Source: Lytechinus pictus (Eukaryota). Taken from it: a stretch of 64,000 nucleotides of DNA. Each line of letters starts with the position of its first letter. The stretch's first letter is position 1. A program made the translations under genes and the position numbers. Under the pieces are notes generated by a model that had not been told where the DNA came from, did not search any database, and saw only the letters and a list, made by a program, of their open reading frames with translations. Location: positions 13,828,001 through 13,892,000 of the forward strand of contig NC_087250.1 of NCBI RefSeq assembly GCF_037042905.1, written 5' to 3'. Shown here in pieces: positions 1 to 64,000 of this stretch.

Positions 1-20
1 CAGAATCACCCTGTTCAACA

Positions 21-83
21 ATGGATGATCAGCAGGACAGCCATCAAAATGAAAATGAGATACATGAAGAGATTCTAAAACCG
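21..83 (+). CDS. C2H2 zinc-finger gene, first visible coding exon (MDDQQDSHQNENEIHEEILKP)
   Basis: ATG at 21, open frame to CCG|GTAAGT donor at 84; phase 0 joins in frame to the exon at 2076. The frame is also open upstream of the ATG (CAG at 1-3 may be an acceptor), so the start is uncertain. Confidence 0.7.
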
Positions 84-418
84 GTAAGTAGTGAAATATA
101 CTGGATAAAAAAAAATTCTCAATCATTTCTTTCAATTATGTCACCATAAAGTTAATAGGCGGAGGCTGCAGCTTTTGTCTTTGACTGTGATGCTGATGCA
201 CAATAGGTCTGATGGGAAAGACTATGAACCGTGGCTCCGCCGATGCACTCTGATCTTGCGTTGATGGACGATATTTTGATAAAAAGAAACTTACTCAAGG
301 TCGGAATGTATAAGTGGTTTCATAGTCGTCAGACATATTGCTGACATTTTGTTTAAGAGCATCAGACTTGTAAAGATCAAAGCCAAGAGCTGCAGCCTCT
401 GCTAACCATGTTGGTCAG

Positions 419-595
419 GGGGCCGTTTCATAAGGCTGTTAATGCGTTAAGAGCGACTTTAAGAACGGCTGGTGATCGTTTTTAGAGGTAAATGATATTC
501 ACCATTAAATGTTCATTGGTGATTATTTACCGGGTAAGGAAGTTTCACCAGTCGCTCTTAAAGTCACTCTTACTAACAGCTTTATGAAACACCCA
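419..595. mobile_element. Small palindromic MITE; second copy at 59377-59557
   Basis: GGCCGTTTCATAA..TTAAGAGCGACTTTAAGAAC / CTTAAAGTCACTCTTA..TTATGAAACACCC at both loci. Confidence 0.75.
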
Positions 596-1382
596 CCTGT
601 AAAGAGGTTTAAATTGTATGCAGATTTCTCTTCATATAATTTCGCTTCCCTTTTATTAGCTATTTTTGCCAAAAGCGGGCTTTTAGTTGGATTTTTACCT
701 AGTATGCGATAATACAAGCGTAATTGTGTACAATTTTGTACCGTAGTACTATTGAAATTTGATTTAGGATTACAGGCCATAGAGGGATTGTCCAGGTGGA
801 GGGATGGATATTTAGCCGGAAAGGTAACCTCTTTTCATATACTTCGGCATATAATTGCTTCCTACTTGCATAACAAATGGGCAGTCTGGCATGTTCTACA
901 TGTAGTTCTACCTGGGCCCCGTTACACAAAGCTTAGCGATGAATAGCAATTATGAATGAACACTTCTGATTGGTTCCTGGTCAGTATTTTGCGCCATATG
1001 CTCGAGTAAACTTGATTATAATTGGTCATTTCATATAGTGATTGTTATGAGTTGAATTCATAGCATACATCGCAGTGAGTGCCATGCTCTCTAGAAAAAT
1101 ATTCTTAAAATACACTCTTGTGCATTTCAAGCAATCAATTCCATTCACTGTTCATATGCTGAAAATTATGTCACATTTCTGAATCCCTAAATGTAAGTTC
1201 ATATATGGATATTGAAAATGAATACACATTCTTAATAATACTGAAGAGGAATTTAACACATGAAGCCCGATATAAAGGTAAATAAAACTTCACATTAATC
1301 TATTTCCTTTTTTCAATGCCACTTTGATGGGTTACAATGTACATGTATAATACTTAATTTGCCAGTGTAGCATGTACATGTA

Positions 1383-1965
1383 CAGTTGAGGTCAGAAGTT
1401 TACAACACCCAGGAAATTCAAAGTTGACACTTGCCAAAAATAAAATTTTACTTTATATCATAAAATATTTGAGCTATCATGACAAATTTGATATCAAATA
1501 ATTATGTCATGCCCCTTTATCACATCGCTTTGTCATCAGGAGCTGAAAAACATTTAGGTGTAATTTTTCCCCAAAAAAATCATATTTTAGACAAATTAGA
1601 AGTTAAAACTTGGACAAAAACATTTTTTATTACACTTTTTAGTTCAGTGGTGACATATGATAGAAAATATAATGTAAATCATAGATTTGAATAAAATATA
1701 TTTCTGTGAAACAATGTTTGAAAATATAACAAGCAATAGAATACATTTGGCACAAATATTACTTTTTTTTCAAAGGAAATTCCACATGAAATATACTTTA
1801 ATTCCAACGTCATCCCTATCATAGCTTAATGTGCTCTTTCATTTGATACCAAATTCGTCATGGTAGTATGTATGCTTCTGAAGATTAAGTAAATTTTACG
1901 ATGTTTGGCAAGCGAAGAAATTTCACTAGATTCCATGGGTGCATGTAAATTTTTGGCCTCAACTA
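1383..1965. mobile_element. Tc1-like MITE
   Basis: TA-flanked degenerate TIRs CAGTTGAGGTCAGAAGTTTACA / TGTAAATTTTTGGCCTCAACTA with long imperfect inverted arms. Confidence 0.65.
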
Positions 1966-2075
1966 TATATATATTCTCAAATTACTCATTTCATGATTGG
2001 TAGGGGGATAAGTTTTCCATGGAATGGCCCATCTTTATTTTGTTACGTCTTGTAATCTCAAATTTTTTTCATCAG

Positions 2076-2607
2076 TATACTATCAAATTTGAGACTGACT
2101 CTGATGATGATGGCAATACAATAGATGATGCGTACCATATGCGAATGAATGATCTCCTTGGATTGAAAGGCTTTGAAAGAGACATCCAAACACTAACTAA
2201 TCCAACAACATCAGGTCATCAGGGGACTCAGTCAGGTGATCCCAACACTCAATCATGTGACCAGAAGGCAGAACACACGTTGACAGAGTTAGCTTCGGAA
2301 GGTGACAAGAATACCGAGCAATCGGGTGATCAGAAGACAGAACAAAGTTTGACAGAAGGAGCTTCGGGACTTGACCATACTGCCAACCAATTGGGTGATC
2401 TCAACACTCAGTCATGTGATCTAAAGATAGAACACACTTTGACAGAAGTAGCTTCAGGGGTCGATCAGACCACCAAGCAATCAGACGATCTCAACACTCA
2501 ATTAGGTGATCAGAAGACAGAATACACTTTGACAGAAGTAGCTCCAGGAAGCAACCAGAATCAACTGCGAGTTGGAGGAGCTGATGGAAATATTAAATCT
2601 CTCCCAG
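2076..2607 (+). CDS. C2H2 zinc-finger gene, acidic low-complexity exon with ~23-30 aa internal repeats
   Basis: TTTTTTTCATCAG| acceptor, YTIKFETDSDDDG... in the frame of ORF 2019-2615, CCAG|GTAAGT donor (phase 1) compatible with the acceptor at 6129. Confidence 0.8.
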
Positions 2608-4943
2608 GTAAGTAACAAGTGTTCAGAAGTTATGTTCCAGTGTAGGAAAAAGGAAAGGGTGACAGGTGCTCTCAATATCTCAATGTGCCCCAGAAATTCC
2701 CTGAATTTGATGCTTAGGGGTGTTCAAAACTGTCAATCACAATGTAGTAGGATTTTTAAAGGGAAAGTGCCTGTGAATAGGATTTTGCCCTAGAAATACA
2801 TTTTTTTCAAAACTTGTCATAATTAATTATTTCACTATTTTTTTTTTTAATTTTAACAAAAATATAGGCTTTAAAATAGGATAAAAAGAAATAGATTTTT
2901 TTTACAAATAATGATGCCAGATATTAGTGTTCATCTTTTCCAGACTAGCACCTAAGACTTTCGGCAATCATCCCAATATGGAAGAAAGAAATAGCCCCTA
3001 AAAATGAAAAAAATGTATATATTTCATACCCTGTTACAATGTATGTTATATTTTTATCTTATTCTTATTTCAAATGTTCTCTTTATTTGAAAACTTCATG
3101 TCATTTGTAGCAACTTTTGCTCCATGTATACCAGGGACACATACAATCATTGTCTCACTTCATCATAAATATTTTACCATGGTACAGCGGTACTTTTTGT
3201 AAGGATTGGGAGGGGGGGCACTGGGATAGCGTGTCATCATGTATCTATGCATTGGACACATCAAACCTTTGATAAGGTATGTTATGAAACCCATTTACAT
3301 TGAACTCAGAACATGAGAAAACCTGAATCTGATACTAAATAGGTCAGCCTTGACGCAGGCTCACCGCCAAATTCAATCTACAAAATACAATGGATTTGCC
3401 TCAGTTTTATGAAATCTGGAGTACCACAAGGACTTACTTTAGACCCCCTTTTATTTTATTTTTATTCCATTTCAAGTAGATGTATACATTTATTTTGAAA
3501 ATCCTTGTCAAACACTAAGCTAAATAATAGAATGAAAGTACATACATGTAGAAACATGTGACATCTAATATTGGCTGTTACCAGGAACGGATCAAGCCAG
3601 ATTATACACAATAGTTTTTAGAAGCAGATTTTGTACAAAAACAATATGGTCTCTGAAATGGTAGACAGCAGGGTCCAAGATCAGGAATGATAACCTTGTA
3701 AAATGCTACTCCTAAAGCCCCCATCACACTTATTCCAAATCAAGCAGAATTGGCCTGAATGAAAGGATTGTTTGACCACCAGTTGGTCATTTAAATCTAC
3801 TTCGAACACCGTTCGAAAATATCCCTCGAATGTTTTGAACATGACCAAAACCTTCGGGACGGCCAAAAGAAATGACAAAAATATTTTGAATGCACTCAGA
3901 ATGCAGTCAGGATATTTAGAATGCTCCTAGAATGTCCAAGAACATAGCACGAATTATCAATCTGACTCCATTGCGGTTCATTTTGACTAGTGTATGATGA
4001 TACACATGGTCAATTTACTGAATTTCAACTCCAGTTTGGTGAATTCATAAGTTCCTCCCAAAAATTTCTAGATTTTTGAATATTTTTTTCTTTCCAGCTT
4101 CTGCTTGATTCCTGCTGATTCCAAATAAGTGTGATGGGGGCTTTATATTGAAATCAGTCTTCTGAGGCTTTCTTAAGTTTCTGTAATATACCCAACATCT
4201 ATTGGAAATGGAATGAAAAATGTTTGAACGCCTCAAATTCATTTGATATGAATGATCCATTTTGTGGGTCTCCTTTAATATGCTATTCCTCTCATCTATT
4301 AAAGCAAAGAATCAATTTACTGTTATATATTTTCTGGAGTATATATGTGAGTACAGTGGAGTATTTTGTGTTGGACAATCCCTACTTAGCTTGTACGTGA
4401 GCAAATGGAAGGATGAATATCAAACATTATTCCTGATGCACACACACCTTTTATAATGTACCATTGCACAATGAGAAACAAAGTGATGTTGCAATAAAAA
4501 TTAGGATTTTATGCTTTGCGATTTCAATGCAGGTGCAATACCTGTAGGGCTTACTGGCTAAATGGGCATTGCAACAGATGCCCATTTTAGGGATTTTGCT
4601 TGTCACTTTCAATAATTCTTTATTATTTTCATGCATTAACAAAGGAAAAATTTATTATATTTTCGCTAGTTTGCGAGGCGTTGTTCAACACAAATACTAT
4701 TCGTGCAATTTGCAACATTTCGCATTCAGTGAAAGAGACTCTGAGGAATAGCCGAGTTGAATGGAGCATCTTTTTTTACCTCATGCGAAATCTCGCACCA
4801 TCGCACTCATGCCTATTCGTTATCTGTGTACTATTCCTTGCATCTTAGCAAATTATCTAAAGTACAAACATTACATGACCTTTATCTTACCTAAATTAAT
4901 CTAATGATTATAATAACAATATAAATAATCTCTTGTTTGTTAG

Positions 4944-5071
4944 CTTCTGGTATCTATAAATGCGAGTACTGTGAATCACCATATATCATTCCTCTTATCT
5001 TAGCCAGTCATCTCAAGCAGAATCATGGCCTTTATGTTACCTTAATTAATCAAATGATCGTAACAGTATAA
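4944..5071 (+). CDS. Putative alternative terminal exon (or pseudo-exon) encoding one intact C2H2 finger
   Basis: TTGTTTGTTAG| acceptor, phase 1; reads (A)SGIYKCEYCESPYIIPLILASHLKQNHGLYVTLINQMIVTV*; paralogous to the start of the exon at 6129. Confidence 0.4.
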
Positions 5072-6113
5072 TTTTTTGTCTCGCCTGCATAGCAGAGCGA
5101 GACTAAAGGCGCCGCTTTTCCGACGGCGGCGGAGTCAACATTTTAATCTTGACCAATGTCAAGTTTTTGAAATGTCATAATAACTTAGTATTTGGACCTA
5201 GTTCATGAAACTTGGGCATAAGGGTAATCAAGTATTACTGAATATCCTGCCTGAGGTTCAGGTCACATGACGAAGGTCAAAGGTCATTTAGGGTCAATGA
5301 ACAATGAACCATGTTGGGGAATCAATATCGAAATCTTAAGGTTAAGTTTTTGAAATACCATTGCTTTTAAAGTATATAGACCTGGTTCATGAAACTTAGA
5401 CATAAAGGTGATAGTGTATCACTGAAGATCCTTCCTGAGTTTCAGGTCTCATGACCGAGGTCAAAGGTCACTTAAGGTCAACGAACTTTGACCATGATGG
5501 GGGTATATGTGGAATTGTCAGCATAACTGTCATTTTATGGATCTAGTTCATGAAACTTAGACATAAGAGAAATCAAAGTATCCCTGAACATCCTGTGCGA
5601 GTTTCAGGTCACATGACCCAGGTCAAAGGTCGTTCAGGGTCAACAAACTTTGATAATGTTGGGGGTATTTGTGGAATTGTCATCATCATAACTTTAAAGT
5701 TTATAGATCTAGTTCATGAAATTTGGGACACAAGAGTGACCATGTATCCCTGAATATCTTGTGCTTGTTTCTGGTCACATGACCAAAATCAAAGTTCATT
5801 TAGGGTCATTGAACTTTGGCCTTGTTGGGGGTATTTGTTGAATTGGTATCATAACTTAGAAAGTTTTTGGATCTACAAATGTTTTCATGATAAATAGACA
5901 TAAGGGTAATCAAGTATGAATGATTGTTTTGCACATGTCTTAGGTCACATGATCATGGTCAAAGATCATGTTAGATCAATGGACATGTATTTTATTATCA
6001 TATATGAGTGTTTTATTGTTTTAATAATTAATTAATAGCTTATTTCAAAGTCAGCACTGCTACTATATCGAATTGCGTAATGCAGGCGAGACTGCCAGAG
6101 GCGTTCCACTTGT
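5072..6113 (+). mobile_element. Helentron-associated non-autonomous element (HINE/DINE-1-like)
   Basis: T-run, subterminal IR GTCTCGCCTGCA...TGCAGGCGAGAC, 5' hairpin, (GGC)n, internal ~150-190 bp tandem repeats, CCACTTGTT end, no TSD. Confidence 0.8.
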
Positions 6114-6128
6114 TTTATTTCTTGATAG

Positions 6129-9100
6129 ATTCTGGAATCTATAGCAGCAAATACCGTGGATCACCATATGCTATTCCTCTCATCTTAGCAAGGCATCTCG
6201 ACTACCAACATGGAATAAGCAGTATATACATGCCTGCAGATGCATCAGAAGAACATATTTTGACATTCCCTAATGAAGGAATACAAGAACCTTTGAGCAA
6301 TGATGAAGTTGAGGAGCCATATGCCTGTGATCAGGGTGATAAAGAACTCAATCAAGTTGGTGATCATGTTGGAGATGCGCCGAATAGCAAAGCAAGTGAT
6401 AAAGACCATGTATGCCATCAATGTGGTAAGGCATTTAATCAATCTGGTGAACTCACAAGACATAAACTAATCCATACTGGTGAGAAACCCTATGTATGTG
6501 ACCAGTGTGGTCAAGCATTTAGTCGTAATTATCTCAAAATAATACATAAACGTATCCACACAGGTGAGAAGCCCTATGTATGTGATCAATGTCATAAGGC
6601 ATTTAGCAATCGTTATGCTCTCTCCATACATATAGGAATCCATACAGGTGAGAAACCTTATGTATGTGATCAATGTGGTAAGACATTTAGTCAATCACGT
6701 CACCTCATTACACATAAAAATATCCATACACCTAAACATATCCATACACCTGAGAAGCTCTATACGTGTGATCAATGTGGCAAGGCCTTTAATAAAAAAT
6801 GCAATCTCACAGCACATAAGCGTATCCATACAGGTGAGAAACCTTATGTATGTGATCAATGTGGTAAGGCATTTAGTCAATCAACACACCTCAGTAGACA
6901 TAAACATATCCATACACCTAAACATATCCATACACCTGACAAGCTCTATACGTGTGATCAATGTGGCAAGGCATTTAATCAGAAAGGCAATCTCACAGCA
7001 CATAAGCATATCCATACAGGTGAAAAACCTTATGTATGTAATCAATGTGGTGAGGCATTTCATCAGAAAGGCAATCTCAAAGTACATAAGCGTATCCATA
7101 CAGGTGAGAAACCTTATGTATGTGATCAATGTGGTAAGACATTTAGTCAATCACGTCACCTCATTACACATAAAAATATCCATACACCTAAACATATCCA
7201 TACACATGAGAAGCTCTATACATGTGATCAATGTGGTAAGGCCTTTAATCAAAAATGCAATCTCACAGCACATAAGCTTATCCATACAGGTGAGAAACCT
7301 TATGTATGTGATCAATGTGGTAAGGCATTTAGTCAATCAACACACCTCAGTAGACATAAACATGTCCATACACATAAACATATCCATACACCTGACAAGC
7401 TCTATACGTGTGATCAATGTGGCAAGGCATTTAATCAGAAAGGCAATCTCACAGCACATAAGCGTGTCCATACAGGTGAAAAACCTTATGTATGTAATCA
7501 ATGTGGTGAGGCATTTCATCAGAAAGGCAATCTCAAAGTACATAAGCGTATCCATACAGGTGAGAAACCTTATGTATGTGATCAATGTGGTAAGACATTT
7601 AGTCAATCACGTCACCTCATTACACATAAAAATATCCATACACCTAAACATATCCATACACATGAGAAGCTCTATACATGTGATCAATGTGGTAAGGCCT
7701 TTAATCAAAAATGCAATCTCACAGCACATAAGCTTATCCATACAGGTGAGAAACCTTATGTATGTGATCAATGTGGTAAGGCATTTAGTCAATCAACACA
7801 CCTCAGTAGACATAAACATGTCCATACACATAAACATATCCATACACCTGACAAGCTCTATACGTGTGATCAATGTGGCAAGGCATTTAATCAGAAAGGC
7901 AATCTCACAGCACATAAGCGTGTCCATACAGGTGAAAAACCTTATGTATGTAATCAATGTGGTGAGGCATTTCATCAGAAAGGCAATCTCAAAGTACATA
8001 AGCGTATCCATACAGGTGAGAAACCTTATGTATGTGATCAATGTGGTAAGACATTTAGTCAATCACGTCACCTCATTACACATAAAAATATCCATACACC
8101 TAAACATATCCATACACATGAGAAGCTCTATACATGTGATCAATGTGGTAAGGCGTTTAATAAGAAAAGCATTCTCAAAGGACATAAGCGTATTCATACA
8201 GGTGAGAAGCCGTTTGTATGTGGTCAGTGTGGTCAAGCGTTTAATCGGGAATGTAATCTAAAAGTGCATAAACAACTCCATACAGGTGAGAAGCCCTATG
8301 TATGTGATCAGTGTGGTCAAGCGTTTAATCGTAATGATCATCTCAAAATACATAGACGTAAGCATACAGGTGAGAAGCCCTATGTATGTGATCAATGTGG
8401 AAAGGCATATTATGAATCCAGTGGTCTGAGAAAACATAAACATATCCATGATGAGAAGCCCTATGTATGTAATCAATGTGGTGAGGCATTCAATACATCT
8501 AGTGATCTCAAAATACATAGACGTATCCACACAACTGAGAAACCCTTTGTATGTGATCAGTGTGGTAAAGGGTTTAGTTTTGAAAAACGTCTCACGAGGC
8601 ATAAACAGATCCATACACGTGAGAGGCAAGACAAGCAATATGAATGTGATCAATGTGGCAAGGCGTTTAATCTGAAAGGCAATCTCAAAGTACATAAGCG
8701 TATCCATACAGGTGAGAAACCTTATGTATGTGATCAATGTGGTAAGGCATTTAATCAATCAACAGCCCTCAGTGCACATAAACATATCCATAAACCCAAA
8801 CATATCCATACACCTAAACATATCCATACACATGAGAAGCTATATACATGTGATCAATGTGGTAAGGCGTTTGATAAGAAAAGCATTCTCAAAGCACATA
8901 AGCGTATTCATACAGGTGAGAAGCCGTTTGTATGTGATCAGTGTGGTCAAGCATTTAATCAGGAATGTAATCTAAAAGTGCATAAACGACTCCATACAGG
9001 TGAGAAGCCCTATGAATGTGATCAATGTGGCAAGGCGTTTAATCTGAAAGGCAATCTCAAAGTACATAAGCGTATCCATACAGGTGAGAAACCTTATGTA

Positions 9101-9715
9101 TGTGATCAATGTGGTAAGGCATTTAATCAATCAACAGCCCTCAGTACACATAAACATATCCATACACCTAAACATATCCATACACCCAAACATATCCATA
9201 CACCTAAACATATCCATACACCCAAACATATCCATACACCCAAACATATCCATACACCTAAACATATCCATACACATGAGAAGCTCTATACATGTGATCA
9301 ATGTGGTGAGGCGTTTAATAGGAAAAGCAATCTCAAAGCACATAATCGTATCCATACAGGTGAGAAGCCGTTTGTATGTGATCAGTGTGGTCAAGCATTT
9401 AATCGTAATTATCATCTCAAAATACATAGACGTAAGCATACAGGTAAGAAGCCCTATGTATGTGATCAATGTGGAAAGGCATATCATGAATCCAGTGGTT
9501 TAAAAAAACATAAACATATCCATGGTGAGAAGCCCTATGTATGTAATCAATGTGGCAAGGCCTTTAATCAGAAAGGCAATCTCACAGTACATAAGCGTAT
9601 CCATACAGGTGAGAAACCTTATGTGTGTGATCAATGTGGTAAGGCATTTAATCAATCTGGTTCCCTCAGTATACATAAACATATCCATAAACCTAAACAT
9701 ATCCATACAGGTTAG
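6129..9715 (+). CDS. C2H2 zinc-finger gene, terminal exon with 36 tandem Kruppel-type fingers
   Basis: TTTATTTCTTGATAG| acceptor, G|AT gives Asp in the ORF 6080-9715 frame; repeated CxxC-x12-H-x3-H with TGEKP linkers; stop TAG 9713-9715. Confidence 0.92.
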
Positions 9716-10860
<1,145 letters not shown>

Positions 10861-11877
10861 AGTTAACAAATCTGGGGCAGCGATCCGGGGGGGGGGGGGG
10901 GCAGGGGGCACAATGCCCCCTCCCCCATTTTTTGAAGCACTGAAAAAGTTTCCTTTTTACGCAAGAAAAATTCCCCCCTAATGAACGTTTACTGTGCCCC
11001 TTTCACTTTATAATAGGACCCGTTGTACGTGTTACCAAGTGCCTTTCTCATATATGTTCTAAGTTTTACCAAAGAATGCCCCCTCTCGAACGTGTTCTTT
11101 GCCCCTTTCACTTGAGGAGGACCCGTTTTAGGTGTTACCAAGTGCCCTTGTATAAGTGCAATTTTTTTACCAAGAAAAGTGCCTCGCTTGAATGTGTTCT
11201 GTGCCCCTTTCACCTCAGAAGCACCCGTTTTAATATGTGTTAACGAGTACCCCTTTGAAACCAAACAATATTCTCAATTTTATGTGTTGCTACTTATGAA
11301 GGAAAGAAATTTGAATATAATCCTACATCCCTAAACTCAATTTTTTCCTGGGCTATTTCAGACCATGATATACTGGACCCCCCTCAGATCACAGCCGCTG
11401 ATTGTGCGATTGCAGCGAAAATGTGCATGCACATATAGTCAGATGTAAACTACAAGACTGTATAGTAAAATTTTCAAAAAATTAATTATTTATTAATTAT
11501 GCAAATAAGCATATGAAATTTGCTCTAAACTCTTTTTTTTTTGTTATTTTGTTATTGCCTTTAACTCAATTTATATAGTTAATAGAATGCTAATTTTTGG
11601 TGAGGGTATCAATCTTTACAAATCTAAGAAATATCTACAAAAAAGCAAAATTGAATTAATTTCTAATGTATTTTTATTGTTTTTTAAATTATGTATTTCC
11701 TTGTTTTTTCAAACCTTTGTTTTTCATTGTTTTTTCCGATGAACTTTGTTGAGTACCTTTTTGCGATCATAAATAGCATTAAATAAATAATTTAAACCAA
11801 CAAAAGTAAAAATAACATATATTTATGATTTTTGGTTGAAAAACATAATTTGCATTGACTTTGTATACAGAATACCA

Positions 11878-12711
11878 TTTTTGTCTCACCTGCATTGCAG
11901 AGTGAGACCATAGGCGCCGCTTTTCCGACGGCGGCGGCGTCAACACCAAATCTTAACCTAGGTCCTAAGGTTAAGTTTTTGAAAATGACAGCATAACTTA
12001 GATAGTATATGGACCTAGTTCATGAAACTTGGCCATAAGGTTAATTACTGAATATCCTGCTTGAGTTTCACGTCACATGACCAAGTTCAAAGGTCATTTA
12101 GGCTCAATGAACTTTGGCCAAATTGGGGGTATCTGTTGAATTACCATCATAACTTTGAAATTTTATGGATCTGATTCATGAAACTTGGACATAATAGTAA
12201 TCAAGTACCACTGAACATCTTGTGCAAGTTTCCAGGTCACATGATTAAGGTCAAAGGTCATTTAGGGTCAATGAACTTTGGCCATATTGGGGGTTTTCGT
12301 TGAATTACCATCATATCTCTGTAAGTGTATTGGTCTAGTTCATAAAACATGGACATAAGAGTAACCAAGTATCACTGAACATCTTGTGCAAGTTTCAGGT
12401 CACATGACCAAAGTCGAAAGTCATTTAATGTCATTGAACTTTGGCCATTTTAGAGGTAATTATTAGATTGCTGTCATAACTTTCAAAGTTTATAGATATA
12501 GTGTATAAAATGTGGATATAGGAGTAATCAAGTATCAGTGACAAGTTTTAGGTCGCATGATCAAGGTCAAATGTCAATGAACGTTGTATTGTATCATTAT
12601 ATAAATGGTATTTTTTGTGAATAATTATTTTATAGTAGTTTTCAAAGTCAGCATTGCTGCTATATTGAATCGCGTGATGCAGGTGAGACAGCCAGAGTCA
12701 TTCCACTTGTT
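11878..12711 (+). mobile_element. HINE copy (same family)
   Basis: Same termini GTCTCACCTGCA...TGCAGGTGAGAC...CCACTTGTT and the same internal repeats. Confidence 0.8.
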
Positions 12712-12879
12712 GAGCAATTTTGGGTCCTGACACGCGCTTACAAAATGTTGCGTGATTTCTGAATCGCGTCCCTGGGCGTCATAAATTTGGTCTCAAAAGA
12801 TGCGCAAGACTTGAAAGTAAAAAGTCAGTGAGTGGAACGATCAAAAAATTTTGTGGGCCGGCTTAGTGATGAAATTTGT

Positions 12880-13470
12880 CAACATAGATATTTTAACCAA
12901 AGGTTAAGTTTTTGAAATGTCATCATAAAGAAATTATATGGATCTAGTTCATGAAACTTGGACATAAGGGTAATCAAGTATTACTGGACATCCTTCCTGA
13001 GTTTCAGGTCACACGACGAAGGTTAAAGATTATTTAGGGTCAATTAACTTAGACCATGTTGGGGGAATTAACATCGAAATCTTAACTAAAGGTTAAGTTT
13101 TTGAAATGTCATCATAAAGAAAGTATATGGACCTAGTTCATGAAACTTGGACATAAGGGTAATCGAGTATTACTGGACATCCTTCCTGAGTTTCAGGTCA
13201 CATGACTAAGGTCAAAGATCATTTAGGGTCAATGAACTTAGACCATGTTGGGGGAATTAACATCAAAATCTTAACTAAAGGTTAAGTTTTTGAAATGTCA
13301 TCATAAAGAAGGTATATGGACCTAGTTCATGAAACTTGGACATTCTATCTGAGTTTAAGGTCAAAGGTCATTTAAGGTCAATTTGACCTTAACTGGTCAA
13401 TAATTTTTGGCCAAATTGGGGGTATTTTTTGAATTGCCATCATACCTTTTGAGAGATTATGGATCAAATT
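12880..13470 (+). repeat. HINE internal tandem repeats lacking termini
   Basis: About three copies of the AAGGTTAAGTTTTTGAAATGTCATCATAA...GGTCAATGAACTT monomer. Confidence 0.75.
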
Positions 13471-15170
13471 ACAAGCTCTGCTTTTTAAATAGTTTGCCCT
13501 TCATATTCTCATCTTATTGATATATCTGTCTCCAATCCAAACGTTCAATTGTATAACATTTGTCTGATTTATTACGAATTATGGTGATGTATTGTATTAT
13601 GTTATTATCAATGATTTACTGTCTTTCGATGGACGTTACATTGTACAATGTATTTGATATTTTATGAGATATGAAAATAAACCAAACTGAACTGAACTGA
13701 AAAAAAATACAGTATTTTTCCTGCAACTTGCTCTCATTTCTTTATTTCTGCATCAATTTTAATCACACTTGGTTTAAATGATCCTTTGGTAATACCACAT
13801 GGATTTCTTGAGGATGATGGGATCAAAGATCATCTAGGGGTGAAAATGTCATATGAGCTCATGTCTCTCATTTTGTGTTTACACTTGGCAGTCCAACATT
13901 TATCACATACATGGCATATTAAATAATATATTTCGTCAACAGTTATGTTTATAGTCAGTATTCCACTCGTTTATCGTAATTATTTGCATTTTAGTGCTCA
14001 CTCTTGTGAATTTTTGACCCCCATTGCCATTGTACATAATACTGTTTGGGCTAGTGGCGGCTATTTTAAATATCAAAATACAACAATTTTCCCATACATG
14101 ACATAATAAATGATATATCTCGTTAATATTGATGATTTGCATACAGTACTTCGTTCATATATCATGATTTCTTGCAGTTGAGTGCTCGTTTTTGTGAAAA
14201 TTAGTTTTCCCTATTCATATTGTACATTAAAGAGTATACAGGGGCCTATGGCGGTCATTTTTAATATCCAGAAAATAAATATTTTGTCGAAAAATATTTT
14301 TGCAGAGTATTACACTCCTGCCACACAATTTCATGCATTTTATAGCCAATGTGCGGACAATTTTATGATTTTCATGGGTAATTTGCATATTTTGGCGGCT
14401 TTATTGGATTTTGCCAATTTGCGGAAAATGCTCAAGGTTGCACGAGTGGCATCATTCAGATTCGTAATCAGCACCCTCGAATTGACATGAAACCATAAAA
14501 AATATTGTATATATGAAAAAACAAGGTTATGCCTCTTCTATCCTGGACTATTACAAATAATCATAATACCACACATGTATTCATGAAGATCATAAGGTCA
14601 AAGTTCAAAAGATCATATTGCATATTTTATTGATTGCGAAATCAGGCAAAACTTGTTTGTTTTTGTGAACCACCTTGTTATACTTTGCATACAAAGTCTA
14701 TGGGAGACGAAATTGACAAATGAGTGATTTTGTTTCTTTCTAATTTGTCTGCTTAATTAATGTAGGGTTTAAAATAGTGTTTGATTGGTCTTCAGTAATA
14801 TCCGTTGAAAAAATAATGAAAAACCAACAATGAAAAAACAAAGAAATATACAAGAAATTCTAAAAACCAAGAAAAGTTTGGTTTTCGCAATTTTTCTTGG
14901 TGAAAACCATCTGGAAAAAAAATGAAAATCTTAAATAAAATTGCATATTAAATATTTATCATGAATAAATTAGCATAATTTATTCATACTACATACAAAA
15001 ATCATTATTTCAGACTTTTCTATACTGGTTTTTCATAAATTTGCATAATCTTCTTATAACATAAAGAATAATTATTTTAGAATTTGTTAAAATTCTGGTT
15101 TGTAGTGTAGTTTATGTGGTAGAGAATGTGCGTGCCAAATTTTGGTGCAAACGTCGGCCAAGACCATAAA

Positions 15171-15544
15171 CCCTATCTGAACTGGGATATTATACTGGGG
15201 GGGGGGGTCAATTTGACCCCCCCCCCCCTCAGATCTCGGGCATAAGTATGCATGTAGAACCAGATGTAAACTACAAGACTTATAGTAATATTTTCAAAAA
15301 TTAATTGCTAATATTTTTTATTAATCATGCAAATAGGCATATGAGATTTGCCCTAATTTTGTTTTTTGTGTGTATGTTTTTGCCTTTAACTCAATTTATA
15401 AAGCTAGTAGAATGTTAATTTTTGGTGTACATATATATAGATTTTTACATTTTTGTAGCGGCAAAATATGTCAAAGGGGGTCAAATTGACCCACTCCCCA
15501 GTTTAATAAGGGTTTATACCTCAAAAAGCCCAGTACATTTAGGG
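15171..15544. mobile_element. piggyBac-like MITE (CCCT...AGGG|TTAA); related fragment at ~11350-12880
   Basis: CCCTATCTGAACTGGG ... CCCAGTACATTTAGGG TTAA, internal GGGGTCAA(A)TTTGACC palindromes. Confidence 0.55.
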
Positions 15545-15865
15545 TTAACCAAGGTTAAGTTTTAGATCATCATAACTTTGAAAGTGTATTGGTCTACTAG
15601 TTGTTCAGGAAAATTGGACATAAAGGTATTCAAGTATCATTTATTGTCCTGTAAATGTTAAATAGCCCAGTGTATTTAGGGTTAACCAAGGTTCAAAGTT
15701 TTATAGATCATCATAACTTTGAAAGTATATGGGTCTACTAGTAGTTCATGAAAATTGGACCTAAAGGTATTCAATCATTTATTATCATGTACATGTTAAA
15801 TAGCCTATTGTATTTAGGGTTAACAAAGGTTAAAAGTTTTATAGATCATCATAACTTTGAAAGTA

Positions 15866-17526
15866 CACTGTTGGTCATAAAGGTGGAATATTTGTTTTTC
15901 ACCAAATTTTCACAGCGTAATTATTACAACATGATTTGAATATGGCATTTATGGTGCATGATAACCACTTTACTTTATTATTCTGCCTTTTACACACGTT
16001 TGACAGTGATATTTTACAAGTTTATGTCTTAAGCAATGGATGTCATGAGCATAGAACAACAATGACGACAATATACAGTAAATTAAAGGATCATGATATA
16101 TTTATTTTCAATCTCTCTCAGTTTTCCATATGAGTTTTTGTGTGATTTCATGGACAAATTTGCATCAAACTTGAGTCATTGTTCTTACTCAGTCACTAGT
16201 ATCGGGTATGTCCACCCCTGGCATGAACCAGCGCATGCAGACGTCGTGGCATGCTGTCCACTAGCTTGTTGATGACGTCAACAGGCATAGCGTCCCATTC
16301 TTCCCTCAGAGCATCTGCCAACTCCTGCAGATTTTGAGGAATGACCTCTCTGTCGTTGATGGCTCGGCCTAGGGCATCCCATGCATGCTCTATGGGGTTC
16401 ATATCTGGCGAACAAGCTGGCCATGGCAACTGTACGACGCCCTCTGCCTCCAGGAATTCCCTTACTGCAGCGGCCCTGTGCGGTCTAGCGTTGTCATCCT
16501 GCAGTCGGAAATTGTGCCCATACACTCGTCTTGCAAATGGAAGACAGTGGAACTCCAAGATATCCCTGTAGGCGGCGGCGTTGAGGTTTCCGTCCGGAAC
16601 CACCAGTGGCGTTTTCCCTCCATAATGGATGCCGGCCCATATCATCACTGAGCCGCCTCCGCCTTGAGTCGTCTCGTGGATACATTCATCGTGAAGGTTT
16701 TCCCCGGCTAATCGACGAACTCGTTGTCTCCCATCCTTTCGGTCAAGTATGAACCAGCTCTCGTCCATGAAGACCACATGTTGCCAATGTCCTGGATGAA
16801 GCCTTCTGTGCTCCCTAGCCCAAAGAAGACGAGCTACTCTGTGGCGAACAGACAGGCGTGGACATTTGTTCAACCGTCGTGCTCGGTAACCATGTTGGAG
16901 CAATCTGCGATTAACGGTTGACCGGGAAACCTTGATCCCATGATGTCTCCTCCACAAGCAACGAAGACGGCTCGTGGGCAATTTCCGGTTTCTGCGGCTG
17001 AAATTCAACAGTTGGCGATCATCTCTTCTTGTGGTCAATCTGGGACGTCCTGGAGATTTCCGTGGCCGCACATTCCATGCCTCACGTTGACGTTTCAGGA
17101 TCTTAGAGACTGCATCCTGTGATATCTCTAGGACTTCTGCGATATCAGTCTGCTTGTAGCCCTCCTATCGCAGTGCTACCACTCTCTCGCGTGTTGCTGT
17201 TGCCGTTGGACCAGGCATAGTCCAGGGAACGTCTCTACCGATTTTTATTTCAAACGGTACAAAAAACTCGAAAAAATGCAACCTTCTTATACACAGTGCT
17301 AAATCAGGGGAAGGGACAGAATATCATATGCATAGGTTTTTATAGTCTTCAACAAAAGAATTTATTACAAAATCCAAATTTCTTATGTTATAATGTCACC
17401 TGTGTAACGGGGAAACATTATGTAATCACTCAATTACCATTTTGTCTACGCGTAGCCTTTCAAATACCAACATTACTGTCGATTTTTGTTCAAAAATATT
17501 TTATTCCACCTTTATGACCAACAGTG
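15866..17526 (-). mobile_element. Tc1-family DNA transposon, full length
   Basis: 25-bp perfect TIRs CACTGTTGGTCATAAAGGTGGAATA, TA duplications at 15864-65 and 17527-28, internal transposase. Confidence 0.96.
16196..17218 (-). pseudogene. Tc1 DD34E transposase (340 codons) with one premature TAG at codon 18
   Basis: ATG at 17218, HTH-like N-terminus, GRPR motif, VFMDESWF / QDDNARPH / SPDMNPIE with 34 residues between D and E; in-frame TAG at 17165-17167. Confidence 0.92.
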
Positions 17527-19901
17527 TATATGGGTCTTGTAGTAGTTCAGGAAAATTGGACCTAGTGGTATTCAAGTATCATTTATTATCATGTTCATCT
17601 TAAATAGCCTAGTGTATTTATGGTTAACCAAGGTTAAAAATGTATAGATCATCACAACTTTGAAAGTATATGGGTCTATTAGTAGTTCAGGAAAATTGGA
17701 CCTAAAGGTATTCAATCATTTATTATCATGTACATGTTAAATAGCCTATTGTATTTAGGGTTAACAAAGGTTAAGTTTTAGATCATCATAGCTTTGAAAG
17801 TATATGGAAAAAATTGGACCTAAAGGTATTCAAGTATCATTTATTATCATGTACATGTTAAATAGCCCAGTGTATGTAGGGTGAACCAATGTTTAGTTTC
17901 AGATCATCATAACTTTGAAAGTATATTGGTCTACTTGTCTAGTAATTCAAGAAAATTGGACCTAAAGGTATTCAAGTATCAGTTATTATCATGTACATGT
18001 TTTATGTCACCTGATTCAGGTCAAAGGTCATTTAGGGTCAGTGAACTTTGACCATGTTGTGATATTATTAAATAATGTGAAGGTGCTTTCACCTGGTGCA
18101 GAAAGTAAGTAGGATGGGGGATCGGGTGTCCGGACACTTTATATTTTTGAAGCCTTCTTTTTTGTCTTAAGATTACACTAAAAATATGAATTCAATAGTT
18201 GTAATCATCTTCTATTTTGTTCTCTATAATATAGGAGAGATTAACTTGTAAGAACTCATTCTGGTAGAGTGTTAAAGCAGTCAGAAAGGCTAGGTTTGGA
18301 AAAAGTTTTGTACTACTACTACATATATTTATTCTATTTCAAATAATGTTATTTTGTTATACTCTCATACCTCGAGTAGGGGTAAATAGAATTAATATAT
18401 TATTATTTATTAATTAATAATATATTATTTTATTTTGGAAAAAAAAATAGGGTGAGTGTTCAGTGTGTTCACATCGTTGACTATGCAAGTTAAACTGTTA
18501 AAACAGTCATATTCAAAAGTGTGAATGTGATTTCACACTGGACTCCTTTACAGTTTGAGTGGTACATTATGCTCACATAGTGGACTATGTGGAAAAGTTA
18601 AAGCTGTTAAGGTATCGTTTCACTGTATGAGCAGCTGATTTAGAAAAATTCTCAAACTATAAGATGAAACTTATGTATGAGTGCTTGAATTTGTCCTTAA
18701 AAAAAACCCTGAAACAGACCACAATTTAGGATGAAAAACTCAAATTTAGACACAAGTAGCAATTTATTAGCTTGACTTTGATGACTGTCTCTAGACGCAT
18801 TTAGGTTATGCCCAGTTTTCTCAAAATTTCAAAAGCCTGTTGGCTGTGTTGAATGCTATCTGCTGTGTGTATTTCCTATGCACACGTTATTAGCTCCACT
18901 GTACAATCAGTGTACCTTACACACAGTGTGTGTTGTAGTGAACAGATTTGCTCTCTACACATAGTCATTGAAACCAACCCCCCCCCCTGATTATTTTCAA
19001 ACTTTGGTTTACATCTCTTAAAATAGTTCCTGTAGACATGATGCTTTGAAACTTTTTGGCAGGTATTTTTACAATATAAGCCTAATGTTTAGCCCATTTC
19101 CAAGAACCAAAATTTTTAAATAAAAACAAAGTGAAATTATCACTTTAAACGATTTCTGCACTGTTGAAACGATCATTCATTAAGAGTGTGAACGTTATTT
19201 CACACTGTGGACTCCTTTGCAATACGAGTGGCACATTATGTGGGACATTATGGGTCACGTTATGGTCACATAGTGGAAAGTCAAAACTGTGTTAACGATC
19301 ACTGCGCTGTTAAAATGGCCATATTTAATAGTGTGCATGTGATTTCACACTGTGGACACTTTGATAGTGTGAGTGTTCCAAGTGTGTTCACATTGCTAGT
19401 GGACCATGATTTTAAATGTGATGTACACAGTTAAAACAATCATATTTAACAGTATGAATGTGATTTTAGACTGTGGGACACTTTCCATTGTGTGTGTTCA
19501 CATAGTGGACGATGTGATTCGCACCATTAAATGAATCAAATCTAACCGTATGACAGTGATTTCACATTGTGTTCCACACTGTGAAGACACTGTGGGACAC
19601 TATGCTTTTTCAACATGGTTGTGTTGATGTTGAGAATTTATGTCTCCTGAAATCACTGATCCCTATTGGAAATAACACAGCGTCCCACAGTCTGTGCCAC
19701 AGTGTGTTCACAGTGTAGAACAATGTAAAATCACCTTCACACTTACATTTGACCATTTGAACAGTGTGGATCACATATTCACATAGGCAACCATGATTCC
19801 CATTGGAAATGCGACCAAGACCTGCCATATCAAACACATATAACCTTTTCATTAATTTTCTTTTTTATCTCTAGCTCCTCAAAATCAGGTGTTCTTTTTA
19901 A

Positions 19902-20809
19902 AGGGATGGTCCGGGCTGAAAATATTTATATCTTAATACATAAAGTAGAATTCACTGAGCAAAATGCCGAAAATTTCATCAAAATCAGATTACAAATAAT
20001 AAAGTTATTGAAGATGTTGTTTGAAGGTTTGCATGGTGGTATGTACAATCGCTGATGTGGTTTACGGTACACCATGTGAAGTGTTGTAGAAACAGTGGAT
20101 AGGAGAAGAGAAGAAATGGATAGGTGAGAAAGTGGAGATTTGAGAGTAGAGTATTCTTTCTTGAAAGTAGTCCTGAAAAGGACTGTAAACCAGGAAAGAT
20201 TGATGAGTTGAGAACAGCTTGAGTAGTAGAGCTAGTGAGGAGATGCTGGCTTGAGTCGGCGAGTAGAGATGATGAGTAGTAGAGAGACTCGACGTTTCGG
20301 GCAGGTTGACTGTCCGTCTTCAGGAGAGTTATTGAAGTTTAAAGTTTAGCAATATTTTGTAAAAACAGTCGTCATGAATATTCATTTGGTGGGCTGATGA
20401 TGTCACATCTCCACTTTCTGTTTTCTTATGTTATTACATAAAATCATATTTTTTTCATTATTTCATACTTGTGTGAATAATATGTCTCCCTTATAATGAA
20501 ATAAGTTGCAGCAACAAATATCTAATGCACTAAATCAGTTGTCGATCCAATTTTTTCTAGTTCTTGGAGGTAAAAAATTGAATAAACCTAATGTCATATA
20601 ATAAAATACAAAAGACCAAGTGGAGATATGACATCATCAACCCACGTAATGAATATTCATGAGGCCTGTTTACACAAAATATTGCTAAACTTTAAAGTTC
20701 AATAACTTTGTTATTTGTTATCCGATTTTGATGAAATTTTCGGCATTTTGCTCGGTGAATTCTACTCTATTCATTGAAGCTATAAATACTTTCAGCCCGG
20801 ACCATCCCT
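19902..20809. mobile_element. TTAA-specific (Kolobok-like) MITE
   Basis: TTAA|AGGGATGGTCCGGGCTGAAA ... TTTCAGCCCGGACCATCCCT|TTAA, long inverted arms. Confidence 0.85.
20014..20326 (-). mobile_element. Penelope-like retroelement pseudo-LTR fragment with a minimal hammerhead motif
   Basis: 11-bp TSD AGTTATTGAAG; minus strand CTC-CTGAAGA-CGGACAG-TCAAC-CTGCCC-GAAAC-GTC-GAG. Confidence 0.65.
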
Positions 20810-21656
20810 TTAACAACATTACACTCAAGTTTTTATTTTTTTTCTTTCTTCAAACTCTTTCTCCCACTGATCCCTACTCATCAATTTAAATTAAAAAACA
20901 TCAATATACGACTCTCCTCCTACAATGCTCATTTTGCATAAAATGATTTATAATATAGTATAATATTGGAATAATTATAAATTCAATATTATAAAATATA
21001 TCATGATGTCATTATGGGTAAAAGATGAAGTAGATGGGTTTTAGTTTGGCTGCTCTCCCTTCACATATTGTTGTTTTGTTTTTGTGTGTGTTTTATGTAT
21101 AAAATCTTTATTCAGATTGTTGTACACTATGTCTTTCTAAGTATACATGTAGAGACTTAATTTTTTTGCATTGTCTAACAAAATATTGAGATAAAAAACA
21201 TATGGGATACCCTATTCACATCTTTATTTAACAAATTATTTTATATATCACTTTTCTTATCTGCTGAGAGCTTTCAAATTCTTTATGTTTGGATTTTTTT
21301 CATCATACAATACTGCATTATTATACAGTAAATACAAGTGAAATTAACTGTTTTTTGTTTGTATTATGAGTTATAATCTTTGTTCAAAAAATGTATATCA
21401 CAATGTATATTTCATTTGTTATATTGCTGTATACATGTACTTCACTTTATTTTGTATATTTTATTTATTAACCTGTTTGAATGAAAAATGTGATATTATC
21501 TGAATAAAGGGTAAAAAGCATTAAAACAAATAACATCGATGAATTATTGTTTATCATATCATTAGAATGAGCAGAGAGTGATGTTTTGGGTGTATTTTCA
21601 GTGTCCTAAAGGTGAAACATGTACTTGTGTGACATCGCAGATCTTGTTCACATATG

Positions 21657-21958
21657 GGACCTTTCACATTTAGTACGGGGAAACTCTCTACAACGCATCG
21701 ATTCCTTTGAAAATGATGCAATTAAAATCACAATGGAGAGCTGAGAGGCTTCTGTTGGTGGACTTGGACATCCGAAGATTTGCACCGGACGAACAATATT
21801 GCAAATATGTCATCGTCCTGAGTCGAGAGATTCCGATGCTGTCCCGGTCCACGAACTTTCGACAAAAGCCTCTCAGCTCCCCCATTGTGATTTAACTTGC
21901 ATTTTTTAAGGAATTGGTGCGCCGTAGAGAGTTTCCCCGTAGTAAATGCGAAAAGTCC
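21657..21958. mobile_element. Palindromic MITE
   Basis: ~100-bp imperfect inverted arms (TACGGGGAAACTCTCTAC / GTAGAGAGTTTCCCCGTA). Confidence 0.65.
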
Positions 21959-22184
21959 GATGTAAAAAATTGGAGAATACCGATAGCACCCATGATCTTA
22001 GCATTCAGGTGTCCAATTTTACTCAAACTTTCGTGTATCTTACTCTTTCATATTTCAGCTTTCACACAAACTAACCTGTGGAATATAGGTTTCATTCTCG
22101 TTTAAGTTTTCTTATGTCATAGATGAAGGTCGAGGGAGACAGAGAGAGAAGGAGATGATACAGCGTGTCTTACCAAAAATGCTT

Positions 22185-22832
22185 GTGGTAAAAATATCTA
22201 TTCAAAACTGGTATAAATTTTATAGGATATCGTCCATTAAAACACAGAGATATAACTAGTATAAATGTTATGCGATATGGTCAATTGAACACAGAGGTAT
22301 GAGTCCTCTTTTAGCACTCGTCAGAAAACCTCTCGATCCTAGTTTTGTGTTAAGTATTACGTGTAAAGTCGCGTTCAACTAACACTTATCTATTCAAGTG
22401 GTGAAAATATCTATTCAACACTGGTATAAATTTTATGCGATATGGTCCATTGAAACACAGAGATATGAGTCTTATTTCAGCACTTGTCAGAAAAACTCTC
22501 GATCCAAATTTTGTGTTAAGTATTACGTGTAAAGTCACGTTCAGCTAACACTTGTCTATTCAAGTGGTGAAAATATCTATTCAAAACTGGTATAAATTTT
22601 ATGCGATATGGTCCATTGAAACAGAGATATGAGTCTTATTTCAGCACTTATCAGAAAACCTCTCGATCCAAGTTTTGTGTTAAGTATTACGTGTAAAGTC
22701 GCGTTCAGCTAACACTTATCTATTCAAGTGGTGAAGATATCTATTCAACACTGGTATAAATTTAATGCGATATGGTCCATTGAAACAGAGATATGAGTCT
22801 TATTTCAGCACTTATCAGAAGAATATCTATTC
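22185..22832. repeat. ~166-bp tandem repeat, ~3.5 copies
   Basis: ATATCTATTCAA(A/C)ACTGGTATAAATTT recurs near 22191, 22404, 22570, 22736. Confidence 0.9.
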
Positions 22833-25800
22833 ATTGGATGAGAAGAAATGGATAGGTCATCCACGAACCGTGAACAAAAGAAAATCCACCCCAGAAAATG
22901 TTGCTTTGAATAAATAGAGAAAAATCAAAGTAGCATAACGCTGAAAATTTCATGAAAATCGGATGTAAAATAAGAAAGTTACATTTTAAAGTTTCGCTTC
23001 TTTTTCACAAAACAATGTGATGCACAATGAGACAGTCAATGATGCCCCTCACTCACTATTTCTTTTGTTTTTTATTGTGTGAATTATACAATATTTTTTT
23101 TTACAGATTTGACTATAAGGACCAACTTGTCTGAACCATATATAGTATCAAACAATGTTCATTCCACATGTTCAGGGAGGAATTAATCGTTGTTTCACTT
23201 GACAATGAGAAGAAAATTAGAATATTTCATACAATAAAATAACAAAAGAAATAATGAATGGATGACGTCATCAGTCTCCTCATTTGCATACAGACCACGA
23301 AGTGCATATACATGTAAATATTTTGTGAAATTAAGCGAAACTTTAAAATGTCATAAGTAAACTTTCTTATTTTACATCCGATTTTGATGAAATTTTGATC
23401 AAAATTAGACAACAAATTACAAAGTTGTGGTATTTTAAAGATTTGCATTATTCCGTTGAAACAGTTCTAGGCATGTCTTCATGAATATTCAATGAGCAAA
23501 TTGATAATGTCATATCCCCACTTTTTTTTTTTTTTGGGGGGGGGTATTTTATTATGTGAATTTTTTTCTACCAAGAACCGAAAAAAATGGATTGACAACT
23601 GATTAAGTGCATTAGATATTCATTGCTGCAATTTATTTTATTATAGAGTAGAGACATTATTGTGAAGTCATCGGCCCACCTATAATGAGTATTCATGATG
23701 ACCTGCATATACCTATTTTTACAAAATTCAATAAATTCGTTATTTGTAATCTGACTTTGATAAAATTTTCAGCATTTTGTTCGGTTGATTCTTCTCTATT
23801 TATTTAGATATAGAATTTTTCAGCCCGGGGTACCCCTTTAAGATACATTTTATTGACAATAGCATGGACTGGATTCGTTTTGCTTTGTTATCAAGTTAAG
23901 CCAATACTTAAAGGAAAATGAAACCATTGAAACAGGATAGCTTGTGTAAAAACACACAGAAAATCAAAGAAACAGAAAAACAAAAGTTTGAGAAAAATCG
24001 AATGAATGATAAGAAAGTTATGAGCTTTTGCAATTTAGATTATTGTAATGTAGATCTTCCCACTGGCAATGCGACAAAGATGTGTGATGTCACGTGTGAA
24101 TAAATTTTCCATTACTTTTCTATAATATATTTCACTTAAAATGCCTCTTTTATCACATTAAGTAGATCATGTCTTCTCTCTACAGTGCGTATTAACAAAA
24201 AATGGGACACTTTTGAAAAGTCTATCAAAATTTTGTTTCAAATTAATGATGTCTATATTTTGTTGTTAATAGATGATCTGAAGTCCTATCTTTCAAATGC
24301 CATTAAAATATATTAGTTTCGTTCATGCTTGAGCGAACACGGAACACATTTGTGAGGGGTTAAAAAAAAGGCTTGCGCCAAATGGCAGGAAATGAGAAAA
24401 TACTGATCATTAGACTTCTTGCTAATCAGCAAACTTCCTTTAAATCTTTTCATTATCTCTGCCATAATTTTCGAATTATGCTGTCAAAATCCATTTACAA
24501 ATCTATTCATTTACTTAAATTGTTTTGTTGGTGTTTTTTAATATGGCATCTTAGCATTGAATGTACTCTCATAAGTAAAAACAAAAAATTGTCAACCCAA
24601 GTAAGGCGATTCGTATTATTAATGGGATAGCTTTAATTTGATCAAATCCTTTTATTGTGGGCTTCAAAGGTTTTGGTGCCTTTGAAAGACATGAAACCTT
24701 CTGTAAGAATTTATATTATCCTGTCAACATGGTCAAGCACACAATTTGACCTGTTCAAGGAATCAATGTCCCCTTTACAATAGGATGCATGTCTTTCAAT
24801 GCACCATAACCTTTATTGCACATAAAAAAAGGATATGAATAAATTACGAGCTCTCTCATTAATAAGGGATATCTCCTTACTAAGGTTGACAATTTTTGTT
24901 CTAACTTATGAAAGAATATTCAATGCTAAAAGATAACATTTTTATATGAAACAAGATGGTTTGCGAAACATATAAATCTCTCCTGATTTTGCGATAATTC
25001 AAATAGGCAATATAATCTTTTGACCCCAAGACGACCTTTGACCCCATCATCCTCATGGATACACATGTAGTATTACCCAAGGTTCATTATGTGCCAAGTA
25101 TGAACATGATTGATGCAGAAATAAAGAAATCAGAGCAAGTTGAACAAAAACTTCAGAAAAGGATGGACATGACCACATATCATTTGACCTTTTGACCCGG
25201 GCCCCTAGACGACCTTCGACCTCATCATCCTCATGGACAGAAATGTTAAATTATCCAATGATAATATTTACCAATTATGAACGTAATTGATGCAAAAATA
25301 AAGAAATGACAGCAAATTGAATAAAACTAACAAGAAGTCTAATTATCAATATTTTCTAATTTTCTGTCATTTGGCGCAAGCCCTTTTTGAACCCCTCGCA
25401 AAAACGGCTTGTGTTCGCTCAAGCATGAACGAAACTCACTTAAAAAAAAAGCATCTATTGACATCAAAATAAAGACATCATAATTTGAAACAAAATTTCG
25501 ATAGACTTCTGAACTTTCCCGTTTTTGTCTCACCTGCATAGCAGAGTGAGACTATAGGCGCCGCTTTTCCGACGGCGGCAGCGGCGGCGTCAACACCAAA
25601 TCTTAACCTAAGGTTAAGTTTTTGAAATGTCATCATAACTTAAAAAATATATGGACGTAGTTCATGAAACTTGGACTTAAGGTTAATCAAGTATTATTGA
25701 ACATCCTGCTTGAGTTTCACGTCACATGACCAAGGTCAAAGGTCATTTAGGGTCAATGAACTTTGGCCAAATTGGGGGTATCTGTTGAATTACCATCATA

Positions 25801-26090
25801 ACTTTGAAAGTTTATGGATCTGATTCATGAAACTTTTACATAATAATAATCAAGTATCACTGAACATCCTGTGCAAGTTTAAGGTCACATGATTGAGGTC
25901 AAAGGTCATTTAGGGTCAATGAACTTTGGCCAAATTGGGGGTATTTGTTGAATTACCATCATAACTTTGAAAATGTATTGGTCTAGTTCATAAAACTTGG
26001 ACATAAGAGTAATCAAGTATCACTGAACATCCTGTGCGAATTTCAGGTCACATGACCAACGTCAAAGGTCAATGAACTTTGAACTTTGAA

Positions 26091-29000
26091 TTCCATGGAA
26101 GCCTGCATGCAACTTCAATGGAGAGAAAGCTTCGTGGTTTCCACCCTCTACCTTTGATGAAACCCAAGGCACTTCTGTTCCTGAGTGTGCTACTTCTAGC
26201 TAAATCGGGAGATATTGAGGTCAATCCTGGTCCTTGCGCACCAAAGCACCCATGCCAGATCTGCGATCGAGCTGTCACATGGAAACATAGAGCAGTTTCC
26301 TGTGATGATTGCTTACAGTGGTACCATGTGGATTGCATGCACCTGTCCAGTGCTGTCTACAATGTTTTTGGAAATTCTAATGTTTCTTGGCACTGTGTGA
26401 AATGTGGATTACCTCAATTTTCTTCGAGCCTGTTTAACAGTGCAACTCACGTGACATCAAGTAATGCATTTGACGCCCTATCATCTTTGTCGTCCTCTAA
26501 CTCTTCTCTCTCTAGTGAGCACCTATCTGAACCTGGGTCTCCCCGCGCCACATCATCTCCTGCCAGAAAGAAATGCAGAAGTCGCAAAGAAAGGGAGAAA
26601 ACTGTCTTTTCAACATTAACAATCAACTTCCAAAGCATTCAGAACAAGAAAGAGGAAGTTGGAGCACTGATAGATTCTGCCAATCCGGACATCATAATTG
26701 GAACGGAGACATGGTTAAAACCAGAAGTGCACAGTTCTGAAATATTTCCAGTGGGATACAATGTCATCAGAAGGGACCGTCAAGACAGGCCTGGTGGTGG
26801 TGTTCTCATTGCGATAAAGGACAGCCTTTCATTTCAACAACTTTCTAGTGATGTCCAATGTGAGAATGTCTTCATTAAAGTATCACTGAGTGGACGCAAA
26901 TCTCTTGTGATTGGTGCCCTGTATCGACCTCCTTCCAGTGATACTTCGTACTTAGAAGCAGTTTGCTCTCTCGTTGAGCGTATTTGTGAGCAAAATAAGA
27001 ACTCTATCATTTGGATCGGTGGAGATCTTAACTTACCAGGAATTGACTGGGAAACCCTAACTTCAGACAGTCAACGGACCCCTGCACAGCTGAGTGGACG
27101 CTTCATTGAAATGATTCATAGTTGTAACCTCCAACAGATGGTTGATTTTACAACAAGGAATGAGAATATACTCGATCTCTTCATGACTAATCGGCCTTCC
27201 TTGGTATCTGAATGCAAACCACTCCCTGGTCTAGGTGACCATGATATTGTAATGGTCTATTCCCGCATCACACCTCAACGGACTAAACCTGTTAAGCGAA
27301 AGATTTACCTCTGGAAACGAGCAGAAGTCCGTCAGATGAAAGAGAAATGCATATCCTTCAGCAAGTCCTTTACATCCAGATTTAACTCTGACAGCTCTAT
27401 CTCTGATATGTGGTTATCCATAAAATCTAATCTTCTTGATATCCAAGATCAACATGTGCCATCAAAAATGTCATCTGTGCGCTACAACCAGCCTTGGATA
27501 AATACTAAAGTGAAGCGCTTGTCATGAAGAAAGAAGCGCCAGTATACAAGGGCAAGGAGCCAAACAGGTACCGAGGAAGATTTCGAGAAATACAGAGCCC
27601 TAAAGAAAGAGTCAAGATCTGCATGTAAACAGGCATATAATGACTACATCAGGAATATCATATCTCCTGACTCGAAGAGCAACCCAAAGCGATTCTGGTC
27701 ATTTATCAAGAGTAAGAAGTGTGATACAACTGGTGTTGCTCCGTTGAAGTCATCAAATGGAATCATCCAATCTGATCGACTGCACCTCGAAGTCAAACAC
27801 TCTGAATCAACAGTTTGCATCAGTCTTTACGAAGGATGAGTGTCTCACCAACATCCCTGATAAAGGTGATAGTCCTCATCCATCCATGTGTGAAATTGAC
27901 ATTTCTCCAACTGGTGTCAATAAGCTGTTATCCGGACTTGATCCTCATAAAGCAACAGGCCCAGATGGAATTTCTGCCAGGTTACTGAAAACACTGGCTA
28001 ATGAGATTACCCCAGCGCTTACGATACTCTTCAAAGCATCTATCCATCAAGGCATTATCCCAGATGACTGGAGAAAGGCAAACGTTACTCCCGTGTTCAA
28101 GAAAGGAGATAGGAGTAATCCAGAGAACTACAGACCCATATCTCTGACATCTATCTCGTGCAAAGTCCTAGAACATGTTCTCTGCAGCTCTATTATGGAT
28201 CACCTGGATAGTAATAACCAGTGGCGTAACAGGCGGGGGGGGGCAGGGGGGGCAAGTTGCCCCCCCTGGCGGATTTCACCGGGAAAATAAAAGAAAAACG
28301 GGAAAAAGAAAAAAAAAGAGGGAGAAAGAAAGGGAAAGGGGAAGGAAAGGGGAAAAGGAAAGGAGGAAAAGGAAAGGGAAAAGTGAAAAGAAAACGAAGA
28401 AAAACACTTTTTTTAAATGGAAAAGGAAGGAAAGCGGAAAAATGTACGAAAGAAAAACATATGAGAAAGAGCAAATCATTCCGAAATAGGCCTATGTAAT
28501 GCAATAGCAGAGTGGGAAACAAATTAAAAGATGACAAAATGGCAAACAATTGCGGGAAACGAAGGTAGAATGTAATTAGTCAAAAGCTAATGGACTGCAT
28601 ACAACATTGTGCTTTAAGCTTGCTAAATGTTATGCAATTAAGCTACCGGGGCTTTGCCCCAGACCCCACGCAGTAGGGGCTCTTCATTTATAACATTCAT
28701 CTATAACGCCCCCCGTTCAATCACTGGCAGACAGGCGGGGGGGTCTTGGATCCACACCCAAAAGGAAATAAAATAAATTATAGGAGACAACGTATAATGA
28801 AATGAATGGAAACAATAAAAGGTGTTATTTGCTGAATATAATGGAAAAATCTATCACATAATTAGAATTTAATTACAATGGGCATTTTTTTTCCAGCTCG
28901 CTTTGCACGCTGGCGACTTTTTACAAATTTTTCCCACATTGCAATGTTTTGCTCCCTCAAAATATTTGGTTCATTACGCAACTGGGTTGAATAAATGTGT

Positions 29001-30977
29001 TGTGTAAAATAAAGCTACATTCTGTATATGCCCGCGATTTGATTAAAATAGCGGCAATCTGCGAGCTTTAAATGGCTTTGATATCAAGAAGTTCCGGGGG
29101 CTCCGCCCCGGACCCCAACCGCACAGCACAGCGTATGGAAGGGTTGGGCCATGGCTTCAAAAAGTTCTACAAACAAGAACAACAAAAAAAGGAGGAAAGA
29201 AAAGCAAAGGAAAAGTGTAGGATATGATTTTATTAACTGAATAAAAAATAACTCAAAGTTAGATTCTCAGGAAAAGGTGATTTTTTCTCGCTCGCTTCGC
29301 TCGCTCGGGACTTATATAAAGCAGCTTTTTAGCACATGTGCTATACTGCGCCCTTCGTTTTTTTTTTTTTTACTCTTCACGCTACTGCCGCAAAGAATCC
29401 TGTTCACAGTGGCGTACAGACCACAAAAAAGGAATCTAAAGAGAGAAGAGTGAAATATATTATTCTCTGGATAGCATGTCAAAATCTATCACAAAATTGG
29501 ATTTTTGTATTAAAAAGGTCAAAATTTTTGCTCGCTCGCAATTTTTTTTAAAAGATAAATTCTGCCTGATACGCAATATCTGGCCTTCTCGAAATAGTCG
29601 CCTCACTACACCTGTTCATACCATGATATGACCGGGAAATTTTTGGCTCTTGCCCCCCCCCCCCCCTGGCCACCGACCCCTGTTACGCCGCTGGTAATAA
29701 CATTATAACAGATGCTCAATATGGATTCCGTAAGCGACGTTCTTGTATCACCCAACTCATTTTCACCTGTGATGACCTTGCCAAAGGACTTGACAAAGGC
29801 GAACAGCACGACATGATCCTTTTAGATTTTTCGAAGGCTTTTGATAAAGTCCCTCACCATCGACTTCTATACAAACTGAAGTTCTACGGCATTCGTCTTA
29901 CTACCCTGCGCTGGATTCAAGACTTCCTCCACAACAGAACTCAAAGAGTAGTCATCAATGGATGTACCTCAAATACTATCCCAGTCTCGTCAGGCGTGCC
30001 GCAAGGCAGTGTCCTCGGCCCTCTCCTGTTTCTACTCTACATCAATGATCTGCCTGATTGCATTTCATCTCAGACAACAACCAAACTGTTTGCAGATGAC
30101 TGCCTACTCTACCGCAAGATCCAATCTCAGGATGATGCCAACAAACTTCAAGAGGATCTTGACTCCTTGCAGAAGTGGGAGTCAGACTGGCTTATGAAAT
30201 TCAATCCTCAGAAGTGTCAAACTATCTCAGTAACCAACAAGCGGAATCCACTAAACATGACATACTCCATTCATGATCAACCTTTACAAAAGGTCAGCTC
30301 TGTAAAATACCTTGGTGTTCATATTCATCAGAACATGACGTGGAACCACCATATTAGCATGGTCACCAAGAAGGCCAACTCTACACGTGCCTTCTTGCAA
30401 CGTAACCTGCACTCATGCCCAAGAAGCGTCAAGGTTCTATGTTACAAATCTCTCCTCAGACCTGTCCTGGAATATGGATGTGAAGTGTAGGACCCCTTCA
30501 CCAAGGACAACACCCGGAAGCTGGAGATGGTGCAGCGACGATATGCTAGATTCACCATGGGAGACCATCGTCGCACTAGTAGTGTCACCGATATGCTACG
30601 ATAGCTACAGTGGCCCACCCTTGAAGAGAGAAGAGCCCAGTTCAAGGTGGTGATGGTTTATCGCTTGGTAAACACAATTGTTGATGTACCAAAGGTACAG
30701 TACTTCAACCAGGCTGCTACTTCCACTTCGCTTCGTGGTCATCAGATGAGGTTACACGTCCCACATGCTCGCACTGTTGCTTATCAGAAAACTTTTATTC
30801 CTGATGCCATTAGACTGTGGAATATTCTCCCTGCCATTACAGTTAACTGCACTTCAGTAGCCAGCTTCAAGGCTGAGGTGCAGAAAATCCAATTGCGCTA
30901 AGACTGCGCATTTTTTTTTTCTACAAGTACGATGATACACCAACCTGGTGGACTGTACTTAAACGGATGATGATGAT
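26091..30977 (+). mobile_element. CR1-group non-LTR retrotransposon (2A-like peptide, PHD, APE endonuclease, RT), inactivated
   Basis: GDIEVNPGP, C4HC3 PHD, APE motifs (GTETWL, YRPP, GDLN, DHD), RT motifs (LDFSKAFDKV, GVPQGSVLGP, LFADD); stops at 27525 and 30488, frameshift ~27775, ORF end 30901, (GAT)n tail. Confidence 0.95.
28219..29693. mobile_element. hAT-type non-autonomous element inserted in the LINE RT region
   Basis: TIRs CAGTGGCGTAACAGG / CCTGTTACGCCGCTG; perfect 8-bp TSD GTAATAAC; removal restores the RT frame (DSNN|IITDAQYGFR). Confidence 0.93.
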
Positions 30978-31342
30978 GAATTACCATCATAGTTCATAGT
31001 CTAGTTCATAAAACATGGACATAAGAGTAACCAAGTATCACCGAACATCTTGTGCGAGATTCAGGTCACATGACCTGAAGGTCAAATGTCATTTAAGGTC
31101 ATTGAACTTTGGCCATTTTAGAGGTAGTTATTGGATTGCTGTCATAACTTTCAAAGTTTATAGATATAGTGTATAAACTGTGGATATAGGGGTAATCAAG
31201 TATCACTGACAAGTTTTAGGTTGCATGATCAAGGTCAAATGTCAATGAACGTAGTATTGTATCATTATATGAATAGTGTTTTTTGTGAATAATTATATAT
31301 AGTTTTCAAAGTCAGCACTGCTGGTATATTGAATCGCGTGAT

Positions 31343-31462
31343 TTGATTTGATTTGATTTGAATTTATTTTTCCACTTTCGTTTACAATAACAAATCATAT
31401 ATGACAATAATACATATCAATCAAGAAATAGTTACACAAAATCGAAAAATTAACAATAATTT
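31343..31462 (-). mobile_element. Severely 5'-truncated non-LTR retroelement 3' tail
   Basis: GTGAT direct repeat on both sides; minus strand ends AATAAA + (TCAAA)n. Confidence 0.6.
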
Positions 31463-31860
31463 GTGATGCAGGTGAGACAGCCAGAGGCATTCCACTTGTT
31501 TTTTTTATATGCACTGTATAGGCGGGCTTGTTATAAAGATTTTCACAGATCAAATGGATAGAGTTTGTATCACCCTAGGGAGCAAAAATATACATTTTCG
31601 GGGTATTTTATAGTCTATCAAAAAAAAAGTTGTCCACATGTGACATCACAAATATTTGTCGCATTGCCAATGGGAGGATCTCCATAGCATTAGTGATTGC
31701 AATAATCAAATGCTCATAACTATCTCATTATTTGTCCGATTTTCCTCAAACTTGCTTTGATTTTATTCTTTGATTTGTCTGTTTCCACAAAAGCCAACTT
31801 GTTTCTCAGGTTTCATTCCCCTTTAAAACACACACCCACCCCGCCACACACACACCCACC

Positions 31861-31892
<32 letters not shown>

Positions 31893-33224
31893 TATGTATA
31901 TATATATATATATATATATGTATATTCTATTCGTAAAGTTATATATACAAAATTATCCATATTATAACTATATAAGTGAAATAAATTAGTTATATATGAA
32001 ATAATGAAATATGTTTTCCATCAATGAAAGAAGATAGTAATTGAAGAAAAGTCAAAGAAAATGTCCCTTTACATTATAGTTTCGATATTTTTCAAAGAGA
32101 ATATATTATATTTTATAGGCCTACTGGTATATAAACGAAATCGAAAGAATAGAGTTTGATAAGAAATGGAAATGAATTTTATTGGCGTAGATATGTAATC
32201 AGTGATAGGCCTACTTGGGGGGGGGGGGGGGCTCTTATTTCAGTTACATGAATGGCCAGGGGAAAAAATGAAAGGTAGATTTTTCTTTAAAAATGTATAT
32301 CAGTGGCGCAATAATTACAGAACGCAGAATGAAAGATACATATATCAACCGGATGGAGGGAAACATTATTAAAAAATAAATCATAAACCAAAGTGATGAG
32401 AGAAATTCACTTCGAGTTTTAGCAACACGATGCAAATATTTGTCAACTTAAATTTATTTATTTCCAAAACTAAAAAAACAGTTCATAAAATCGTAATTTT
32501 ATATCAAAGTTTCAAATAATCTGTGAATGTAATTAAGCTATAGAAATGTACTTATACAGTGTGCTATTAACCCAATAATGTGCTCTACAAAATAAACCGA
32601 AACTGAACTGAATTGAACTGAAATCCGAGTATTTGAATAGTCAATAAATTGGAAGAGATAGCGGAAATGTGACTTTAAACTTAAAGCAAATTTGCAAAAA
32701 TAGTCCAATATGACTGATTGCCGATACCATACACAGAAAAAAAAAGACGAACCCGTTTACGCAGTGTGGAAGACGAAGAAGAACCAAGGCTACTCAAGAA
32801 TGGAATTAACAAGGGAAATGGCGGTCTTTGTGTGACATTGTTAGCACTGTTGGTTATTTTGAAACCTCGAGATCATGTATTTTAACTGTCGTGGCGTTAG
32901 GAAACAGGATAGACCCCTATCTTGAACTTTCCAACCAAGGGTCCAAGCCAAGGCCAGTGCAGTTGCAGTGCAGCGCAGGTCAACGACTGCACGCAAGTGC
33001 TATTGACGGTATTGTATTCGCTTTACCATTGACTGGACCTGTGACTGTGTGGAGGAAATTAATGAGATTGAGAGGAAAGATCGCCCCGCGCCTCGCCTAT
33101 CCTACCGCCCGAGGCATTCTGTTGGTCTAACTTTGGGTCTAGACTATAATTACTAGATCTAGCCCTGACGTTAGACTAATTCTGCTTCATTGTCACAAAT
33201 TGTAGTGGACTCATTCTTAGGCAT

Positions 33225-33507
33225 ATGAATGGTAATAAAATGGCTGAAAATGGATCAGAAACCTCAGACATCAGTCAGACTTCAGATCAAATTAAGGAAG
33301 ATCAAGATGAGGAAAAACAAGATCAAGAAGAAGAAGAAGAAGAAGATGAAGTCCTCCCTGAAAAGGTGACGTCACCAGCAGGAGGGGAATCAGATAATTC
33401 TATCCTGCCTCGACGGTCCAGTCTTATCAAGGATTCAGCTAAGAAAAAGCCACGTAAAAAGACGGTTTCATTCTCGAGTTTTCCTGAAGAAAGGCCAATT
33501 TCAAAAG
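33225..33507 (+). CDS. PLCL2: Inactive phospholipase C-like protein (PRIP/PLCL1-2 type), exon 1
   Basis: PRRSSLIKD...RKKTVSFSS matches the N-terminal PP1-binding region of vertebrate PLCL1/2; donor AAAG|GTAAAT, phase 1. Likely co-ortholog of PLCL1 and PLCL2. Confidence 0.85.
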
Positions 33508-33977
33508 GTAAATGAAAATTTAAATTACCGGTAGGCCTAGATCTAGATTATATTAAGTCTTAACGTGTCGTTAGGCCTAGATCTAGGCTAATTTTATTTT
33601 GTCACCATCATTATCCATAAACGAAGACTGTTGAAAAGCGATTAACATTAGTTGCGCTTGCCAATTACAATGGCATACCAGATTTCTTTGGCAGAACTTG
33701 CATGCAACGGGCCGGGATGGCGGGTGAATTTTTGGATTGTTAAATGTTTTTTTTAGAAAGATCTATTATTGTTGGAAGTTTGTTTTGTCAGTTCAGTTTT
33801 GAATTGTTTCTGCACTATTTACATTCTGCAGTGGCCAGTGTACATGTAACTGTAAGAAACGTTTAACATACCAGGTACCGTTAGTGTGTTATCATTAAAA
33901 TGGGCCTACCGGTACATGTATATTACAAGACTACACTGCACAGAATGTTGCATTATGGGTTAGGAACATGGTCTGCA

Positions 33978-34122
33978 GGGCCCGTTGCAGAAAGAGTTGC
34001 AATCAATCGCAACTCTAAAAATCTTGCGCAACTTGATTTTCAACCAATCAACAGCGCGCATTTGGGACTTGCGATTGATTTTTTGAATTGCGTTTAAATG
34101 CAACTCTTTCTGCAACAAACCC
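33978..34122. mobile_element. Small MITE; second copy at 40244-40389
   Basis: GGGCCCGTTGCAGAAAGAGTTGC ... GCAACTCTTTCTGCAAC; the two copies are closely similar. Confidence 0.75.
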
Positions 34123-34839
34123 CAGATATGTGGTTGACGACATGAGAAGAGAAGCAATCTTTAATATTGGAAAGAGTAAAATGAGAGGAAAAATTTAAAA
34201 CTGTTTCATCAAAATCTGTTATGAATATGAAATAAGCAAATTTGAAAACTCTTGTTGTAGTTTCTATGGGGATCCTCAAATTGGCAAACATGCTTCAAAA
34301 TGGCTGATTTTGTGGACAACTCTCCATTTGTTTTGTACACAAATTTTCAGATTTTCCTCATCTTTCAAATTGCATCTTGCCTCCTGCTGAGCACATCATT
34401 TGTCATTGGAAAATATGATTCACACCACATATGTCAAGGTCAGGGGAAGAGAATGTGAAATGTGTAAAATAAAGGGGAAAATCTGAAAATTTGTGTACAA
34501 AACAAATGGAGAGCTGTCCGCAATATCAGCCATTTTGAAGCACGTTTGCCAATTTGAAGATCCCCGTAAAAAGTACAACAAATGAACAAGACTTTTTAAA
34601 CGTTCATAACTTGCTTATTTCAATTTTCTTAACCGATTTTGATGAAACTTTTTTTTAATTCTCGCTACCCCAAATAGGAACAAAAATCTCATAATGCGCG
34701 AGACGAGATAATTTTCACTCCGTCGGGTCGTCATCACCACTTCCGGTTCAGAGTCATGCTCGCGCGAGGTTCGCGATACTGAGTTTTCCACCACGCTGAA
34801 ATCGATGCCAATTAGCGTAATATGTACAGATTATAATAC

Positions 34840-35815
34840 TTTTTGTCTCACCTGCATAGCAGAGTGAGACTATAGGCGCCGCTTTTCCGACGGCGACGGC
34901 GGCGGCGGCGGCGGCGGCGACGGCGGCGTCAACACCAAATCTTAACCTGAGGTTAAGTTTTTGAAATGACAGCATAACTTAGAAAGTATATGGACCTAGT
35001 TCATGAAACTTGGCCATAAGGTTAATCAAGTATTACTGAACATCCTGGCTGAGTTTCATGTCACATGACCAAGGTCAAAGGTCATTTAGGGTCAATGAAC
35101 TTAGACCATGTTGGGGGAATCAACATCAAAATCTTAACCTAAGGTTAAGTTTTTGAAATGTCATCATAACTTAGAAAATATATGGACCTAGTTCATGAAA
35201 CTTATACATAAGGTTAATCAAGTATCACTGAACATCCTGCATGAGTTTCACATCACATGACCAAGGTCAAAGGTCATTTAGGGTCAATGAACTTTGGCCG
35301 AATTGGGGGTATCTGTTGAATTACCATCATAACTTTGAAAGTTTATGGATCTGATTCATGAAACTTGGACATAATAGTAATCAAGTACTACTGAACATCC
35401 TGTGCAAGTTTCAGGTCACATGATCAAGGTCAAAGGTCATTTAGGGTCAATGAACTTTGGCCAAATTGGGGTATTTGTTGAATTACAGCCATAAATTTGA
35501 AAGTGTGTTGGTCTAGTTCATAAAACTTGGACATAATAGTAATCAAGTATCACTGAACATCCTGTGCGAGTTTCAGGTCACATGATCAAGGTCAAAGGTC
35601 ATGTAAGGTCAAAGAACTTTGGCCACGTTGGGGGTATTTGTTGAATTGCCATCATATCTCTATAAGTGTATTGGTCTAGTTCATAAAACGTGGAAATAAG
35701 AGTAACCAAGTATCACTGAACATCTTGTGCGAGTTATAGTAGTTTTCAAAATCAGCACTGCTGCTATATTGAATCGCGTGATGCAGGTGAGACGGCCAGA
35801 GGCATTCCACTTGTT
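34840..35815 (+). mobile_element. HINE copy in PLCL intron 1 with expanded (GGC)n
   Basis: Complete termini and about five internal monomers. Confidence 0.85.
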
Positions 35816-37314
35816 ATTAAATTTGGTCAGTTTTGATTCCATTTGAATTATAAATTAAAAAAAATATTTTACGTGAAAATAATTTTTATTCATGTTTTTA
35901 TTTGGTTATAAAAGAAGTAAACAAAAAAATGAATATCTTTAAATTTTGCATTTAGCGACCGGCCTGACATCACGATCGGACTAGACTAGACGCTAAATAT
36001 ATACAGCATTCACTCCGTTCAATTTTTCGTCGACCACAAAATGGATTAAAAAATCAGTTTCGGAACTTTAAAAAATCTTAACTGACAGAGAAATACCGTG
36101 CGATGGAAAGGGTCGGGCAGAATTAGTGACTTTAGCAGAAAAGACCGTTAAACTGTATTGTGAAAGAGAGGGTTGTGATCAAGATTTTTCCGAGCGAAAG
36201 AGACGTTGTGTTGTTGTGCATGACGGCACTGTTGATCTGAATTGCAAAACAGTGCATTGGACATCCGAACAGGAAGTTGTAATACCGAAAAGCTATCCCA
36301 TAATGCAATGCGCGTTACAGGGATTTTCCCGGATCTCGGCGAAATCGCTATTTGGGGTAGCGAGAATTGTTCCTCTCATTTTACTCTTTCCAATAAGATT
36401 GGCTTCTCTTCTTGGGTTTGGTTTCCTTTAAGGCTACTGGATCATTTGTACAGGTGTATGCCCAAAACACTGAAAGTTGATTAATAACAATTACTTTCAG
36501 AAATTTTAAACATGTTTTATAATTATTTTGAAAAAAAGGCAAGACTTCCATATGTCCCCTCCACTGAAATTGAAAAAAAAAATGGAGAAGGTTTGTCAAG
36601 AATTATCTAACATATATCTAAGAGATTTAAGAAGGAAAAGTTGGATACATACCAAAATATGGCTTTATTCCGTCAAAAGTTGTGTGTGTGTGTAATTCCC
36701 TATGGCATCGGTTTATTTAGTCAGAAAAAATAAATGCCCAATACTTTTGGAGAGTAGACTAGTCGTAATATCGACTTACTCAGAGAGTAAGGCGACAGAC
36801 TGGAGATTCATCGTTCTGCAACGAGAGGTTCGAATCCAAGTTCCAACCGGAAGTATTAAAGAAGAAGAAAAAGAGAGGGAAAGAAGGGGGTTTTGGAGAA
36901 GTATTTTTTTATTTAGTGGAGGGGACATAAGGAAGTCTTTCCGAAAAAAAAAAAATCATTTTTTTTGCTGTCCCATGCATAAACTGTCATCAAACTTGAG
37001 ACCAATATTCTTTTGAAAGTCATCATACTATGGATAACACAGCAAAGTCTAAATGCTTGTTAATCATTTCTCAGAGGTTGAAAATCTGTGAATGCCCTAG
37101 GAAGGGCAATATCTTGGACTTGCTTTCTAATACCATTCAAAACCAAGGTTCCCCTGTACTGAGAAAAGACATTCCTCTACATTAGGCAGGAAAATACCTG
37201 TGTTTTATGATCAGTATACAGAAAATTTTTTAGTGGATCACACCGCAGTCATCCTCTTGAACCACATTATTTATTTAGTAGAGTATTGATGAGTAATTTA
37301 TGATGTAACCACAC

Positions 37315-38152
37315 CAGGTAACAATCAATTTTAAATGTTGAAGAGGAGGGGGGGGGGGGGGATGACCAATACTGTTTGTAGTCTTTCATTGACTGTGTGT
37401 TATAAATAGCTAGTCTTATTCAAGCAGCCATCTCCATGCCTACCCAAATCTGACCAGGGCCCCGTCTTACAAAGAGTTACAATTGATCCAATCAATCGTA
37501 ACCCATGGAAATCCATCAGTGTCATAATTTTGTATAAAGGAAATTTGCAAAATGTCCTTTGTAAACAAAGGAGAACACACCAAATTGTCAAGTAATCAAT
37601 GAATTTATGGATATACATTCATATGTAGAAAATTATTTGAGCAAACATGTATTTCATATGTTGACTTTGCTGGCTTTCCATAGTTGCAATTGATCGGATC
37701 AATCGTAACTCTTTGTAAGACAGGGCCCAGGTAACAGACAATTTAAAATGTTGAAGAGGAGGGGGGGGGGGGGGATGACCAATACTGTTTACAAGTAGTC
37801 TTTCATTGACTGTGTGTTATAAATACATGTAGCTAGTCTTATTCAAGCAGCCATCTTTAAGTCCATGACTACCCAAATCAGACCAGGGCCCCGTCTTACA
37901 TAGAGTTACGATTAATCCAATCAATCGTAACTCTATGGAAATCCATCAGTGTCATAATTTTTTCTATAGAAAATTTGCACAATATTCTTTGTAAACAAGG
38001 AGAAACAGTGAATTTTCAAGAAAACAATGAATGCATGAATAGTTAGAAAATATTTTGAACAACCATGAATAATACATGTTGACGTTGTTGCCCGTCCATA
38101 GTTGCGATTGATCGGATCAATCGTAACTCTTTGTATTAAAGACGGGGCCCGT
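37315..38152. repeat. Local tandem duplication (~415 bp), each unit ending in a GGGCCC-terminated MITE
   Basis: CCAGGTAACA...GATGACCAATACTGTTT...GACCAG-GGCCCCGTCTTAC present twice. Confidence 0.85.
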
Positions 38153-40642
38153 GTTGCTAAACCCATACATCCTGAGCAGTGTATTTAGGTCCAAATTCAC
38201 TGTTCAATACATTTATACCACAATGTTACCAAGTACATATATACAAGTACTTTTCCTCTCAATACAATTAAGTTTCTCTATAAAATTGTAGGATAATTTA
38301 TCATGTAATTTGTATTGATATATTGTACATGTATAATGTACACTGTATTTCAAGACTACACTGTAGCTATTCATAGCACACAGTGAATGAGAGGCAACAG
38401 ACAGTTCCATCGGTCCCTAAAACAGAGAATTAGCCTATAACTTTATTCGTACAAATGCTGTTTAAGATATGAGTACTTGTTAAACTCACTGTGCAACTGG
38501 ATTACACTCAACAGTGTTGTGTCATCCTTTCTGGGATCATTTACCAAAAAGGCTGTTTTAGCATTGTTATAACGAAATTAAAATTTCATTCAGTATTGAA
38601 AATTATTCGTACAAACTACAAAATGTCAAAAGTATTTTCATTTTCTTGATTTCTATATTATTACTATGATTTGGTTATTTGTTTTACAGTTTGCATCTAG
38701 TTAAATAGCACCGACAATATAATATAATATCATTATAATTATTATTTTTTTTTTTTTTATTTTTTTTTTTTTGGGGGGGTGATGTTACAATGTATGTAAA
38801 TCAAATCATCAAATTTCATATTTGTTTTGTTTTGTTTAATTTACGATTTTGTTAATTGTTATGAAAAGAAATGTTCTTTTACAATGTATTTCTTTGATTA
38901 TTTTTTTTTTAATGTTAATTTTTCTTTGATTGTAATCATTTATGTTTGGATTTGAAAATCAATAGAATATTTATTTTACAACTTACAAGATTTGAATAAT
39001 TAAAAAATTATAGTGTAAATTCATTGTACAAAATGCAAAAAAACATAGAATGGCAAGGCATACATGTAGCATATAAAATATCAATAAACATTGATTAAAA
39101 AAAATGAGGCAGTAAGAGAAATTAGGCATAGCTTGCCAGCTGTATTTGCTTTGAGATTGTGTGTACAATGTAGCATTTTTTTCTTGACATAGCAATTTAC
39201 ATGTAGTCCATAACAGCAGAACAAAAACATTTTCCCTCTTTTATCGTATGGAAGCAGCTTAGAAAATACATTATATGGGGACAGCAGACGGTTTGCCCCC
39301 AAATCACCCCTATGATTCCCAAAATGGCTTGCTTTGGGGGTCCATCTTGTTTTAGAGTCACCCCAAGATATGCCAAAAAACAATATTAAAGAACAAAGTT
39401 TAGAAAATCATTGATATTACAGGTATATGGCAGTAACCAGTAATGATTATATTTTTATTAACCCCATACTGTAATGTAATTAACCGTCTATAAGTTTGAG
39501 CATGAACTCACAATTGTTTTTTATCGGCTAATGATCTAAAAAAAATAAATGAGCTCCTTTTTTAAATGATTTTATATTCCCTTTACCACTTAAACATTAC
39601 ATTTTGATTTTCTTATTTCAGGCCTACATTTCGGTAATAAATTTTTGATTTATTACACAATTTCCTTGATTGATATACTGATCTACTTTCTATTGCTGTA
39701 TAATTTATTTCTACATTGCTGTATTATTGTTGGTCTTCCTTGATCTGTGTATAATGTGAAAACAGGGCATGTACATCCCTGTAAATATTTTGCTTGATCT
39801 ATTAGCTGCAATGATGCTGTGATATACATTTACTGTACATGTACATGTAGCTGCCAAATATTCCTATATTTGGAGCATTCCAATGTACAGCTATGGGAAA
39901 AGAAGATTATTATTCTATCCTGTTCCTATATTTTGTGAAAATGATATTTTGTACTTTTGTATTGAATAGGAAATTCAAAAATGATCCTATTTCATGGATT
40001 TTTGTAGTATTTAGTTCCCATTACTTGGCTGTTAGGGTTGGCAGTATATACATGTATATGCTGTTACATACAATAAACAGATGCATGTTTTCCATGCGTT
40101 GTTAGTAAACCTATATTGCTGTCATTAATTTCAATATTCCACATGTACTAAGAATCTTGCTATACAGTAGGATTGATCAGAAGTAAAGTCACATGATAAA
40201 GGGTAGTTTCCCCCATCAAACATCACTCGCATTGATGGATCTGGGGCCCGTTGCAGAAAAAGTTGCAATCAAACGCAACTCTAAAAATCATGTGCAACTT
40301 GATTTTCATCCAATCAACAGCGCGCATTTGGGACTTGCGATTGATTTTTTGACTTTCGTTTAAACGCAACTCTTTCTGCAACGGACCCCTGTTGTATTTT
40401 GCTGATCTTTTCAGCTTGTAACACATTGTGAATTAGTTTGAGTATGATCAAAATTATTAAAAGAGGTCATTGCCCCTCAATGTTTGTCCATCACCTCACC
40501 AACAGTGATTACTTGCTTTATCCCGTTTTCCTTCATCTATTGGCAATTTAATTCATTGATACACATTTGTTTTTATATTCCCGGTAATGAATTAATAGTC
40601 AGAAAACTGAGCACTTGCATGTATAAACATCTGTTTTATTAA

Positions 40643-41581
40643 GGACGTTCCACAGTTAAAATGAAATCCATGTCATTTTCACCAAACTTTGCACATAGAT
40701 ACTTTAGAAACTGAATATTCGAAATATGCAAAAATTAACATAGGTCCATGTGCTTGATTTTTTGCTATAGAGCTTCAAAGTTCACCCAACTGGATGTTCT
40801 TACGAATTGCGCATTCTAAAGAATTTGGCATTTTTAAACCTCGCAAGGTCACTACAATGAGTTTAAACCTCTATTACTCAGTCAAAAATACATGAAAAAG
40901 TAATCAAATTTCGCAAGAGAGTTAATAATTGTATCGTTAGAATGGAGAATCTATTTATAGTGCTATTCGTTTGCAATTTTAAGTCTAACAGCACTGTCAG
41001 TTCTTAAAAATGGCGTAAAACATAACAAAAACCCATTCTGAAACATGTGAAATTTCAATAACAAACTACAAAAGTACAATAAATGCTGCACTTTATTCAA
41101 AATCCATGTCATTTTCACCAAAATTTGCATAGTTGTAGAGGAAGGTATACCTAAGAGGTGCAAACGGTAAAAAATAGGGCTTCATGTGCTTGTTTTCAAA
41201 CTATCAGCATTTTCATTAGAGCAAATGTGCTTTTTAAAACACCAGAAATGCGCCAAATGCTTTGTATCTATGTGAAGAAAAAAATTAAAACCACTCTACC
41301 ATTTATTCAAACTCGGGGTCATATTCGTGATTTTTGGCAGCACTGCAGAGGAAAGTATTTTGAAATTGTAGAGATGTTTTTTAAAATGGTCCATGGAATA
41401 ATTAAATTTCTTTAGCTTCATAAAAAGAATGCATCGGATCTGCAGTTAGAGTGCAGATGATGAGAAAAATCTGTTCATACCCACAGCTAATTAATCACCT
41501 GTTCATCCATTGTGACGTCAGCGCGCAGAGTGTAAAATATGCGCAGATCATAATGCGCACAAACATAACTGTGGAACGTCC
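40643..41581. mobile_element. TTAA-flanked MITE
   Basis: TTAA|GGACGTTCCACAGTTA ... TAACTGTGGAACGTCC|TTAA. Confidence 0.85.
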
Positions 41582-41679
41582 TTAAATGCTTTATAGATCT
41601 ATATTATTAGTTAATATTCATATTTATAATTATTATATTTCCCACATTTAATTCATGTTTGTACATTTGTATCTTACAG

Positions 41680-41829
41680 CATCTGATTGTCTGTCAATAA
41701 TGGAAGCTGGAAGTGAATTAGTGAAAGTAAGATCTCCCTCGAGACAATACAATCGTTTCTTTGCTCTAAGTGAAGACAGGTCCGAGCTTCGATGGCATTC
41801 ATCTTCAAAGAAACCAGAAAAAGCAAGAA
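41680..41829 (+). CDS. PLCL2: PLCL exon 2 (PH domain N-half)
   Basis: TTACAG| ASDCLSIMEAGSELVKVRSPSRQYNRFFALSEDRSELRWHSSSKKPEKAR |GTAAGT; phase 1-1; PLC PH-domain signature. Confidence 0.92.
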
Positions 41830-42164
41830 GTAAGTCATGTCTTCTGTATTAAAAACATACGGTTTTGATGAGACTCCATTATTTTTCAAAAGGTCCCCAC
41901 CATCAAAAAATGGCAGCTTTCGAATTTGTAATGTTTTCGTGTATTTATTTATTTATTTATTTCTTTATGTATTTATTTACTTATTTATTCATTCATTTAT
42001 TTATTTGTTTGTTTGTTTATTAATTAATTAATTAATTAATTAATTTATTTATTTTATTAATTATTTATTTATTTTTTTTTTTTTTTGGGGGGGGGACCAA
42101 AACAGTTTTTATTAAAAATAAACTACTCTCCCCAAGTCTAATTATAATTACTAATATTAAAATT

Positions 42165-42421
42165 GATAGGTTTATTAAGCACTTTTTGCCTGAGGATACC
42201 AAGCGTTGCTATTATTACCCTGGCTTTAGCTGTGCTCTTATTTATGCATTAAAGCATACAAGGAATTTCTTCCCACCGGGTACCCATTCACCTCACCTGG
42301 GTTGAGTGCAGCACAATGTAGGTAAGTTTCTTGCTGAAAGAAAACACGCTCTGGCTGGGATATGAACCCACGTCCCTCAGATTGAAAGACGAGAGTCATA
42401 AGCCACCTGACCACGACGCCC
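42165..42421 (-). mobile_element. tRNA-derived SINE
   Basis: Minus strand tRNA-like head with A-box/B-box-like motifs (TGGTCAGGTGG; GGTTCATATCC) followed by a non-tRNA body; second copy at 49470-49598. Confidence 0.75.
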
Positions 42422-42545
42422 TCATATTATCAGTATTATCATTTTGATTTTCATTATTATTACGATTATTTTCATATTTATTATCATCATCACTATTAAA
42501 ATCAAATTAATCTAATGAATTTATTTTATTCTGTCTTCATTTCAG

Positions 42546-42752
42546 TTTCTGTTGAGAGTATAAAGGAAGTACGACTGGGGAAGACGACCGAGATGTTCAG
42601 GTCTCAAAACATGGCCATGGATTTCCCTGAAGATTGCGCGTTTTCTGTGATATTTGGTGAATCTTACGAGACTCTGGATCTGGTAGCTGCCACACCAGAC
42701 GAAGCCAATATATGGGTGACTGGTTTGTCTTATCTTATAGGAGGAAACACAA
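42546..42752 (+). CDS. PLCL2: PLCL exon 3 (PH domain C-half)
   Basis: TTTCAG| ISVESIKEVRLGKTTEMFRS...EDCAFSVIFGESYETLDLVAATPDEANIWVTGLSYLI |GTAAGT; phase 1-1. Confidence 0.93.
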
Positions 42753-43094
42753 GTAAGTATCTGCTATTGAGTCACTATCATAAAATGGTGATTTGGATCC
42801 TTATCAAATGATATATGCTGAACCAGCCATTTATTTTAGCTACATGTATAAACAGTATACAAATAGGGAATAGGCATGAGTTTGATGGTACAAGGTTGAA
42901 TAGAGTGTCTCTTTCTTTCACCGAATGCGAAAGGTTGCACCATTGCACAATAAGAATACATTCGCTATATGTTTTGTACAATGTCTTGGAAAATCAAACA
43001 ATAGTTGATTTTTTTTTCCAAGTTTTGTCTATGAAAATGAGAAAAAATTATTCAAAGCAAAATGCAAAATCCCACATATATGTACGCGCATCTG

Positions 43095-44022
43095 GGGCCC
43101 GTCTTACAAAGAGTTGCAATTGATCCGATCAATCGCAACTATGGACGGCCAGGAACATCAACATCTATTAAGCAATGTTTGTTCAAAAAATTACTATGAT
43201 TTCTATTCATGCATTCATTGTTTTCTTGAAAACTCACTGTGCCTCTCTGTGTTTACCAAGGACATTGTGCAAATTTCCTGTAGAAAAAATTATGACACTG
43301 ATGGATTTCCATAGAGTTAAGATTGATTGGATCAATCGTAACTCTTTGTAAAGGCGACCGCACACCTTACGACTGGTCTGCGACCCGATTTTGGAACAAA
43401 TCGCATTTTGCTCATTTTTTGAAGATGTGAATGGAACATATCATTTTATTTGAGGTTAAGATTAATTGAAATAATAATATTATAACCATTTTGAAAGATT
43501 GCAAGCCCTTATTTTGGAGTAAAGTCCAAATTAGTTTCAAATCGTAGCCAATCGTACGACTGCTATGACGTCATTACGACTAGATATCAAATTTGCTTTT
43601 ATTCTAAGAAGGATGATAGCATAGTCACAAATTTGATCATAGGTATTCGTACGATGATTTAGAACATTACACAGTAAGATATTCCAAGTCTTAATATTAG
43701 CATCAAATACTACTACATTTTATTCTGAAATCGGGTCGCAGACCAGTCGTAAGGTGTGCGGTCGCCTTAAGATGGGGCCCAGGGGCCCGTCTTACAAAGA
43801 GTTGCGATTGATCCGATCAATAGCAACTATGGACGGCCAGCAAAGTAAATGCATGCTTGTTAAAAAAAAATTCTAGATATGAATGTATATCCATAAATCA
43901 ATTGATTTCTTGACAATTTGTTGTGTTCTCCTTTGTTTACAAAGGACATTTTTCAAATTTTATTTAGAAAAAATTATGACATTGATGGATTTCCATAGAG
44001 TAACTCTTTGTAAGATGGGGCC
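43095..44022. mobile_element. Two stacked CWG-target Harbinger-like MITEs; the first contains a TAA-TSD MITE (43352-43767)
   Basis: CTG|GGGCCCGTCTTACAAAGAG...|CAG|GGGCCCGTCTTAC...|CAG; inner TIR AGGCGACCGCACACCTTACGACTGGTCTGCGACCCGATT. Confidence 0.8.
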
Positions 44023-44606
44023 CAGATCTGCAACAATTTTAATACCAAGCATGGTTTAGTATACATTATGACGTCAGGACGGTGCAACGGTACAATCTTT
44101 ATGGTACATGTACCTGTGCAACGGTGTGAATGTCTGATGCTCAGCCTCTCATTGGCTTGTGTATGTTCAACAAGCTTGGTACAGGCATTTATAAAAAAAA
44201 TTTACCAATGACTGACCTGTAATTATTGACCAGTCATTGGGTTTGAGGTTAGGGCGGGGTGTCAAATAACACTGATCCACTGATACACATAATTTTTCTT
44301 TGGCAATAATTTTTACTCTTTACCTTTGAAAATGTCCAAACGTTTGGTGGTGTTAAAAGTGTGCCAAAAGTACCTTGTGCATGTAATTCTCACTAATGAT
44401 TTACACTATTGTTAATTGATCAGTTGTGTGTTCTTTCCAAACCTATTTTGAAATACATGTAGAATCCTTACATTGTGATTTGGAAGCACTGCTGGTAGCT
44501 AGTTGTCCAAGTTCTTAATACTGACTTTCCATATTTCCAACTGATTGAAATTAAGTATTGCATTTTTAAATAAATTTCCTCCTTATTTCACTTTCATTCA
44601 TTTCAG

Positions 44607-44646
44607 CACCAGAAGCTATAGAAAGGAATCAAGAATTACGAGATTC
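44607..44646 (+). CDS. PLCL2: PLCL exon 4 (40-bp exon followed by a U12 donor)
   Basis: TTTCAG| (T)PEAIERNQELRD(S) |ATATCCTTTT; the phases bridge exon 3 and the exon at 48020 exactly. Confidence 0.85.
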
Positions 44647-44926
44647 ATATCCTTTTCATTTTCATCATTGTTTCATGTAGGTGTATTTGTATCACATATT
44701 ATTGACATACAGTGTTTATTTATATTCAGTCCAGATTTTCTGCCTTTAGGGACGGAGGGGGCGGGGGCGGGGGCGGGGGAGGGGTGGGAGCTTGTGGTTC
44801 CATTTGTGGTGCTGCTCTTGAATAGATGATTGATTTGATTATCAGAGTGATGATTAAGATGTGAAAAATGACATTAATTTTCTTGACTGTATGCAGATTC
44901 TTTCATAATGGTGAGAGATACATCAG

Positions 44927-45243
44927 GGGCCTGTTTCATTAGGAGTTACAACTTGTAACTTTGCCATTATGGCAACTACCATGGCAACAGGTCTCAGCAG
45001 CCAATCATAATCACAGTTACCATGTTAGTTGCCATAATGAATGGCAAATTTACAACAGTTGCAACTCATTGTGAAACAGGCCCCAGGGCTCCGTAACACA
45101 AAGGTTTACGATGGATTGCAAATATGAAAGAACCGTACTCATTGGCTCCCAGTCAGTATTTTAAACATAGTGCGCATGCAATGATGATCTTGATTGGTCA
45201 TTGGTATTTAGCGATTAATTGCAAACCTTTGTGTTACGGAGCC
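44927..45243. mobile_element. Two different small MITEs sharing CAG TSDs
   Basis: CAG|GGGCCTGTTTCA..TGAAACAGGCCC|CAG|GGCTCCGTAACACAAAGG..CCTTTGTGTTACGGAGCC|CAG. Confidence 0.8.
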
Positions 45244-46442
45244 CAGGTGTGTTTTTGAAGCGCCCCCTGCCCTAGTCTGGTGTGTGAACCCTTCGCTCCA
45301 GTTAGGAGTCTGAATGTGCAGCCTACTCATGCCTTGTGTACTGATGGCTCTCTCGCTCAATTGAAACAGCAATTTTCAAATGTGCTAGTCTTTGTGTGGA
45401 AACCCACTTGTTGATCAAATTTTTAATCAGGGTCTGTGCCTGCCCCACCTTATAGGACACTCGCTCATTGCTGGCAATGGTGTTGACACCAACACCATCA
45501 CTATTTATAGCAACACCGTGCTGCTATAAACTATTATTTATTACTTTATAGCAGCACAGTGTTGCTATAAAGTATTAAATAGTGATGGTGTTGGGTGTTT
45601 GTGGTGGTGTTTCTGTTAATAGAGAGGGCTATCATTGGTGTTTCTGTTAATAGTGTTAATAGTGATGGTGTTGGTGTCAGTGTTTGTGTTTAAAAGACAT
45701 GATCACAGTTTGACAGCCGAATGACCAAGTTTGGCATTAATAATGATTGTGATTATTTTCTTGCATGATTGACATCTATGTGTTTGATGATGCACCCTTG
45801 ATGAGAAGGTCAATTAATCTCACATGTTGGGAAATATGTTTTTTAAGCCCTCTGTACCCCATATTTTGCTGCCTAATTGGATTATTAATATGGTGATAAT
45901 GTTGTTGTGAATAATGATAATCATGCCTTTAATTTGGTATCTCACATTGATCCCCACCTTTCATTACATGTACACATGAATGTACATACATGTAGATTAT
46001 CATTATGACATACCATGCCTGGCAACTGTCAATGTTTAAATAGGGACAGTCCCAAATTTTTGTAGAAAGAGAGAGAGAGAGTCACTTAAACCACAGTGTA
46101 CGTGTCCTGGTGAAAAATCTGTAGACCTGAACTATATCAATAGGAACCCCCGGCAAAAGTCCTGATTTTCAGCCATTGTCTTCCCGTATGCCCCATTTTC
46201 TCAAGTTTCAGGGTTGGCAGGTACATGTATGTTATGGTGATAATGATATTGATTTCCTTTATGATTTCATTATTTAATCATGGTTGATGTTAGATAAATC
46301 AGTGGGTAATGTATGGTGATGAAGATGATGATTCTTTAATCAATTACATGTACATGTATCTCACTTGGTTGGAATGTATATGCATGTTTAATACAGGTAC
46401 AGGTGATCATGGTCATGATGTTGATTTCCTTGACTCGATTAA

Positions 46443-46951
46443 AGGGGAAGTTCACCCTGACAAAAACTTTGTAAAAATAACAGAAAAAATAATGAAAAAT
46501 ATTGGTAAAGGTTTGAGGAAAATGCATAAATGATGAAAGAGAGATATTAGAATTTCAAGTTTTTTATTTGTGATGTCATAAACAACCAGAGCTCTGCCCC
46601 ATATGTTACATGTACAGTACGTAATATAAAATGCATAAATTTCATTTTTTTAATGGTTCGTAATGACTTATTTTTTATTTTCTTTTAAGGAGCGGGTGGG
46701 AAATTATTTTTCTATTGATATACTGAATGTACAATTCAAACCATTTTCAATTTTCAGAGAAAATGGCATTTCATTGATTTTTTACCATTCGATATGTAAG
46801 CTGCTCGCATATGACGTCACAAATTGAATAATTAAAATGTTAATAACTTTTTTATTCTTTGATGGATTTTCCTCAAACCTCGCCAATATTTTTAAATTAT
46901 TTTTTCTGCTATTTTTGAAATAAACTTTCTCAGTCAGGGTGAACTTCCTCT
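46443..46951. mobile_element. Kolobok-like TTAA MITE
   Basis: TTAA|AGGGGAAGTTCACCCTGAC ... GTCAGGGTGAACTTCCTCT|TTAA. Confidence 0.85.
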
Positions 46952-47186
46952 TTAAACTCACATGGTTGAGAAATGTTTAATAATGCACCCTTGATGAGAT
47001 GATGATAATGATGATGATATTAATTTCCTTGACTTTAGTTACCAATCTCACATGGTTGAGATATGTTTAATAATGCACCCTTGATAAGATGATGATGATA
47101 GTGATGTTGATATTGGTGGTGGTGGTGATGATGTTATTGTTGTTGATGATGATGGTATTAGTTTACTTGACTTTTTTAATAGTTAA

Positions 47187-47757
47187 AGTGATCATTTCAC
47201 TTTGTTCTGATTTAAAAAATTCTCCTTTTGGTTCCTGAAAATGGGCTAAACATTAGGCTTATAGTGTAAAAATACCATCCCAAAAGTTTCAAAGTATTAT
47301 ATTTACAGGATCAATTTAAAAACCTAGGAGATGTAAACCAAAGTTTGAAATAATTGGGAGTTGGTTTCAATGACTATATGTATACAGGGATTCTGTGCAC
47401 CACAACACATTAATTCTAGATGAAAACAGCATTACCTACATACAGTGTGTACAAGGTATACACTGAATATACAGTGCAGCTAATAGTGTGTGTATAGGAG
47501 ATACACACAACAGAATGCAGTCAAAATAGCCAACGGACTTTTTGAATTGGAGAAAACTGGTCATAAGCTGAACCCGTCTACTAGACGGTTCTCAAAATCA
47601 GGCTAATAAATTGCTACTTGTATCTAAATTAGAGTTTTTCATCCTATATTGTGGTCTGTTTCAGGGTTTTTGAGGACAAATACAGGCACTCATACGCACG
47701 TTTCAACTCAGTTTGAGAAATTTTTAAATCAGCTGCTCACAAAGTTAAACGATCCCT
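47187..47757. mobile_element. Kolobok-like TTAA MITE (different family; relatives at ~18600-19150 and 61221-61601)
   Basis: TTAA|AGTGATCATTTCACTTTG ... CAAAGTTAAACGATCCCT|TTAA. Confidence 0.8.
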
Positions 47758-48019
47758 TTAAATCTCACATGGTTGGGAGATATGTTTAACAAAGCAGCTG
47801 GTGATTTGATGATATTGATATGAATGTGATGATGATGATAATGTTGGTGATATTGATTTCTTTGACTTCAGGAGTTAAATCTCACATGGTTGAGAGATAC
47901 ATGTATGTTCAACAAAGCAGCGGGTGATTTGATGATATTGATATGAATGTGATGATGATTATGTTGATGATGATGATAATGATGATTATATTAATTTCCT
48001 TGACTCAATTAAATCTCAC

Positions 48020-48149
48020 ATGGTTGAGAGATATGTTTAACAAAGCAGCTGGTGATTCATTAGGTCAGTTGGATGAATGTGAAGTTATGCAGCTCATGAA
48101 GAAACTTAACAATGGTGTCGCCTCAACTCGGATTAGACACAAGTTTAGG
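48020..48149 (+). CDS. PLCL2: PLCL exon 5 (first EF-hand-like region); no further exon recognised in the window
   Basis: WLRDMFNKAAGDSLGQLDECEVMQLMKKLNNGVASTRIRHKFR |GTAAGT; matches the PLC EF-hand start (W...F...). Confidence 0.88.
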
Positions 48150-49469
48150 GTAAGTCCTTATCTTATCAATGATATAATATTGCCAAGTAGTACTGATTTT
48201 CAGTTATCAGTACTGAAATTGAAACAAAATATTGCTTGTTTCATTAAAAATAATGATTTCTGAAGTTTTTTAATTCATGTGTTTTGTGGTATTTATTTGA
48301 AAATACTGATTTCCTCACCAAAATACTGATATTCAGCTTTTGAAATACTGAAATGTTCTTGTGCAGTTTGGCATCTCTGCAATATCCCCTATTCACAGTT
48401 GTTACTGCACATGAGCAGTAAAAGGTCATTCAAGGTAAACAAAATGGTCTTCAAATTCACTGATGCATCCATGATTGGATGATTATTCATGTAGGCCTAT
48501 ACTATGCTTTTCACACTGTAGTACAGAACGTTCATGAGGTAAAGCTTAGCCCACTTTGGTTTCACACTAGGTTTTTAAAGTGGACTAGCAATATATTGGT
48601 ACGGTACTATCTGTCTTGCCCTGCTAAAAAGCAGGGTTAGCCGGCTTATTGCGGTGCTAAGAACCGCAGTGTGAAACCAAACCGGGCTTAGGAAAAGTGG
48701 GGCTAAGCATTAGCCAATTACAGAAGTGGAAATTGCATGTTAATCATGCTCTGTGTTGCAAAATCATCAATATTCATGAGCTGTGCGACAGTCAGGGGTT
48801 AAGTGCTCGGATGTGTGATACAGGTATATTTTTAGCCCGGAGCATCCCTTTATTAAAAAGTGATCATACAGATATCATACAATGTCCCTGCACTGATACG
48901 GTATGCTCTATCATGGGATCAAATTGAATTCCAGTCTAGTGTAGAAAGCCTGGTAAAATAGAACTTATACATGTAGTTTTGGGGGCCATGAGGCCGTTCT
49001 CATTATGCTTTCTAAAACTAGTTTACTGGAATCCGATTCAAAAAACCAATTTGGAAGATCGCTTTGCTAGCGTTCCCACTTGATCATACGAAAGTGGTTT
49101 TCAAAATCATTTCACGATCTTGTTGCTTGTTGCTAACTCCCAATGCACCGCATGTACCATGTACAGATATACTTGAAATATCAGTGGTTAGTGAAATCTT
49201 GTGTCATACAGTCAGACCAGTATTCAACGTTAGTACCAGTATATTTCAGCATGGGTTTGCATTGGAAATTTTATACCTCTTGAAATTAAAGGGAAACATA
49301 TCCCCAAGCTCAATCTCGTAATTGGTCTAGGCTTTATAACAGATTCCAGGTCAAGGTCTCTGTCTATATCTTGGGCACATTTCAATATGCACAAATGATG
49401 AACAAATAAAAAGGGACATCTTTAATACGTACATTCAAGATGCGGATGGAAAATATGCAGGGGCGTGGG

Positions 49470-49598
49470 TTGACCTGGGTCAAGTGCAGCACAATTTAAG
49501 TAAATTCCTTGCTGGAGGAAAATACGCCATGGCTGGGATGCGAACCCACGTCCCTTGATTGAAAGACAAGAGTCATAACCACTAGACCACAACGCCCC
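49470..49598 (-). mobile_element. tRNA-derived SINE, partial
   Basis: GGGGCGTTGTGGTCTAGTGGTTATGACTCTTGTCTTTCAATCAAGGGACGTGGGTTCGCATCCC, then the same body as the 42.2-kb copy. Confidence 0.75.
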
Positions 49599-50728
49599 CA
49601 CACAACATTGACTGAAGTGATTTCATCCCATAGATTTGAACAAAACAACAGACTCGCAGTAGTAGATGAGAATTTGACATACATAGGATTTTAAATTCAA
49701 TGTACATGTACATTGTATGCAGCAGGCTTCACTACTCAGCATCCCACAATGTACTTTGAAGTCCCCATTTCATGTAGGCCCATAATATGTAGGAATGGGC
49801 AATTAAAAGCCAGTATAATGTACCTGCTCATATATTTTGCATACTATGCCAATTATTTCTATCGCAGAATTTACATGTATGTTTCAGGGGCAAATAAAAG
49901 TATGATTTCATTTGTTTTTAGGGAAGCGGCTTTTATTCAATGAACATAATTGGACACAGGTACATGTACGGCTTTTATACAGATTGGCCCAAAATTTAGT
50001 TTGTGCCACACAAATAGCGGATTAGGGTCCTGGGGTCAGAAAATTGCAATTTTGGGGTATTTTCAATTTGTAAGCTGTTCTGTTGATTTTGTGTGATTGT
50101 TTACATTTTCAATAGGGTCACGGCAAGGTAGAATATGTATTAGGACGACAGGCGATTTTGCCCTCATGAATGCCAAAATCACCCCTAAAATTAAAAAGAA
50201 AGAATGTTTTTGGGGACCATCTTTTCTAGGAGGAATTAATCATTGTATCACTTGACAATGAGGAGAAAATAAGAATATTTCATGTTTCATATAATAAAAT
50301 ACAAGAGAAATAGTGAGTGGATGACGTCATCAGCTTCCTCATTTGCATACCGATCAGGATGTGCATACATGTATATAACTGTTTTGTGAAATTAAGCGAA
50401 ATTTTAAAATGTCATAACTTTTTTATTTTACATCTGATTTCGACGAAATTTTCAGTGTTATGCTTGTTGGATTTTTCTCTTTTTTATTCAAATCAACTTT
50501 CTGTTGAGGTGGACTTGTCCTTTAAGGTAGATTCCATATTTCTATATATTTGAGGAAACTCTCCAAACGGGTTGAATACTAGTGCCCTTACGGTATTTTT
50601 ATTAAACTGTCTTGAACTTGAATATGAAGCAAACAACTGTACTATGTACGGGGAAAATGCTATCCACAATGTTTGTGTATTGGTAAATTGAATGGAGTTC
50701 AACCTTGCCTTTAATCATGAATGTAATA

Positions 50729-50924
50729 GTCTGCAGGCACAGACCTTTGGTTTTCATGCAATATGCATAGTGCATAATTTAGAGTCTGAAGTAGTGAGAC
50801 TAGATTCACTATGTACTGTGGCTGGCTCTGCAGATACACTACAGACAAAGCCATTGGCGTCTAGTCTTCACTCTAGACCTATTATTGGTTTAAAGAGTCA
50901 AATATGAGTCTGTGCCTGTAGACT
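50729..50924. mobile_element. MITE family GTCTGCAGGCACAGAC; other copies/fragments at ~62689-63173, 63206-63330, 54945-54995
   Basis: Terminal inverted GTCTGCAGGCACAGAC / GTCTGTGCCTGTAGAC flanked by TA. Confidence 0.7.
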
Positions 50925-53900
50925 AGACCCTACTAGGATCCACGCATTAATATCCTAGCCTGAAGGTATAAGACCTATTGAAACCAATTAATTCAATGTC
51001 CTTTATCTCCTGGCCGCCAATTTATTCCCAATGAGATGCTATTGGTTGGAGGTCTTAACAAGTCGTACGCGATACATGTATGTCTCGTGTTCAGGAAATT
51101 CAAAGCTTAACAGTTGTAGGCTGTAGCAAATGATGATTTGATGAAAAAGTCTTTAAAATTGTCACCGATTCAAAAGTCATCATGTCGAAGTTCAATTAAT
51201 TTTGTTGTCTTTCCATTTTTAATGCACAACATGTACATGTACATGTACACCTGTTATCAAATTGGTCTTTTGGAATGTACAAGACATTTTTATGCCATGT
51301 AATATTAGTCCATTGATTCTTGCCATTACAAGTTTGTTTGTTGGAACTTTGAAGAGCTTATTATTTTTAATAAGCTGTTATTTTTAAACTTTATCCATAT
51401 CTACATGCATATTTGTTGTCATTAAGCAAAATTTGTTGTTACTCAAAATTTGTATTTCTTCCATGCCCCTGAAGGGACCGTTCTAGAAATAAAATCACTC
51501 TACTGTACCATATATAGATCTAGATCCTGTAAATTTGTTTACTGTCTACAAGTATAACCTAACTATGTGAAATCATAAAATCTATTATCTGGAAAACAAA
51601 CTTTGAAATCATATGACATCTATGAAAGCTTAAAAAAAAGATCACATTGAAGATCGCCAACACATGTTCTTCTTGTCCTTGTCCTTTCAATAGAAACAAT
51701 ATACACTGTATGTCTAATTCACATCCACAATAATACGCTGTACATGTACGTGTACCTTTGAATTCATCCATTGCATCTCTTCCTTTTCTTCGTGATCTTC
51801 CAACGTGTGGTATTAGAATAGGGATGATCGTAATTTTGTTTTTTTAAAAAGCCCGACATGTACAAGTACATACAAAGCAAAACATGTTTGAGTGTACAGG
51901 TACATGTCTAGCGGTACTCATTATATTTGCAAGATGGAGAATGAAGATGAAAACATAGCTTTTGATGTAGTTTTCCTTCAAATGGCATGTCCCTGACCTT
52001 TTAGAATGGTGTGTGTGTGATAGATGTATGTCAGAATACCTAGGTTTATAATGTAAGAAACCTTCAGATGATCAGTAGATTGCAATGGATGAGGAGCCCT
52101 TGGCAAACTATGTTTGGTTGCAGTTCTGCAGGTACATTATGGACAACACAGAATGATAATGAATTAAAGATGTAGCTGTCAAAGTTGTAGTACATTGTAC
52201 ATAGTATGCCTTCATCGTGTCTGTTCATCAGTTAAAGGTTGTAAGGAACTCTCGTACGAAGCCCCGGAGCAGAACAAGTTTGTGTGCAGATTCTCTCTCT
52301 CAGAATGTTTTACAGAGTGATTATATGATATGTACAGTACAGGACATTGATCTTGATGTTAGTTCCTTTTACAGGTATAGAATGTCCTTGAATAGAGAGT
52401 GTAACACAGCACTGGCGGATCCAGGGGGGGGGGGGGGGAGCTGGCCCATGCCCCCCTTTGAGAGGCACAATTAAAATTTGCAATGTAAATATGCAGTTAG
52501 AGCAGAAATGTGCCCCCTTATTTTTTTCTTTTTTTTTTGCTTGTCAATTTTTTTTCGTGAACGGAATGTCCTCATTTTGGGTTGAAAACTTTTGTTTTTT
52601 GCTTGTTAATTTTTCCTTGGGGAAAATGTGCCCCCCCCCCTTTTTGGAAAATCCTGGATCCGCCCCCGGTACATGTAAACAAAAATTGAATGAATGTTTG
52701 ACAAGAGAGAACGTTCTAAGGAATACATTGTTTATGTACATGTACAGTATGTATTTCCACAAAATAATAAATGTTATCGAAGAGAAGCCCTTTTTTATAA
52801 AGACATGTTTGGTTGCAGGTAGTGTATTATTATTATTATTCATTTGGCCATTAAAAAACATACAAAAATTGTACAATGTAATTACAAAAACACTATTTGA
52901 TATTAAATAATTAAATATGGATATGTAAAAATGAAAGAAAAGAAGAAAAGAGTAAGAAAATTGTTTTTCCATGGGCCAGGGCTCGCAAAAGTAAAATTCA
53001 GTACTATCGCCCAGAGGCATGCGATGCGAGCCCCCATGGAAAAATCATTGAGAGTATTGCACATTCCGGTATATAAGATTACACATTAAAATTCAAATAA
53101 AACACATTCAACAGTTATTATTAAGAAGTATAAGAAATATGGAAAAAACATTGAAATTTTTGCACATTCCGGTATATAAAATTACACATTAAAATTCAAA
53201 TAAAACACATTCAACAGTTATTATTATTAAAGAAGTATGTAACGCCAGGCAAGATAAAAGAAATAAAGAGGGGTATTGGGAAGAATTTGAATACCCATGC
53301 CGGGTGTACATGTAAAGAAGGCACAGAAGAATAGTTTGACCATGGACCCTGGTATGATGTACAATACGCAGCTCTCAATAATTTTGTCTATTTGTTTTAT
53401 CATGTCCTTGGCATGCAAGAATTGTATGAGGGTCTGATCGTATGTTTGTCATAGTGGCTGGCTTCTGGGAATACATCCTTCAAAATAGTATTGTAATTTG
53501 AAAAAAAAAGGAGCCCTTATAAAAACATGTCGGGGTGCTGGTACTCGTAACACACAGAATAGTGAGGAGTGAGAAAGCACATTTCGGCATGTTTATAATG
53601 TACTGTACTGGAGTAAAACCAATGAACTTCATAGAATACCAGGCTTACATACTGTACATGTATGTACTATTACATGTACATGTACATGATATATACTTTC
53701 ATTTTATATTCATTTTGTATTGTAATAATTATGTATGCATATTCAATTTGTACATGTACTGTATATACCTACTGTATAGATTAGTCTGCTGTGCAAACCA
53801 TTCACTTGAGCTATTAAGGGTCTGAATGCAAAGCCTATAATGACTCATGTGCTGAAGGCCTATAAAGGGACGCACCATTAGAATACCCAGGGGGGGGGGG

Positions 53901-54161
53901 GGCTGGAAGTTTGGGTTGATGCCATTTTTTCCCCTTTCTTCTTTGAGTAAAGTTTTTTTCCTTGTCCATTGAGACGATTTTTGGGGGTCTTTTTTGCACC
54001 TTTCAGATTTATCAGTGGACCAAGATTTTTTTTAATACTCTGATGGTGAGTCAAGTTTCTTTCTTTTTTTTGCTCATATACTGTATTAAAGTCAAGTTTG
54101 TTTTTTTTGTGTGAAAATCTTCCACCCCCCCTGGATCTCATGGAATATGGTGCATCCATTG

Positions 54162-54911
54162 CAGGGTTGGGCTCAATTACAAGGTAATTGATCAATTACG
54201 TAATTAATTACATTTTTTTTGTAATTGTAATTGTATTTGAAATTTTGAAAGGGAAAGTAATTGTAATTGTAATTGAATAATATAATTGACTTCAATTCCT
54301 GTCAATTACTTTTGATTACATTTAATCATTAAATTTACTATAAACTTATTTTAATATTAGATATAATTGAATGACCTTTTTCATGTCAACTGCGTCAGCA
54401 TCAAAGAGTGTAATAGGCAGAATCCCTGCTCTTTATAAACTCGTATCTTGTCAGTTTCTCTGTATTAAACTTAAATTTATGTTGAAATAGTTGGTGCTTG
54501 TACTTGTACAGAATACAAAGCGATTTGATAAATGACTGTTATAGAAAGTATTTTAAATTGTCATTGACAAAAGTAATTGGTAATTGTATTGTCAATTGTA
54601 ATTGAAAAAATGTAATTTGATTGATAAGTAATTGCAATTGAACATGAATTTCTTCAATTACATAATTGTACTAAATAGGTTCATTATTGCGGATTGAAAT
54701 AATCGCTAGAGGGTATTCATTTGTCTCGCAATCTACTATGGTCAACAAGGAAATTCGTGATCACTCTCTCAAAAAGTGTTCACTGGCTTTCTAGGAAATT
54801 CGTGATCACTCTCGCAAAAAGTGTTCACTAGCTTACAAGTTCACGAGCTTTCGAGTGCCGCTCTAGCGATTACATAATTGTAATTGAAGAAAGTAATTGA
54901 GCCCAACCCTG
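54162..54911. mobile_element. hAT-like MITE (GTAATT-rich)
   Basis: TIR CAGGGTTGGGCTC / GAGCCCAACCCTG; same family as 59617-60081. Confidence 0.8.
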
Positions 54912-55672
54912 CGAGCAAGTTTGATATCTTCTAGACTTTGTGTGAAGTCCCACTTGTTGATCAAAGTTTTGATCAGGGTCTGTGCCTGCAGACTACAGAT
55001 TGCCAGTTTCTTGTCGGAATTCAACCACATCTGGAAATTAATGTTTAATAGGTCCACATCATGAATAATTCAAGCGAGCTCATTTTTATTGGTTTCTCAG
55101 TCTCACACTGTTTAATAGTTAATTCAGCTTGCCTATAAGCATACATCCATTATCTCTATGGTTTGTGAATGGGTTTATGCATTATTCACCATTGCGCAAC
55201 AATGCGGACTTGATGTGCAATAAATTTTATAAGTAATCATTTTCAAAGTTCCATCAAATAAGGTTTCAAAACAATTATTGTTGAAACATCATGTATCAAA
55301 TACATTCCACCCAACACTTCCACCTGCAAATGTGTTCTGTATTCATTCAGAGTCCTTTCCAAGCAGTGAGGTTGCACGACCTTTATTTGTTCCTTCTCGC
55401 ATTCGTTATGTATTTTCTGGGCATTTCATCGATTTTGCCCTTCCTCTTTCAAGTATTTCTGAATAATTATCTTCAGATCCTTTTCTCTCTCTCCCTCACT
55501 TCACCATTCTATGTCCCTTCCTCTTTCGCTCACTTTCTCTCTCCCTTTTCCTCTCCCTTTTCCCTCCCCCTTTCTCTCTCACTCCCACCCCTTTTGCCCT
55601 CTTTCCCTCTTTCTCCCTTCCTTTTTTTTCACTCTCTGTCCTCCATTTTTCTCTCCCTCCCCTTGTTCTCTC

Positions 55673-56067
55673 GGTTAATTGCCAATCTGTCTACTGCCAA
55701 CTCGACCACTCACCACATAGCCTACTCTCATTAGTCTAATGCCATTCTGTCCATCAACATTTTGTCTAACAACCATTTGGTCCAATCATCACTTCGTCTA
55801 ATCACCAGTTCGTCTATGACCATTTCGTCTAATAACCAGTTGGTCTAATACCCATTTTCTTTTTGTTTGCACAATTAACTTTTTAGTTTAATTAGACCAA
55901 ATGGACTATTAATGGTCATTGGACCAACTGGTTATTAGACAGAATAGCATTAGACTATAAAAATGAAAGTAGACCATGTGGTGAGTGGACGAACTGATGG
56001 TAGACCAAATGGTATTAGACGAGTTGGCAATTGGACGAATTGGCATTAGACGAATTGGAAATGTACC
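55673..56067. mobile_element. GG-terminated MITE with 8-bp TSD (Merlin-like), inside a CT-rich tract
   Basis: GTCTAA/TTAGAC-rich inverted arms; TSD GTTCTCTC/TTTCTCTC. Confidence 0.65.
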
Positions 56068-57102
56068 TTTCTCTCTCCCTTCCTTTATCCCTCTCTTTCT
56101 CCCCCTCTCTACCTCATTTTCTCTCTTTCCCTATCTCCCCATACCTCTCCCTATTCTCTCTTTCCTTAATACCCCCCCCTCCCCTTCTCTCTCGCTCCTC
56201 CCTCATCTATGGACATACATGCACTAGTCATTATTGAATTATTATTCTCATTACCACTCACAAGTTGTAAGAGGATTCAGGTTGCCATGGCAACCCAGCC
56301 AAGAAGGTGCAAATAAAAGACCATTTCCTGAATAAAAGGCAAACCTTCAATAATTTCGCCACCTGACGGAATAAAGGTTGAAGCCGTATTGCACATTGTA
56401 TTGCATGCTTGATTCTGGTACATTACGCCCAAGACGAATAGATCAATACATGAATGTTTCCACAAGTGTTGTGAGTTATTCTTTAACCCTTCCAATCAGG
56501 TGTAAACCATTGCTGATAAAGGTTGCATCATTTATGAGGTAGTTCCACCATATGTTATGTTATAGACTACGTGTATTTTGTGGTAATAAATATAAAAAGA
56601 TTGTGAGTTTTTGTGATGATTTTGAAATTAATCAGGTTTTCTGCTTTTATCAGAAACCATCTTTTTATTAAAGGTGAACTCTTACTCCCCCTTTAAAGCC
56701 TATCTTTAGTTTCATACATTATATGCCTCATGCCTGTGCCCTAGAAACGGTTGTGATGTTTAAAGATGAATACCAGTTGTTGTAATGATCTAAAAATTAA
56801 TTTGAAGAGAATCCAATAAAATTACCACCCAAGTATAAATGTATTTTGTGCCGAATGGCCCTGTAAAGAAAATGCGTAATTGCTGAGAAATGAGCAATAT
56901 AACTATAAGTGCGAAATTCCATCTAATGTTAGGTACTTTCCCAAGCAATATTAATACACTGTTCCACATATGCGCTTCTGTGTAAATGATCATCAGAATG
57001 ATCATTTTTGAGCTATAAAGATTTAATGATTTCACAAAGATAAGTTTAAATTACCAACCTTGAATTTCAAAGACTTTCTCCTGAAAAAAATGTTTGCTGT
57101 GC

Positions 57103-57518
57103 GGTGAATTGCCAATTTGTCTACTGCCAGCTCGTCCACTCACCACATGGTCTACCGTCATTTAATTTAATGCCATTCCATCCATCAACATTTCGTCTAA
57201 CAACCATTTGGTCCAATAACCATTTGGTCCAATCATCACTTCGTCTAATCACCATTTTGTCTATTACCATTATGTCTAATAGCCAGTTGGTCTAATACCC
57301 ATTTTCTTTTCATTCATTTTGCACAATTAACACTTAAGTTTAATTAGACCAAATTATGGTATATGGACTAAATGGCTATTGGACCAACTGGTTATTAGAC
57401 GGAATGGCATTAGACTAAATAAAAGTAGACCATGTAGTGAGTAGATGAACTGATGTTAGACCAAATGGTAGTAGAATAGTTGGCAATTGAACGAATTGGC
57501 ATTAGATGAATTTCAACC
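57103..57518. mobile_element. GG-terminated MITE with 8-bp TSD (Merlin-like)
   Basis: Perfect TSD TGCTGTGC; same family as 55673. Confidence 0.75.
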
Positions 57519-58077
57519 TGCTGTGCAACTACTTTCTTTTTGATACCTGAAATGTGTTTTATTTGATTGGCTGCCTGATAAAATACAAAACACCTTCTCA
57601 AGTATGGATTGGGCTAAAAACTTCAGGATTAACTATTGATGCTCAAACAGGAGTTTAAAATGAAATGAAAAATGTTACCAAGAAAGGGTTCTTTATTTAA
57701 ATTGAAATACATGTACTAAGGGCTGGACAATTTTAAAATTCTAGGTAAAAAAATGCATTCAATGACTTCTACGCTTTTGTATTGTCCGTTGATACTTAAG
57801 TATATTAGTTCACACTACTGATCGTTTACCAAAGTTTTAGACAGGCTTTTGATATTTTGATTAAAGTATGAAGGAGAGAGCACATAATATGAGCAGTGCT
57901 TGTATGCTCACACAATGCTCTCTATGGTCCCTATGCAACAAAAAGTGCAGGAAATAAAGGTCAATACATGTACATGCTATGCATGCTACTCTACATGTAC
58001 AGTATGCTGATCACATTGCAAATAGTCTATTGAGGTTCTGTTCAAGCCAGACCCCATGCTTCATTGAAACATATATT

Positions 58078-58532
58078 GATTATGATGACGATGATGATGG
58101 TGATGATGGTGATGATGATGGTGATGATGATGATGATGATGATGGTGATGATGATGGTGATGATGGTGATGATGATGGTGGTGATGATGGTGATGCTGAT
58201 GATGCTGATGATGAGTCTGTTGATAATGTTGATGGTAATGATGATGATGATGATGACGATGGTAATGATGATGATATTGATGATGATGGTGATGATAATG
58301 ATAATGATGGTGATGATGATGATGGTGATGATGATGGTGATGATGATGATGCTGATGATGCTGATGATGATGATGCTGATGATGAGTCTGTTGATAATGT
58401 TGATGGTAATGATGATGATGACGATGCTAATAATGATGATGATATTGATGATGATGGTGAATGATGATGACAGTGATGTTGATGATGCTGATCATATTGA
58501 TGATGATGATGATGATAACGATGATGGTGATA
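58078..58532. repeat. (GAT)n compound microsatellite with an internal duplication
   Basis: GAT/GGT/GCT triplets; GAGTCTGTTGATAATGTTGATGGTAAT occurs twice. Confidence 0.95.
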
Positions 58533-58873
58533 TTGGGTACTACATGTAAGTTTGAAGATTAATGTGCCTTTTCTTGTACTTTATAGTTTATACATTTACC
58601 TAGTGTTTTTGCTGTTTTCCATTAAACACCTTGAGCAAAATCAAAAATGGAAAAGATGCTATATAAATCCTACATTTTATTATTATTATTATTATCATTA
58701 TTATTATATTATTATGTGCATTATTTATACACAAGTGGTGCCATATTCACTGTAACCATCCAAATAAAAAAAAATTGGGGGGCTACTTTTCACAACTTAC
58801 TGTTGTTTCAGGGAATAAGTTTCCTGGTATCACATTGCAATTTGCTCCACATTTTTTAAAGACTGCTACACAA

Positions 58874-59185
58874 GGCCCGTATTCTGAAGTCAGGTTTAAC
58901 TTAGACCATGGTCTAACTCTGTGCTAAAATTATGGGAAGCCAAAAGTGTCAAAATTTTTATTAAGTTGTATGTTTCTTATGTTTGCTGTGCTCTTTCCTG
59001 ATTAATTGATGGTGAAGACAATCATCTTTTTATACTTCCTAGATAATTATGAATGATTTGAGAGCCAAATGAGCTAAAATATGATCTCTGTACTGTTAGT
59101 GATTTATGTAACAATTGGCTATCCATACTTTAAACCACAACTTTAAACCTGAGTTTAAGTTAAACCTGACTTCAGAATACGGGCC
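58874..59185. mobile_element. MITE
   Basis: TIR GGCCCGTATTCTGAAGTCAGGTTTAACTTA and its reverse complement. Confidence 0.8.
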
Positions 59186-59616
59186 AAAGTCTTTTGTATT
59201 GCATATTTTTACATAGGACTGTACATTACTAATAGTTAAGAGCTGTTCTCTTATGACCAAAATGCTATTCATATATTATAAAGCAAAATTATTCCCTGCT
59301 TTTAATCTGCAACATTTGATAAGCTTTAAAACTGAGATGGATGGGGATTTCCAGAGCTCCTTTTGTAAGTTACCAGGGGCCCGTTTCATAAAGCTGTTCG
59401 TAAGTTTAATAAGAGCGACTTTAAGAACGACTGGTGATCCTTTCTCGTGGTAAATGACGTTCACCATTATTTGTTGGTGATTATTTAGCGCGTAAGAAAG
59501 GATCACCAGTCGTTCTTAAAGTCGCTCTTAACTTACGAACAGCTTTATGAAACACCCAACTGACATCTTTCAAGCATTATGGGGGCTGAATCGCCCCAAG
59601 CCACCGTTTTGCCTGA

Positions 59617-60081
59617 CAGGGTTGGGCTCTATTGCAAGGTACATGTAATTGATCAATTACGTAATTACATTTTTTGAGTAATTGTAATTGAATTTTTTTT
59701 TATTGACTTCAAAATACTGTCAATTTTACACTGTACAATAAACTTTAATACTGATATGATTGAATTTCATGACCTTTTACATGTCAACTGCTGCAGCATC
59801 AAAGAGTGCAATAGGCAGAACCGTGCTCTTTAACATGAACCTTTATCTTGTTAGTTTCTCTGTAACTTAGAATTACATGTATGTTGAAATAGGTGGTACT
59901 AACGTTTTTAATACCGTAGCACATTAATAAAGAATACAAATTGATTTCATTTATGACTTTTATAGAAAGTAATTGAAATTTTAATTGCAATTTACAAAAG
60001 TAATTGGTAATTGTAATTGAAAAATATGTAATTTAATTGAAAAGTAATTGTAATTGAAGAAAGTAATTGAGCCCAACCCTG
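59617..60081. mobile_element. hAT-like MITE
   Basis: Same TIRs; 8-bp TSD TTGCCTGA/TTGCCTCA. Confidence 0.85.
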
Positions 60082-60140
60082 TTGCCTCATTGTAAATAAT
60101 TACCCAGCATGGCTACCCAGATTCGGTGCTTGAGCATTCC

Positions 60141-60643
60141 CAGACCTGCCAACCAGTACGTTTTAGCCGTATTTAGTACGTTTTTGTAACCAAAATACGG
60201 TAGTAGTACGTTTTTTCTTTAAAAAATATGTTTTTTGTAAAAAGAAAATAAATAAAAAATATATATATATTTTTTTTACAAAATCGTAATTGATTGAGAA
60301 AAATCATCTCTATATGTCTCTATTTCATAAAACGTACACAAATATGGTTATTAGATCAATGTAATTTCAGGTAACTTTTTTTGTTGTAAAAACCAGGGTG
60401 AGATATACACAAGTTTCAATGGTTTTTTTTTTTCATCTGCAAGAGCAGTGCGCATTTTAGCTTGCATGCAGCTTGAGCGCCGTGATGGGCGAGTGCGCCA
60501 AGCATTTTATTATGAAATACACTTTTTTGGGGAAAAATACAAAATATTTATCTCACACGGTAAAAATACTGATTTTTTGTGTGAAAATACTGATTTTGGG
60601 TGATAAGAATACTGAAAATGCAAAATACAACTTGGCAGCTCTG
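60141..60643. mobile_element. CAG..CTG-terminated MITE with apparent 6-bp TSD
   Basis: CATTCC|CAGACCTGCCAA ... TTGGCAGCTCTG|CATTCC. Confidence 0.6.
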
Positions 60644-61220
60644 CATTCCAATGAATTTCAAGGAAGTACTGCACATGGGTGGAGAGTGGCAAATGTAGAC
60701 ATGTGCCTCTCCAATGGACACAAGTGCTGAGATTTTAACCATGGATCTAGTGGTTCAAATTCCAGAGACTTATCCTCTGAGCCGTAACACTTTTAAACAC
60801 TAGAGTGTGAATACTATATATACTGTATTAACCATACAAATATTTGATTTGATCTGATTTATTAATTTTCACATTTCAATAACAAAAGTATATACAAGGG
60901 TAATCATTTTTTTTTCTTAGCATAACATAACAATAAGCAAATGACGTAATTAATAACAAATGCATATATGCAATTTAATTGAAATATATTTATACCTGAT
61001 AAATTTCTTTTTTTTAATTATATAAACAAATAGCAGAATTTTTTTTTATATATATACATATATCGAAATAATACATTTTAAGCTTAGAGCTTGAAATGGA
61101 TAAAGGCCTCAAAGGGAAAGGGGAATGAAAATCAGACAAACAGTGCAATAAAAGAGACTTATCTTTTTTTGCACAAAATAGGAATATTACCAAAAAAGTA
61201 GATAGAGAAAGAAAAATTAA

Positions 61221-61601
61221 AGGTATTGTTTAACTCTGTGAGCAGCCGATTTAAAAAATTCTCAAACCAAGATGAAACATGTGTACAAGTGCATGTATTA
61301 GAACTAATAAACCCTGAAAACAACCATTATTGAGAATGAAAAGCTAAAACTACAAGGCAAACCCCGATTTTGTAAATAGGCGTCTTATAGACGCCTAAAT
61401 AGTACACATAAGTGTATGGGATGAAATTAAGATGGTGTTTTCGGTCACTTTATATTTCAATTTTTGAAGCACTAAATAATTATTTACGAACGCAATTTTT
61501 TCTGGGCTTCATTTTTGTAACATATCACACACACAGGTGACAAGTGTGACCTTCTAGCTCAGATTTTTAAAAGTCAAATCAATGTTTAATAACCAATCAC
61601 T
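61221..61601. mobile_element. Kolobok-like TTAA MITE
   Basis: TTAA|AGGTATTGTTTAACTCTGTGAGCAGC ... AACCAATCACT|TTAA. Confidence 0.7.
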
Positions 61602-61854
61602 TTAAAATGAGGAAGTTATAATCATGTTGATAAAAGTGAAAGTGCATATATGAAAGTGCATAAAAGTGAAAGTGAATATGAGCTCCCACAGAAGTTGTTT
61701 TAAAACATTTTTCTGCCTGAATTGTGATTGTCAGAACTGCTTTAAACATTCCCTTCTGATTTGTTAAACCATGTAACGATGTCACACGGCACCCGACATG
61801 TATGTGTCGTACGAATTTTCTGTGCGCGTGAAATCGCCCCGCGCTTGACTGCTT

Positions 61855-62400
61855 ACTGAATGAGTCATTGCCTCATGAAAGAAATATTGATTTTTACTAT
61901 AACAAATTTGCTCTGAGCCAATCAGATGCGAGGATTTCCGTAGCTTACAACAATAGTCAGTGAGAACACAACTGCTGAATGAATCATTGCCTCATTATGT
62001 ACTTCAGGTTTATTAGTGTTAAAGAAAACAAATATTGATTTTCACTAACAGATTTGCTCTGAGCCAATCGGATGCGAGGATTTCCGTAGCTTATAACAAA
62101 TAGTCAGTGAAAACAACTGCTGAATGAATCACTGCCTCATTATGTACTTCAGGTTTAGTGTGTTATGAATTAAATAGTGATTTTCACTAACAAATTTGCT
62201 CTGAGCCAATCAGATGCGAGGATTTCCGTAGCTTACAACAATAGTCAGTGAGAACACAACTGCTGAATGAATCATTGCCTCATTATGTACTTCAGGTTTA
62301 AGTGTTTTAAGAAAACAAATTTTGATTTTCACTAACAGATTTGCTCTGAGCCAATCAGATGCGAGGATTTCAGTAGCTTATAACAACAGTGAAAATCACT
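61855..62400. repeat. ~145-bp tandem repeat, ~4 copies
   Basis: TTTGCTCTGAGCCAATC(A/G)GATGCGAGGATTT near 61907, 62053, 62195, 62340. Confidence 0.9.
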
Positions 62401-64000
62401 GACCATTGCTTCATGAAAGCTCCTGTGCTGCTCTTGAAATCAGTATGAACACAGCCATACTGGTTGGGAAGTACGTAATGATAGTAGGAGAAGCAATAAA
62501 TTTCTATGCCAACTTTGATTAGAGCTCATGTGTATATATTGACTTTATGCTCCAGTCATCAAATCCACCATCTCGTTTGCTGTGCGAAACCCTTCACTCA
62601 TGGAAAGTGGTCTGAATATTCTATATGCAGCCTTATAAGTATTATGTATGTGTCAATGACTTGTTAACACCACAGGTGGTAGAAGGTAGTCTGCAGGCAT
62701 AGACCTTTGTGTTTCGCAATTCACGTAGTGCATGATGCAGAGTCTGAATTAGTGAGACTACATGTAGATTTACTGTGGCTGCTCTTATTGGCTCTGGACA
62801 GCGACAATTGTTCCTGCTTTATTTCATCTGAAGTATAGGGTTAGGATTACGGTTGAAATAAGGTTTATATCAGGTTTAGGACAGGGTATAGTGTTAAAAT
62901 CCAGGGTTGAAGTTGGTCATTCCAGTGTGTTGGATTTACTGCGGAGCAATTGTTATGGAACCAGTCTTGAGTCTAGTCTTCACTCCAGGCATGGTATAAT
63001 TGGTCAGAGTGTCAAATATGAGTATGTGTTTTCAGACCAGGTTGAAGCCTTGAAGGTCCCTCCTGAAATTGTAACATCAAGTAGTATTCGTGCTTCATGT
63101 AGTTCTGTGTCAAGCTCAAGACCCACTTGTTGATCAAAATTTGAATTTCAATCAAGGTCTGTGCCTGTAGACTACATGCAGATTGGCGATGTCTCTGTCA
63201 CATTAGTCTGCAGGCACAGACCCTGCTTGAAACTTTGATCAGCAAGTGTGTCTCCACGCAAAAACTAGCACTATACAAAACTTGTGCGAGAGGGCCTTCA
63301 GTACACAAGGCATGAGTAGGCTGCACAGTCAGAATAAGCCAGTTAGAAGTTCCACTCTACGCATGATCAGAAGATTCTGCGCATGATCAGAGGAAGGTCA
63401 TTTGTACTAAAGTGACATGGTGGTTTTAATTCTAATGAGATAAGCACCAACTTTGATGTCTTGATTATTTATATATTCTTTTGAATTGTGGTTTTCATTT
63501 ACATCCACAAAAAACAACAATGCGTCCACGAACAGAACGGCTGGTATCACAGTTTGCCAAGTACATTGTACAACATCATCTAATATGCATTCAAAGTAGA
63601 AATGCAACAAATACCTTCATAGAGTGTTCATTGATGTGCTGTTCTAGTCACCTGGTCTATTCAATTTCTTCATCCTGCCATGTAAGGCAAGCTTACGTAA
63701 TATCTTGCTTTGAAATCTGCCTATCATAATGAAAGAAATGAAAGGTCATTTGACCAAAATTGTCCATGAAGTAACTACGACCTGGGGAGTGTTTCATCAA
63801 CATTTTTGTCCGACAATCTGTCAGATCTGACAACTTTCCTTGATTTTGATTGGCTGAGAAGCACTGTTGCTAGAGTAACTGTCGGATAAAACAGGACTTG
63901 TCGGACAAATCACTTTCATGAAACGCTCCCCTGGTCTATTGGCTCTGAACAGCGACAATCGTTCCTGCTTTATTTCATCTGAATTATAGGGTTACGATTA

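Follow-up and report, generated by a model that had tools for sequence, protein, structure and literature searches.

Chains of different palindromic TA-NNNN-TA octamers, stacked in register through shared TAs around the first exon of a phospholipase-C-type gene, are probably footprints left when cut-and-paste transposons of the IS630/Tc1/mariner type, which target TA, were excised. Within the window (the whole 64-kb stretch of DNA that was analysed) and in repeat copies across the genome, the words arise as insertions at TAs, the set of fillers is small and palindromic, and TA-flanked elements with CA..TG and CC..GG ends exist. We infer a 2-base staggered cut, end-joining repair in the germ line, and the past or present existence of GG..CC and GA..TC elements. 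The mechanism itself is already known from Tc1/mariner footprints; the scale and the chains of mixed units (hetero-chains) are the new example. The octamers and chains named in an earlier note on this DNA were all found at their coordinates (Table 1).

Table 1. Exons, octamers, chains and elements, with positions in the window
Feature	Position	Strand	Remarks
Tc1-like transposon, 1661 bp, TA-CACTGTTGGTC...GACCAACAGTG-TA	15866..17526	-	25-bp perfect inverted ends
Transposase ORF of the Tc1-like transposon, 322 residues	16199-17164	-	Pfam DDE_3 9.5e-15, HTH_Tnp_Tc3_2 1e-11
Single TAGGCCTA	32116..32123	.	upstream of first exon
Single TAGGCCTA	32206..32213	.	run of 16 G starts a few bases later
First exon	32791..33507	+	leader to at least 32791; ATG at 33225 or 33240; GT donor after 33507
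Single TAGATCTA	33154..33161	.	CTAG context (C-TAGATCTA-G), in transcribed leader of exon 1
Chain 1, TA-CCGG-TA-GGCC-TA-GATC-TA (TACCGGTAGGCCTAGATCTA)	33526..33545	.	starts 19 bp inside intron 1, unique DNA
Chain 2, TA-GGCC-TA-GATC-TA, then GGC-TA	33572..33590	.	TAGGCCTAGATCTA at 33572-33585
Single TACATGTA	33841..33848	.	intron 1
Copy of dispersed short repeat family, host of chain 3	33881..34126	+	
Chain 3, TA-CCGG-TA-CATG-TA	33907..33920	.	12-bp insertion CCGGTACATGTA (CCGGTA+CATGTA) at a TA of the dispersed repeat
Gene-body stretch with 40 of the window's 49 TACATGTA	37824..62766	.	includes four TACATGTACATGTA doublets
Downstream exon, PH domain	42500..42808	+	Pfam PH_12, E 4e-13, 50.4 bits vs cut-off 27

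The insertions were seen by comparing copies of repeats. An all-against-all comparison covering 339 kb yielded 28 six-bp insertions, a rise in the length spectrum (18 insertions of 5 bp and 21 of 7 bp), and 17 of these turned a TA into TA-N4-TA. The N4 was palindromic in nine of the 17, against 1 in 16 by chance, and the nine comprised TACCGGTA three times, TACATGTA and TAGGCCTA twice each, and TAGATCTA and TAACGTTA once each. At a repeat site chosen in advance, GACCTTCATCCA-TATA-ATCGTGGTA, about 1215 copies are intact and 33 carry at least 4 bp extra. Where the extra sequence measures exactly 6 bp, in 11 copies, it gives TACATGTA (three), TAGGCCTA (two) or TAGATCTA (one), the remaining five being AT-only and resembling tandem duplications, and five further copies hold near forms (TAGGCCTAA, TAGGCTA, TACGGTA, TACTGTA and TACAATGTA). 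One repeat TA was found in three states, as plain TA (81 of 100 among the copies listed), as TACCGGTA and as TATATGTACATGTA. Plain TA was the consensus state at all three repeat sites followed genome-wide, and CATGTA, CCGGTA, GGCCTA and GATCTA stood inserted beside unrelated sequence, copying of adjacent sequence being seen only in the AT-only six-bp insertions.

Chain 3 lies in such a repeat. Alignment with 12 other copies of its host shows that these read TGGGCC-TA-TATTAC. Matching TGGGCC..TATTACAAGACTAC across the genome gave 69 copies, of which that of chain 3 alone has the insertion and another one has CATGTA by itself at the same TA. Loose contig ends at 33919 in four runs give ...CAAGTGGGCC adjoining the TA. 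The same alignment removes one unit from the chain as it was originally described (GGCCTACCGGTACATGTA, 33903-33920, which is chain 3 plus a preceding GGCC), the GGCC at 33903-33906 being ordinary sequence of the dispersed repeat. Taken together, the repeat-copy comparisons uphold two claims of the earlier note: for the four fillers CATG, CCGG, GGCC and GATC, the octamers behave as if NNNN+TA had been inserted at a TA already present, and one TA can bear different fillers or two in succession.

The extent of chaining was estimated in 264 kb of unselected DNA, made up of the window and 20 random 10-kb stretches, on which the word statistics rest. Of the 171 units in this DNA, 11 pairs stand in register (offset 6), where 1.4 would be expected were the TAs beside units no different from the average TA; offsets 4, 5 and 7-11 gave no pairs. 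Homo-chains such as TACATGTACATGTA make up six of the 11 pairs, as might be expected if chains grew like microsatellites, with hexamers added through slippage during replication or duplicated in tandem, and many six-bp insertions at AT-rich sites are indeed plain tandem duplications. Slippage, however, cannot create CATGTA, CCGGTA, GGCCTA or GATCTA at a TA without a prior hexamer of that kind, hetero-chains are impossible under it, and insertion without an adjacent template was seen here for a chain's first unit, so that growth by slippage is given almost no credence.

The genome (811.7 Mb) contains 1311 occurrences of TAGGCCTAGATCTA and 0 of its reversed control, and 341 of TACCGGTACATGTA compared with 20 of its control. 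The count of TAGGCCTAGATCTA lies about 23-fold above a rough estimate for independent re-use of TAs (1311 vs about 56), and the word is present in several repeat families, one of which has it three times per copy at fixed spacing; much of its count is therefore attributable to repeat amplification or a further preference and not to separate events. The chains could on this account be pieces of dispersed, CTAG-rich transposable-element repeats, spread by copying and not made in place. Among the 30 loci fetched with TAGGCCTAGATCTA, some are homologous (L005 with L030, L009 with L031, and a family of L011, L015, L016, L021 and L028), the repeats concerned are rich in the related words tagacc, tagact and ctaggcc, and in the window the TAGATCTA at 5704 belongs to a tandem repeat unit. 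Most TAGGCCTAGATCTA loci nevertheless have unrelated flanks, each of the 341 TACCGGTACATGTA sites stands alone at a scattered place, none of the 68 further copies of the repeat that hosts chain 3 has this chain, and the DNA that contains chains 1 and 2 has no second genomic copy, a genome DNA search with 33510-33960 as query having found none of 33510-33880 (query positions 1-371). Spread by copying would also leave the entry of the words into the repeats unexplained, and it appears improbable as the origin of the chains. Chains 1 and 2 have an identical 15-mer in common, 40 bp apart and with unrelated flanks, and chain 2 reads as a near-palindrome of three units, the third short by one base.

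The gene around which the chains lie was delimited from contigs and domain matches. A 1129-letter contig of run X11 matches 32885-33507 with 0 differences and departs at 33507, and two more contigs cover 32791-32914 in the exon 1 leader; these contigs probably represent spliced RNA. The PH_12 exon supports a gene of the phospholipase-C type on the + strand. From the PLCL/PRIP domain set (PH, EF-hand, PI-PLC X/Y and C2), PH_12 alone was seen in the window, the catalytic exons lying outside it. Exon 1 contains a KKTVSF motif, which resembles the site at which PRIP binds PP1. Bins where reads were sparse or absent (33775-33916, runs X1 and X5) were left out of the evidence.

Counts in the 64-kb window were compared with 100 dinucleotide-preserving shuffles. 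There were 49 TACATGTA (shuffle mean, 1.86), six TAGGCCTA (mean, 0.37) and six TAGATCTA (mean, 0.95), numbers reached by none of the 100 shuffles for any of the three words, and two TACCGGTA (mean, 0.28), a count that four of the 100 shuffles reach. The TAGATCTA at 5704 sits inside a tandem repeat of 164-166 bp, the sister units of which have TGGATCTAG or TGGACCTAG instead, and it is therefore a substitution variant and no scar; in the random 200-kb sample TAGATCTA was unenriched (3 vs 7.1 expected by base composition). The 7-mers of a 3-base stagger (TACAGTA and TACTGTA) showed no clear enrichment. GGCC, CCGG and GATC units occupy 11 separate places in the window, six of them inside 32110-33925, which is 2.8% of its length (binomial estimate, about 2e-7), and 40 of the 49 TACATGTA lie at or beyond 37.8 kb. 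The distribution proposed earlier, with the GGCC, CCGG and GATC variants clustered at the 5’ end of the gene and TACATGTA dominating downstream, is borne out by these counts.

Clustering so close to the first exon, at distances of up to about 1 kb, would also suit palindromes selected near a promoter as binding sites for proteins, such as dimeric transcription factors or insulator proteins. The TAGATCTA at 33154, which has no difference in the contig of run X11 that covers it, is kept in contigs of a related organism, where 2 neighbouring bases at 33152 are missing, and DNA contigs of that organism also have chains 1 and 2, with substitutions. The related organism has, however, base changes inside the units (T>C at 33532 in chain 1, and A for C at 33576 in chain 2), its contigs vary in length across 33502-33628 (119 and 141 letters vs 127 here), and the same words insert into decaying repeat copies genome-wide, where selection for binding is unlikely. 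Binding sites are thus a very remote prospect as the origin of the octamers, though single octamers may have been recruited as such later. Filled, empty and scar alleles were seen together at no single orthologous site.

Source elements were found for two of the four classes of scar. The Tc1-like transposon of the window serves as an example of the CA..TG family type, with TACATGTA as its expected scar, and this octamer is reportedly the classical Tc1/Tc3 footprint of C. elegans. Six more TA-flanked CA..TG elements are present in the sample (L037, L042, L044, L048, L050 and W 37470-38133). The CC..GG family has 293 termini genome-wide; TA precedes 95 of 100 among the termini listed, and the outer flanks are varied. 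A TA also stands six bases upstream of 28 of 100 among the ends listed, against roughly 8 expected, and 12 of these 28 form palindromic octamers (TAGATCTA six times, TAACGTTA four times and TACCGGTA twice), which reads as elements caught adjoining earlier scars.

The remaining two classes were searched for in the 339 kb and with three genome patterns, a search that yielded no TA-flanked GG..CC or GA..TC elements and is too narrow to show their absence. No GG-ended elements were found next to TAGATCTA, and TAGATCTAGG followed by a non-C base was not enriched (1905 vs 3118 for the control), giving no GG-ended family. Two candidates, L041 (GGTGATAAATA...) as a GG..CC terminus and L026 (GACCTTCATCC...) as a GA..TC terminus, have conserved outer flanks and are therefore internal inverted repeats of larger repeats, not termini. 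The earlier attribution of the octamers to several TA-targeting families with matching termini accordingly holds for the TA insertions and for the CA..TG and CC..GG families, and sources with GG..CC and GA..TC ends were not found. A reading of 33528-33912 as a 385-bp MITE with CCGGTAGGCC ends was rejected because its right arm consists in part of consensus sequence from a different repeat, together with the inserted CCGGTA, and W 55972-57152 was dropped as an element because it spans two direct copies of one repeat. A genome search for the mariner transposase family PF01359 gave no match, and as control genomes likewise gave none it was uninformative. The pattern of TAGATCTAGG followed by a non-C base also led to a larger repeat, one that has long inverted arms and contains TAGATCTA.

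Under the proposed mechanism, an element would enter at a TA and duplicate it. On excision, the 3’ ends would be cut exactly at the junction and the 5’ ends two bases inside, and as a result of this stagger either flank would retain the TA together with two bases from the element's end. Fusion of the flanks through end joining would produce TA-xy-y'x'-TA, a net gain of 6 bp, with a palindromic middle because the element ends are inverted repeats. CA..TG (Tc1-like) elements would leave TACATGTA and CC..GG elements TACCGGTA, and by the same logic TAGGCCTA and TAGATCTA would require GG..CC and GA..TC elements. Each scar would offer two TAs, and later insertion and excision at either would add one in-register hexamer, a homo-chain resulting if the same family returned and a hetero-chain if a different one did.

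Breaks directed to TAs and repaired without any transposon could in principle give similar words, for instance by filling in a staggered TA cut or by short hairpin-derived or templated additions. The missing source elements for GGCC and GATC would fit such an origin, and the identical 15-mers of chains 1 and 2 could represent templated copying. In excision of the hAT, Transib/RAG and Mutator types, P-nucleotide palindromes form via hairpins of the flanks, mirroring the flanking bases without a fixed TA frame. These resemble the present words in being short palindromes at excision sites, whereas the filler here is independent of the flank, which hairpin additions would mirror, and always lies between two TAs. 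Further, the filler words are few and two of them match the ends of TA-flanked elements in the genome, which makes repair without a transposon decidedly improbable.

What is known of Tc1/mariner chemistry supports the excision reading. Tc1/mariner elements insert at TA only, are cleaved a few bases in from their 5’ ends, and leave footprints in which 2-4 bases from the start or end of the element stand between TAs (PMC6943129). For ISY100, a 5’-end cut two bases inside and the matching rejoined junction have been demonstrated (PMC2170065). The scars here are like Tc1/mariner footprints such as those of Sleeping Beauty (TACAGTA/TACTGTA), in which, according to PMC6943129, a duplicated TA surrounds terminal bases after end joining of a staggered excision. 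They are unlike the canonical footprints in that the 2+2-base form dominates across several terminal dinucleotides, in that they are fixed in the germ line and frequent enough to distort octamer counts, and in that they are stacked in register with families mixed. Fixed scars of TA-targeting non-autonomous elements, seen by comparing related sequences, are reportedly also described for Stowaway and other MITEs of plant genomes (PMC1925063, PMC4423477); those scars mark sites where an element is known to have been present, whereas the ones here are deduced from word statistics and repeat copies. Chaining is a feature of the scars here and is not known to be described in the two plant papers. 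In literature searches no paper came up on an excess of TA-NNNN-TA octamers, or on stacks of footprints, in sea urchins.

The earlier note had further proposed that each family had its own chromatin preference. With CpG depletion as a proxy, CpG around TACATGTA is lower than around GGCC, CCGG and GATC units both at random loci (means, 0.415 vs 0.62; p 0.0096) and in the window (means, 0.45 vs 0.61; p 0.022), p values that are nominal, at about 0.01, and in the same direction in two data sets. The proxy thus agrees with a preference in that TACATGTA DNA is more depleted, and the rest of the proposal, that the scars are a fossil record of how accessible promoters and gene bodies were, is put forward as a hypothesis. 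GATC units have G as the outward base in 56% of flanks, against 15% in the background, which places them in a CTAG context; a CTAG preference for every GC-type scar was considered and holds for GATC alone. A tentative and rather doubtful extension would see the scars as a fossil map of germ-line chromatin, with CA..TG elements in methylated, CpG-depleted gene bodies, and the GGCC, CCGG and GATC families in unmethylated DNA such as promoters and first introns. Long-lived open spots, such as the 5’ end of this gene, would then be revisited by different families and accumulate hetero-chains, and GATC scars, which would each restore the CTAG that they favour as a target, could increase in number locally and give rise to the CTAG-rich repeats.

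If the octamers are excision scars, TACATGTA would mark roughly 200,000 past excisions in the genome (extrapolated from 54 sites in 200 kb), and the scars would far outnumber surviving elements and be a main source of 6-bp indels and small non-coding palindromes. For motif searches this advises caution, as palindromic octamers enriched at promoters are not necessarily binding sites. The scars would also show, cheaply, without annotation and family by family, at which places cut-and-paste elements inserted in the germ line, and these places could be set beside maps of methylation and accessibility from the gametes and embryos of sea urchins.

The palindromic TA-NNNN-TA octamers, and the chains in which their hexamers follow one another in register through a common TA, were all found where the earlier note had placed them (table). 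In the window, compared with dinucleotide-preserving shuffles, there are 49 copies of TACATGTA (the CATG class; shuffle mean, 1.86), six of TAGGCCTA (0.37), six of TAGATCTA (0.95), and two of TACCGGTA (0.28), a count of two being reached in 4 of 100 shuffles. The GGCC, CCGG, and GATC units gather near the 5' end, with 6 of 11 separate places within 32110-33925, and TACATGTA lies mostly downstream, with 40 of 49 copies at positions of at least 37.8 kb, both as proposed. Across a random sample of 20 stretches of 10 kb, TACATGTA, TAGGCCTA, and TACCGGTA occur at 7.6, 5.6, and 2.8 times the base-composition expectation, with TACATGTA clumped (0 to 16 per 10 kb), while enrichment of TAGATCTA was absent from the same stretches (3 versus 7.1 expected). 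Two repeats supply other TA-bearing words: the 84-bp array is the source of TATCCATA, which at 42 copies outnumbers every other non-palindromic TA-N4-TA word in the window, and the ~164-bp repeat contains TTCATGAA and so yields 20 copies of that octamer, with one position varying between its units (TAGATCTAG, TGGATCTAG, TGGACCTAG, or TGGTCTAG).

Chains, candidate source element, domain, and repeats in the window
Feature	Position	Strand	Description
Chain 1	33526-33545		TA-CCGG-TA-GGCC-TA-GATC-TA
Chain 2	from 33572		TA-GGCC-TA-GATC-TA
Chain 3	33907-33920		TA-CCGG-TA-CATG-TA
Tc1-like element, CA..TG ends	15866-17526 (1661 bp)	-	perfect 25-bp inverted ends; uninterrupted 322-residue ORF, DDE_3 + HTH_Tnp_Tc3_2
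PH_12 domain	42500-42808		E 4e-13
84-bp-period array	6300-9750	+	super-periods 168, 270, 456 bp; unit resembles C2H2 zinc-finger codons (linker ...ATCCATACAGGTGAGAAACC...)
~164-bp-period tandem/dispersed repeat	5366-5875, 12064-12541, 25631-26071, 35162-35735
TGA repeat	58077-58531		within gene body; ~150 TGA copies (TGATGATGA...), 76-78% pure

A contig assembled from sequencing run X11 matches 32885-33507 with no differences and departs from the window at 33507, with GT directly after, and an open frame begins at ATG 33225 or 33240; on the fit of this contig plus the open frame, the first exon of a forward-strand gene would end at 33507. The PH_12 domain fits a phospholipase-C-type gene, for which the name 'PLCL' is plausible and whose catalytic exons are predicted to lie outside the window.

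Because dispersed repeats are many copies of one ancestral sequence, insertion at TA can be tested within a single genome. In an all-against-all comparison of 339 kb (the window, the random sample, and 24 non-overlapping loci around the two-unit chained word TAGGCCTAGATCTA), 17 of 28 six-bp insertions between repeat copies convert TA to TA-N4-TA, and in nine of these the N4 is palindromic (TACCGGTA three times, TACATGTA and TAGGCCTA twice each, TAGATCTA and TAACGTTA once each), most of the nine coming from loci selected for the chain motif, but from elsewhere within those loci. The repeat site GACAGCCGAAG-TA-AGTCACTG has 305 genome matches, and among the 100 listed, 81 are consensus, seven are substituted, and 12 are altered in length, the variants including TACCGGTA, a mutated TACCGGTC, TATATGTACATGTA, and TATA. 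Three copies of this site (C1:8885595, C2:41262542, and C4:1829018) have in common a 3-bp gain, GTAAGTC to GTAATTAGTC (TAATTA), either another small palindromic insertion, at TAA, or a subfamily marker. At GACCTTCATCCA-TATA-ATCGTGGTA, a site picked with its variants still unseen (~1215 intact copies), the complete list holds 33 copies with at least four extra bases, 11 of which gain exactly six: three TACATGTA, two TAGGCCTA, and one TAGATCTA, each on a different contig, with the other five AT-only and resembling tandem duplications. Five more copies carry near forms (TAGGCCTAA, TAGGCTA, TACGGTA, TACTGTA, and TACAATGTA). The fillers that recur at a TA in these comparisons are thus CATG, CCGG, GGCC, and GATC, as anticipated; a transposon-free repair process could not easily have made the insertions, given that such a fixed, flank-independent filler set is hard to obtain from it. 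Nor do binding sites under selection fit, being at odds with insertions in decaying repeats.

Excision footprints are a known kind of feature. Tc1/mariner elements insert only at TA; excision cuts fall precisely at the 3' ends but a few bases within the 5' ends, with end joining leaving the first or last 2-4 bases of the element between two TAs (PMC6943129); for ISY100, the account in PMC2170065 demonstrates a two-base offset and the matching rejoined junction. A two-base offset gives a scar of exactly TA-xy-y'x'-TA, and the 7-mers of a three-base offset had no clear enrichment in DNA of this genome. Since the scar offers two TAs, a second round at either would add a hexamer in register. Consistent with the proposed excess of in-register chaining, 264 kb of unselected DNA with 171 units contains 11 neighbours at offset 6 (1.4 expected) and none at offsets 4, 5, or 7-11; slippage is unable to found a chain. 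Across the 811.7-Mb assembly, in which the window occupies G000:C6:13828001-13892000, the chained word TACCGGTACATGTA occurs 341 times (20 for its control), about twice a rough estimate for independent re-use (~180, from sample densities), so that no special process is required. TAGGCCTAGATCTA occurs 1311 times (its reversed word, 0), ~23 times the corresponding estimate, an excess to which copying of repeats bearing TAGGCCTAGATCTA contributes in part. Repeat copying likewise accounts for TAGATCTA at 5704, but leaves chains 1-3 unexplained. One repeat family (L016 and L021, at G000:C1:10.87 Mb and 12.87 Mb, with L011, L015, and L028) is rich in CTAG words (tagatc, taggcc, tagacc, tagact) and has three copies of TAGGCCTAGATCTA whose spacings are fixed (~160 and 690-775 bp). 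At nine TAGATCTA sites, G is the outward neighbour in 56% of flanks, compared with 15% for TAs in general; one possibility is that a CTAG preference is regenerated by the TAGATCTA scar itself.

A short dispersed repeat hosts chain 3, and 12 other copies of this repeat align over the position of the chain. The consensus there is TGGGCC-TA-TATTAC (69 genome matches to TGGGCC..TATTACAAGACTAC), so the GGCC at 33903-33906, which the earlier note had counted as a chain unit, belongs to the host repeat, and chain 3 proper is as tabulated. Among the 69 matches the CCGGTACATGTA insertion is exclusive to the window copy; the same TA carries CATGTA alone in one C10 copy, and one C12 copy has TAAATTTACTG. 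Hundreds of contig loose ends fall at 33919, with a consensus identical to the genome copies. The DNA of chains 1 and 2 has no second copy in the genome, and thus no paralogue shows its ancestral state. Both chains are covered by contigs from a related organism, mostly 90-99% similar, in which the substitutions T>C (33532) and C>A (33576) occur, and over 33502-33628, 127 letters in the window, two contigs of one run measure 119 and 141, indicating that length is variable there and that the units are not strictly conserved. Both chains contain the same 15-mer, 40 bp apart in unrelated flanks; since the word occurs genome-wide only once in 620 kb, this pairing points to a local process, either repeated visits or copying during repair.

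For source elements, TA is the commonest 2-bp direct-repeat flank of inverted ends in the 339 kb (104 pairs, many redundant). The CA..TG class is represented by the Tc1-like element of the window (table), which may be a young copy, and by six shorter elements. A CC..GG family has 293 termini, and among the 100 listed, TA precedes 95, with varied sequence farther out, and a second TA lies six bases farther out at 28 (~8 expected). Twelve of these 28 flanks are palindromic octamers (six TAGATCTA, a count that may include non-independent events, four TAACGTTA, and two TACCGGTA); such an end would be an element beside an earlier scar, as a hetero-chain requires, though the four TAACGTTA cases, with both flanks common, probably trace to a single event duplicated as part of a larger repeat. 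In locus L009 (780-1364), a CC..GG element lies within the TA of GGGGGGGGG-TA-GGGGGGGG; its likeness to window 32206-32233, where TAGGCCTA is followed within a few bases by 16 consecutive Gs, may be coincidence. No GG..CC or GA..TC element was found in the 339-kb scan and three genome-wide patterns: two candidate termini proved to lie inside larger repeats, their outer flanks being conserved, and a third search, for a GG-ended element, found none. A PF01359 search was uninformative in either direction for matching elements. On G000:C1 (e.g., 7446300/7447065 and 9584873/9585621), two inward-facing TAGATCTA copies ~750 bp apart with inverted GGACTGGTTYTGTATACGGACT arms outward probably belong to a repeat bounded by long inverted ends. 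Support for excision footprints thus extends to the overall process and, among the four proposed families, to CA..TG and CC..GG; the searches described found no matching element for GG..CC or GA..TC.

As a chromatin proxy, CpG observed/expected was taken over 400 bp either side of a site, with one site per 200 bp. In the 20 random loci, surroundings of TACATGTA average 0.415 (n = 45), those of GGCC/CCGG/GATC units 0.62 (n = 21), and those of random TAs 0.55 (first two classes, p = 0.0096, nominal as sites within a locus are non-independent); in the window alone, the values are 0.45 and 0.61 (p = 0.022, likewise nominal), and 25 loci around TAGGCCTAGATCTA have a mean of 0.66. Where animal genomes are methylated in a mosaic pattern, CpG depletion is a sign of germ-line methylation, typically of gene bodies, and the TACATGTA result therefore agrees with the suggested chromatin preferences, though through a weak proxy, in direction only and short of promoter targeting. 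Worth following are the density of the scars, the way different families stack in register, and the difference in CpG context between classes.

Follow-up and report, generated by a model that had tools for sequence, protein, structure and literature searches.

The octamer TACATGTA occurs 49 times in a window of 64,000 nucleotides from Lytechinus pictus, as compared to 1.86 expected copies (100 dinucleotide shuffles, maximum 6). Alignments of paralogous copies support the view that it arises through a 6-bp insertion at TA, without a template in the flanks. We judge it probable (roughly 60%) that cut-and-paste transposons of the Tc1/mariner type left the octamers as scars on excision, with both 2-nt overhangs retained; the excision reading is unproven, since at none of the scar sites did we see an allele carrying an element. 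Coordinates are compiled in Table 1.

Distribution of the octamer in and around PLCL2

TACATGTA ranks first among the non-simple 8-mers of the window, and among non-repeat words of the form TA-NNNN-TA it is the only one that is strongly enriched (98 versus 9.1, both strands). The original prediction had described an octamer excess in the introns of a PLCL gene, tandem TACATGTACATGTA forms and clean paralog indels, an observation that is partly confirmed. The host gene is a sea-urchin-type PLCL2, and 42 octamers lie within 33840-63200, against 3 within 10-33 kb (21144, 21432, 23309) and 4 within 1-5 kb, which bears out the intronic excess. Tandem forms were found at all four positions named (39836, 46345, 51234 and 53671), and merging them reduces the 49 octamers to 45 loci. 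Assembly error does not explain the motif, because independent contigs from other runs, possibly of the source individual, span six sites with 0 differences (49703, 49872, 49961, 51073, 51234/51240 and 51741).

The gene body harbours 1.58 putative scars per 100 TA, and octamer loci show a 3.6-fold per-TA excess there within this single window. The unmasked DNA beyond the gene (18.8 kb) holds 7 loci, more than chance predicts, and upstream DNA lies well over the whole-window chance rate. A bias to transcribed chromatin is no more than possible on this basis, as the 3.6-fold excess stems from one locus, upstream values are also high, and both age and repeat content act as confounders. Likewise, the statement that the introns have been rewritten is too strong: 42 octamers of 6 inserted bp each amount to about 0.9% of 29.4 kb. 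None of the 45 loci falls inside approximately 15 kb of satellites, coding zinc-finger array, LINE, young Tc1 and exons, which is the expectation for neutral scars accumulating in older free DNA. Decayed forms with one mismatch number 78 versus 55.7 expected, and intact octamers exceed this decayed excess (46 versus 22).

Table 1. Octamers, empty sites, compound forms, transposon features and coding stretches in the window
Feature	Position	Strand	Basis or remark
TACATGTA octamer, upstream region	897..904	.	octamer search
TACATGTA octamer	1340..1347	.	octamer search
TACATGTA octamer, second TA is target TA of Tc1 end	1375..1382	.	
Solo terminus, fish-type Tc1 (CAGTTGAGGTCAGAAGTTTACA), adjoins octamer	1383..1404	+	1 match, 0 expected
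TACATGTA octamer; chain TACATACATGTA starting 3539	3543..3550	.	
Empty TA of Tc1 insertion, sister tandem unit	15726..15727	.	others 17667, 17801, 17922
Tc1-family element, 1,665 bp, perfect 27-nt TIRs including TA	15864..17528	-	
DDE_3 + HTH_Tnp_Tc3_2 ORF of Tc1 element	16196-17164		no start codon in open frame
TACATGTA octamer	21144..21151	.	octamer search
TACATGTA octamer	21432..21439	.	octamer search
TACATGTA octamer, common to repeat copy at 50366	23309..23316	.	
TACATGTA octamer	33841..33848	.	octamer search
TACATGTA octamer	33913..33920	.	octamer search
Empty TA, paralog of 37824	37407..37408	.	paralog alignment
TACATGTA, clean 6-bp insertion versus 37407	37824..37831	.	paralog alignment
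TACATGTA octamer	38326..38333	.	octamer search
TACATGTA octamer	39061..39068	.	octamer search
TACATGTA octamer	39198..39205	.	octamer search
Compound scar TA-CTG-TA-CATG-TA-CATG-TA (tandem form and +5 unit)	39831..39849	.	
TACATGTA octamer	40049..40056	.	octamer search
PLCL2 PH-domain coding stretch	41667..41843	+	bounds approximate, from contig
PLCL2 PH-domain exon, AG...GT bounds	42546..42752	+	
TACATGTA octamer; organism A contig there leaves no room for 6-bp gap	42841..42848	.	
TACATGTA octamer	44105..44112	.	octamer search
TACATGTA octamer	44454..44461	.	octamer search
TACATGTA octamer	45965..45972	.	octamer search
Chain TACATACATGTA, octamer at 45987	45983..45994	.	
TACATGTA octamer	46222..46229	.	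octamer search
Tandem TACATGTACATGTA	46345..46358	.	
Compound scar TACATGTA+CAGTA	46607..46619	.	
Empty TA, sister copy of pseudo-exon repeat	47062..47063	.	
Empty TA, sister copy of pseudo-exon repeat	47781..47782	.	
TACATGTA in intronic pseudo-exon copy, 1/5 copies	47898..47905	.	polarity by paralogs
PLCL2 coding stretch ...NLTWLRDMFNKAAG...	47998..48169	+	bounds approximate, from contig
Empty TA in coding copy (GAT ATG = D-M)	48032..48033	.	
TACATGTA octamer	48968..48975	.	octamer search
TACATGTA octamer, then +7 form TACATTGTA at 49709	49703..49710	.	
TACATGTA octamer	49872..49879	.	octamer search
TACATGTA octamer	49961..49968	.	octamer search
TACATGTA octamer, common to repeat copy at 23309	50366..50373	.	
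TACATGTA octamer	51073..51080	.	octamer search
Tandem form, 21-bp period-6 tract	51234..51247	.	
TACATGTA octamer	51741..51748	.	octamer search
TACATGTA octamer	52670..52677	.	octamer search
Compound scar TA-TG-TA-CATG-TA-CAG-TA-TG-TA	52733..52753	.	
TACATGTA octamer; organism A contig there leaves no room for 6-bp gap	53307..53314	.	
Compound scar TA-CA-TA-CTG-TA-CATG-TA-TG-TA	53646..53666	.	
Tandem form, 18-bp period-6 tract	53671..53684	.	
Compound scar TACATGTA+CTGTA	53751..53763	.	
Empty TA, paralog of 59640	54185..54186	.	paralog alignment
TAAATTTA, equal-length partner of octamer at 59874	54472..54479	.	
TACATGTA octamer	57708..57715	.	octamer search
TACATGTA octamer, 12-bp period-6 tract	57965..57972	.	
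Compound scar TACATGTA+CAGTA	57992..58004	.	
TACATGTA octamer	58541..58548	.	octamer search
TACATGTA, clean 6-bp indel versus 54185	59640..59647	.	
TACATGTA, partner with two substitutions, no indel	59874..59881	.	
TACATGTA, complex difference versus partner at 50801	62759..62766	.	

Insertion at TA and junction variants

Five paralog pairs had been put forward as clean 6-bp indels, and three of them hold: 37824 versus the TA at 37407, 47898 versus the TAs at 48032, 47781 and 47062, and 59640 versus the TA at 54185. The octamer at 59874 and its partner at 54472 are of equal length and differ by two substitutions (TACATGTA versus TAAATTTA, approximately 80% identity). The octamer at 62759 can be aligned with 50801 only through two gaps close together, of 6 and 7 bp, or through several substitutions. 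The polarity predicted for 47898 is corroborated, as the insert is found in one of five repeat copies and lacking from four sisters, including the in-frame coding copy (...WLRDMFN...). In all three comparisons, a single TA in the unoccupied copy corresponds to TA-CATG-TA, with a TA on both sides, and the inserted CATGTA has only TA in common with the flank. Across approximately 10 kb of paralog alignment, including two alignments of adjacent duplicates, CATGTA accounts for three of six 6-bp indels. Flank templating is excluded in 37 of the 45 loci, where period-6 identity is at most 11 bp; substitution or slippage, named beforehand as grounds for refuting the footprint reading, is countered by this lack of flank copying and the three clean indels.

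Minor junction variants, as predicted by end joining of two overhangs, accompany the exact TACA-TGTA junction (49 versus 2.9 expected in this tally). Forms with one additional A or T, TACA(A/T)TGTA, number 11 versus 1.6 (P=1e-6), those with C or G 4 versus 0.95, the -1 forms TACAGTA/TACTGTA 19 versus 11, and the one-sided +4 forms TACATA/TATGTA 98 versus 77. These counts support an end-joining-like spectrum centred on TACA-TGTA. The octamer also shows a link to TACAGTA, a footprint of the Sleeping Beauty type: TACATGTA followed by CAGTA, with a shared TA, occurs 5 times versus 0.13 expected and ranks first of 64 three-base inserts (P=2.6e-7). Standing alone, TACAGTA/TACTGTA show no enrichment in the window (approximately 13 versus 11, once the 6 that adjoin octamers are left out), and this confinement of +5 forms to octamer neighbours is not predicted by independent events with one repair spectrum. 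Scar TAs were used again in 10 events versus 0.5-1.1 expected, which calls for an extra assumption if the octamers derive from excision.

Candidate donors and the probable excision of transposons

Tc1 elements with CA...TG ends are present in the window, as had been claimed. Two came to light, neither of them within the gene body: a young element at 15864-17528 with the ends TA-CACTG...CAGTG-TA, whose empty TA was verified in four sister tandem units (15726, 17667, 17801 and 17922), and an end at 1383, which starts with CAG. The CA and TG between the TAs of the octamer match these terminal letters. A scan for TA-CA...TG-TA elements with TIRs ending at TA gave only the Tc1 at 15864, and the TIR/TA scan found no bona fide Tc1/mariner element inside the gene body. 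An abundant intronic MITE was rejected as a donor, because its TIRs run beyond the TA. No pair of element and scar at one site was seen among the chained paralogs of the window, nor a filled-versus-scar allele among the indels listed from a comparison with contigs that were swamped by repeats.

According to the proposed mechanism, insertion would duplicate the target TA to yield TA-CA...TG-TA, a state observed here for one Tc1 element. For Tc1 and Tc3, the stagger of the cut is 2 nt. At either end, the transposase would cut the non-transferred strand 2 nt within the element, and the flanks would keep TA plus a 2-nt 3' overhang (...TACA and TGTA...); in the available part of one source, cutting of this strand inside the element ends is established chemistry for the Tc1/mariner family in general (PMC6943129). 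Host end joining may then fill in and join both overhangs to TA-CA-TG-TA, a net gain of CATGTA (+6). Since nearly every member of the superfamily starts with CA and ends with TG, all families would leave the identical word, and the scars would be uniform. New insertions or slippage may use the scar TAs again and generate tandem and mixed chains; the Tc1 end at 1383, seated in the TA of an octamer, is a live example. Alternatively, the word may stem from a family absent from the window whose ends are CATG, with a stagger of 4 nt, or CAT, with one of 3 nt, and whose overhangs would anneal perfectly.

Minos, a member of the Tc1 family, leaves a net +6 scar at TA that is made up of TA and the last four nucleotides of one end. 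The net gain at TA is the same here; unlike for Minos, the words that this pattern would give with the ends present in the window, TACAAATA, TACACTTA and TACAGTTA, are unenriched with complements included (7 versus 8.5, 3 versus 3.0 and 2 versus 2.9 expected, respectively). The earlier interpretation of the octamers as excision footprints is partly supported: that Tc1 leaves TACATGTA is chemically possible, yet the scars published in the sources available in part are +4 for C. elegans Tc1 and +5 for Sleeping Beauty. The usual C. elegans scar is TATGTA or TACATA (78% cited, 8 of 11 observed, 73-78%; PMC12632400, available part). It shares with the octamer the TA target, its duplication and the terminal CA/TG of the element between two TAs, but is one-sided, whereas the two-sided +6 form prevails here and the +4 words show just a slight excess. 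Sleeping Beauty, in the available text, leaves canonical TACAGTA or TACTGTA footprints with a host-dependent spectrum (PMC6943129). These also consist of TA-flanked terminal nucleotides from end joining of 3' overhangs, and the same 7-mers are fused to the octamer; the Sleeping Beauty footprint is 3-nt based, however, and frequent here only beside TACATGTA. As in the accessible part of the work on Stowaway MITEs in Triticeae, where footprints were inferred phylogenetically (PMC1925063), excision of TA-target elements is deduced from sequence comparison rather than directly observed; that part concerns a single plant locus and family, without a uniform region-wide word. Literature searches found no prior report of uniform scars from TA to TACATGTA.

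If the octamers are scars, their density in the gene body implies a very high excision flux, which counts against this reading. Very roughly, this density and the intact-to-decayed ratio suggest that scars arise per TA at a sizeable fraction of the rate of substitution per base. It is conceivable, though rather doubtful, that the change from TA to TACATGTA constitutes a genome-wide, major germline mutation class in this echinoderm lineage, a uniform scar that every cut-and-paste element with CA...TG ends would leave owing to faithful joining of both 2-nt overhangs by the host. In that case, the scars would form a countable fossil record of excisions that otherwise escape notice, would reach their highest density in gene bodies transcribed in the germline and would reinforce themselves, because scar TAs would be preferred targets. 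Because counts in genomes cover insertions only, the excision of DNA transposons normally goes unseen. With a uniform, recognisable scar, the historical cut-and-paste flux would become measurable, element landings and departures could be mapped along with a possible preference for transcribed or open chromatin, and the share of small-indel variation due to transposon traffic in a highly polymorphic marine animal could be measured. Repair of Tc1-type breaks would then differ by host (+6 here, +4 in the worm and +5 for Sleeping Beauty in vertebrate cells, according to sources available in part), an outcome that bears on end joining of non-complementary 3' overhangs. Should the scars come from another process, that process would be novel and interesting in its own right.

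Weighing other origins

Recurrent sequence-specific insertion without excision of an ordinary transposon might also deposit CATG plus a TA duplication, either through a domesticated or unseen nuclease or transposase acting at TA, or through aborted insertions. Such a process would fit the constant word at TA in a gene body where no donor was found, a uniformity that is extreme compared to the Tc1 (+4) and Sleeping Beauty (+5) scars in the partly available sources, and the re-use of scar TAs far over chance. We nevertheless consider it unlikely, as the inserted letters are the CA/TG with which Tc1/mariner elements universally terminate, such elements reside in the window, the junction variants resemble ordinary end joining, and literature searches turned up neither a precedent nor a candidate enzyme. 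Slippage or tandem duplication of 6-mers (TGTACA, GTACAT, TACATG) in cryptically simple DNA rich in TGTA and TACA would make the octamer a hexanucleotide microsatellite seed. The four tandem TACATGTACATGTA forms resemble such seeds, and so do the excess counts of TGTACATGTACA (14 on both strands versus 0.1 expected), of TGTACA (132 versus 69) and of period-6 tracts of at least 12 bp, which are found at 8 of 45 loci versus about 1.9 expected by chance extension. Two full 6-mer copies, the mark of a microsatellite, are limited to these 8 loci, whereas the period-6 identity of at most 11 bp means that the other 37 cannot be 6-mer duplications. Slippage is thus refuted as the main origin for 82% of the loci, which represent single, non-duplicative insertions; it also leaves the CAGTA neighbours and +1 junction variants unexplained, is at odds with clean indels that share just TA with the flank, and overall appears quite improbable.

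Selection for TACATGTA as a functional palindromic motif in PLCL2, be it a protein-binding site or an intronic RNA element, would account for the concentration in the gene body and for the surplus of intact over decayed copies. This is very improbable given an origin by 6-bp insertion rather than point changes, the presence in a pseudo-exon copy and in tandem and compound forms, flanks without common context, and the above-chance loci outside the gene; the only motif literature found, in part, concerns oomycete promoters. A dispersed repeat family with the octamer as an internal or terminal motif, such that counts reflect repeat copies instead of independent events, is hardly credible and largely refuted within the window. 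The octamers at 23309 and 50366 indeed lie in copies of one repeat and were inherited in common, but they form the only such pair among the 45 loci, and the 90 outward flanks, when sorted, are heterogeneous and reveal no family. The sites 52737 and 53662, 926 bp apart, have a 15-nt word in common in inverted orientation, yet this word is built solely of scar units (TA-CATG-TA-CAG-TA-TG-TA). Finally, octamers are packed more densely in low-depth unique bins (17 in 5.3 kb) than in repeat bins (18 in 14.7 kb).

Abundance and distribution of the octamer

The palindromic octamer TACATGTA, which can be read as TA plus CATGTA and hence as a net gain of six letters at a former TA, is present in 49 copies across the 64-kb window, whereas dinucleotide-preserving shuffles predict 1.86 (shuffle maximum 6). 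The enrichment claimed in the original prediction is therefore far beyond chance. With homopolymers and trinucleotide repeats set aside, TACATGTA is the top 8-mer of the whole window under an order-2 background, and it is unique among TA-NNNN-TA words, local-repeat words excepted (98 both-strand occurrences versus 9.1 expected). Merging of overlapping tandem forms, which are present at all four places predicted, leaves 45 loci: 38 (42 octamers) in the gene body at 33840-63200 and seven upstream. The host gene is a predicted PLCL2-like gene, whose best protein matches are echinoderm entries named “inactive phospholipase C-like protein 2” (76% identity for one sea urchin).

Density was compared after masking of the satellites, the coding zinc-finger array, the LINE, the young Tc1, the GAT-rich tract and three exons. 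The masked gene body then harbours 35 loci among 2,222 TA dinucleotides (1.58 per 100 TA) and the masked upstream part seven among 1,590 (0.44 per 100 TA), so that the two densities differ 3.6-fold (binomial P=8e-4). The satellites, coding array, LINE, Tc1 and exons, approximately 15 kb together, are free of octamer loci. Even the unmasked upstream DNA carries 0.37 loci per kb, clearly more than the 1.86 per 64 kb expected by chance for the window as a whole. Between 38.9 and 58.9 kb, a tally from read-word depth assigns 17 octamers to 5.3 kb of low-depth (unique) bins and 18 to 14.7 kb of repeat-rich bins. The contrast between gene body and upstream DNA is real; it reflects a single locus, however, at which sequence age and repeat content are confounding factors. 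Neither the bias to transcribed chromatin nor the “rewritten” introns of the original prediction is established.

Insertion at TA and its likely source

Seven loci have an alignable paralog within the window (Table). In three comparisons the TA is single in the unoccupied paralog and the scarred copy reads TA-CATG-TA. The five 6-bp indel pairs proposed earlier hold up in these three cases, whereas 59874/54472 are of the same length and 62759/50801 differ in a complex manner; the former pair fits a motif common to both copies that has decayed in one of them. At 47898, one of the five copies of a local repeat of PLCL2-exon origin carries the CATGTA insert. The intronic copy reads GATA-CATGTA-TG at the point where the coding copy (...W-L-R-D-M-F-N...) reads GAT ATG, which identifies the event as an insertion, the polarity originally assigned to it. 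In approximately 10 kb of non-satellite paralog alignment, three of the six 6-bp indels are CATGTA at a TA, a small sample.

Most likely, with a probability of roughly 60%, the octamers are excision scars of Tc1/mariner-type elements, the host keeping both overhangs. The Tc1/Tc3 stagger is 2 nt, and a +6 scar would need both 2-nt overhangs to be retained through fill-in joining. An excerpt of PMC6943129 describes that Tc1/mariner transposases nick the non-transferred strand a few nt inside the element, and that the scars correspond to 2-4 nt from the start or end of the element, placed between TAs, in a spectrum that varies with the host. The usual Caenorhabditis elegans Tc1 scar is +4, TATGTA or TACATA (78% cited, 8/11 observed, in the part of PMC12632400 consulted), whereas here the exact +6 join dominates. 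As for the earlier claim that TACATGTA can be left by Tc1, this is chemically possible but departs from the documented +4 norm. A search of the main texts of open-access papers yielded no report of TACATGTA as a transposon scar or enriched animal genomic word (CATGTA in PMC2289394 and PMC3271037 is incidental). A +6 scar of such uniformity and density appears to be new among known cases.

Other origins account less well for the octamers. Slippage would duplicate a 6-mer in tandem and leave at least 12 bp of period-6 identity; this identity is 11 bp or less in 37 of the 45 loci, which rules out slippage as the main origin. The remaining eight loci have at least 12 bp, versus approximately 1.9 expected for CATGTA placed at random TAs, and slippage or re-use is accordingly a minor source of tandem forms. 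Spread as cargo of a repeat family is largely ruled out within the window as well, since the 90 outward flanks of the loci are mutually unrelated. An assembly artefact is disfavoured, because zero-difference contigs from other public runs span six of the sites, although these runs might represent the source animal; coverage gaps were excluded from the evidence, and the comparison of 20 kb with these runs was dominated by high-copy repeats. Several points count against excision scars: chained self-alignments of the window revealed none of the scar sites in an element-filled state, the +5 words TACAGTA/TACTGTA are enriched only beside octamers, adjacent events number 10 versus 0.5-1.1 expected for randomly chosen TAs, and the density implies a very high excision flux.

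One-substitution derivatives of TACATGTA number 78 versus 55.7 expected. Steady neutral decay predicts a similar excess of intact and one-substitution forms, yet the intact excess is approximately 46 and the decayed one approximately 22, which suggests an age of less than a few percent divergence for most scars. Contigs of a diverged related species spanning 42841 and 53307 have 5 and 1 deleted letters, respectively, too few for a 6-bp loss, and at least these two scars therefore appear to predate the split from that species.

Junction spectrum and compound chains

The junction words centre on ...TACA + TGTA..., the exact join occurring 49 times versus 2.9 expected. Junctions with one additional A/T (11 versus 1.6; P=1e-6) or C/G (4 versus 0.95) are also found, as are junctions one base shorter (TACAGTA/TACTGTA, 19 versus 11) and the one-sided words TACATA/TATGTA (98 versus 77). 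Among the junction-word counts of the window, neither TACGTA nor words retaining four terminal nucleotides of one end are in excess. TACAGTA and TACTGTA are the canonical Sleeping Beauty footprints (PMC6943129, in excerpt); here, in contrast, isolated +5 words are near expectation (approximately 13 versus 11). TACATGTA is followed by CAGTA, the TA being common with TACAGTA, five times versus 0.13 expected (P=2.6e-7), which ranks first among the 64 three-base inserts, and by CTGTA at a sixth locus. Of the 12 chains outside the zinc-finger array, 10 fall in the gene body.

The 10 adjacent second events comprise four extra tandem units and six adjacent +5 units (P=2.6e-7 at an expectation of 1.1), an excess that calls for re-use of the TA, slippage or single complex events as its explanation. 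With chain-type flanks excluded, the remaining flank bias is slight (P of approximately 0.02-0.03 at two positions, uncorrected); target preference alone is therefore insufficient for TA re-use, and no target-site preference is claimed. Clustering beyond adjacency is not significant, with approximately seven neighbour gaps below 100 bp versus 4.5 expected by hand count. The inverted 15-nt word CATGTACAGTATGTA of two compound scars could reflect coincident chains or, alternatively, a CATG-ended element of which it forms the TIRs. The word is made solely of scar units and the match ends after 15 nt, points that speak against TIRs, and it is treated as probable coincident chains.

Candidate donors and neighbouring features

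The window contains a young Tc1-family element (15864-17528), which has a DDE_3/HTH_Tnp_Tc3_2 reading frame with no start codon inside the open frame; compared with a plasmid collection, itself of no relevance here, the element gave no match. It is inserted into a unit of a local tandem array, and the empty site GAAAG-TA-TATGG persists in four sister units, which shows TA duplication by such elements within the window. At 1383 lies a solo terminus of a fish-type Tc1 element, for which the second TA of an octamer served as target TA. A stricter TIR scan of the window yielded no further TA/CA...TG/TA element and documented no donor inside the gene body; none of the TIR candidates is CATG-ended, and the chained self-alignments contain no pair of element-filled and scarred sites.

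Several candidates were rejected as donors. In the MITE family “CAAAGAGTTACGATTGATCC” (37468-37717, 37897-38135, 43105-43350), which we take to be PIF/Harbinger-like, TIR complementarity runs past the TA, and the same holds for the element at 34336-34497, which occupies the middle of a long inverted repeat. The joint 43311 to 43863 (551 bp, ends TA..TA) consists of a long-TIR MITE inside a repeat and probably arose through cross-matching with another copy.

Paralog comparisons, chains and other features (window positions)
Feature	Position	Description
Paralogs	23309/50366	Both copies of one repeat carry TACATGTA; common via repeat
Paralogs	37824 vs 37407	Clean TA vs TA+CATGTA
Paralogs	47898 vs 48032, 47781, 47062	Clean TA vs TA+CATGTA
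Paralogs	59640 vs 54185	Clean TA vs TA+CATGTA
Paralogs	59874/54472	TACATGTA vs TAAATTTA, ~80% identity, no indel
Paralogs	62759/50801	Complex difference
Compound chain	from 52733	TA-TG-TA-CATG-TA-CAG-TA-TG-TA
Compound chain	from 53646	TA-CA-TA-CTG-TA-CATG-TA-TG-TA
Inverted 15-mer	52737/53662	926 bp apart, each adjoining TA
Two long ORFs between 52737 and 53662	52392-52910 (+), 52547-53044 (-)	No Pfam match
PH_12 domain matches	41652-41849, 42500-42808	
Exon	42546-42752	AG/GT bounds
Pseudo-exon duplications	46952-48099	Four or five partial copies of PLCL2 coding exon segment (...NLTWLRDMFNKA...) in upstream intron, adjoining real exon; GAT-rich microsatellite between
C2H2 zinc-finger array	6032-9715 (+)	Very long; open frame, 1,227 codons, 32 zf-C2H2 stretches; ~84-bp and ~456-bp periodic repeats
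LINE-type retroelement	26076-30490 (+)	PHD finger, Exo_endo_phos_2 endonuclease, RVT_1, several frames; no octamers within
Satellite family, five blocks	5060-6120, 11870-13470, 25500-26100, 30950-31350, 34830-35820	Units ~170-190 bp, 70-95% identity
Tc1-family element	15864-17528	1,665 bp; perfect 27-nt TIRs, TA/CACTG...CAGTG/TA
Tandem repeat around Tc1	15540-18060	Units ~130-140 bp
High-copy MITE	37440-38160, 43080-43860	Long TIRs beginning ...CC[A/T]GGGCCCYGTCTTACAAAGAGTTACGATTGATCC; TGA/TAA-like trinucleotide flanks
Second MITE	43350-43780	TIR AAGGCGACCGCACACCTTACGACTGGTCTGCGACCCGATTT; nested in copy of high-copy MITE
Inverted repeat	34276-34557	Long, nearly perfect; arms at least 80 bp, 162-bp centre

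The word depth of the MITE region in public runs is enormous. Runs of G or C are very common across the whole window (GGGGGGGG/CCCCCCCC, 73 both-strand versus 0.84 expected), and the 10-mers TGTATGGATA (34 versus 0.29) and ATCAATGTGG (30 versus 0.32) are likewise enriched, probably from repeat units. In the short unique stretch 51405-51835, a contig of the diverged related species has 17 deleted and 5 inserted letters relative to the window. The short unique stretch 51133-51782 carries one tandem and one single scar; there, a contig of public run X10 shows 5 substitutions, with 14 letters deleted and 3 inserted relative to the window, and resembles a second haplotype, while the contigs of runs X8 and X9 match the window exactly.

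What the first reader, a model, noticed from the sequence alone, without database searches (positions are those of the whole stretch)
45757..48050. Array of seven duplicated U12 branch-point/AC acceptor cassettes, with only the last in frame
Seen: the unit [TTCCTTGAC - spacer - TCTCAC|ATGGTTGAG.. + (GAT)n] recurs with AC ends at 45823, 46364, 46961, 47051, 47768, 47885 and 48019, becoming more diverged upstream. Only 48019 opens the EF-hand frame. The copy at 47025-47051 keeps a perfect branch point at a normal distance and would read W-L-R-Y-V-stop. The copy at 47858 has a C>T branch-point change, and the others are disrupted in or near the spacer. Established: U12 3' site choice is set mainly by the branch point and a short distance to the AC. 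Inference: these are either serial duplications whose upstream decoys were purged, or a tunable decoy/poison-acceptor system for a minor intron. I know of no described equivalent.
Basis: partly seen in the sequence, partly recalled or inferred. Interest (0 to 1): 0.86.

Follow-up and report, generated by a model that had tools for sequence, protein, structure and literature searches.

The report
Duplicated minor-intron acceptor copies, PLCL gene
The end of an ancient minor-class (AT-AC) intron in a sea-urchin-like PLCL gene, together with the start of the next exon, has been copied head-to-tail about ten times, leaving a row of mostly broken pseudo-acceptors that look like duplication debris and not like a regulatory device.

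Summary
The + strand carries a PLCL (inactive phospholipase C-like) gene. Its 40-nt exon (44607-44646) is followed by a textbook AT-AC intron (44647-48019) and then the EF-hand exon (48020-48149). The intron's last ~30 nt plus the first 38 nt of the exon, joined by GAT-rich microsatellite, recur head-to-tail. Every upstream AC gives an early stop. Two copies are split by TTAA-flanked MITEs inserted in the branch-point-to-AC spacer. Others have mutated branch points or longer spacers. Divergence rises upstream only roughly, so the array is a mosaic. The same AT-AC intron is in 14 of 22 homologous metagenome loci that cover the junction, and none has duplicated acceptors. Same-species RNA covers the exons, with no depth in unique intron bins and no excess over the last decoy, but junction rows were not displayed. 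Best reading (0.75): microsatellite-driven tandem duplication across an intron-exon boundary, with decaying pseudo-acceptors. A regulated poison-acceptor system has no support (~0.1). The copies at 47051 and 47885 remain plausible weak acceptors.

The parts
44607..44646 (+). 40-nt PLCL mini-exon (…PEAIERNQELRDS), upstream exon of the AT-AC intron; ends in phase 2
   Evidence: tblastn to P0002 and in-frame join to 48020
44647..44655 (+). U12-type AT-AC donor ATATCCTTT
   Evidence: the same 9-mer begins the homologous intron in 14 of 14 loci
44647..48019 (+). AT-AC intron, 3373 nt, holding the whole array and the TE insertions
44873..44925 (+). Oldest relic copy: ATTAATTTTCTTGAC, spacer, TCAT in place of TCAC, then AATGGTGAGAGATACAT; followed by a TE block
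   Evidence: (D1, D20)
44926..45700 (+). Block of nested inverted-repeat dispersed repeats separating the relic from the rest of the array
   Evidence: I2, I4-I7, I10; very high depth in the DNA contigs
45767..45823 (+). Partial unit (exon-like tail of the older type, no branch point) ending in TCTCAC at 45823
   Evidence: (D9, D10)
45824..45945 (+).
46210..46280 (+). Degenerate unit: exon-like head with ACATGT-type insertion, GAT-rich part, TTCCTTTAT, AC lost
   Evidence: (D1, D12)
46281..46364 (+). Unit with degenerate branch site TTCTTTAAT 25 nt from AC 46364
46365..46961 (+). Unit whose perfect TTCCTTGAC (46426-46434) is separated from its AC (46960-46961) by MITE1; the distance before insertion was 15 nt
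   Evidence: (I8)
46443..46951 (.). MITE1: palindromic element with 23-nt terminal inverted repeats, flanked by TTAA (46439-46442 and 46952-46955)
   Evidence: I1, I3, I8; depth far above single copy
46962..47051 (+). 90-nt unit with perfect TTCCTTGAC (47025-47033) 19 nt from AC 47051; its use would read SWLRYV-stop
47052..47768 (+). Unit with TTACTTGAC (47163-47171) and a long spacer, split from AC 47768 by MITE2; the distance before insertion was 23 nt
47187..47757 (.). MITE2: TTAA-flanked element (TSD 47183-47186 and 47758-47761); a 77% identical copy at 18609-19148 (-) is also TTAA-flanked
   Evidence: (I15)
47769..47885 (+). 117-nt unit: exon-like 38 nt 97% identical to the exon, TTCTTTGAC (47858-47866) 20 nt from AC 47885
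   Evidence: (D7, D11)
47886..48019 (+). 134-nt last unit: exon-like part with a 6-nt insertion, GAT-rich part, then the functional branch site TTCCTTGAC (47996-48004) 16 nt from the functional AC (48018-48019)
48020..48149 (+). EF-hand exon (WLRDMFNKAAGDSLGQLDECEVMQLMKKLNNGVASTRIRHKFR), followed by GTAAGT

Best explanation
This is a local tandem-duplication array, like a minisatellite, that straddles the 3' end of an ancient AT-AC (U12-type) intron of a PLCL gene. The repeated unit runs from the first 38 nt of the EF-hand exon, through a GAT-rich microsatellite, to the branch site, spacer and TCTCAC. The exon copy breaks off at GGTGATT, which itself looks like the GAT/GGT microsatellite. The most likely engine (inferred) is therefore misaligned exchange or replication slippage between that exon motif and the intronic microsatellite, repeated several times and sometimes moving two units at once. 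Only the last copy is continuous with the rest of the exon, so it is the real acceptor. Every upstream copy is a pseudo-acceptor whose use would give a premature stop. These copies are decaying. Two were cut off from their AC by TTAA-targeting MITEs, and others carry branch-site substitutions, lost ACs or lengthened spacers. The two that still look usable (47051, 47885) have branch-to-AC distances of 19-20 nt. That is outside the 9-18 nt seen in the homologous intron elsewhere, and they lie far from the downstream GT donor that could support exon definition. The array therefore most likely does nothing useful. It is tolerated because the authentic site out-competes the copies.
For: Gene and intron: PH and EF-hand exons match PLCL proteins. 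P0002 reads …ELRDS|WLRDMF… across the 44646|48020 join. The donor is ATATCCTTT and the branch site is TTCCTTGAC, 16 nt from AC.

Age of the intron: 14 of 22 homologous metagenome loci that cover this junction have an AT-AC intron at the same position and phase. Several of these loci are near-identical to one another.

Array: the junction 15-mer occurs 5 times against 0.11 expected. Units lie head-to-tail and all on the + strand. The unit is absent elsewhere in the window. Divergence is graded but mosaic.

Decay: both MITEs have terminal inverted repeats and TTAA duplications, and a second TTAA-flanked family member lies at 18609-19148. Branch-site and spacer states are listed. All upstream ACs give stops within 5 to 55 codons after the junction serine (5-19 for the four nearest the exon).

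Not a conserved device: 0 of 14 homologous introns have a second acceptor copy at up to 6 mismatches of 24.

RNA (same-species stranded runs X21 and X22): estimated exon depth is about 2-40. Depth is 0 to 0.09 in the three unique intron bins 45632-46303. Bin 47872-48095 (last decoy plus 76 nt of exon) has depth 2.13 and 4.43, which is no more than the exon part alone predicts from the next bin (3.35 and 5.55).
Against: No junction reads for this intron were displayed (848 joints not shown, and the table is filled by TE joints). Neither the canonical join nor decoy use was seen directly in this species. Depth is low and NMD would remove decoy products, so use below roughly 10% cannot be excluded.

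The 47051 copy keeps a perfect branch site and AC.

The TTCTTTGAC of the 47885 copy resembles TTCTTTAAC/T, the working branch site in 4 homologous loci, so it is not clearly dead.

Branch-site core and AC-junction columns are among the best conserved across six cassettes. Against this, ATGTTTAA, which has no known splicing role, is equally conserved.

Both MITEs landed in the AC-proximal spacer TTAA. There are 5 such sites among 30 TTAA in the TE-stripped intron, so the chance is about 0.03. That hints at selection for disabling copies, which means the copies were not wholly neutral.

The microsatellite-mediated mechanism is inferred from the breakpoint sequence only.
Confidence: 0.75

Rival explanations
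1. Regulated decoy or poison-acceptor system. The upstream cassettes are kept because U12 snRNP binding or splicing at them diverts part of the pre-mRNA into stop-containing, NMD-degraded forms, or slows authentic splicing. This would tune PLCL output to minor-spliceosome activity.
For: Two copies keep usable-looking signals: 47051 has a perfect branch site at 19 nt, and 47885 has a wobble-type variant at 20 nt. All decoys give early stops. Branch-site core and AC junction are among the best conserved columns. A precedent exists for tandem U12 signal repeats acting with NMD, the USSE (passage in PMC3584512). Selection of the U12 3' site is described as error-prone, and cryptic U12 3' sites are used when a branch site is weakened.
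Against: None of the 14 homologous AT-AC introns has such copies. Most copies are visibly broken (MITEs, lost AC, lost branch site). No RNA depth lies in unique sequence downstream of the older ACs, and there is no excess over the last decoy. Conservation is not specific to the signals. The copy nearest the exon is the one with both a branch-site change and a lengthened spacer, which is what selection against use would produce.
Confidence: 0.1
2. Assembly artefact: the array, or part of it, was produced or inflated by mis-assembly of a repeat-rich, heterozygous region.
For: The region is rich in microsatellite and high-copy TEs. No DNA run of the same species with good coverage was available to confirm it. 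In the related organism's DNA contigs, the laid piece begins at 48056 and bin 47872-48095 has low depth.
Against: The units differ from each other by many substitutions and indels, at 60-97% identity. They carry two different MITEs, each with its own target duplication. Stutter or haplotype duplication would give near-identical copies.
Confidence: 0.05
3. The reverse direction: the exon start was captured from a pre-existing intronic or dispersed repeat, so the copies are the source and not the product.
For: The repeated unit and the exon share 38 nt. Older-looking copies lie upstream.
Against: The peptide encoded by those 38 nt (WLRDMFNKAAGD) is conserved in PLCL of other echinoderms and beyond: P0002 has WLRDMFNKAAGD and P0004 has WLQEMFEKAAG. 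The exon boundary is shared by 14 distant loci that lack the repeat. The unit is not found elsewhere in the window.
Confidence: 0.02

Closest known systems
Tandem genomic duplication across an exon-intron boundary (intron gain or intron sliding by tandem duplication; PMC2891723 and PMC4974935, seen only as search listing and start of abstract)
   Same: A short head-to-tail duplication includes a splice junction. One copy of the duplicated exon piece becomes intronic, and reading frame is preserved because only one junction copy is used.
   Different: Here the duplication lengthens an existing AT-AC (U12) intron and does not create a GT-AG one. It has happened many times in series (about ten units) and carries the U12 branch site with it, so each event adds a full pseudo-acceptor.
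USSE: tandem repeat of U12-type 5' splice sites in U11-48K and U11/U12-65K transcripts (passages of PMC3584512)
   Same: Tandemly repeated U12 splice signals inside a gene. In the USSE they bind the U11/U12 di-snRNP and lead to NMD-sensitive isoforms.
   Different: The USSE repeats the 5' splice site, activates an upstream U2-type 3' site, and is conserved from plants to animals. Here the repeat is branch site plus AC. ATATCCTT occurs once in the gene region, and the copies are absent from 14 homologous loci.
JNK exon 6 duplication with a hybrid U12/U2 intron (passage of PMC1874599)
   Same: Duplication of an exon together with part of an adjoining U12 intron, leaving duplicated splice signals in series.
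   Different: In JNK, whole exons were duplicated and both are used in a mutually exclusive way. Here only 38 nt of the exon was copied, and every upstream copy is out of frame or stops.
Cryptic U12-type 3' splice sites activated by branch-site mutation (WDFY1 minigene, passage of PMC1874599)
   Same: This shows that the U12 spliceosome, once anchored at the 5' site, can pick other branch site and 3' site pairs. That is the way the decoys here could be used.
   Different: Those cryptic sites are chance sequences revealed by mutation. Here they are true paralogues of the authentic site.
AS-NMD poison exons and acceptors (general knowledge, recalled)
   Same: Use of any upstream AC would give a premature stop upstream of further exon junctions.
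   Different: Known poison elements are usually conserved and demonstrably used. Neither was shown here.

Membership tests
U12-type AT-AC intron | 5' splice site /ATATCCTT (consensus recalled) | tested here: met
   ATATCCTTT at 44647-44655 directly after the in-frame exon end
U12-type AT-AC intron | Branch site matching TCCTTRAC (consensus recalled) a short distance upstream of a terminal AC. The optimum is 11-13 nt according to PMC3584512. | tested here: met
   TTCCTTGAC at 47996-48004, with the branch A 16 nt from the last intron base. The homologous introns range from 9 to 18 nt.
U12-type AT-AC intron | Position and type conserved in homologues | tested here: met
   14 of 22 homologous loci covering the junction have ATATCCTTT…AC at the same codon phase; 8 have no intron there
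U12-type AT-AC intron | Removal depends on the minor spliceosome, with spliced junction reads | not testable with these tools
   Junction rows for this intron were not displayed. The join is supported only by homologous proteins.
Tandem-duplication (minisatellite-like) array | Head-to-tail copies of one unit on one strand, confined to one locus | tested here: met
   Units of 81-142 nt after TE removal, all on the + strand, between 44873 and 48057, with none elsewhere in the 64 kb
Tandem-duplication (minisatellite-like) array | Copy-number variation between individuals or haplotypes | not tested
   No well-covering DNA run of the same species was listed
USSE-like U12 regulatory repeat | Tandem U12-type 5' splice-site motifs | tested here: not met
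   ATATCCTT occurs once on the + strand of the gene region. The repeats are branch site plus AC.
USSE-like U12 regulatory repeat | Deep conservation of the repeat | tested here: not met
   0 of 14 homologous introns carry a second acceptor cassette
AS-NMD poison acceptor | Alternative site gives a premature stop upstream of an exon junction | tested here: met
   All seven upstream ACs give stops within 5 to 55 codons after the junction serine. The exon is followed by a GTAAGT donor at 48150.
AS-NMD poison acceptor | Alternative site is actually used in RNA | tested here: inconclusive
   No depth in 45632-46303 and no excess in 47872-48095. Against that, depth is low, junctions were not shown and NMD was not blocked.
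TTAA-targeting MITE (piggyBac-like target preference; family assignment recalled) | Terminal inverted repeats, TTAA target duplication, multiple genomic copies | tested here: met
   TIRs I8 and I15. TTAA on both sides of both elements and of the copy at 18609-19148. Depth is hundreds to thousands of times single copy in the DNA contigs.

The most novel reading that the evidence does not exclude
The cassettes at 47051 and 47885, and before the MITE insertions those at 46961 and 47768, are kept as genuine U12 branch-site and AC decoys. They would titrate or mis-direct the U11/U12 di-snRNP on this pre-mRNA. PLCL output would then be set by competition among paralogous minor-intron acceptors and NMD, with array length and MITE insertions acting as evolutionary tuning knobs. 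This would be a 3'-side counterpart of the USSE.
Probability: 0.1. Interest if true: 0.8.

Novelty: new variant of a known kind. Interest (0 to 1): 0.35.

Why it matters
Minor introns are thought to allow almost no alternative splicing, because the branch site and a short fixed distance dictate the 3' site. Here nature has placed up to eight paralogous branch-site/AC cassettes behind one AT-AC donor. They vary in graded ways: a perfect site at 19 nt, a wobble variant at 20 nt, and sites separated from their AC by about 500-600 nt of MITE. That is a ready-made allelic series for asking how the U12 spliceosome chooses among competing 3' sites in vivo, and how far exon definition and distance protect the authentic one. 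It also documents a way for minor introns to grow, by serial microsatellite-mediated duplication across the intron-exon boundary. It shows too how TTAA-targeting MITEs can neutralise pseudo-acceptors. If the copies are inert, as I think most likely, the finding is an instructive curiosity and not a new mechanism.

Tried and rejected
1. Whole-genome access: none is held for this window.

2. Sequencing runs: no RNA holder was listed by the index, and all shares were small (0.16 or less). I laid three raw RNA runs and one DNA-contig run. The joint table was filled by TE-derived joints (848 not shown), so no junction for 44646|48020 or for any decoy was displayed.

3. Related loci: the 43-aa EF-hand exon was too short as a query. 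The PH exon found 63 metagenome loci but no echinoid orthologue (best 65% identity), so the array's presence in sister species could not be tested. An exact 23-mer scan of viral contigs found nothing.

4. Earlier findings of this scan: nothing by place, words or sequence.

5. Longer exon copy: the idea that the duplicated exon piece extends beyond 38 nt (a shared ATGAATGTGA at nearly the same offset) was not significant. 28 and 36 of 500 shuffles reached the score.

6. Selection on decoy signals: the idea that signals are preserved more than flanks did not hold up. The conservation profile shows ATGTTTAA equally conserved, and the divergence sits in the microsatellite-adjacent tail and the indel-prone spacer.

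7. Literature: searches for a described U12 acceptor array returned no such case (minor intron / tandem duplication / decoy / cryptic splice site; tandem duplication / intron-exon boundary / splice acceptor). A search for PLCL1 or PLCL2 together with minor-intron terms listed no paper holding either gene name among the 10 shown.

8. Recursive-splicing reading, rejected: the decoy junctions read AC|ATGGTT, not AC|ATATCC.
Full report
**What is there.** The window is AT-rich animal DNA (GC 0.29-0.43). Its + strand carries a PLCL gene (inactive phospholipase C-like protein).
- tblastn of the best named homologue, P0002 (1046 aa), places exons at 33240-33509, about 41680-41829, 42546-42752, 44607-44646 and 48020-48149. 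Pfam sees the PH domain in the second and third of these.
- The 40-nt exon ends at 44646 and is followed by ATATCCTTT.
- The next exon is preceded by TTCCTTGAC (47996-48004), a 15-nt spacer, and the terminal AC at 48018-48019.
- Joining 44646 to 48020 gives …ELRDS-WLRDMFNKAAGDSLGQLDE…, which is what P0002 reads.
- The other introns seen here are GT-AG with GTAAGT donors.
- The consensus motifs I compare with (ATATCCTT, TCCTTRAC) are recalled. The 11-13 nt optimum for branch site to 3' site distance is from passages of PMC3584512.

**The intron is ancient.** A scan of metagenome contigs with the PH exon returned 63 PLCL-like loci.
- 22 of them cover the junction in question.
- In 14 of these the exon starts at the same tryptophan, and the intron begins ATATCCTTT and ends in AC, in the same phase, with a TCCTTRAC-like element 9-18 nt upstream.
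- In the other 8 the coding sequence is continuous, so there is no intron at this position.
- Several of the 14 are near-identical to each other, so they stand for perhaps nine lineages.
- None of the 14 has a second copy of its acceptor, scored as up to 6 mismatches of 24. The window scored five by the same test.

**The array.**
- The 15-mer TCTCACATGGTTGAG with up to 2 mismatches occurs five times between 46956 and 48028, against 0.11 expected.
- Self-comparison shows head-to-tail units, all on the + strand, between 44811 and 48057 and nowhere else in the window, apart from plain GAT microsatellite at 58055-58550.
- A unit consists of the first 38 nt of the exon (through GGTGATT), a GAT-rich stretch of variable length, ATTTCCTTGAC, a spacer containing TTAAA, and TCTCAC.
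- I count the functional cassette plus the following. Clear units end at 47885, 47768, 47051, 46961 and 46364. A degenerate unit has lost its AC (46210-46280). A partial unit ends at 45823. A relic at 44873-44925 lies just 230 nt behind the donor.
- Whether the exon copy originally extended beyond 38 nt could not be shown.

**State of each copy**.

| AC end | Branch site | Branch A to last intron base | Result if used |
|---|---|---|---|
| 48019 (functional) | TTCCTTGAC | 16 nt | open EF-hand frame |
| 47885 | TTCTTTGAC | 20 nt (spacer has 4 extra bases) | stop after 19 codons |
| 47768 | TTACTTGAC | 23 nt before MITE2, about 600 nt now | stop |
| 47051 | perfect TTCCTTGAC | 19 nt | S-W-L-R-Y-V-stop |
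| 46961 | perfect TTCCTTGAC | 15 nt before MITE1, about 530 nt now | stop |
| 46364 | TTCTTTAAT | 25 nt | stop |
| 45945 | none convincing | - | stop |
| 45823 | none convincing | - | stop |

- The four ACs nearest the exon (46961, 47051, 47768, 47885) give stops 5 to 19 codons after the junction serine. The older ones give stops after 10 codons (45945), 23 (45823) and 55 (46364).
- The 'disruptions' are two MITEs with terminal inverted repeats and TTAA target duplications (46443-46951 and 47187-47757, I8 and I15).
- MITE2 has a 77% identical, likewise TTAA-flanked copy at 18609-19148 on the other strand.
- Both elements have depths hundreds to thousands of times single copy in the DNA contigs laid.
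- Both inserted into the homologous TTAA of the branch-site-to-AC spacer. Five of the 30 TTAA sites in the TE-stripped intron are of that kind, so the chance is about 0.03. This is a weak hint that insertions which disable a pseudo-acceptor are the ones that persist.

**History.** Divergence from the functional copy rises upstream only roughly.

| Unit starting at | Exon-like part, identity to the exon | Branch-site/AC part, identity to the functional one |
|---|---|---|
| 47886 | 82% | (this is the functional one) |
| 47769 | 97% | 81% |
| 47052 | 72% | 71% |
| 46962 | 75% | 83% |
| 46365 | 66% | 89% |
| 46281 | 62% | 58% |

- The best match in the branch-site/AC part is in the MITE1-split unit, 1 kb upstream.
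- A 6-nt ACATGT-type insertion after GAGAGAT is shared by the units at 44908, 46210, 46365 and 47886 but not by their neighbours (D12 and D20, 30, 47). This suggests that pairs of units were sometimes copied together.
- This is the mosaic expected from repeated unequal exchange in a tandem array, not simple one-by-one addition.
- The exon copy ends in GGTGATT and runs straight into GAT/GGT microsatellite. I therefore infer misalignment between that exon motif and the intronic microsatellite as the engine. This step is inference.

**RNA**.
- Two stranded raw RNA runs of 'organism B' (X21, X22) match the exons with zero differences in their cleanest reads. They are heterozygous for the window's allele at 42643 and 48129, so they are the window's species. 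'Organism A' differs at several exon sites.
- Converting bin means to exon depth gives about 15-22 (X21) and 21-42 (X22) for exons 2 and 3, 2 and 11 for the mini-exon, and 13 and 21 for the part of the EF-hand exon in bin 48096-48300.
- The three unique intron bins 45632-46303 have depth 0, 0.09, 0 (X21) and 0, 0, 0 (X22). Transcripts spliced to 45823 or 45945 are therefore not seen.
- Bin 47872-48095 holds the last decoy unit and 76 nt of exon. Its depth is 2.13 and 4.43, no more than the exon share alone predicts. Stable RNA that includes 47886-48019 would result from use of any upstream AC, and it is not evident.
- Limits: depth is low, NMD was not blocked, and other bins are swamped by TE reads. 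The joint table did not show any junction of this intron (848 joints not shown). The canonical join therefore rests on protein homology, not on reads.

**Are the remaining decoys dead?** Not demonstrably.
- TTCTTTAAC/T, a close relative of the 47885 copy's variant, is the working branch site in four homologous loci.
- 19-20 nt is only just beyond the 9-18 nt range of the homologous introns.
- Passages in PMC3584512 and PMC1874599 say that U12 3' site choice is error-prone and that cryptic U12 3' sites are used when a branch site is weakened.
- Against use: the authentic site is 130 nt from a GTAAGT donor, so exon-definition contacts (described in the PMC3584512 passages) would favour it. The 47051 copy would define a 1.1-kb exon.
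- Across six cassettes the branch-site core and AC junction are well conserved, but so is ATGTTTAA, and the variable parts are the indel-prone spacer and the microsatellite-adjacent tail. I therefore do not read this as selection on the signals.

**Verdict.** The best explanation is serial tandem duplication across the 3' boundary of a conserved AT-AC intron, leaving pseudo-acceptors in various states of decay (confidence 0.75). A regulated poison-acceptor system is possible but unsupported (about 0.1). An assembly artefact is unlikely given the divergent units and two distinct MITEs (about 0.05). My literature searches found no described array of duplicated U12 acceptors. The nearest described things are intron gain or sliding by tandem duplication, the USSE repeat of U12 5' sites, and the JNK exon-6 duplication. 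I rate it a new variant of a known kind, of moderate interest as a natural allelic series for U12 3' site choice.

Noticed in passing
window 46443-46951 and 47187-47757; also 18609-19148 (-) and 61217-61345 (-): Two different TTAA-flanked MITEs sit in homologous TTAA sites of two array units. The MITE2 family has a further full-length TTAA-flanked copy and a partial copy elsewhere in the window.
   Followed up: partly
loci L010, L015-L017, L021, L023, L025, L029, L031, L033, L034, L052, L053, L055 versus L007, L035, L037, L038, L041-L043, L048: The AT-AC intron before the WL… exon of PLCL is shared by 14 distant metagenome-borne animal loci and is absent, with continuous coding sequence, in 8 others. 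This is a clean case of deep minor-intron conservation with lineage-specific loss.
   Followed up: partly
protein P0001: A 155-aa database protein, 95% identical in the PH exon, reads …LIGGNR|NMFNKAAG…. It skips the mini-exon and the first codons of the EF-hand exon. This looks like a gene model that could not handle the AT-AC intron.
   Followed up: no
window 44754-44784: A (GGGGGC)n / G-rich tract lies about 110 nt downstream of the U12 donor. Its role, if any, is unknown.
   Followed up: no
window 6032-9712 (+): Open frame of 1227 aa made of about 24 C2H2 zinc fingers. Neighbouring frames show the same periodic repeat.
   Followed up: partly
window 26076-27524 (+): Open frame of 483 aa with a PHD finger and an endonuclease domain of the endonuclease/reverse-transcriptase type, probably a non-LTR retrotransposon fragment.
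   Followed up: partly
window 57958-58550 (+): Long GAT/GGT-type microsatellite that stays open as an Asp/Gly-rich frame of 168 aa with no Pfam match. It has the same repeat flavour as the joint of the array units.
   Followed up: no
window 48056-48265 (table 8, record 8): In the related organism's DNA contigs, the piece covering the EF-hand exon begins at 48056, right after the 38 nt shared with the decoys, and bin 47872-48095 has low depth. This might mean the relative also has repeated copies of the exon start, or simply divergence.
   Followed up: no

Follow-up and report, generated by a model that had tools for sequence, protein, structure and literature searches.

Two unrelated TTAA-targeting MITEs in the same spacer site of duplicated acceptor copies of a predicted U12-type intron of Lytechinus pictus

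Upstream of their real acceptor, U2-type introns can contain decoy (pseudo) 3' splice sites and acceptor duplicates, which decay unconstrained. The branch point of U12-type introns follows a TCCTTRAC-like consensus, lies near the 3' end and is not accompanied by a polypyrimidine tract. A tandem repeat of U12-type 5' splice sites, the USSE, regulates SNRNP48 and RNPC3; in U12 introns, the branch site is optimally spaced 11-13 nt from the 3' splice site, and the choice of 3' splice site is distance-dependent and error-prone (PMC3584512). Among TTAA-targeting transposons, the T2-MITEs, non-autonomous elements of the Kolobok superfamily, have been described in Xenopus and are characterized by a TTAA target and AG/AGGRR termini (PMC6004289). 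No description of a tandem U12 acceptor array, or of its interruption by transposons, was found among the literature matches listed.

The locus described here shares features with each of these systems. As in U2-type decoys, unused copies of a splice signal located upstream of the real site are decaying without constraint, but U12 splicing ties the 3' splice site to a short fixed distance from the branch site, so that one spacer insertion uncouples both signals. As in the USSE, tandem minor-spliceosome signals lie within a gene and nonsense-mediated decay is expected for the alternative products; however, the USSE consists of two deeply conserved copies of a 5' splice site with a demonstrated function, whereas here a branch site plus 3' splice site is repeated in at least six decaying copies. 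A USSE-like element, in which tandem U12 5' splice sites conserved among species activate an upstream U2 3' splice site, was discarded as a classification of this locus on the same ground, the repeated signals being branch site and 3' splice site and not 5' splice sites.

The minor intron and its host gene

The window, i.e. the whole 64-kb stretch of DNA that was analysed, contains part of a gene predicted from its domain matches to be PLC-delta-like (phospholipase-C-delta-like). All features are located on the + strand and coordinates are window positions. Exon A (42546..42752) covers the C-terminal half of a PLC-delta-type PH domain, with a match to PF16457 PH_12 in Pfam (E 4e-13) and PLC delta-1 (1mai_A, E 2.3e-11) as the top solved-structure relative. 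It is directly followed by a U2-type GT..AG intron (42753-44606), whose joint 42752->44607 was found in one read of run X24, two reads of X21 and one contig of X17, and by the 40-nt mini-exon B (44607..44646), which is preceded by tttcag and has RNA joints at both ends. A 3373-bp AT-AC intron (44647..48019) links this mini-exon to the EF-hand-like exon C (48020..48150), the start of the PLC EF region, which shows a weak calmodulin-type EF-hand match (E 0.011), is followed by GTAAGT and is covered by a piece of the X17 contig (48021-48150) in addition to the RNA joint. The reading frame is open across exons A-B-C. Of the 116 stop-to-stop frames that the + strand has from 32 kb on, 102 were scanned against Pfam, leaving aside 12 frames in intron repeats (44959-47786) and two low-complexity frames (57958-58546); only the PH_12 matches mattered, and no PLC catalytic exon was found among the 102 frames.

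Among the public runs listed for this locus there was no RNA run, and the best one contained only 0.17 of the sampled words, so that none clearly covers the locus. Reads of four runs were aligned at 90% likeness. The joint across the AT-AC intron (44646->48020/48021) was recovered in four reads of X24 (two starts), one read of X21 and one contig of X17. The joint 44646->48021 leaves a single letter G between its two sides, which we read as position 48020 being G and not A in those runs, so that the skipped segment is AT..AC. The 5' splice site ATATCCTTTT (44647-44656) matches /ATATCCTT and is one of three exact RTATCCTT occurrences in the window, the sole one on the + strand between the exons. 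The functional branch site TTCCTTGAC (47996-48004) is not accompanied by a polypyrimidine tract, and its branch A is separated from the final base of the intron by 16 nt, a spacing slightly longer than the published optimum of 11-13 nt. With this 5' splice site, this branch-point sequence and AT..AC termini joined in RNA, the segment 44647..48019 is predicted to be a minor-spliceosome (U11/U12) intron.

Tandem copies of the acceptor

The 3' end of the intron was found repeated in at least six clear upstream copies, plus more degenerate ones. The repeated unit consists of a TGATGA-rich run, the branch site TTCCTTGAC, a 13-nt spacer that includes a TTAA, the motif CTCAC and about 43 nt of exon. 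In the functional acceptor (C5, 47985..48019) the intron ends with AC at 48018-48019 and the spacer TTAA (48009-48012) is unoccupied, as the original prediction had stated, and use of this acceptor is supported by RNA.

The copies differ in their degree of decay, and cassette alignments place the younger units nearest the exon. The most upstream degenerate cassette (44868..44941, TTTCTTGAC ... ATGGTGAGAGAT) aligned locally to the functional one with a score of 45, and an old remnant at 45810..45841 (score 48) retains an intact spacer TTAA (45814-45817) and TCTCAC, the branch site being absent. Degenerate cassette C0a (46243..46310, score 49) has a spacer-like TTAA at 46274, and C0 (46331..46410), also degenerate, a branch-site-like motif TTCTTTAAT. 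C1 keeps a perfect branch site TTCCTTGAC (46426..46434) followed by a target TTAA (46439-46442); a second TTAA (46952-46955) with ACTCAC (46952..46961, AC at 46960-46961) precedes its exon-like head. C2 (47014..47085) also has a perfect branch site (47025-47033); its AC (47050-47051) and its branch A are 19 nt apart, and its homologous TTAA is split by CC (TTACCAA). C3 carries a branch site with one mismatch, TTACTTGAC (47163..47171), a target TTAA at 47183-47186 and a second TTAA (47758-47761) with ATCTCAC (47758..47768, AC at 47767-47768). C4 (47850..47929) has the branch site TTCTTTGAC (47858-47866), an unoccupied TTAA (47875-47878) and an AC (47884-47885) that is 20 nt away from its branch A. 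Every decoy bears a lesion in its spacing or branch site, and many other lesions were seen in all of them. The possibility that the cassette is a dispersed repeat or transposon was rejected, as only its microsatellite part matches elsewhere in the genome; the cassettes are local duplicates. A search of the species' own genome for the array and for exon C revealed neither a second haplotype nor a paralogue, and a metagenome scan with a 29-nt exon-start string gave 0 matches.

C1, C2 and C5 share the same branch site and the same first 15 nt past the AC, with diverged neighbouring sequence. This could be expected if the array itself were functional, its extra branch sites holding U11/U12 and tuning splicing and the MITEs being incidental or modulatory, and regulatory tandem U12 signals are known from the USSE (PMC3584512). 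Such a function is nevertheless very unlikely, since the shared sequence may stem from gene conversion or from the small sample, and the older copies are plainly decaying.

The upstream copies contain only about 43 nt of exon followed by TGATGA repeats, and only the 3'-most copy adjoins the rest of the exon, so that splicing to any upstream copy leads to a stop within 7-21 codons. These truncated, stop-yielding copies imply that the functional copy has always been the 3'-most one. The suggestion in the original prediction that an insertion killed a formerly active acceptor which a duplicate then rescued does not fit this arrangement. The perfect branch site of C1 and its 15-nt spacing before the insertion would agree with an acceptor active at that time, but a MITE in the sole working acceptor would have done harm before a duplicate could take over, and the position of the younger units nearest the exon looks as if the working copy had been repeatedly duplicated and not replaced. 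An acceptor killed and then rescued is therefore highly improbable.

MITEs and small insertions in the spacers

The original prediction had placed two unrelated TTAA-targeting MITEs in the homologous TTAA of two cassettes, parting branch point and AC, and this description was borne out by their TTAA flanks, by their genomic copies and by the comparison of both families, which revealed no significant similarity (best blastn E 0.12). MITE1 (509 bp, 46443..46951) is flanked by the TTAAs at 46439-46442 and 46952-46955, and MITE2 (571 bp, 47187..47757) by those at 47183-47186 and 47758-47761. The distance between branch A and AC has increased from 15 nt before the insertion to 528 nt now in C1, and from 23 to 598 nt in C3. 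When the MITE plus one TTAA is removed, the empty sites of C1 and C3 align to the C5 TTAA, and C4 and C5, where the paralogous site is empty, have one TTAA each, as is expected from target duplication.

MITE1 ends in AGGGGAAGTTCACC and the complement of AGAGGAAG, with terminal inverted repeats of about 140 bp. A first look in the genome gave 4699 candidates; the 40 scored matched over the full length (query 1-509) at 79-82% identity, and 25 of 29 other copies fetched had TTAA on both sides. For MITE2, which ends in AGTGATCATTTCAC and the complement of AGGGATCGTTTAAC, there were 733 candidates, the 40 scored being full length at 97-98% identity, and TTAA was present on both sides in 29/29 other copies. 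Dating from the consensus, as had been proposed, gave a divergence of 62/489 aligned positions (12.7%) for MITE1 against 29 other copies and of 9/571 (1.6%) for MITE2, other copies of MITE2 having a median of 0.7%. MITE1 is thus an old element, with many copies, and MITE2 a member of a young family, and the approximately 8-fold difference in age (12.7% versus 1.6%) indicates separate insertion events.

Piggybac elements carry CCC...GGG termini next to TTAA. They resemble the elements found here in the TTAA target that is duplicated on insertion and differ in the termini, and a piggyBac origin was rejected because every one of the 60 listed copies has AG...CT termini. The termini of both elements follow the AG../AGGRR pattern, reading AGGGGAAG and AGAGGAAG in MITE1 and AGTGATCA and AGGGATCG in MITE2. 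By termini and TTAA target, MITE1 and MITE2 are thus putatively of the Kolobok/T2 type, whose members would be mobilised by a Kolobok (THAP + DDE) transposase. They share with the T2-MITEs (PMC6004289) the TTAA duplication, the short length, terminal inverted repeats, high copy number, the coexistence of old and recently active families and the AGGRR motif (AGGGG in MITE1; AGTGA and AGGGA in MITE2), and differ in host genome, internal sequences and the unusually long terminal inverted repeats of MITE1. The intron is rich in transposons, with at least two MITEs besides MITE1 and MITE2: two adjacent elements, not of the TTAA type, occupy 44924..45247, their terminal repeats beginning GGGGCCTGTTTCA and GGGCTCCGTAACAC, and this region shows a self inverted match and many genomic copies of query 437-601 at 86-95% identity.

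A third spacer was also reported to be interrupted, and the double TACATG TACATGTACATGTA (46345-46358) does lie in the spacer of the degenerate copy C0, where it interrupts the homologous TTAA. A Tc1/mariner excision footprint is a TA duplication around the element's terminal nucleotides. The cutting geometry of these elements would leave a CA+TG footprint, and a Tc1-like element in the window ends TA-CACTG...CAGTG-TA; nothing relevant was found in the literature on TACATGTA as a footprint. TACATGTA occurs 49 times in the window versus 1.86 expected, 7/49 being within this intron, and in C4 a CATGTA insertion creates it at 47898-47905, where the cassette alignment reads GAGATA-CATG-TATG against GAGATATG in C5. 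TACATG-type insertions being common genome-wide, the C0 lesion is weak as a coincidence. All coordinates given in the original prediction were confirmed.

Chance, hotspot and selection as explanations

The count of TTAAs called for in the original prediction gave 30 in the 2285 bp of the pre-insertion intron, of which 5-6 are the paralogous spacer site. Given two TTAA-type insertions and 29-30 intron TTAAs, the probability that both fall in spacer TTAAs is 0.014-0.033, and that both fall in any one homologous TTAA class is 0.055. The coincidence is rarer when measured against average TTAA occupancy, which counts against a neutral reading: occupancy per TTAA is 1.5-3.8% in the window and falls to about 0.8% across 162 kb from other loci, the window-wide value giving P about 0.001-0.013, and at least two hits in 4-5 sites have P about 0.001-0.003 (occupancy 1.5-1.9% in the window, about 0.8% in other loci). 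The double-MITE coincidence is nominally unusual, but it was noticed post hoc and comprises two events only, and for something spotted after the fact a conditional P of 0.014-0.055 is not an extreme value.

On balance we favour, as somewhat probable, a neutral coincidence in dispensable DNA in which duplicated pseudo-acceptors were hit by two MITEs. The 3' end of the AT-AC U12-type intron has been duplicated in tandem repeatedly, with the last copy alone adjoining the remaining exon and being spliced, and the upstream copies are redundant, decaying pseudo-acceptors. Two unrelated TTAA-transposing MITEs entered paralogous spacer TTAAs independently and at very different times. Insertion into a pseudo-acceptor would cost nothing. 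In the functional copy, by contrast, such an insertion would part branch site from AC, and selection would remove it; an optimum U12 distance of 11-13 nt (PMC3584512) explains why the TTAA there has to remain empty. The coincidence would reflect the few targets available, with 5-6 of 30 TTAAs representing one paralogous site, and a local susceptibility common to these identical contexts may contribute. The data show the intron and the acceptor used, the cassettes, the identity, age and target of each MITE and the lack of a flank preference; that the insertions are neutral, and how they act on splicing, is inferred. The coincidence neither requires nor shows selection for silencing.

A mutational hotspot would explain the excess if the spacer TTAA, in its sequence or chromatin context, were preferred by TTAA-/TA-cutting transposases, with the CC in the C2 TTAA and the TACATG in the C0 TTAA perhaps representing traces of further visits. 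Lesions lie exactly at the homologous TTAA in 4/6 decoy spacers (MITE1, MITE2, the CC of C2 and an 11-nt insertion in C0), both MITEs have termini of the same superfamily type, so plausibly related transposases, and two TTAA-type MITEs are found in the 2.3-kb intron versus nine in the 64-kb window. However, the target logo of 54 insertion sites contains no information beyond the TTAA (at most 0.09 bit at any flank position), TGATGA runs are not enriched near insertions (12/58 insertion sites versus 232/845 control TTAAs), and the other two TTAA classes within the same cassettes received 0 insertions, so that a hotspot is distinctly doubtful. The lack of a flank preference or microsatellite association to explain a hotspot also stands against the neutral reading. 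The original prediction had named an extended target context of the MITE families, or an occupancy set by TTAA density, as ways in which the pattern could be ordinary; no such context was found in the 54 sites, and occupancy is somewhat above that predicted by density (p about 0.001-0.05 by conditioning). Neither of these objections was borne out, and there is likewise nothing that positively supports its proposal that selection fixed silencing insertions.

Under selection for silencing, the duplicates would compete as U12 acceptors and MITEs that break the spacing would be fixed, a reading that we consider unlikely. The use of a decoy leads to the early stop described above, the choice of U12 3' splice sites is distance-dependent and error-prone (PMC3584512), and no decoy has escaped a spacing or branch-site lesion. 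Spacer indels also look enriched, with about 6-7 in the 13-nt spacers versus about 3-4 in the 43-nt exon-like heads as read from the alignments, a pattern that selection on spacing would produce. C1, which alone among the decoys matched the functional copy in branch site and spacing (15 nt), was a full-strength competitor before it received the old MITE1, an observation that also weighs against neutrality. If neutral insertions were spread uniformly, the coincidence would, nominally, be improbable. It is conceivable, at the same tentative level, that serial duplication yields full-strength rival acceptors, that selection, owing to the strict U12 distance, disables these in the 13-nt spacer, and that the two MITEs, the insertions of CC and TACATG at that TTAA and the apparent excess of spacer indels are successive selected decoy knock-outs.

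Several observations argue against selection for silencing. At an occupancy of 1-2%, point mutations and indels should be a much more frequent source of silenced decoys than MITE insertion into a single TTAA. With small lesions so much commoner, a double MITE hit would become only a few-fold more probable under selection, which explains it just slightly better than neutrality does. Most other lesions of C3 are much older than MITE2; as the branch site of C3 is mutated, its spacing was 23 nt and MITE2 is only 1.6% diverged, this element probably struck an already weak decoy. C2 (perfect branch site, 19 nt) and C4 (TTCTTTGAC, 20 nt) persist without a MITE, and MITE1 leaves the perfect branch site of C1 intact and provides a terminal AG 11 nt downstream of the branch A. 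All six junction observations (five reads and one contig) fall at the functional site, a depth far too low to judge and with no power for decoy use or empty alleles. Among the 15 joints listed (803 further), none leads to a decoy acceptor or skips exactly MITE1 or MITE2, and no DNA contig over the cassette array was found among those listed for the four runs.

Minor (U12-type) introns are rare and have rigid signals, and their alternative 3' splice-site use is poorly understood. At least six graded natural copies of one U12 acceptor, which vary in branch-site sequence, pre-insertion spacing (15 to 23 nt) and transposon interruption, provide a series for testing the choice among competing branch sites. 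If the lesions were selected, duplicated splice signals would carry a selectable cost that transposons can pay off, and the locus would be a natural experiment on 3' splice-site choice in minor introns. If they were not, which we consider more likely, it would be a clear illustration that independent hits at one site can seem meaningful when targets are few, here 30 TTAAs. The functional acceptor keeps an open TTAA in a genome in which a TTAA-targeting family is young (median 0.7% from its consensus).

A U12-type intron with an array of acceptor-like cassettes

Three exons could be defined on the + strand of the window, with a single reading frame continuous across all of them. In exon A (42546-42752) lies the coding sequence for the C-terminal half of a PH domain of PLC-delta type (PF16457 PH_12, E 4e-13; best solved relative 1mai_A, PLC delta-1, E 2.3e-11). 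Exon B, a mini-exon of 40 nt (44607-44646), has tttcag before it and ATATCCTTTT after it, and exon C (48020-48150), EF-hand-like with a weak calmodulin match (E 0.011), is followed by GTAAGT. This PLC-delta-like gene probably has its preceding exon in an upstream frame at 41652-41849, which matches the PH_12 N-terminal half with a score below the curated cut-off (E 1.4e-4).

The intron 44647-48019 is of the U12-type AT-AC class and has a length of 3373 bp. RTATCCTT is matched exactly at just three places in the window; one is ATATCCTT at 44647, and no other lies between the exons on the + strand. The 3' end of the intron consists of TTCCTTGAC, 13 nt and AC. The public RNA runs aligned to the region contain the joint 42752 to 44607 (GT..AG) in one X24 read, two X21 reads and one X17 contig, and the joint 44646 to 48021, with a lone G between, in four X24 reads (two starts), one X21 read and one X17 contig. 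The latter was read as the AT..AC intron, with G in place of A at 48020, and this joint to exon C in the three runs confirmed the functional acceptor of the original prediction. The substitution affects the opening base of exon C, is synonymous (TCA to TCG) and abuts the U12 3' splice junction; the joint table names it for X17 only, and it is attributed to X24 and X21 by interpretation of their reads. In the RNA runs, the exons show 2-3% divergence from the window (6/207 and 3/130 letters in X17), so the runs come from other individuals or from a close relative. A G-quadruplex-like stretch, (GGGGGC)n / GGAGGGGGCGGG, covers about 30 nt (44754-44784) and is located about 110 nt 3' of the U12 5' splice site.

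When the functional cassette (C5, acceptor at 47985-48019) was aligned locally to the intron with the two MITEs taken out, upstream acceptor-like copies, or decoys, were found: C3 (47156-47806, score 109), C4 (47850-47929, 102), C2 (47014-47085, 89), C1 (46415-46997, 87), C0a (46243-46310, 49), an older remnant (45810-45841, 48), C0 (46331-46410, 45) and the most upstream cassette (44868-44941, 45), together with further weaker traces. Likeness to the functional cassette was highest in the copies closest to the exon. The window has three exact copies of the branch-site string, all in the 3' part of the intron (46426, 47025 and 47996), and copies with one mismatch at 47163 and 47858; CTCACATGGTTGAGA with up to three mismatches was found nine times (2.5 expected), six of them inside the array. 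The paralogous spacer TTAA is intact at 45814, 46274, 46439, 47183, 47875 and 48009, and is disrupted in C2 by CC and in C0 by a TACATG insertion. Splicing to any of the upstream ACs would bring the frame to a stop after 7-21 codons. The cassette was also considered as a dispersed repeat, which was rejected when a search of the 812-Mb eukaryotic assembly with 47762-48160 returned only the query itself, its array neighbours and TGATGA microsatellites.

Among known tandem arrays of U12 signals, the USSE comes closest; PMC3584512 describes it as a conserved regulator made of U12 5' splice sites. What is repeated here is instead the branch site with the 3' splice site, in an array that is decaying. 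A full-text literature search, evaluated at the level of result lists, yielded no account of a tandem U12 acceptor array or of transposons in such spacers.

Two unrelated MITEs in decoy spacers

The predicted boundaries of MITE1 (46443-46951, in C1) and MITE2 (47187-47757, in C3) proved exact, with full-length matches to genomic copies. Among 40 copies scored of 4699 first-look candidates, MITE1 matched over its full 509 bp at 79-82% identity, and among 40 scored of 733 candidates MITE2 matched over 571 bp at 97-98%. TTAA was present at both ends of 25/29 other MITE1 copies and 29/29 other MITE2 copies, and the empty state with a single TTAA is displayed by the paralogous cassettes C4 and C5. 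The terminal inverted repeats of MITE1 are about 140 bp long. As predicted, the two MITEs are unrelated as families, with no similarity detectable between them (best E 0.12), yet they are of one superfamily type. T2-MITEs and the Kolobok superfamily are described in PMC6004289 as having a TTAA target and terminal AG/AGGRR, and the ends found here (AGGGG in MITE1; AGTGA and AGGGA in MITE2) are of this kind. Both families are new within this known Kolobok/T2 type.

In comparison with a consensus built from the remaining fetched copies, MITE1 has 62 differences in 489 aligned positions (12.7%; median of the others 3.0%), and MITE2 has 9 in 571 (1.6%; median 0.7%). Since a younger subfamily supplied the MITE1 consensus, 12.7% is an upper bound. 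Judging by these divergences, the two insertions clearly took place independently and at very different times.

Other TTAA-flanked inverted-repeat elements are present at 19898-20813, 20339-20695, 22986-23346 and 40639-41585, one of them nested in another; three start with AG (AGGGATGG, AGTTTAGC, AGTTTCGC), which is Kolobok-like, and the fourth with GGACG. Directly 3' of the most upstream cassette remnant, two abutting non-TTAA MITEs (44924-45247) have terminal repeats starting with GGGGCCTGTTTCA and GGGCTCCGTAACAC, the second having many genomic copies at 86-95% identity, and a 106-nt hairpin-like inverted repeat follows at 45489-45594. Elsewhere in the window, a series of long + strand open frames at 26076-30898 (483, 103, 180, 287 aa and others) looks like a degraded retrotransposon, and a highly periodic 1227-aa open frame at 6032-9712, in which ATATCCAT/GTATCCAT strings recur about every 84-270 nt, probably represents a long tandem repeat rather than a gene.

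The distance from the branch A to the last intron base is 16 nt in C5, 19 nt in C2 and 20 nt in C4, and in C1 and C3 it was 15 and 23 nt before insertion and is now 528 and 598 nt. The branch site is perfect in C5, C1 and C2, and reads TTACTTGAC in C3 and TTCTTTGAC in C4. According to PMC3584512, the distance between branch site and 3' splice site matters in U12 introns and is optimal at 11-13 nt; recognition of the 5' splice site and the branch site by U11/U12 is cooperative, and 3' splice site selection is error-prone. Therefore, both MITEs uncouple the branch site from the AC, which would silence these decoys. The perfect branch site of C1 was left untouched by MITE1, the terminal AG of which lies 11 nt 3' of the branch A (46433-46444), and in C2 the CC insertion makes an AC 10 nt after the branch A (47032-47042). 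From their position, both could be candidate cryptic U12 3' splice sites, although the sparse RNA data contained no joint to either.

The TACATG lesion and its possible origin

The third predicted lesion was also found, with TACATGTACATGTA at 46345-46358 interrupting the homologous TTAA of the degenerate C0. In the window, the palindrome TACATGTA exceeds expectation about 25-fold (49 occurrences, 1.86 expected; for example at 39836-39849, 46345-46358, 47898-47905, 51234-51247 and 53671-53684), and 211 kb from 60 other loci contain 62, against 0-9 for other TA-NNNN-TA palindromes. In comparisons of paralogues and of MITE copies, it shows up as a CATG(TA) insertion at TA: C4 has, outside the spacer, GAGATA-CATG-TATG aligned with GAGATATG in C5, and five of 12 private insertions of at least 4 bp in MITE1 copies are of CATG type beside TA. 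Lesions of this type are common genome-wide, and the one in C0 adds little to the coincidence.

A Tc1-like element at 15864-17528 has perfect 27-nt arms, TA included (15864-15890 and 17502-17528; ends TA|CACTG...CAGTG|TA), and a 322-aa frame on the - strand (16199-17164) matching DDE_3 and HTH_Tnp_Tc3_2. The element looks young and is a candidate source of CA/TG footprints, TA+CA+TG+TA being what we take to be the excision footprint of such an element; a literature search found no paper confirming it as such. Across the genome, TACATGTA may be the footprint left where TA-targeting elements with CA...TG ends have excised.

Coincidence, selection and neutral insertion

Without the two MITEs, the intron has 2285 bp and 30 TTAAs. 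Conditional on two TTAA-type insertions in the intron, the probability that both fall in spacer TTAAs of different cassettes is 0.014 (4/29 sites), 0.024 (5/29) or 0.033 (6/30), and 0.055 for a coincidence in any of three TTAA classes per cassette. With nine TTAA-flanked inverted-repeat pairs at 518 TTAAs in the window, MITE1 and MITE2 included, and ten pairs at 1263 TTAAs in 162 kb of other loci, the unconditioned probability of at least two hits among 4-5 sites is 0.0013-0.013 (occupancy 1.5-3.8%). The coincidence is nominally significant, at about 0.001-0.05, for two events noticed post hoc.

A common mutational susceptibility of the spacer TTAA would agree with the lesions lying exactly at this site in 4/6 decoy spacers, and is considered rather improbable. 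A preference of the MITE families for an extended target context, envisaged in the original prediction as a refutation, was not detected: the logo of 54 insertion sites carried at most 0.09 bit at any flank position, and TGATGA runs were not commoner near insertions (12/58) than near control TTAAs (232/845).

Selection for silencing of the decoys appears about as unlikely as a shared hotspot. It would fit C1, formerly a full-strength competitor, in which the old MITE sits, and the small indels, with about 6-7 events in the 13-nt spacers and 3-4 in the 43-nt heads, approximate counts read off alignments in which some events are common to several cassettes and the spacer is AT-rich. Against it stands a rate argument of ours, since about 1-2% of TTAAs were filled while old MITEs diverged by 10-15%, and over the same time span a decoy exposes about ten critical bases and an indel-prone spacer to ordinary mutation. 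A harmful decoy would mostly be silenced by point mutation or small indel, and therefore selection would make two MITE hits only a few-fold more probable. Moreover, C2 and C4 are still present without a MITE, and C3 has a branch-site substitution and a spacer extended to 23 nt, an extension partly common to C2, with a MITE2 just 1.6% diverged; MITE2 probably entered C3 when it was already weakened. All six junction observations are at C5, a depth far too low to gauge decoy use.

The other proposal, that an insertion destroyed an active acceptor and a duplicate took over, does not fit the arrangement of the array, in which the remainder of the exon follows directly on the 3'-most copy alone. 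The most likely account, favoured with modest confidence, is that the MITEs would have inserted neutrally into dispensable pseudo-acceptors, where few available targets, possibly with some shared susceptibility, would yield hits at the same site.
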